21,171 nt of DNA from Candidatus Nanohaloarchaea archaeon (GCA_042217585.1 JBDGSJ010000019.1:1-21171), one strand, 5' to 3'; counted from the stretch's first letter, positions 1 to 21,171 are shown. Made by a program: numbers and translations. The notes: generated by a model not told the origin, from the sequence alone.

Positions 1-1
1 T

Positions 2-147
2 CGCCCGCACAGGGATTTGAACCCTGGATCTGCACCTATCTGCTGAACCTTGCCCTCGGAAGCCATGCAAAGCATGGCTTATTGCGTGTGAACCGAGCGT
101 AACCAGTTCTCCGCAAGGTGCCGTCTTTCCAGCTAGACCATGCGGGC
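2..147 (-). tRNA. tRNA-Arg (anticodon GCG) with a 73-nt intron at the canonical 37/38 position (intron 38..110); CCA not encoded
   Basis: The reverse complement folds as a cloverleaf: acceptor GCCCGCA/TGCGGGC, D-stem GTCT/AGAC with A20 (Arg identity element), anticodon stem GCACC/GGTGC, loop TT-GCG-G^A, T-arm CAGGG-TTCAAAT-CCCTG, discriminator G. The splice junctions form a BHB-like motif (TTGC/GCAG helix, GG^A and AT^A bulges). Confidence 0.95.
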
Positions 148-229
148 TTTCATGACAGAGATGCGTACGGATTCTTAAATATCGGGCCGCCGGGGCTGGG
201 TTTTTATTTGTTGGTTCAAGGCTTGATGT

Positions 230-394
230 ATGGAAGTTGATGAATGCACGAGCTGCGGAAGGAACCTTGAGGCCGCGGAGACCTTTGTGGTCTTCGACTG
301 TCCTGAATGCGGTCGGGAGATCGGCAGGTGCGACAGGTGCAAGAAACTCTCTAACGAGTATGAATGCCCTGAATGCGGCTTCACAGGTCCATAG
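230..394 (+). CDS. Small Zn-ribbon protein, DUF1610 / HVO_2753-like (54 aa), not in ORF track
   Basis: Manual translation MEVDECTSCGRNLEAAETFVVFDCPECGREIGRCDRCKKLSNEYECPECGFTGP shows four CxxC pairs and a C-terminal CPECGFTGP. This family typically lies upstream of EF-1beta in archaea. TATA-like TTTTTATT at 201-208. Confidence 0.9.
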   Translation: MEVDECTSCGRNLEAAETFVVFDCPECGREIGRCDRCKKLSNEYECPECGFTGP

Positions 395-441
395 GTTTTT
401 AAAGGCAGGACTGTCTGTTGTTTGACAGGGTGAACCCTCAA

Positions 442-492
442 ATGGACCTGCTTGACAAGCTGAAGAAGAAGCTGGACGAACTAGGCCTGTAA
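442..492 (+). CDS. Putative 16-aa microprotein MDLLDKLKKKLDELGL (20 aa if GTG at 430 is used)
   Basis: SD-like GGGTGA at 428-433, TATA-like TTTTTAAA at 396-403, codon usage like neighbouring genes (CTG, GAC, AAG), and an amphipathic helix pattern. Confidence 0.45.
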   Translation: MDLLDKLKKKLDELGL

Positions 493-553
493 GTGGCGGC
501 CGACACTTTCTGTTTTTAAGTTTTTCTTACCAACCTGTTCTCAAGTGGTTTTG

Positions 554-808
554 ATGGGAAAGATGGCTGTTGTTCTGAAGATAATGCCGGAAGACTCTGA
601 AACAGATCTTGATGAAATCGAGGAGCAGGTCCGTGAAAGGATAAAGGTTGACGATGTAGAGCGTGAAGAGGTCGCGTTCGGCCTGGAGGCGCTTAAGGTC
701 TCGACGATAACTACGGATGAGGAAGGAGGTACGGACCACCTTGAGAACGAGCTCGATGACATGGAGCAGGTCCAGAGCATCGAGGTCGAGTCCTTCAACA
801 AGATCTAG
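554..808 (+). CDS. ef1b: Translation elongation factor 1-beta (aEF-1beta)
   Basis: MGKMAVVLKIMPED...EEVAFGLEALKV...DEEGGTDHLE motifs of archaeal EF1B. Start placed at ATG 554 rather than GTG 545. Confidence 0.95.
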   Translation: MGKMAVVLKIMPEDSETDLDEIEEQVRERIKVDDVEREEVAFGLEALKVSTITTDEEGGTDHLENELDDMEQVQSIEVESFNKI

Positions 809-936
809 CTGAAGGACATCCTTCCACCACATAACTTGCAGCCGTATTCCCGGCTGCAGCTTGAGCAGACCTGCGCGCCGCATACCTCGCAGGTCTCCGA
901 TGCCTTTCTTTCACCGCAGTTCTGGCACGGTCCCAT
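805..936 (-). CDS. Small Cys-rich double zinc-finger protein (43 aa, four CxxC)
   Basis: MGPCQNC-x8-CEVC-x4-CSSC-x5-CKLCGGRMSFS is the C-terminal part of track ORF 805..1107. The real start is likely ATG 936 because the upstream part overlaps fen. Confidence 0.8.
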   Translation of the reverse strand: MGPCQNCGERKASETCEVCGAQVCSSCSREYGCKLCGGRMSFS

Positions 937-973
937 GTAACTGTTTAAGTGTTCCACCGGTAAAACGTCTTCC

Positions 974-2005
974 ATGGGAGTCGACCTGGGCGACCTGGTG
1001 GAGAGGCAGGAGATAGGCTGGGAGGACCTGCACGACGAGGAGATCGCGATAGACGCGATGAACGTCATGTACCAGTTCCTCTCCATCATAAGGCAGAGGG
1101 ACGGCACGCCGCTGAAGGATTCTTCGGGCCAGGTAACCTCCCATCTTTCGGGGCTTTTCTACAGGAACATTAACCTGCTGGAGAACAATATACGGCCTGT
1201 CTACGTCCTTGACGGCGAGATGCCGGACCTCAAGCAGAAAGAGTCGTCGAAGAGGAGGAAGAAAAGGGAGGAGGCACGGAAGGAGTGGGAGGAGCTGAAG
1301 GAGGAGGGCAAGATATCCGAGGCGTTCTCCAAGGCGATGCAGAGCTCTAAGCTGACAGGCGACATGGTGGACGAGGCGGAGAAACTGCTGGAGGCCATGG
1401 GAGTTCCCGTGGTCCAGGCGCCCAGCGAGGGCGAGGCACAGGCCGCGCACATGACGCTCGAGGACCAGCCCGGCGACATATACGCGGTGGGGTCGCAGGA
1501 CTGGGACTGTCTGCTCTTCGGCGCAGAGCGGATGGTCAAGAACCTGACGCAGAGGAAGAAGAGGAGGACCTCTTCAGGCGGGCAGAAGCAGATATCGACC
1601 GAGCTGATCGAACTTGATGGGGTGCTGGACCAGCTCGGGGTCCGGCACGAGAAACTGGTCTGGATGGGTGTCCTGATGGGGACCGACTTCAACCCTGACG
1701 GGATACACGGGATAGGTCCCAAGACGGCGCTGAAGCTGGTCCGCGAGTACGACTCGTTTGATTCGCTGATGGAGGACGAGAAGGTGGAGTGGGAGTCGGA
1801 TAACGATCCGTACGCCATACTTGATTTCATACAGGACCCGCCGACCACTGATGCGGATTACAGTTTCGGGGGGCCGGACCGTGAAAGGATAAGGGAGATA
1901 CTGGTCGAGGAACACGACTTCTCGGGTGACAGGGTGGACTCGGGTCTTGAGGACCTCGAGTCGGCCCTGAGTTCACGCCAGTCCGGTCTTGACTCCTTCA
2001 CCTGA
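974..2005 (+). CDS. fen: Flap endonuclease 1
   Basis: MGVDLGDL, IAIDAMNVMYQFLSIIRQRDGTPL, APSEGEAQAA, SQDWDCLLFGA, GTDFNPDGIHGIGPKTALKLV (H3TH) and a C-terminal PCNA-interacting box QSGLDSF. Confidence 0.98.
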   Translation: MGVDLGDLVERQEIGWEDLHDEEIAIDAMNVMYQFLSIIRQRDGTPLKDSSGQVTSHLSGLFYRNINLLENNIRPVYVLDGEMPDLKQKESSKRRKKREEARKEWEELKEEGKISEAFSKAMQSSKLTGDMVDEAEKLLEAMGVPVVQAPSEGEAQAAHMTLEDQPGDIYAVGSQDWDCLLFGAERMVKNLTQRKKRRTSSGGQKQISTELIELDGVLDQLGVRHEKLVWMGVLMGTDFNPDGIHGIGPKTALKLVREYDSFDSLMEDEKVEWESDNDPYAILDFIQDPPTTDADYSFGGPDRERIREILVEEHDFSGDRVDSGLEDLESALSSRQSGLDSFT

Positions 2006-3563
2006 TCTTCTGGTCCCTGAACTCGCTGAGTATAAGGTTCGCAAGCTCGACCAGCTCGCTGTATCCCTCTCTGAGGTCATCTATCTCCTCTCTCTGCTCC
2101 TCGATTATCTCCTCGAGTTCCTCTATCCTTTCATCCTGTCCGCTTTCCTGAGCCTCTTCGACCTTCTCCTCGATCCGGTCGAACCTGTCGTCGTGGTAGT
2201 CCTTCATCTGGTCTATCCGGGCGTCGAGACGGGCTATGTCCTCCGAGTGGTCCGGTATATCCCTCTCCGCGAGCTTCTGGAGCGTCTCGTTCAGGGAGTC
2301 CATGAACTCCGGGTCGGAGTCCTCCAGTTCGTCGATCCTCTCCTCGATCTGCCTGGTCCTCTGCTTCAGGTCGGAGAACTCGTCCTGTGAAAGAAGTTTC
2401 AGGTCCGCGAGGTCGTCGAAATCTCCGAAAAGCCATTTGAAGTCGTTCACGACTCCCTGGAGGTCATCGACGTCCTCCTTCAGCTTTGAGACGTCTCTCT
2501 CCTCTTCCTTTTCCTTCAGGTCCTCTATATCGGACCTCAGGTTCTCCATGTCGATGGCCAGTTCCTCGAACTTGTCGCCGTCCAGCTTCTCCACGCGGCT
2601 TTCAAGCTCTTCAAGCCGGTCGCCCAGTTCTGAGCCATCCGTCTCCTCGATCTGGTCCTCTATCTCCTCGAGCCTTTCCCGGACCGCGTCTATCTCCTCA
2701 CCTATCTTCAGGCTGTCCTCGAGTTCCTCCACCCTTGCGTCAAGTTCCTCGAGCCGTCCCTCGAGTTCCTCCTCTTCTATCCCGAGGTTCAGTTCGGAGG
2801 ATTCGACCTCAGCTAGATCGTCCTCGAGGCGGTCCATCCTCTCCCGGAGTTCCTCGGCGTCTTCCACGGAGCCGATTGAGTCGATCCTCTCCTCCAGTTC
2901 GTCTATGTCCTCTTCAGTATCTGTCTTTATCTCGTTTATCAGGTCCGACTTCTCTGCCAGCCGGTCCTTCACCTCCTCCAGGTCGGAGCGGAGTTCGCCG
3001 TCGTCCTCGAGTTCCTCTATCCTTTCCCTTAGCTCGGAGAGCTGTTCCTCAAGCTCCTCACGGACCTCCGGCACCTCGTCCTCTATCCCAGCGATGTTCG
3101 CGATGTCGGTCCTGACGTCCTCGATTTCTTCCTCTATCTCTTCTGGTTCAAGCTCCATCAGTTCCTCGAGGTCCACTTCCTCCAGCTCCTCTATCTTCTC
3201 CTCGAGCTCGTCTATCCTTTCACGGAGTTCTCCGGCGTCGTATCCTTCATCGTCCTGTTCTGGCTCTTCAGGTCCTTCATCTCCGATTCCTTTTTCTTCA
3301 GTGTCCCTGTCTTCCCCGGCCGTCTCTTCATCCTCTTCGGCTACGGTCTCTTCCGCTTCCGGGTCTTCTTCCTCTTTCTCTTCCCCGGAGTCTTCTTCGC
3401 CCAGAAGGACCTGTTCTTCTCCGTTTTCCTCCTCTTCACTGTCATCTTCGATTATAGCGTCATCCTTTTCGTCTTTTCCTCCTTCGAAGAGCGGTTTCTG
3501 TCCTGAGGAACTGTTCTCCTCCTCTTCTGATTCTTCTTCGCCGAAGATGACGTTGTCAGACAT
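1998..3563 (-). CDS. Hypothetical, extremely acidic long coiled-coil protein (521 aa) with disordered acidic N-terminus
   Basis: Glu/Asp-rich with a heptad pattern and repeated ELRER(I/M)(D/E)xLE(E/D) motifs. No Walker motifs or TM helix visible. Codon usage fits the genome. Confidence 0.85.
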   Translation of the reverse strand: MSDNVIFGEEESEEEENSSSGQKPLFEGGKDEKDDAIIEDDSEEEENGEEQVLLGEEDSGEEKEEEDPEAEETVAEEDEETAGEDRDTEEKGIGDEGPEEPEQDDEGYDAGELRERIDELEEKIEELEEVDLEELMELEPEEIEEEIEDVRTDIANIAGIEDEVPEVREELEEQLSELRERIEELEDDGELRSDLEEVKDRLAEKSDLINEIKTDTEEDIDELEERIDSIGSVEDAEELRERMDRLEDDLAEVESSELNLGIEEEELEGRLEELDARVEELEDSLKIGEEIDAVRERLEEIEDQIEETDGSELGDRLEELESRVEKLDGDKFEELAIDMENLRSDIEDLKEKEEERDVSKLKEDVDDLQGVVNDFKWLFGDFDDLADLKLLSQDEFSDLKQRTRQIEERIDELEDSDPEFMDSLNETLQKLAERDIPDHSEDIARLDARIDQMKDYHDDRFDRIEEKVEEAQESGQDERIEELEEIIEEQREEIDDLREGYSELVELANLILSEFRDQKIR

Positions 3564-3597
3564 CGTTATCCCTTGGAGAAGAAACGGTCTTCAAAAA

Positions 3598-3625
3598 GTT
3601 ATAAGCCTTTTTCACCCGGGTGAAA
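3598..3625 (-). promoter_or_regulatory. TATA box (CTTATAAC) with purine-rich BRE, overlapped upstream by a perfect 16-bp palindrome TTTCACCCGGGTGAAA (3610-3625)
   Basis: Read directly from the intergenic sequence between the two coiled-coil genes, about 35 nt upstream of ATG 3563. Confidence 0.55.
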
Positions 3626-3636
3626 CAACATCGGGT

Positions 3637-4470
3637 TCAGTCCTTCATCTGCTTCTTCACGACCTCTGAGAGCTTGGCCACGTTGCCCATGAGCTCGGTG
3701 AAGTCCTGTTCGGCCTCGTGTATCCTTCTCTCCAGTTCCGCGACCTCGTTGTCGAACTCCTGTCTCAGATCCTCTATATCCTCTCTCGTTCCCTCCTCCT
3801 TCTCTTCCAGTCGTTCCTCCATCTCATGTATCTTCTCTGACTTCTTGTTCATCTCGTACTCCAGTTTCTCATCTATCAGCCGGTTGAAGTGCTCCATCAG
3901 GTCCATCATGTCCTCCTCTATCTCCGTGATCCGGTCCTCGAGCTCGGCAGGGTCCTTTATGGAATCGATCCGCGCCTCCACGTCTTCCACTTTCTCCGAC
4001 AGCGATCTCTCGTTCTCCTCCTCGCTGTAGACCTCGAGCTCCAGTTCCTCGACCCTCTGGACCAGTTCGTTGATCTGTCCGAGTTCCTCCGACTCGCTGG
4101 ACGCGAGGACGTCCTCAATCTTCTTCAGCTTCTCCATCACGGGTTCGTCCTCGTGGTCCTCGCTGTACATCTCGTACTCCAGGTTCTCAAGGCGGCCCTC
4201 AAGGTCCTCAAGCCTTCCGTGAACCTCTGACTCCGCCTCGACAAGTTCTTCGCCCAGGTCCTGTGCCTCGTGCTCCGATACTTTCTCCTCTACCTCCTCG
4301 AGTCTTTCAAGGACCGAGCCTCCCTCCTTTTCCTCGCTGTAGATCTCGTCCTCGATGTTCTGTAGTCGTTCCTCTATCCTCTCCATTTTTCCGGCGAGCT
4401 GGTCCTCTTCCTCGTCGCCCGCGTCTTCAAGGTTCTGCTCTATCTCGTCGATTTTATCGCTGATCGCCAT
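3637..4470 (-). CDS. Hypothetical acidic coiled-coil protein (277 aa) with three internal E-[IMV]-YSE repeats
   Basis: Heptad-rich acidic sequence with repeats EDEIYSEE, EYEMYSED and ELEVYSEE. Confidence 0.85.
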   Translation of the reverse strand: MAISDKIDEIEQNLEDAGDEEEDQLAGKMERIEERLQNIEDEIYSEEKEGGSVLERLEEVEEKVSEHEAQDLGEELVEAESEVHGRLEDLEGRLENLEYEMYSEDHEDEPVMEKLKKIEDVLASSESEELGQINELVQRVEELELEVYSEEENERSLSEKVEDVEARIDSIKDPAELEDRITEIEEDMMDLMEHFNRLIDEKLEYEMNKKSEKIHEMEERLEEKEEGTREDIEDLRQEFDNEVAELERRIHEAEQDFTELMGNVAKLSEVVKKQMKD

Positions 4471-4492
4471 ATCGATTATCAGATTTACCTGA

Positions 4493-4500
4493 TTAATAAA
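4493..4500. promoter_or_regulatory. Putative shared bidirectional TATA element (TTAATAAA / TTTATTAA)
   Basis: Lies about 23 nt from both divergent start codons (4470 minus, 4523 plus), consistent with leaderless transcripts. Confidence 0.5.
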
Positions 4501-4522
4501 CCTGCGGCATCAAACACAGGGT

Positions 4523-5968
4523 ATGAGACCTGTCGTCCTCGTCGTGATGGATGGAGTCGGACTGCGTGAGGAGAAAGACGGCAACGCATTCAAACAGGCC
4601 ACTACTCCCAACCTGGATTCACTGATGAACGAAGGGTTCGCCGAGATAAAGGCGGACGGTCCGGCCGTAGGACTGCCCGAAGGTTACACGGGCAACTCTG
4701 AGGTGGGGCATCTCCACCTCGGCGCGGGTCGAAGGATACCGCAGCGACTGACAAGGATAGACGACGCGATAGAGTCAGGCGAGCTACAGAAAAATGAGGC
4801 GCTGGTCGAGGCATACAGGTCCGCCGAAGAGAATAACTCCACGGTGCACCTCGCAGGCATAGTGAGCGACGGCGGGATACACGGACATATAGACCACCTG
4901 AAGGCCCTGATAGAGTACGCATCGGACTACAACGTCGATGTCAAGGTCCACGCCTTCACCGACGGAAGAGACGTCGATCCGAAGTCCGCGGAGAAGTTCC
5001 TCCAGGAACTCGAGGAGGTCTGCCTGAAGAACGGCGCCGAGATAGTATCCGTGATGGGGAGGTACTACTCGATGGACCGCGACCACAACTGGGAGAGGAC
5101 CGAGAAAGCCTACAGGGCGATGGCGCAGGGAGAGGGATACGAGTACAGCGAACCGGAGGAAGCGGTCCAGAAAGCATACGAGGACGGAGAATACGACTAC
5201 TTCATCCAGCCATCGGTCAAGGAGGGCTACGAGGGTATCGATGAGGCGGACGAACTTGTCTTCTACAACTTCAGGGCGGACAGGGAGAGACAGATCGCCG
5301 AGGCGTTCCTGAAGGAAGATTTCCAGGAGTTCGACAACCCCGTGAGGCCTTCGTTCACCTCCATGTTCCGCTACAGGAAGGACTTCGAGAACCCGGTCCT
5401 CTTCGAGAAGAACATCGTCGAGGACACCCTGGGAGAGAAGATAGAGGACGCAGGACTCTCACAGCTCCGCGTCACGGAGTCACAGAAGATACCTCACGTC
5501 ACCTACTTCTTCAACGGCCAGAGAGAGGTCCAGTTCGACCATGAGGACCGCGAATTCATAGAATCCGACAAGATAAAGGCCTACGACCAGGAACCCGAGA
5601 TGCACGCCGACGACACGACCGAGATCGTCCTCGAGGCCGTGGAGGAGGGAGAGAAGGACTTCATACTGCTGAACTACGCCAACGGCGACCTCGTCGGCCA
5701 CACAGGAGACATGGAAGCCGCGGTAGAGGCCATGGAGACCGTCGACAGGAACATCGGAAGGCTGGTCGAGAAAGTCCGGGACACGGACTACGTGCTGATG
5801 GTGACAGCGGACCACGGCAACTGCGAGGACATGGGAACCGGCGACTCGCCCAACACGTCACACACCACCAACAGGGTCCCGCTCATCGCCGCCAACACGG
5901 ACCGCGAGATCGAGGACGGCGAGATATGGGAGGTAACAGGAGTGATCGAGGAGTTGCTCGATGTCTAG
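4523..5968 (+). CDS. gpmI: 2,3-bisphosphoglycerate-independent phosphoglycerate mutase (bacterial GpmI type)
   Basis: VVLVVMDGVG, GNSEVGH (catalytic Ser), SDGGIHGH, DGRDV, GRYYSMDRD, NFRADR, HVTYFFNG, DLVGHTG, TADHGNCE and HTTNRVP motifs. Confidence 0.97.
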   Translation: MRPVVLVVMDGVGLREEKDGNAFKQATTPNLDSLMNEGFAEIKADGPAVGLPEGYTGNSEVGHLHLGAGRRIPQRLTRIDDAIESGELQKNEALVEAYRSAEENNSTVHLAGIVSDGGIHGHIDHLKALIEYASDYNVDVKVHAFTDGRDVDPKSAEKFLQELEEVCLKNGAEIVSVMGRYYSMDRDHNWERTEKAYRAMAQGEGYEYSEPEEAVQKAYEDGEYDYFIQPSVKEGYEGIDEADELVFYNFRADRERQIAEAFLKEDFQEFDNPVRPSFTSMFRYRKDFENPVLFEKNIVEDTLGEKIEDAGLSQLRVTESQKIPHVTYFFNGQREVQFDHEDREFIESDKIKAYDQEPEMHADDTTEIVLEAVEEGEKDFILLNYANGDLVGHTGDMEAAVEAMETVDRNIGRLVEKVRDTDYVLMVTADHGNCEDMGTGDSPNTSHTTNRVPLIAANTDREIEDGEIWEVTGVIEELLDV

Positions 5969-6237
5969 TTACACTGGTCTGCCAGTCCCCCATCGTAGTA
6001 CTTGTTACAGTTCAGGTCATTCCAACGGTCCTTCTGTGAATTGGTAGGTTGAGGGGTCTGCTCACCGCACTGGGTGGTCCTGAACTCCGTCACTACTATC
6101 TTGCACTGCGACTGGTTCGACTGCCGGTCCAGGAAATCCATGAAGCCGTAGGACTGGTTCTCCACCATCGACATGACCGCCAGCCCGGTGACCATTATCA
6201 CCGCGGCCGCGAGGACCAGCTCAAGGGTCTTGTCCAT
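5965..6237 (-). CDS. Pilin-like protein (90 aa) lacking a basic class III leader
   Basis: N-terminal hydrophobic helix MDKTLELVLAAAVIMVTGLAVMSMV and four Cys in the C-terminal part. Its ATG directly follows the stop of the upstream pilin. Confidence 0.7.
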   Translation of the reverse strand: MDKTLELVLAAAVIMVTGLAVMSMVENQSYGFMDFLDRQSNQSQCKIVVTEFRTTQCGEQTPQPTNSQKDRWNDLNCNKYYDGGLADQCN

Positions 6238-6573
6238 TTAACCACCGATTTTTCCACACAGAGCTTGGACCTGATCGCCTGCTTCAGCGGTATCTCCGGA
6301 ATTTAAACCTTTGAAGAGGTCTCCTATTCCGCCTCTCAGTCGTTCCTCGCCGCCGACCGTTCTGGTACAGGAGTTTGGAAGTTTTATCTGCATCTTATTG
6401 TTGTAGCCTCTGCACTTCCTTTCCAGCTGGGACTTGCATATCTGTTTCTGGGTGTCGGCACCTATCCCGAGGACGCCCTGGTTGAATGCGAAGATCACCG
6501 TGAGGGCGGCCATCATAAGGACCGATGCGGCGATTATGAGGTAGAGTATCTGTGAGAGGCCTTTTCTCTTCAT
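6238..6573 (-). CDS. Type IV pilin-like protein with class III signal peptide (111 aa); candidate major pilin
   Basis: MKRKG|LSQILYLIIAASVLMMAALTVIFAF, four Cys, and its own consensus TATA box. Confidence 0.85.
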   Translation of the reverse strand: MKRKGLSQILYLIIAASVLMMAALTVIFAFNQGVLGIGADTQKQICKSQLERKCRGYNNKMQIKLPNSCTRTVGGEERLRGGIGDLFKGLNSGDTAEAGDQVQALCGKIGG

Positions 6574-6595
6574 GAGTGAAGGTTTGGTTGCGCGG

Positions 6596-6603
6596 TATAA
6601 AAA
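6596..6603 (-). promoter_or_regulatory. TATA box TTTTTATA for the 111-aa pilin gene (leaderless)
   Basis: Consensus archaeal TATA box 23 nt upstream of ATG 6573. Confidence 0.65.
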
Positions 6604-6666
6604 GTTTGGAGGATTTGGGGTAGAAAAATGGGGAGTGGGCCTTGATGCCTTCCGGTGCGGAGGGTT

Positions 6667-6948
6667 TCAAGGCTGGGAGATGTCGATCTGGATGGATGAA
6701 ACGTTGAGATCGTCTCCTTCGTCGGTCTCTATCTGGTCTGTTCCGATCGAGATATCTTCTACCTCTGCTCCCTCGACGAACCTGTTCTTGATGAACTCCG
6801 CCACGTCTACTGCTGTCGAAATAGCCTGTCCTCGCGCCTTGACGTGGACCAGTTCGTTCCCTTCGTCGAACTGGGTTATCACGGCGAGGACATAGCTCAT
6901 GGCGGGTTTGTTCCCTATGTACACTGTGTTGTCGTCTTCTTCTGCCAC
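6667..6948 (-). CDS. albA: DNA/RNA-binding protein Alba
   Basis: NTVYIGNKPAMSYVLAV, VHVKARGQAISTAVDVAE, IGTDQI and NVSSIQI motifs. GTG start preceded by SD GAGGTGA, with TATA TTTAAATT at about 6985-6992. Confidence 0.96.
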   Translation of the reverse strand: MAEEDDNTVYIGNKPAMSYVLAVITQFDEGNELVHVKARGQAISTAVDVAEFIKNRFVEGAEVEDISIGTDQIETDEGDDLNVSSIQIDISQP

Positions 6949-7010
6949 TGAAAGTTCACCTCTATCCCGGTTTTATCTGTCCAAAATTTAAATTTCTACC
7001 GTCTCAGCCG

Positions 7011-8204
7011 CTAATCCTGTGTGTAGTCGTGGAAGTAGGGATCCACCACGAACTTCAGGTGCTTCCATCCCTCTGCCGTAGGTATCCTGTACTTCTGGTC
7101 CTGGTAAACTATCCTGAAGTTGCTGGATTTGATGGACATATCGACGTCTATCTCGTGGTAGTAATCCTTGTCGACCTCGATACAGTTGCCTTTCTTGTCT
7201 CTTTCGATACATTCTCTGTCGCAGACTCTACCTGTCTTGGTTACGTCCACGTCCCCGCTTGATAGAGCGAAATCATCTGTTTCTGCATAGCGGAGAGTTT
7301 CGCTAGGTCCTTCAACCTCTAAAGTCGGTATCTCGAACCCTTTTTTTTCCGGAAATTTTGATCTCACTTCGCTCATCGCTTCCCCTATCTCGTTCTGGGC
7401 GTCCCCTATAGCTTTCTCTTCGACGTTTTCTATCTCAGAATCACTGGGATATCTGCATGTCTCCCCGGATGCGGAGTAATCCGTCGGTACATCCCTCAGG
7501 TTCTCTCTAAGTTCTCTGACCGCGTCATGGGTCTGGTTGGCCAGCATCATGTACCGGTTGTCATAGGCTACTCTACGGGTCTGGTAGATGTTTTGGGGGT
7601 CTCCCTTGTAGCGGAAGGTTTTTTCGCTGAAAGTACATTTTATGCCTACTGCCTCTTTCCCGAAACGGTAGGTTATCCCGAAGTAGTTGAAGACGAATGA
7701 TGATGACAGCGAGAGAGGTATGTTGGTTCTCTCCCGCGGCTTCTTTCCCGAGTAATAGAGGGAAAGGTCGTCGTATGGTATGGATTTCAGTGCCATGTCG
7801 CCAGGGACCTTGCAGTTCGAGAAACCTGGTATATTTGTCTCAAAGATCTTAGCGTACTCGGCCCTGAAGGTCTCGTTCGTCCTGTATCTCAGGTTTTTAA
7901 TCAGTTTTTCGGCGGTGATTGTGGAGAGCGTATCGTATCTCCACCGGAGATCTTCTCCACCTCCTTTCTGGCCCAGGTCCCACGTTTTCTGGTGGGTCGA
8001 GTGGACGCCGGCGGTCGGCAGGTAGCTGTAGTAGTAGAAGTCGCCGTAGGACCTTGTCGCGGACATCCTGGTGAGGTCGTTGATCGAGTTCGCGACCTCG
8101 TTGCTGAAGGACTGGGATATAGGTATCGACTGGAACATCATCAGGGCTGTCATCAGCAGAAGCCCTATCATGGGAAGTATGCCGGATATACTGCCCTTTC
8201 TCAC
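7011..8204 (-). CDS. Large pilin-like/adhesin protein with class III signal peptide (397 aa)
   Basis: MRKG|SISGILPMIGLLLMTALMMF followed by a long soluble domain with several Cys. Its start overlaps the upstream stop. Confidence 0.75.
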   Translation of the reverse strand: MRKGSISGILPMIGLLLMTALMMFQSIPISQSFSNEVANSINDLTRMSATRSYGDFYYYSYLPTAGVHSTHQKTWDLGQKGGGEDLRWRYDTLSTITAEKLIKNLRYRTNETFRAEYAKIFETNIPGFSNCKVPGDMALKSIPYDDLSLYYSGKKPRERTNIPLSLSSSFVFNYFGITYRFGKEAVGIKCTFSEKTFRYKGDPQNIYQTRRVAYDNRYMMLANQTHDAVRELRENLRDVPTDYSASGETCRYPSDSEIENVEEKAIGDAQNEIGEAMSEVRSKFPEKKGFEIPTLEVEGPSETLRYAETDDFALSSGDVDVTKTGRVCDRECIERDKKGNCIEVDKDYYHEIDVDMSIKSSNFRIVYQDQKYRIPTAEGWKHLKFVVDPYFHDYTQD

Positions 8205-8785
8205 TGTCCGCCCACCGCGAATATGCTTCCTGAGGTTTTAACCCACATGGAGAAAGTGGCTTTCTGGCCGTTCGACAGCGCTATGGGATAGGATATCAAT
8301 GATCTCGTTCCAGTCGGCTCGTATGTTGAGACGGTTATATCGGCCGGTTTCTCTCCTTTCACGTTCCTTATCTCCAGGTGGTAATCCACTTTGTTCGGTC
8401 CCTGATGCCAGTATCTCTCCATCTTGTACTTCAGGTAGGTCTTCAGGTCCTTCTTCACCTCGGACCTGGGTATCTTCCTACCGTCTATGTATATGGCGTC
8501 TCCGGGAGTCGAGAAGTAGTAGGACACGATGCGGTAGACCTTCCTGTTGCCGTAGTCGTTCTTTACCCCGGGCGCCCGCCACATGTAGTCGTTCATGGTG
8601 TTAGTGACGACAGAGCGCTTCCGGACCTCTCCGAGTTCCGCCGATATCGTTGCTGTGACCTGCTGTTCGAAGAGATTCCCGACCCCCGTCAGGCTGAAGA
8701 GGAGGATTATATCCATCATGACGACTACAGCCATGACCATCGCCTCTCCGACTATCCCCTGGCCCTTACTTGATCGGGTAAACAT
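8201..8785 (-). CDS. Minor pilin-like protein with class III signal peptide (194 aa)
   Basis: MFTRSSKG|QGIVGEAMVMAVVVMMDIILLFSL. Confidence 0.8.
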   Translation of the reverse strand: MFTRSSKGQGIVGEAMVMAVVVMMDIILLFSLTGVGNLFEQQVTATISAELGEVRKRSVVTNTMNDYMWRAPGVKNDYGNRKVYRIVSYYFSTPGDAIYIDGRKIPRSEVKKDLKTYLKYKMERYWHQGPNKVDYHLEIRNVKGEKPADITVSTYEPTGTRSLISYPIALSNGQKATFSMWVKTSGSIFAVGGQ

Positions 8786-9308
8786 AGATCCTCACCGGTA
8801 GCCTCCTGTTGTAGTTTTTGCCCTTCCTGATTATCATAGCTGGTGCGAACACCACATCCCTCAGTGCGACTCCCTCCGGGCGTCTGTTACAGTCAAGTTT
8901 CCTGGGGTTTGTCGCGTGCTCCGAGAGCTCGTCCAGTTTCTTGATGTAGAAACCGAAGTTCTCTCCGTCCAGACCGGCGACCCTCTCGATGTAACAGTGG
9001 CCGTTCCTCTTCTTGTAACCTATCTCTCCGGTGCTGTCCTTCCTGTTCGTAAAGAATTCTGCAGGTATAAGTCCTCTGCGGTGGTCGTAGTAATAAGAGT
9101 TTTTGACGGTATTTTCCGCCCCTGTGGCTGCATCTACCGATATAGTGTTCTCCAGGACCACGGCGGACCGGTAAGCCTCCATGCTCTGGGCCTGTACGTT
9201 CTCGCTCAGCGCCACGAGCCCTCCGCCGTAAACGTTCACGGTCAGCGCGACGCCCGAGAGAAGCATCAGCGCATAGGGGATCTTGGTTATGAGGTTGTAG
9301 AGGTCCAT
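8766..9308 (-). CDS. Minor pilin-like membrane-anchored protein (180 aa; 193 aa if TTG 9347 is used)
   Basis: N-terminal hydrophobic helix IPYALMLLSGVALTVNV. ATG 9308 lies 1 nt after the upstream stop. The alternative TTG start would add an RRNG|SMD class III-like leader. Confidence 0.7.
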   Translation of the reverse strand: MDLYNLITKIPYALMLLSGVALTVNVYGGGLVALSENVQAQSMEAYRSAVVLENTISVDAATGAENTVKNSYYYDHRRGLIPAEFFTNRKDSTGEIGYKKRNGHCYIERVAGLDGENFGFYIKKLDELSEHATNPRKLDCNRRPEGVALRDVVFAPAMIIRKGKNYNRRLPVRIYVYPIK

Positions 9309-9309
9309 A

Positions 9310-9756
9310 CTACCATTTCTCCGGGCAATCGCCCGTTGAGATCTCAAGTCTTCCGTCCACGGTTTTGTGAAGACAGAGCAATTTCTTTATCCTGGTGAAG
9401 TCCTGGTTCGAGGCGGTTTCTTCATACGTTATATCGCTGTATCCGCTGCTGTCTTTCTCTATGGTCGCCTTGCCCGTGGTGTCCTGGTACTTTACTATTA
9501 TCCTCCAGTTCCCGCTACTCAGCTCTTTCACCCTGTAGAGGTAGTTCGACATCTCCAGCTCCATGTAGGTCCTGGGAGCGGACCGGGCGACCAGCGCAGC
9601 GTTCGCCAGCCTCTGGGCCTGTATCTTCGTTGTCTCTTCCTTCACGTAATCTGTCGTGTCTATCTGGACCGTGTATATGGCACCTATCAGTATCAGAAAG
9701 GTCACGACCGCCTCGATCATCGTGAAAGGCATCGATCCCTGGCCCTTGCGGTCCAT
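9310..9756 (-). CDS. Minor pilin-like protein with class III signal peptide (148 aa)
   Basis: MDRKG|QGSMPFTMIEAVVTFLILIGAIYTV and a C-terminal Cys pair. Confidence 0.8.
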   Translation of the reverse strand: MDRKGQGSMPFTMIEAVVTFLILIGAIYTVQIDTTDYVKEETTKIQAQRLANAALVARSAPRTYMELEMSNYLYRVKELSSGNWRIIVKYQDTTGKATIEKDSSGYSDITYEETASNQDFTRIKKLLCLHKTVDGRLEISTGDCPEKW

Positions 9757-10232
9757 CAGTCCACCCTTACGTCGATATCTATGGTAGGATGTTTTTTGTC
9801 AGCGTTCTCCGCCTCTATCCCTATCCTCCAGTCCCCGCTTGTTATCTTCCGGTAGTTGCTTTCCGGGAACTTGAGGTTGTACTTGCAGCCGCTGAGCTTG
9901 TAAATTACAGCTTTTCCATTAGCGGGCTCGTAGACCAGTCTGTACCTGTACTGCTCCGATTTTCTCAGGGTTATGTAGCCTGATGATCTTATGTCTATGG
10001 TCAGGTTGGCTGGTTCGGCGGCTCCGCCTACTGTTCCGCCTGTCACCGCCGCGCACTTCTTAGAAGCAGTCTTTCCCAGTTCGTTCAGTTGGCCCTCGTC
10101 CCACTGGCTGTTCGAGGTCTCGGCAAACATGTTCAGGAACTGTTTGGGTATCTGGATGCCGCCTATAAGAAGTATTATTACTCCGAGGACGACCATGACC
10201 GGCATACCCCAGGTACCTCCCTTTCTAGCCAC
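9756..10232 (-). CDS. Minor pilin-like protein with class III signal peptide (158 aa from GTG 10232; track gives 168 aa from 10262)
   Basis: MARKG|GTWGMPVMVVLGVIILLIGG, with SD GGAGGT just upstream of GTG 10232. Confidence 0.75.
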   Translation of the reverse strand: MARKGGTWGMPVMVVLGVIILLIGGIQIPKQFLNMFAETSNSQWDEGQLNELGKTASKKCAAVTGGTVGGAAEPANLTIDIRSSGYITLRKSEQYRYRLVYEPANGKAVIYKLSGCKYNLKFPESNYRKITSGDWRIGIEAENADKKHPTIDIDVRVD

Positions 10233-10434
10233 CTTTTCTACCTCCCTTCTGTCCGCAGACATCAGTGTTCTCCTGGTTGGCGAACACGCAGGAAATCTGG
10301 TTGCCTATATTGTTTGCGAAGCTTCCTATGTTGCTCTCCCCTCTGTCCAGCGTCATGCTTGCGATACCGTAGACTCCAGCCACGACGAGCAGAGCTACCA
10401 CGATAGCCACCAGTACCTGTACAGCGCTTCTCAT
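10225..10434 (-). CDS. Short pilin-like protein (69 aa) without class III leader
   Basis: MRSAVQVLVAIVVALLVVAGVYGIASM resembles the mature N-terminus of neighbouring pilins. It has a Cys pair and a TGATG overlap with the upstream gene. Confidence 0.75.
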   Translation of the reverse strand: MRSAVQVLVAIVVALLVVAGVYGIASMTLDRGESNIGSFANNIGNQISCVFANQENTDVCGQKGGRKGG

Positions 10435-10616
10435 CAGCTTACTATGTTACCCAGTGAGACCTCTATACCCAGGTTTTTCAGAGCGAAACTTTCCAGAAAG
10501 TTTCCTCTGGTGGTAAATATGTATGCAAGCGTTACTGCAACTATGATGCCCACCATTATGCTTACTATAACGCTGAGGCTTATATCCAGACCCTTCCTTC
10601 TCTTCAGCATCTTCAT
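10434..10616 (-). CDS. Short pilin-like protein with class III signal peptide (60 aa)
   Basis: MKMLKRRKG|LDISLSVIVSIMVGIIVAVTLAYIF, with an ATGA overlap with the upstream gene. Confidence 0.8.
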   Translation of the reverse strand: MKMLKRRKGLDISLSVIVSIMVGIIVAVTLAYIFTTRGNFLESFALKNLGIEVSLGNIVS

Positions 10617-10783
10617 GGCTGTGAAAGGCTGGGAAGGCCAGGTAGTCCCTGGATAAAGTTGTTGAGCAGGTTTTGAAGCTGGGACTGGAAGGCCGCGAAT
10701 ACCAGCGCGATAACCATCACACCGAGGACCATCATCGCCACGGTTTTGATGGACATGTCCAGTCCCTTCCTTTCTCCTCTCAT
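10613..10783 (-). CDS. Short pilin-like protein with class III signal peptide (56 aa), not in ORF track
   Basis: Manual translation MRGERKG|LDMSIKTVAMMVLGVMVIALVFAAFQSQLQNLLNNFIQGLPGLPSLSQP. TATA box 25 nt upstream; stop overlaps the next start. Confidence 0.85.
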   Translation of the reverse strand: MRGERKGLDMSIKTVAMMVLGVMVIALVFAAFQSQLQNLLNNFIQGLPGLPSLSQP

Positions 10784-10807
10784 TGTAGATAGATTCCTCT
10801 TTCGGGG

Positions 10808-10815
10808 ATATAAAA
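10808..10815 (-). promoter_or_regulatory. TATA box TTTTATAT driving the 10783-to-7011 pilin operon
   Basis: Consensus TATA 25 nt upstream of ATG 10783; the downstream genes overlap or abut one another. Confidence 0.65.
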
Positions 10816-10823
10816 GTCGAGTT

Positions 10824-12779
10824 TCAGGGGGTGCAGTTCTTCAGGGATTTCCTGACGTTCTGCCATTTCGTGTCAACTACCTCCCCGTTCTTATTCTTCA
10901 GCACAAGTTTGACTGAACAGGATTTCTGATAGCTGAAAGACTGAGACGTGAATATCGCTGTTGTCTGATCCAGTGATGTGTCTGTTCCGCTATTTGAACC
11001 TGAAGTCAATTTTTTCCAGGCGAAGAGAGGTTCATCTGTCAGGTAGAACTCTTCACTTTCGCCCCTCCTCACCAGTTCGTAACCGTAACCAGGAGATCTG
11101 GCAGAAGGGCTGGCTCGTCCCTTATAGTACATCTCGATGTAGTAGCTGCCCGAGGAGTAGGAGTTAGTGCTTATCTGTGGTGTTAATGTTACATAACGGT
11201 CCTTTTTGCTATCTACGTCCGATGAGCTTACCGTCAGCCCGGCACTTCTTTTGTCCGGACAGCTCTTTACGGCTGATCCCAGCGAAATTACTGTTGTTTG
11301 TGACCCGATGACCTTATCTGTTCCTCCACCTCTTGCTTTCAGCAATTTGAGCTTAAGTCTACAGAGCTGGTTGCCTGAGATTTCTCCGCCGTTTATCTTG
11401 ATCTGGAACGTTTTCTCGTCACCCTGTCCGATTTCCTTTACTCCACTGACATCGAGAGGGTTGTTATTCATTTCGTAGGCTCCTACTTTCAGGCCTCCTT
11501 CCCAGTAGTCGTTCTTGACTCTGACATCGATATAAAGATCTTTCTCGTCACCGATGAATCTCGTGAGATAGGTCGTCAAGCCTTTGTACTTGAACCTGTA
11601 GTTCCCGTAATATGCTATACTTGCTGCAGGTCCGCTCTCTAGTTGTCCGCACTGCCTAGTCTCGACATTGGTCACGACTATCCTCGGAAATATATCCTGA
11701 TCTCCAAGCCCGGGACGGTCTGCCTCCCCATCATTGAAGGGCCCTCCCTGATTCACCTGTATGTAGCCTTCGTCACCCGGACAGAGCCTCACTTTGGCTC
11801 TTGGTTGATTTTTAGTGTCCAGGTTGTAAAGTCTTGCTATGAATGCGAACCTGTACAGTTGGTCTTTTTCGAAGTCCAGCGAGTCTGCCAGTTTCTTAAA
11901 CGAGTCCTCGGCCAGCGAGGGCGAACAGTAGATTGTGTTGCGTCCCGTGATAAGTTCCTGTCTCTTCTTCACGGGGTCGATGAGTCTTCTGTCCCTGGTG
12001 ACCTGGTCCTCGAACCATACCAGGTAATTAGGACCGGTCCCTATGGTTCTGGGGGAGAGAGTCCAGTCCTGAAGTTCACCCGTCGCCATGGCGGTTATCG
12101 ATTCAACCGTCCCAACGCCAGGAACGAAGAACCCGGCTACCCCAGCTCTAAAGAACGCTTTATCAGCTGCGTTTACTTCATCGCCCTGCCACTTTTTGTC
12201 GCACTGTTTCGGAGTTATAACGGCTCTTTCATAGGATTGGGTGGATCCTGCGATTAGATGCCTTTCAAGCCATGTCCCTTTATCAGGATTATTCTCGTCG
12301 TGGTAGGTCACGAAAGTTACGGGTTTCGTCACCTCGAACTTCACGCGGGAGAAACGGCCCTCCATGTCGTATCCTGATTCCTTGAGGTCCCAGGAGCCCG
12401 GACCTCGTATGAACGTTTCCGATGCTCCCACGCAGTTCGGCTTCTTTCCCAGGTAGCTGTCCTCCAGCGCCTTATATCCACCGGTTTTCTGGAGATAGCC
12501 GGGCAACGAGGGCCAGTTAGGTTCACCTTTTGTTATGCCTTCTTTGCATCCCTTCACCGAGGCCACGGTGTATACGTAGTGTGTAAGGTTTGAGAGGTCC
12601 TGCTTGTTCTCGATGTCTACCACGTAGTCGGTCTGGTTCTCGGCTTTCCCGAATGCTTGGTCGAAGTACTTCCCGAAGTAACCGGTGGTGGTCATCGTCA
12701 TGAAGGTGGATGCCGTCATAAGGCCTAGCGCCAGAACCAGTATGGTCTTTATCCCCATTCCTTTTCTGCTGTCTAGCAT
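10824..12779 (-). CDS. Very large pilin-anchored adhesin-like protein (651 aa) with class III signal peptide and tandem C-terminal beta-rich domains
   Basis: The likely start is MLDSRKG|MGIKTILVLALGLMTASTF at 12779, overlapping the upstream stop. Multiple Cys, K/R-rich, lower GC in the 3' half. Confidence 0.8.
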   Translation of the reverse strand: MLDSRKGMGIKTILVLALGLMTASTFMTMTTTGYFGKYFDQAFGKAENQTDYVVDIENKQDLSNLTHYVYTVASVKGCKEGITKGEPNWPSLPGYLQKTGGYKALEDSYLGKKPNCVGASETFIRGPGSWDLKESGYDMEGRFSRVKFEVTKPVTFVTYHDENNPDKGTWLERHLIAGSTQSYERAVITPKQCDKKWQGDEVNAADKAFFRAGVAGFFVPGVGTVESITAMATGELQDWTLSPRTIGTGPNYLVWFEDQVTRDRRLIDPVKKRQELITGRNTIYCSPSLAEDSFKKLADSLDFEKDQLYRFAFIARLYNLDTKNQPRAKVRLCPGDEGYIQVNQGGPFNDGEADRPGLGDQDIFPRIVVTNVETRQCGQLESGPAASIAYYGNYRFKYKGLTTYLTRFIGDEKDLYIDVRVKNDYWEGGLKVGAYEMNNNPLDVSGVKEIGQGDEKTFQIKINGGEISGNQLCRLKLKLLKARGGGTDKVIGSQTTVISLGSAVKSCPDKRSAGLTVSSSDVDSKKDRYVTLTPQISTNSYSSGSYYIEMYYKGRASPSARSPGYGYELVRRGESEEFYLTDEPLFAWKKLTSGSNSGTDTSLDQTTAIFTSQSFSYQKSCSVKLVLKNKNGEVVDTKWQNVRKSLKNCTP

Positions 12780-12979
12780 CCCGTTATCGACACCCCCACC
12801 GTGTCCGCCACTATGCTGAATACTCCACGCATCAGCATACACATGGCTCCTGAGACGTTGTCAAGTATCGGTGTTACGCTGGCGAGGAACAGGAGGGCCA
12901 TACCCAGTGCGACTATCAGGACTATTATGCCGTTTATCGGCAGGTTTCCCTGTCCTTTTGATCTGCCAATTGGTTTCAT
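12773..12979 (-). CDS. Short pilin-like protein with class III signal peptide (68 aa)
   Basis: MKPIGRSKG|QGNLPINGIIVLIVALGMALLFLASV and a Cys pair. Confidence 0.8.
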   Translation of the reverse strand: MKPIGRSKGQGNLPINGIIVLIVALGMALLFLASVTPILDNVSGAMCMLMRGVFSIVADTVGVSITGC

Positions 12980-13038
12980 TCTGAGGCGGCCTGTTTACTT
13001 TTTTGTGTGATATTTGATAAGGTTTCGTCTCCTCCGGG

Positions 13039-13176
13039 TCAGTTCAGGAGGTTCTCGAACATCGATTTCATTATGTTCTCGATTCCCCCGGTTATCACTC
13101 CTATCAGGAGGGCCACGAATCCCAGGGATATCACTATTATCACCAGGACCTGCAAAGCGCTCATACCTTTTTTCAT
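13039..13176 (-). CDS. Minimal pilin-like protein with class III signal peptide (45 aa), not in ORF track
   Basis: Manual translation MKKG|MSALQVLVIIVISLGFVALLIGVITGGIENIMKSMFENLLN, with an ATGA overlap with the platform-protein stop. Confidence 0.85.
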   Translation of the reverse strand: MKKGMSALQVLVIIVISLGFVALLIGVITGGIENIMKSMFENLLN

Positions 13177-15311
13177 CCGCTTATACCACCCACTATGCCT
13201 CCGAACAGGAGGCTCACGATTATCACGGTCATCGTGTAGAAGAACACGCCGGAGATCATCACTTTTCCGACGAACAGGTTCTTGTAGGTGTCGTCCTCGC
13301 CATGGGTTATCTTCATGTAGAAGGTCCCGAGTATGTAGAGCAGCTGTATGAGGTAGAGTCCAACGACGAGCTGGAGGACCTCTGGGGGTATCACCGAGTC
13401 CGCCGCACCGAGACCTGTAGGCAGCCCGGTCGGCGCCCCTGTCTGGAGGTTCCCGGTCGCGCCCGAGAAGGACTGTCCGAGCGTGTAGAGAGCCCTTATT
13501 ATGGTCTGGGACATCCCGACGGCGACACCTGAGACTATGGGCGCCAGCAGGTAGGCAAGCATCTGGATAGTGGTTATTGTGTCCTCCATGTAGTCGTTGA
13601 GGTCCTCCTGGGTCTTGTGTATGTTCTTCAGGTACTTGGAAATCGTCATCATGGCGGTCGAGGCCATGTTTGTCCCCTTCTTGGATGACTCGATCACCGC
13701 CTTCATGACGGTCCTTATCATCTGGCTGGGGAAGTCCCTTATCGCGCCGTACTCATCGTGGAAGATGGACTCCTCAAAGGTCATGCCCATCTCCCTGACG
13801 TTCTGGGATGCCTCCCTGAAAAGGTCCGATATCTCAAGTTCGGAGGTGGATTCCGCGGCCTCCTCCAGTCCTTTCTCTATCGGTGTCCCGCCGGATATCT
13901 TGTTGCCGAGTTCGAACAGTGCGTTCGGGAACTGCTGCTCGATGTTCTCCAGTTTCTCCTCCGCGTCTCTCCTGTTGACGTTCCCGAGGTACTTCGTGAC
14001 TCCTATACCGAGACCCAGTCCGAAGACGAGCGACAGGCTTCTCATCAGCATCGGCATCGGAGCAAGTTTGTCCGCCGAGGCCTTGAAAAGCGGTGGGGCG
14101 GCCTGTATTGTGGTGTTCGAGGATACTGGATACGTGTGAGGGAAGTAGGCGTATCCGGCTATGCCGTATAGGCCGAAAGCCAGGAACAATAGGAGGCCTA
14201 TCGGCCAGACCGGTATCTTCCCTGAGAAACCCAGTATATCGATCCTGTACTTCCCGCGTTCCGGCAGAGTATCCTCGTCTATAGGTTCCGTCGATACTGT
14301 CGGAGGCCTGGAGCTCAGGGTTCTCTGCATGAACCAGTAGAGGAAACCGGGTAGAAGGATGTTGAACATGACGAAGAGATGGACTGGCGTTATCAGCCCG
14401 CCCATGAATGCCGTGATCAGCGGCAGCATTATCATGCCGAGGACCGGGAGCATCGCTCCCATGGCGTTGATTATCATGACCGGGGTCTCAAGGCTCTGGG
14501 CGTAGTGTTTCATCTTCTCCCGGGTCCCGTCCAGTATGTTGTCGATGGAGTCCTGGAGCATCCTCTCCATCCGGTCCTGGCCGGGCTCCTGCATCGCCGC
14601 CTTCAGAAGGGTCAGGGATTCCAGGAAGTCGTCGTTGTAGCCCTTCCAGCGGCGGGTGTAATCCTCCATCGCCTCCTCTATCCTGTTGTAGTTGCCGACC
14701 TCGAGGTCCCAGAGTATCCCTTTCAGGTCCTTCGATATAGGTCCCTCCAGGTTCAACGCGGCGAACCGGACTCCGCCCTCGAGGTTCGGCGAGGACCGCA
14801 TGTAGACGACCATGTAGAGTATGGCCAGTATCATCTCGCCGCTGCTCCGTATGACCTTGTTCTTGGCAGCGTACTTCGGCTTGAGATACGTGTATGCGCC
14901 CGCGGTCAGCGGCACCGAGAGGAAAAGTATCATCACTGTGACCGGTATGATCCCCACCAGCATATTGATGAGGAATATCAGGGTCCAGAAAAGCGTCCCG
15001 GTCAGGAAGACGCCGACCGATGCGGAGAGGACCATACCCGGCGTGATGTTCCATCCGAGTAGTTTTATCGGATCGTTGAGGCTTTCCTGTACTGACTCGT
15101 CTGCCTTCAGGTGGAATATGTTTGCGTAGAGGTTGCAGAGTCTCTCGTACCGGTTCTTGGACTTCGAGTGCTCCGTTTCCTCCTTGAACTCCTTGTAGGC
15201 ACGCGAGTAGCTGTCCTTGTCGGAGGTGTCGTAAGGAGGCATCTCGACGTCCTTGTCGAGGTCCTCCAGTATGTCGTTTATCCTTTCCTCCTTGTCCTCG
15301 TCATCGGGCAT
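13173..15311 (-). CDS. Type IV pilus platform membrane protein (T2SSF family; TadC/PilC/ArlJ-like, two cytoplasmic domains)
   Basis: Multiple TM segments, two T2SSF-like units (MVVYMRSSPNLEGGVRFAA...; FPNALFELGNKISGGTPIEKGL...), directly downstream of the ATPase. Confidence 0.9.
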   Translation of the reverse strand: MPDDEDKEERINDILEDLDKDVEMPPYDTSDKDSYSRAYKEFKEETEHSKSKNRYERLCNLYANIFHLKADESVQESLNDPIKLLGWNITPGMVLSASVGVFLTGTLFWTLIFLINMLVGIIPVTVMILFLSVPLTAGAYTYLKPKYAAKNKVIRSSGEMILAILYMVVYMRSSPNLEGGVRFAALNLEGPISKDLKGILWDLEVGNYNRIEEAMEDYTRRWKGYNDDFLESLTLLKAAMQEPGQDRMERMLQDSIDNILDGTREKMKHYAQSLETPVMIINAMGAMLPVLGMIMLPLITAFMGGLITPVHLFVMFNILLPGFLYWFMQRTLSSRPPTVSTEPIDEDTLPERGKYRIDILGFSGKIPVWPIGLLLFLAFGLYGIAGYAYFPHTYPVSSNTTIQAAPPLFKASADKLAPMPMLMRSLSLVFGLGLGIGVTKYLGNVNRRDAEEKLENIEQQFPNALFELGNKISGGTPIEKGLEEAAESTSELEISDLFREASQNVREMGMTFEESIFHDEYGAIRDFPSQMIRTVMKAVIESSKKGTNMASTAMMTISKYLKNIHKTQEDLNDYMEDTITTIQMLAYLLAPIVSGVAVGMSQTIIRALYTLGQSFSGATGNLQTGAPTGLPTGLGAADSVIPPEVLQLVVGLYLIQLLYILGTFYMKITHGEDDTYKNLFVGKVMISGVFFYTMTVIIVSLLFGGIVGGISG

Positions 15312-15314
15312 TTT

Positions 15315-17570
15315 CTACACCTGCTGGTCCAGCCATTCCTTCCACCGCGCGTAGATCCTCTCGGGCTGCTGCTCGCCGTATTCCTCGTTCACCCTCTCCG
15401 CGATTATGTGGTACTGCTGGTTTGCCTTCACCACGAAATCAGCCTCCAGCATGTCAGGACGGTCCTCCTCGTTCGCGGTCTCCACCAGCGTCTGCTTGAC
15501 CCTCTTTCTCAACTGGATGTTGTCCCAGACCGCCTCCCAGTCGTTCTTCCACTCCCTGATGTTCTCGGCTATCCTGTTAAGTATCTCGGACTGGCCGTTC
15601 TTCAGGGTGTCAGTGGGAACGAGTTCGTCCTTATTTGAATCGTAACGCATCAGATCCACGAAGGCGCCTTCCTCCATAGGGTCGTCGGTCCAGGTCTTCC
15701 TGACCTCCGTTATACCTGTCACACGCCGGTAAGTCTGCAGACCGTCCGGACTCTTGATCTTGTTGACGCTTACGATTATGTCCGTCGCCTTGAAGGAGGT
15801 CCTCGGCACGTTGAGGTCGTTGACCACGCGGTCGAAGACCGAGTAGGCGTCCTCGCCGTGGATCGTTCCCCCGACGAAGTTCGCGACCGCGCCGACACGC
15901 ATAGCCTCGTAGAGCGCCTGAGCCTCGTCCGACCGGACCTCTCCGATGACCAGCGCGGAGTCTCCCAGCCTGAGCGAGGTCCTTATTGCCTCGTCCGCCG
16001 GCATCTCGTTCTCGACCTGCGTGATGACCGACTGCGACTTCATCCTTTCGATGTTGTAGCCCAGGCCCTTCATCTGGTTGACGGGTAACTCGAGCGTGTC
16101 CTCCACCGTCACTATGCGGTGGTTCTTCATTATCTCCAGCATCGAGGCACCGAGCAGCGAGGTCTTGCCTGCTCCTCTAGTGCCCGAGAAAAGCACGGAC
16201 CTGTTTCCGTCAACTATGAATGATATCAGCGCGGCGCCCAGGGGGTTTATCATGTCGTTGTCGATGAAGAGAGGGAGTGTCCAGGCCTTTGACCTGTGCC
16301 GCCTGAAGGCGAACGCCAGTCCCTCCGGGGACAGGTTCTCCTGTATGACCGCCACGCGTGCTCTTCCGCCGGGTACGTCGGTCTCGGTGTCCAGCACAGG
16401 GTTGGCCTCGTCCAGCGGCCGTCCTGACTGTATCCTGAAGCGGGTCGCCCATGACTCCGCTTCCTCCTTCGTAGGTATCAGGTTGGTCTTGCACTCCTCG
16501 TACTCCTGGTGGTTCACGTATATCGGAGAGCTTCCTATCGGAGAGTTTATGAAGACGTCCTGGATTTTCGGGTCCGCGAGCAGAAGTTCGAGGACGCCTA
16601 GGCCCGAGGTGTATCTGTTCAGGATGGAGGCGAGTTCCTCGAGCTCGTCCATCGACAGGTTTATGTCCATCTGGCCGGCGATGTCCCTGAGCATGTCCTT
16701 GCCTATGTTCTCGAACACCTCCTGCATCCTCTCCGGACGGGCGAACTCGCCCTCCTCCGGGGAGTGAGACGCCATGAAACGTCTCGCCGCATCGAGAAGA
16801 GTGTACTTCTCCTCCGGCAGGTTGAACTCCGGGGGATCGACGTGGTAGACGTTCCTGGTCTCCTCCGGGGTGTCGTATATCGAGACCTCGATGTCCTCCC
16901 TGACCGAGTACCTGTCGATCTCCTCACCCCTCTCCGGGGGAAGAGACATGTACTTCGTAAGCATGAAGTTGGGACGGACCAGCGGATGGAAGAACTCCCT
17001 GTATATCTCCCTGTCGCCGATGTGGTGGCCGGTTATGTAGTCTTGGGCTCTCTCTATCATCTCTGTTTCCTCGAGTATGCCCATCACCGGATCTACAACG
17101 TCCTCGATGAAATGCTGGAGACACTCTTTCTGCTGGGGATAGCCCTCGTCCTGGTCCTGCTTCAGGTGTCTCTTTTTCCTCTTCAGCCTGACGTAGGCGC
17201 CGATGGGATCCCTCCTCATGTGATCGAAGACTATCTCCTGGGCGTCCGGCAGGTGCTGGCTGTAAACGTTGCTGCACTCGTCCCGCCTGACCTCCTTCGA
17301 GAGGTATCCCTGGCTGGAGATGTCCTGTATGGCGCCGGCGATCTCCTTCAGCATCCGGACCTGTTCCTCTCCGTACTCGTAATCTCTTGACTCGGAGAGG
17401 ACGACCGAGTTCGCCTCCGGGACCTCCTGAAGTATATTGATAACCCTTGACATGACCTGGGGGTAGTCCTCGATGGAGGCGCCGTAGATGGAGCCGAGCG
17501 TGTTCACCCGGACCGTGTGGGTCTCGTCGTCGTACTCATAGTCGAAAACGTCTTTGTCAGTCAGTGCCAT
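15315..17570 (-). CDS. Type II/IV secretion-pilus assembly ATPase (VirB11/TadA-CpaF/PilB-ArlI family), 751 aa
   Basis: Walker A GTRGAGKTS, Asp box VTVEDTLEL, Walker B LRLGDSALVIGEVR, His box GTIHG, and GLGVLELLLADPKIQDVFIN. Confidence 0.95.
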   Translation of the reverse strand: MALTDKDVFDYEYDDETHTVRVNTLGSIYGASIEDYPQVMSRVINILQEVPEANSVVLSESRDYEYGEEQVRMLKEIAGAIQDISSQGYLSKEVRRDECSNVYSQHLPDAQEIVFDHMRRDPIGAYVRLKRKKRHLKQDQDEGYPQQKECLQHFIEDVVDPVMGILEETEMIERAQDYITGHHIGDREIYREFFHPLVRPNFMLTKYMSLPPERGEEIDRYSVREDIEVSIYDTPEETRNVYHVDPPEFNLPEEKYTLLDAARRFMASHSPEEGEFARPERMQEVFENIGKDMLRDIAGQMDINLSMDELEELASILNRYTSGLGVLELLLADPKIQDVFINSPIGSSPIYVNHQEYEECKTNLIPTKEEAESWATRFRIQSGRPLDEANPVLDTETDVPGGRARVAVIQENLSPEGLAFAFRRHRSKAWTLPLFIDNDMINPLGAALISFIVDGNRSVLFSGTRGAGKTSLLGASMLEIMKNHRIVTVEDTLELPVNQMKGLGYNIERMKSQSVITQVENEMPADEAIRTSLRLGDSALVIGEVRSDEAQALYEAMRVGAVANFVGGTIHGEDAYSVFDRVVNDLNVPRTSFKATDIIVSVNKIKSPDGLQTYRRVTGITEVRKTWTDDPMEEGAFVDLMRYDSNKDELVPTDTLKNGQSEILNRIAENIREWKNDWEAVWDNIQLRKRVKQTLVETANEEDRPDMLEADFVVKANQQYHIIAERVNEEYGEQQPERIYARWKEWLDQQV

Positions 17571-17613
17571 CCCAGCATTATTTTATTCGGGTGGCGTCAA
17601 ATTAAAAGATAGG
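17571..17613. promoter_or_regulatory. 43-bp divergent promoter region between the pilus ATPase and the coiled-coil gene pair
   Basis: TTTTATT at 17581-17587 (plus) and TTTTAATT at about 17600-17607 (minus), each roughly 27-30 nt from the respective ATG. Confidence 0.5.
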
Positions 17614-18051
17614 ATGGCTGACAACGATCTGCTGAACCAGATAGTGGACCGGGTGAACGACTTCAACCGGCGTGTCCGGGACCTCGAGGAGAAGGTAAGG
17701 AACCTCAATGCCCGGGTGAACACTCTTGATGACTCGCTTCTCAAGAAGACGAAGTCGCTCAGCAACGATATCCAGGATATAAACGACGAGATAAGCCAGG
17801 TCAGGGACCGCATCGCGAACCTCGAGGTGGACATTAAGGAGATAAACAGGGAGAAGAGGAAGTACGTCACTTCCCAGGAGCTCGAGGAGATCGAGAACTA
17901 CATGGACCTGATGAACCCCATCAACTCCGCTTTCGTCACCAAGAAGGAGGCGAAGGAGATGGTCCAGGACGCGGTGAACACGGATCAGGGAGTGACCGAG
18001 GAGGAAGTCGAGGAGATAGTCGACAGAAAGATAAAAAAGCTGGAAGAGTAA
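17614..18051 (+). CDS. Hypothetical coiled-coil protein (145 aa)
   Basis: The likely start is MADNDLL at 17614 (the track start overlaps the ATPase). Long heptad repeat followed by LEEIENYMDLMNPINSAFVTKKEA. Confidence 0.85.
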   Translation: MADNDLLNQIVDRVNDFNRRVRDLEEKVRNLNARVNTLDDSLLKKTKSLSNDIQDINDEISQVRDRIANLEVDIKEINREKRKYVTSQELEEIENYMDLMNPINSAFVTKKEAKEMVQDAVNTDQGVTEEEVEEIVDRKIKKLEE

Positions 18052-18107
18052 ACTGGATTAGACGCTCTGGAAACCCTTAAATTCGAGGGAAATTAAAGGT
18101 TAGTTAG

Positions 18108-19034
18108 ATGAAATTCGAGCTCTTCGGAAGACTCCGGGACAATGACGAAAATCAGGATGGAGAGAACGGCTCGTCAGGAGATTTCGAGTCTTCCTCATCC
18201 GAGCTCACGGCTGGAGAGCTTGAGCAGACGGTCGAGGACATGTTCTCGCAGGGTTACTCGGAGGAGGAGATCAAGCAGGAGCTCTCGGGACAGTACTCGG
18301 AGACGGAGATCAACAGAGCGATCAACAATACTGTTACAGCCTCTGCCACGGCGGCGGAGGAAGAGTTCGAGGGAGGACCTGAACCCATGACACCTTACGA
18401 GGAGGACCAGGAAGATGAGGCAGTCAGCCCCATGGACGAGGGCTATGGAGGATCCGAAAACTCCGGACAGGAAACAGGGAACATGAACAACCCGCCCGGT
18501 CCGGGAGGAGGGTCCGAACAGCAGGGCATGGGGTCCTCTCAGCCACCGGTCCAGCAGGATCAGGGGATGCAGCAGACAAACCCTGCCAGACAGAACCAGT
18601 CTCAGTCCGGTTCCAGGCGGTCAGGTGGCGGGGTCGATGCGGAGACCGAGGAACTTATCGAAACTATAGTCGCGGAATACTTTGACAGGGTTCAATCAAA
18701 GTTCGACCAGGTCTACGAGGAGCTGGATCTTATAGAGGAGGAGATGGAGAACCTGGAGAGCAGGGTCCACGACCTCGAGGTCCGGGACGACGAGGACCAG
18801 GAACAGTTCGTACAGAAACTGGATGAGGTCGAGGAACACATCGATTCCTACGAATCAAGGATCGGAGGGCTGGAGAAGGCTTTCCAGCAGGTACTTCCCT
18901 CCCTTGTCGACAACGTCAGGGACCTTACCGATCTCGTGCAGGAGATCAAAAGGGAGAGAGGGATGGAGACTGAAACGTCGGTCTCCAGTCAGGACATGGA
19001 AGACGTCGACATGGAAGAGATGGAGGACTGGTAA
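18108..19034 (+). CDS. Hypothetical protein (308 aa): small helical domain, Q/G/P-rich disordered linker, C-terminal coiled coil
   Basis: GYSEEEIKQEL helical motif, low-complexity linker, TEELIETIVAE...GLEKAFQQVLPSLVDNVRDL. TATA-like CTTAAAT at about 18076-18083. Confidence 0.85.
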   Translation: MKFELFGRLRDNDENQDGENGSSGDFESSSSELTAGELEQTVEDMFSQGYSEEEIKQELSGQYSETEINRAINNTVTASATAAEEEFEGGPEPMTPYEEDQEDEAVSPMDEGYGGSENSGQETGNMNNPPGPGGGSEQQGMGSSQPPVQQDQGMQQTNPARQNQSQSGSRRSGGGVDAETEELIETIVAEYFDRVQSKFDQVYEELDLIEEEMENLESRVHDLEVRDDEDQEQFVQKLDEVEEHIDSYESRIGGLEKAFQQVLPSLVDNVRDLTDLVQEIKRERGMETETSVSSQDMEDVDMEEMEDW

Positions 19035-19088
19035 CTCTCTCGTCGAAAAATATTTTTGTGGTCCTTCTTCAGTTGACCTGCTCCGCTA

Positions 19089-19577
19089 CTATTCTCCCGC
19101 CAGGTAGACCACGGTTATTATGAACACCAGTATCAGTATCGGCATCACGACCTCCTCGAAGACCGGTCCGTCGGTAATCTGGGTCCCGCCGCCGTAACCT
19201 ATCAGGACGCTCACGAAGGAGACGACCGCTATGATACCTATCACGACTTTCATGAGCCCTCCGCTGTTCTGGACGTATTCCTCAAGGTCGATCCCGGCGA
19301 CCCCGGACAGTATAAGCAGGCCGACCACTCCGAAGACCGCGAACGCTATGTTGGCGGCGAAATGGGTCCACATGCCTTCCGGGGCGAACCTCCAGATCCC
19401 GAACAGGAACATGAACGAGACCGCCAGCGCTATCACCCCGTTTATCTGGCTGTCCTCGCTTATGGCCTGGTACTTGTCGAGGACTCCGTAGGTGACGGCG
19501 AAGACCAGGAGCCATGAAAGCAGGAGGTTCATGCCCTCCTCGTACATGAACATGACCACCTGGTCTACAGCTCCCAT
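19089..19577 (-). CDS. Multi-pass membrane protein (about 5 TM, 162 aa)
   Basis: Hydrophobic segments LLLSWLLVFAVTYGVL, INGVIALAVSFMFLF and others; SD GAGGTGA upstream. Confidence 0.85.
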   Translation of the reverse strand: MGAVDQVVMFMYEEGMNLLLSWLLVFAVTYGVLDKYQAISEDSQINGVIALAVSFMFLFGIWRFAPEGMWTHFAANIAFAVFGVVGLLILSGVAGIDLEEYVQNSGGLMKVVIGIIAVVSFVSVLIGYGGGTQITDGPVFEEVVMPILILVFIITVVYLAGE

Positions 19578-19586
19578 CTAATCACC

Positions 19587-20144
19587 TCAGTCTATGTCCT
19601 CCATCATCTTTTCCAGCATGGAGGTCCCGTCTTCTTCGTCCTTTTCCTCGCCGCCGCTGGTGGTCCACCAGATCGTCCCGGCGACAAGCACCAGCCAGAT
19701 CAGGCCTTTCTCGAACAGAAGGGTGGAGAGAGATCCGATTCCCTTGAGTTCAAGGCCTATACCCAGCAGTCCCTGGATCCCGCCGGAGAACCCGAACGCG
19801 ATCACGGCCAGCACCACCAGGAGCCAGAGGAAACCTCTCTTCCTGTAGTGCTTGGGCTCGACTCCGGACATGCCGAACAGCATGAACAGACCGAGGAGTC
19901 CCAGCATCGCCAGCGTGATCTTGAAGAAGAACTGCTGGAAGAACAGCTGGTAGGTAGGATTCTGTGATATGTAGAACGAGGTGAAGAAAGCTGCGGCAAG
20001 TGATACAACGCTCGCCAGCCTCTGCTCCTCCTCGAAGAGGTGGACCTGCTTCAGCGAGAGGAATATAAGCACGTATGTAAGCAGGAAGGGTAGTATAACC
20101 CGGTAGAAATCGTACTGCGCCAGAGGCTGGACGATATCTACCAC
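19587..20144 (-). CDS. Multi-pass membrane protein (about 5 TM, 185 aa), paralog of 19089..19577
   Basis: VILPFLLTYVLIFLSL...LASVVSLAAAFF aligns by eye with the downstream gene. GTG start; acidic C-terminal tail. Confidence 0.85.
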   Translation of the reverse strand: MVDIVQPLAQYDFYRVILPFLLTYVLIFLSLKQVHLFEEEQRLASVVSLAAAFFTSFYISQNPTYQLFFQQFFFKITLAMLGLLGLFMLFGMSGVEPKHYRKRGFLWLLVVLAVIAFGFSGGIQGLLGIGLELKGIGSLSTLLFEKGLIWLVLVAGTIWWTTSGGEEKDEEDGTSMLEKMMEDID

Positions 20145-20148
20145 TCAG

Positions 20149-20421
20149 TTATTCACCTGCGGCGAGGTGCTCGTCCAGCCTTCTGTTGAGCAGCCAGAGT
20201 TCCCTCCCGATTATCATCAAGCTGAGCATGATTATCCATGGAGCAATGTTCTTCCCGAACGCGATCATGTCGAAGGAGCTACTGCTGAAGAACAGGCTCC
20301 AGACAGTGACCACTATCGCGCCGAAGGAAAGGACCGCTATAAGGAACTCGTCCAGGATGTTTTCGACGTCGTAAAGGAATTCGTGGAACATCTTGTTTTC
20401 AAGCTCTTCTTCGTCTGTCAT
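20149..20421 (-). CDS. Small 2-TM membrane protein (90 aa)
   Basis: Two hydrophobic helices (FLIAVLSFGAIVVTVWSLFF; IAPWIIMLSLMII) and an acidic N-terminus. Confidence 0.8.
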   Translation of the reverse strand: MTDEEELENKMFHEFLYDVENILDEFLIAVLSFGAIVVTVWSLFFSSSSFDMIAFGKNIAPWIIMLSLMIIGRELWLLNRRLDEHLAAGE

Positions 20422-20431
20422 TGGAAAACAC

Positions 20432-20566
20432 CTACAGACCTCCCATCCGGTTGCGCCTTGAAATCACTCTCTGGATTTTCGCCAGCACGAAACCAGCTGC
20501 CATTCCCACCACTACGACCGTCGGGTTGTTCATCAACTGGTTAACCACGTTCTCAACGAAGGCCAT
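20432..20566 (-). CDS. Small single-TM protein (44 aa), not in ORF track
   Basis: Manual translation MAFVENVVNQLMNNPTVVVVGMAAGFVLAKIQRVISRRNRMGGL. SD GAGGT upstream and TATA TATTTAAA at about 20603-20610. Confidence 0.75.
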   Translation of the reverse strand: MAFVENVVNQLMNNPTVVVVGMAAGFVLAKIQRVISRRNRMGGL

Positions 20567-20631
20567 TTTTGATACCTCTTAACGGTTATTTATCGGTTGG
20601 CGTTTAAATATTTAGGATTTCTCCCGGTCTC

Positions 20632-21171
20632 TCACTCCTTTTTCGCCAGAGCCCTGACCTCTTCCCACTCGTCCTCTATGTTCTCTATCGATCTCATCAC
20701 TTCGTTCAGGTGCTCCTCCTCTTCCTCGGAGAGATGTCTCTTGATGCTGTTGAGTTCTCCCTCCTCCTTGTCCAGTTCCTTCACCACTTTACTTACCTCG
20801 GCAATTTCCTCTTCCTCCCTCTTTCTCTCCTTCTTCAGGTTGTCTATCTCTTTCTGGACCTTTTTCTCAAGTTCCTTCTTCCTGTTGACGATCTTGTTTA
20901 TCTCTTCGACTACCTGTTTCGTCTCCTTCTCCTCTTCCTGTATCTTCTCCCAGTCAGTCTGGTCGCTGTACTTTCTCGCCAGCTTCTCGGCGTTCTTCTC
21001 CTCCTTCTCGAGCTCCTGGGCCAGTTGCTCCAGTTCCTCTTCCTCATCATCGAGCTCCTTGAGTTCCTTCTTGACGCCCTTCAGTTGCTGGAGGGTTCCC
21101 GCTATCTCCTCGTGGGCCTCTTTCTCCATCCGCAGCGCGTCCTCAATGTCCTGGAACTCCTTCTTGTTCTC
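20632..21171 (-). CDS. Charged (E/K-rich) coiled-coil protein, 5'-truncated by the window edge
   Basis: The frame stays open from 21171 (ENKKEFQDIEDALRMEKE...) to the stop at 20632, with a heptad pattern. Confidence 0.8.
   Translation of the reverse strand, partial: ENKKEFQDIEDALRMEKEAHEEIAGTLQQLKGVKKELKELDDEEEELEQLAQELEKEEKNAEKLARKYSDQTDWEKIQEEEKETKQVVEEINKIVNRKKELEKKVQKEIDNLKKERKREEEEIAEVSKVVKELDKEEGELNSIKRHLSEEEEEHLNEVMRSIENIEDEWEEVRALAKKE

Follow-up and report, generated by a model that had tools for sequence, protein, structure and literature searches.

In type IV filaments, a prepilin peptidase cuts the basic leader of the subunits after K/R-G, and an ATPase working with a membrane platform polymerises the processed subunits. 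Among the archaeal systems, the nanoarchaeal ATPase has been assigned to subclade 4F by Makarova et al. (2016; PMC4858521), whose supplement labels a Haloterrigena ATPase locus subclade_4F, lists it beside NEQ425 and the Nst1 ATPase, and shows that N. equitans and Nst1 retain the 4F ATPase. In the available portions of that work and of a later survey (Sivabalasarma and Albers 2026, PMC13705601), the function of the 4F system is described as not established. Hamm et al. (2024; PMC11291902) reported, in the part of their paper available to us, conserved loci of cluster-2 DPANN archaea that resemble type IV pilus loci and combine CpaF and TadC with coiled-coil proteins; several proteins of these loci, coiled-coil proteins among them, were detected by proteomics. 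The means by which DPANN archaea locate and grip their hosts and draw on them for food are an open question, and in the portions of the literature consulted the proteins of the attachment structures are unidentified.

Here, we have analysed a contig of Candidatus Nanohaloarchaea archaeon (GCA_042217585.1 JBDGSJ010000019.1:1-21171), referred to over its full length of 21,171 nt as the window, whose source genome (G000) is 89.7% complete. Its genes code for a secretion ATPase, a platform of two fused domains and 13 pilin-like proteins, with a divergent coiled-coil pair and a series of membrane proteins besides. We consider it probable that this locus is the DPANN version of the subclade-4F type IV pilus machine, most likely serving as a cell-contact pilus for host capture or adhesion. 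The core of the locus is already in print and is widespread among relatives, and because of this the window itself comes as no surprise. An earlier note, made from the sequence alone, had called the non-pilin partners of the system uncharacterised; the locus as such has been reported before (PMC11291902, PMC10266531, PMC4858521), and its coiled-coil and membrane partners are conserved and unstudied.

The ATPase (751 aa; 15315..17570, minus strand) is of the VirB11/CpaF type (Pfam T2SSE, E 6.9e-15), and all of its motifs (Walker A and B, Asp and His boxes) are present. The adjacent platform (712 aa; 13173..15311, minus strand) is TadC/arCOG01814-like and carries two T2SSF domains in one chain (Pfam), so that the pair named in the earlier note was correctly recognised. 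The N-terminal region of the ATPase comprises ~215 extra residues with 0-9 Cys among orthologues, Cys 99 and Cys 150 being present in 50/70 and 51/70 of them, respectively. The ATPase is 39% identical to the Haloterrigena 4F ATPase versus 28-29% to its own paralogues in the genome, which carries two further type IV filament ATPases. The platform is 24% identical over 583 aa to the Haloterrigena subclade-4F TadC (E 2e-38), and in pairwise comparison the arCOG01814 protein from NC_013747 is matched at E 2e-38 versus ~5e-4 for the other platforms of the genome. The earlier note had proposed an ATPase phylogeny; in our tree, which is of a quick type, gave long-branch and composition warnings and has thin references with no true ArlI, Epd, Aap or Ups, the ATPase, placed on the DPANN branch of subclade 4F, falls into a 23-row clade (SH-aLRT 100) that includes two Haloterrigena ATPases, one of them from the locus labelled 4F, and that leaves the bacterial TadA/CpaF proteins outside. 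Given this grouping, the single arCOG01814-type TadC and the extra Cys-bearing N-terminal region, the ATPase and platform belong, as judged from their sequences, with subclade 4F of the archaeal type IV pili.

After the platform follow 13 co-oriented ORFs of 45-651 aa, all on the minus strand and each with one N-terminal hydrophobic helix (a slash marks the predicted cleavage site): the mini-pilins p1 (45 aa; 13039..13176; KG/MSAL) and p2 (68 aa; 12773..12979; KG/QG; 2 Cys); the large pilin-like p3 (651 aa; 10824..12779; 10 Cys; no Pfam match), a candidate tip adhesin with counterparts of 322-808 aa in relatives; the mini-pilins p4 (56 aa; 10613..10783; KG/LD), which is the first gene after a TATA-like box and has a weak Flp1_like match (E 0.009, below cut-off), and p5 (60 aa; 10434..10616; KG/LD); the pilin-like p6 (69 aa; 10225..10434), with a hydrophobic N-terminus and homologues in related loci; the minor-pilin-like p7 (158 aa; 9756..10232; KG/GT, a GTG start being assumed) and p8 (148 aa; 9310..9756; KG/QG); the pilin-like p9 (180 aa; 8766..9308), 50% identical to its orthologue in L054; the minor-pilin-like p10 (194 aa; 8201..8785; KG/QG); the large pilin-like p11 (397 aa; 7011..8204; 6 Cys), 24-27% identical to its orthologues; the pilin p12 (111 aa; 6238..6573; KG/LSQI), which has its own TATA-like box and is the pilin most consistently found in relatives; and the pilin-like p13 (90 aa; 5965..6237), duplicated in some relatives.

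The earlier note had ascribed pilin-type N-termini to all 13. The helix is indeed common to them, but K/R-G followed by a hydrophobic stretch (relaxed test) was found in 10/13, the motif being missing from p6, p9 and p13 (10434-10225, 9308-8766 and 6237-5965), and a strict FlaFind-like pattern was passed by 2/13, one of them p1. In addition, the array is interrupted between p11 and p12 by a gene for the chromatin protein Alba (6667..6948, minus strand; TIGR00285), which is not a pilin and whose position is conserved in the family. None of the 13 matched a pilin over the Pfam or NCBIfam cut-offs. Since 9 of the 27 ORFs that pass the relaxed test among the 1301 of the genome sit on the contig of this locus, the clustering of the motif is far above chance. 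Profile searches in the window matched no archaellin, ArlH or prepilin peptidase, in line with the earlier note; a peptidase gene is present in trans (G000:C6:20052-20375; PF01478 over cut-off). Of the constituents of an archaeal type IV filament system, a VirB11-type ATPase with intact motifs, a T2SSF platform, subunits with class III-type motifs and a peptidase gene are found. The idea that basic pilins bind an acidic host surface was rejected: the other single-helix proteins of the genome likewise lie close to neutral (median -0.025, n=67), and the pilins of most relatives are acidic.

On the other side of the ATPase lies a divergent spacer of 43 bp (17571..17613), with a TATA-like box ~30-38 nt before each start codon. 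Judged from its sequence, it is likely a bidirectional promoter, and a spacer of similar length (41-46 bp) and sequence is present in the 10/10 family loci shown. Over the whole locus, boxes located 28-44 nt upstream were found for 7/8 block-leading genes versus 1/9 internal genes (background 0.062 per 27-nt stretch), and the promoter-led blocks of the earlier note can be kept. A scan with a sigma-70 promoter model, which is not applicable here, and with a terminator model stayed at chance level, and Rfam and ARAGORN found nothing in the window.

The spacer leads into the coiled-coil pair that the earlier note had described. The first gene encodes ccA (145 aa; 17614..18051, plus strand), which has no hydrophobic segment and ends in a conserved C-terminal motif (ENYMDLMNP..S.F.T). 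The second encodes ccB (308 aa; 18108..19034, plus strand), which is built of a conserved N-terminal peptide, a small helical domain, a variable low-complexity linker and a C-terminal coiled coil, and is weakly similar to ccA. Neither has a signal or membrane segment. Four convergent membrane genes (20566-19089, minus strand) follow, as claimed: m4 (162 aa, ~5 helices; 19089..19577), of an unannotated DPANN family and with no Pfam or PDB match; its paralogue m3 (185 aa; 19587..20144; BLAST E 1.3e-5 to m4); and, present in family-level loci only by locus comparison, m2 (90 aa; 20149..20421) and the single-helix peptide m1 (44 aa; 20432..20566), which comes after a TATA-like box. The m3/m4 family has about 2,900 clusters and no annotation, with no Pfam match, no PDB sequence match (best E 0.037), no transporter match and, for its fold, no Atlas structure match at TM >=0.5. 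The terminal ORF (20632..21171, minus strand), read in the earlier note as another coiled coil, is instead the C-terminal coiled-coil tail of a membrane-anchored protein of ~494 aa that starts at G000:C21:1000: the last 55 nt of the window are exactly the first 55 nt of G000:C21, and the reading frame is continuous across the overlap. Three hydrophobic segments lie in the portion encoded on C21, and counterparts in L054 and L056 have 485-489 aa.

The earlier note had also proposed a comparison of gene neighbourhoods across DPANN genomes, and its reading was to fall if the flanking genes did not co-occur with the ATPase. They do: the cassette of membrane and coiled-coil genes, head-to-head with the ATPase, recurs in Nanohaloarchaeota, Aenigmatarchaeota and Woesearchaeota. 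Among loci with at least 4 kb of upstream sequence, taken from related genomes that are non-independent samples, ccA, ccB and a membrane gene are located within 6 kb upstream of the ATPase in 30/38, 7/9 and 24/40 loci of three sets, and the cassette is not beside the ATPase in the other 8/38, 2/9 and 16/40. Three of the ATPases in the co-occurrence set carry the cluster names Woesearchaeota and Nanoarchaeia. The suggestion that the partners may be lineage-specific is therefore not borne out, since they are spread over several DPANN phyla. The N-terminal region of the ATPase was found in 45/52 genomes of the phylum, 27/28 of the high-quality ones, with one strong match each, and in the phylum of genome G041 the ATPase is present in 18/18 genomes and ccA in 17/18. 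Identity to the nearest relative is 83% for the ATPase, 79% for ccA, 69% for the platform and 27-56% for the pilins; within the family the motor is ~80% identical and the pilins diverge fast. At many distant loci the platform has no pilin-like neighbours, and in N. equitans the ATPase and platform genes are scattered among housekeeping genes.

The model of a 4F contact pilus draws on the intact ATPase, the two-domain platform, the pilin-like substrates, the peptidase in trans and the conserved association of these genes with ccA, ccB and those of the membrane family; we infer host contact and a physical partnership of the locus products. Counting against the model are the three ORFs that lack the cleavage motif, the loci and genomes in which the cassette is not next to the ATPase, the Haloterrigena locus described below, the scattered genes of N. 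equitans, the limits of the tree and the distant loci in which pilin-like genes are missing near the platform. The shaft would consist either of the globule-less mini-pilins (p1, p2, p4-p6) or of p12/p13, with p7-p10 as presumed minor pilins and the Cys-rich p3 and p11 as putative variable tip adhesins. The coiled-coil proteins, whose genes have a short divergent promoter region in common with the ATPase gene, may form a cytoplasmic scaffold that ties the extra N-terminal region of the ATPase to a patch of small membrane proteins. Rapid change in the surface parts around a conserved motor would fit the recognition of variable partner surfaces.

Of the alternatives, the one that survives best, although we regard it as unlikely, is that two neighbouring systems are involved: an ordinary 4F pilus and, distinct from it, an envelope module, made of the membrane family, ccA/ccB and the membrane-anchored coiled coils, that serves membrane shaping or cell-pole organisation and shares only the promoter region. 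Such a separation may be supported by four genomes in which ccA and the membrane genes lie together on another contig than the ATPase (in other genomes all are apart), by the location of the membrane genes on a separate, convergent transcription unit, and by the Haloterrigena 4F locus, where the six proteins compared include no ccA, ccB or membrane-family homologue below E 0.01. However, the order and orientation of the cassette are unchanged at 45-57% ATPase identity, the length of the divergent spacer is conserved in the family, and the genome's Locus 1 (see below) also has its own coiled-coil gene beside pilins.

It is more doubtful that the locus encodes, in place of a long adhesive pilus, a short pseudopilus that drives secretion or uptake in the manner of type II secretion or of a bindosome; the minor pilins would then act as its piston or tip complex, and the small membrane proteins would oligomerise into a channel for proteins, DNA or metabolites. 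Many of the genes have the size of minor pilins, and none stands out as the major pilin; the membrane family is present as tandem copies, 2-7 per genome in 18/18 genomes; the motor is unusually conserved; and the two other type IV filament ATPases of the genome could make the adhesive pili. On the other hand, no ComEC-like, HerA/VirB4-like or binding-protein match was found among the window genes, the membrane family has no match to transporters, and fast-diverging, Cys-rich large subunits fit adhesins better.

A bolder and clearly improbable reading is that the locus is the genetic plan for an organelle by which cluster-2 DPANN archaea attach to their hosts, as seen by cryo-tomography in the Nanobdellales: the 4F motor, with ATPase and platform as portal, would extrude a mini-pilin tube of 7-8 nm into the host, and the membrane family, ccA/ccB and the membrane-anchored coiled coils would form the portal or the repetitive cone or base. 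In the available part of PMC11104419 the molecular identity of the organelle is called open and its tube measures 7 +/- 1 nm; that of 10.64898/2026.06.04.730037 gives a filament of 8.2 nm and <=1 organelle per cell. The near-universal, single-copy ATPase, its retention in N. equitans and Nst1, and look-alikes of m4 and ccB in clusters labelled Nanobdellota, which are leads only, are consistent with this reading. Against it, published descriptions put the cone outside the membrane (PMC11104419), yet ccA and ccB carry neither a signal nor a membrane segment; typical type IV pili are given as 4-6 nm wide (10.64898/2026.06.04.730037); and the nanohaloarchaeon in the available part of Hamm et al. 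(PMC11291902) shows close membrane apposition, not a cone.

A divergent archaellum operon, as suggested for apparently the same operon in cultivated nanohaloarchaea (PMC10266531) and disputed in the earlier note, is already largely refuted and hardly deserves further weight: homologues are automatically named, e.g., 'flagellar protein FlaI', and ccB has a weak FlaC match (E 0.00035), but with the ArlI model, whose cut-off is 550 bits, the ATPase reaches 141.9, below the other ATPases of the genome (310 and 408), no archaellin was found in the 89.7%-complete genome, the locus has no ArlH gene and nothing that qualifies as ArlC/D/E, and a search of 52 genomes gave no FlaC match over the cut-off, none of the listed weak matches extending past position 45 of the 55 in the model. 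Homology of ccA and ccB to ArlC is not supported, and FlaC is likewise absent among the 25 families displayed for an alignment of ccA.

Because almost every genome of the two phyla tested has the motor, and in a single copy, the locus is a leading candidate for the DPANN host-attachment machinery. The link to subclade 4F provides a genetically tractable haloarchaeal relative and named targets for proteomics or labelling in existing co-cultures. If the organelle reading were true, a type IV filament would have been repurposed as a feeding or injection conduit.

As to the described systems, the locus has the gene content of Locus 2 of Hamm et al. (PMC11291902), i.e. a CpaF-like ATPase, TadC and two coiled-coil genes, reported there from Nanohaloarchaeota, Woesearchaeota, Aenigmarchaeota and others, and it lacks the GroEL/PilA context of Locus 1. 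Because another locus of the genome (G000:C5), with PilA-like pilins and one coiled-coil gene beside a chaperonin gene, fits the gene content of Locus 1, we identify the present one as Locus 2 by elimination. In the available part of that paper, a figure legend gives filament proteins for Locus 1 only, whereas here 13 pilin-like genes come after the platform; the membrane family and the divergent spacer are not in the text available; and the coiled coils are likened there to a viral attachment protein, whereas ccA and ccB lack export signals. The operon of La Cono et al. (2023; PMC10266531), in which up to 22 hypothetical genes in a row, with the annotated gene pair among them, come immediately behind a phosphoglycerate mutase gene (SVXNc_1002, BNXNv_1066), as in the window, appears from this gene context to be the present locus, although it was read as archaellum-like, which our tests reject. 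With subclade 4F as described in the available parts (PMC4858521; subsystem 4F of PMC13705601), the locus shares the ATPase with an extra, often Cys-bearing N-terminal region, occurring also in nanoarchaea, the single arCOG01814-type platform and, in the haloarchaeal version, a coiled-coil accessory protein, arCOG07564 being the coiled-coil family of subclade 4F; it differs in that neither the PilA-family pilins of euryarchaea, arCOG02981/arCOG10216, nor a neighbouring cetZ2 gene are apparent in the window, and whereas Makarova et al. (2016; PMC4858521) found no cognate pilins in nanoarchaea, pilins are adjacent here. The single island of Makarova, Wolf and Koonin (2019; PMC6393860, Fig. 2A), likened to our locus by its text description only, likewise has an ATPase and TadC beside dark-matter proteins that carry signal peptides and were predicted to represent pilins of diverse kinds. 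Pilins with no globular domain and many minor pilins are also features of the Epd pilus (system 1) and of bacterial Tad/Flp pili in the available part of PMC13705601; Epd, however, has two platform genes where we find one fused protein, and the bacterial ATPases are outside our clade. What this analysis adds is the head-to-head cassette conserved across DPANN phyla, the pilin array, the likely bidirectional promoter, the membrane family and the link to subclade 4F.

The locus is real and well conserved in DPANN, and the parts that it encodes make it very probably a type IV filament assembly machine. Its core lies on contig C11, the whole of which is the window, from a 0.98-Mb genome that is 89.7% complete, and consists of an ATPase of 751 aa, a platform protein of 712 aa with two T2SSF stretches (Pfam), and 13 ORFs of 45-651 aa (p1-p13) in one orientation. 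This anatomy had been recognized in outline in the earlier note, and its details are corrected here. Each of the 13 ORFs has a single N-terminal hydrophobic helix, but a K/R-G ahead of the helix is present in only 10 and missing in three. Two of the 13 pass a strict pattern of the FlaFind type, and none reaches the Pfam or NCBIfam cut-offs. In a relaxed motif test on crude calls over the whole genome, 27 of 1301 ORFs pass, nine of them on the window contig. An Alba gene lies between the 11th and 12th pilin-like ORFs. The proposed promoter-led blocks are supported by TATA-like boxes, which precede seven of the eight block-leading genes versus one of nine internal genes (background 0.062). The layout of the array is kept in relatives, with 8-11 genes from the platform to Alba in the 13 loci listed of 14, and its large subunit ranges there from 322 to 808 aa. 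The prepilin peptidase is encoded in trans, on contig C6 of the same genome. The surface (single-helix) proteins that this genome encodes carry a median net charge of -0.025, close to neutral, versus -0.098 for its acidic cytoplasmic proteins; the pilins of most relatives are acidic.

To the left of the locus lie FEN1, phosphoglycerate mutase and, between them on the minus strand, the genes of two very acidic coiled-coil proteins (1998-3563, 521 aa, and 3637-4470, 277 aa), which contain 36-42% D+E and have weak matches in some loci of the family. Ahead of FEN1, on the plus strand, are a small Cys-rich ORF (230-394), which we take to be zinc-ribbon-like, and a short acidic ORF (about 560-808), presumably resembling elongation factor 1-beta. 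Positions 1-147 of the minus strand resemble by eye an intron-containing tRNA gene, possibly Arg with anticodon GCG, for which ARAGORN and Rfam gave no report.

The closest relatives of the ATPase share 76-83% identity and occur in records named Nanohaloarchaea, which makes the organism a nanohaloarchaeon. Its N-terminal 330 residues have one strong match each in 45 of the 52 phylum genomes that are at least 80% complete (27 of 28 high-quality ones), and the ATPase is present in 18/18 genomes from a second phylum. Compared with the nearest relative, identity is 83% for the ATPase, 79% for the coiled-coil protein ccA encoded beside it, 69% for the platform, 61% for the membrane protein m2, 55% for ccB, the second coiled-coil protein, 52% and 36% for the membrane proteins m4 and m3, and 27-56% for the pilins; in a more distant family member, BLAST recovers only two of the 13 pilins. 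In six of 41 genomes the ATPase is split near residue 490 within a longer open frame. These large in-frame insertions occupy the same site in G005, G012, G020, G022, G028 and G039 (open frames of 1125-2013 aa) and recur in longer homologues of a distant query. Longer homologues carry PF14890 and PF14528, intein and homing-endonuclease families. To judge from the sequences, the insertions are consistent with inteins.

The linkage of the flanking genes to the ATPase, proposed at the outset, is supported by co-occurrence. The count took in loci with 4 kb or more of sequence upstream of the ATPase; in these, ccA and ccB together with one or more genes of the m3/m4 membrane family lie within 6 kb in 30/38 named-genome loci (54 fetched), 7/9 loci of the second phylum (13 fetched) and 24/40 metagenome loci (80 fetched; 20/36 without four nanohaloarchaeal-like loci), although these sets may overlap and related genomes are not independent. 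Most of the positive loci keep the gene order and orientation of the window. Ten metagenome ATPases were looked up, two of which fall in Woesearchaeota-named clusters and one in Nanoarchaeia. The paralogues m3 and m4 belong to a family whose profile matches 2,923 cluster representatives at E <= 0.001, which is present in two to seven copies per genome in 18/18 genomes, and which has no match in Pfam or PDB; m1 and m2 are found in family-level loci only. A 43-bp spacer separates the start codons of the divergent ATPase and ccA genes; a TATA-like box lies 30-38 nt before each start codon, and all 10 family loci listed have a similar spacer. Several observations speak against strict coupling: in four genomes ccA and membrane genes share a contig from which the ATPase is absent, in other genomes all three are apart, six Haloterrigena locus proteins tested include no cassette genes, and the ATPase and platform are scattered in N. 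equitans. The cassette might be an envelope module in its own right that merely adjoins an ordinary pilus, a reading that we consider unlikely and that is compatible with another of the readings. Loci L103, L115 and L112 carry a tandem expansion of four to six membrane-family copies beside ccB. In L047, L085, L087 and L101, two platform-like genes of opposite orientation flank the ATPase, and pilin-like genes follow the upstream one, where the coiled-coil cassette would be.

The locus is truncated by the contig end, because further membrane genes continue on contig C21. The final 55 nt of the window are the first 55 nt of C21, a 55-mer found at those two places only, and the terminal coiled-coil frame stays open over the next 333 codons, up to a start within C21, and has three hydrophobic segments there. 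What had been regarded as a separate coiled-coil gene is therefore the tail of a longer protein of ~494 aa. The membrane run (C21:1-3475, minus strand) comprises the start of this protein and three other membrane proteins, of 569 aa (ending in a coiled coil), 139 aa and 97 aa; these genes have counterparts at the same place in relatives.

The sequences establish which parts are present, that they are linked, that they evolve at contrasting rates, and that a prepilin peptidase is encoded in trans. Type IV filaments are built by leader cleavage followed by ATP-driven polymerisation via the platform; here, the peptidase would cleave the leaders and the ATPase with the platform would polymerise the subunits. 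The shaft may consist of the mini-pilins (p1, p2, p4-p6) or of p12/p13, with p7-p10 as putative minor pilins and the large p3 and p11 as candidate tip adhesins. The ccA/ccB proteins and the membrane family could form a basal scaffold contacting the extra N-terminal region of the ATPase; according to a hypothesis of Sivabalasarma and Albers (2026; PMC13705601), extensions of this kind bind accessory proteins specific to the subsystem. This full contact-pilus reading is the one that we favour, by a modest measure. That the subunits instead form a pseudopilus for secretion or uptake seems improbable, and that the locus specifies the Nanobdellales attachment organelle more doubtful still. An archaellum is ruled out for practical purposes, as the earlier note had held: the ATPase scores 141.9 bits with the ArlI model (cut-off 550), no archaellin was found in this 89.7%-complete genome, and no FlaC match exceeded the cut-off in 52 genomes.

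The motor of the proposed contact pilus has a Pfam T2SSE match and retains the Walker A, Asp, Walker B and His boxes. The other two secretion ATPases of the genome reach 408 and 310 bits with the ArlI model. Among plasmid sequences, an ATPase of Haloterrigena turkmenica matches best (39% identity, above the 28-29% shared with the paralogues in the genome), and the platform matches the protein adjoining that ATPase (E 2e-38). A quick tree of 48 ATPase cores unites the window ATPase with 20 DPANN orthologues and two proteins of Haloterrigena in one clade (SH-aLRT 100); it carries long-branch and odd-composition warnings, and true ArlI, Epd, Aap and Ups sequences are absent from it. The region C6:16295-20834 holds the third secretion ATPase beside the prepilin peptidase and a protein of 711 aa that begins with a helix-turn-helix-like segment, a layout resembled by L224 and L229; some relatives have a fourth ATPase type.

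In Makarova 2016 (PMC4858521), the Haloterrigena TadC with the same coordinates is listed as arCOG01814, subclade_4F, and the ATPases of N. equitans (NEQ425, 714 aa) and Nst1 (747 aa) sit beside the haloarchaeal group in the tree listing. There, 4F ATPases often have a cysteine-rich N-terminal domain, the haloarchaeal system includes an intracellular coiled-coil protein, and the ATPase is present in nanoarchaea without identifiable pilins. Hamm 2024 (PMC11291902) reports that two loci encoding CpaF, TadC and coiled-coil proteins are conserved in cluster-2 DPANN, several proteins of which were detected by proteomics; Locus 1 alone is drawn with filament genes. Contig C5 of our genome is laid out like Locus 1, with PilA-like pilins, a single coiled-coil gene and a chaperonin gene, so the window is, by elimination, Locus 2. 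Neither a description of the membrane family nor a tie between Locus 2 and subclade 4F was found in the largely open-access literature, and the membrane and pilin genes may be included in the datasets of Hamm 2024. The locus shares its position beside phosphoglycerate mutase with the large operons that La Cono 2023 (PMC10266531) places directly after that gene and terms archaella-like, and Makarova 2019 (PMC6393860) describes a DPANN island of divergent pilins. According to a 2026 census (PMC13705601), T4F genes of Nanobdellati are rarely in one locus; the family of the window, probably missed there because its pilins escape the profiles, is an exception.
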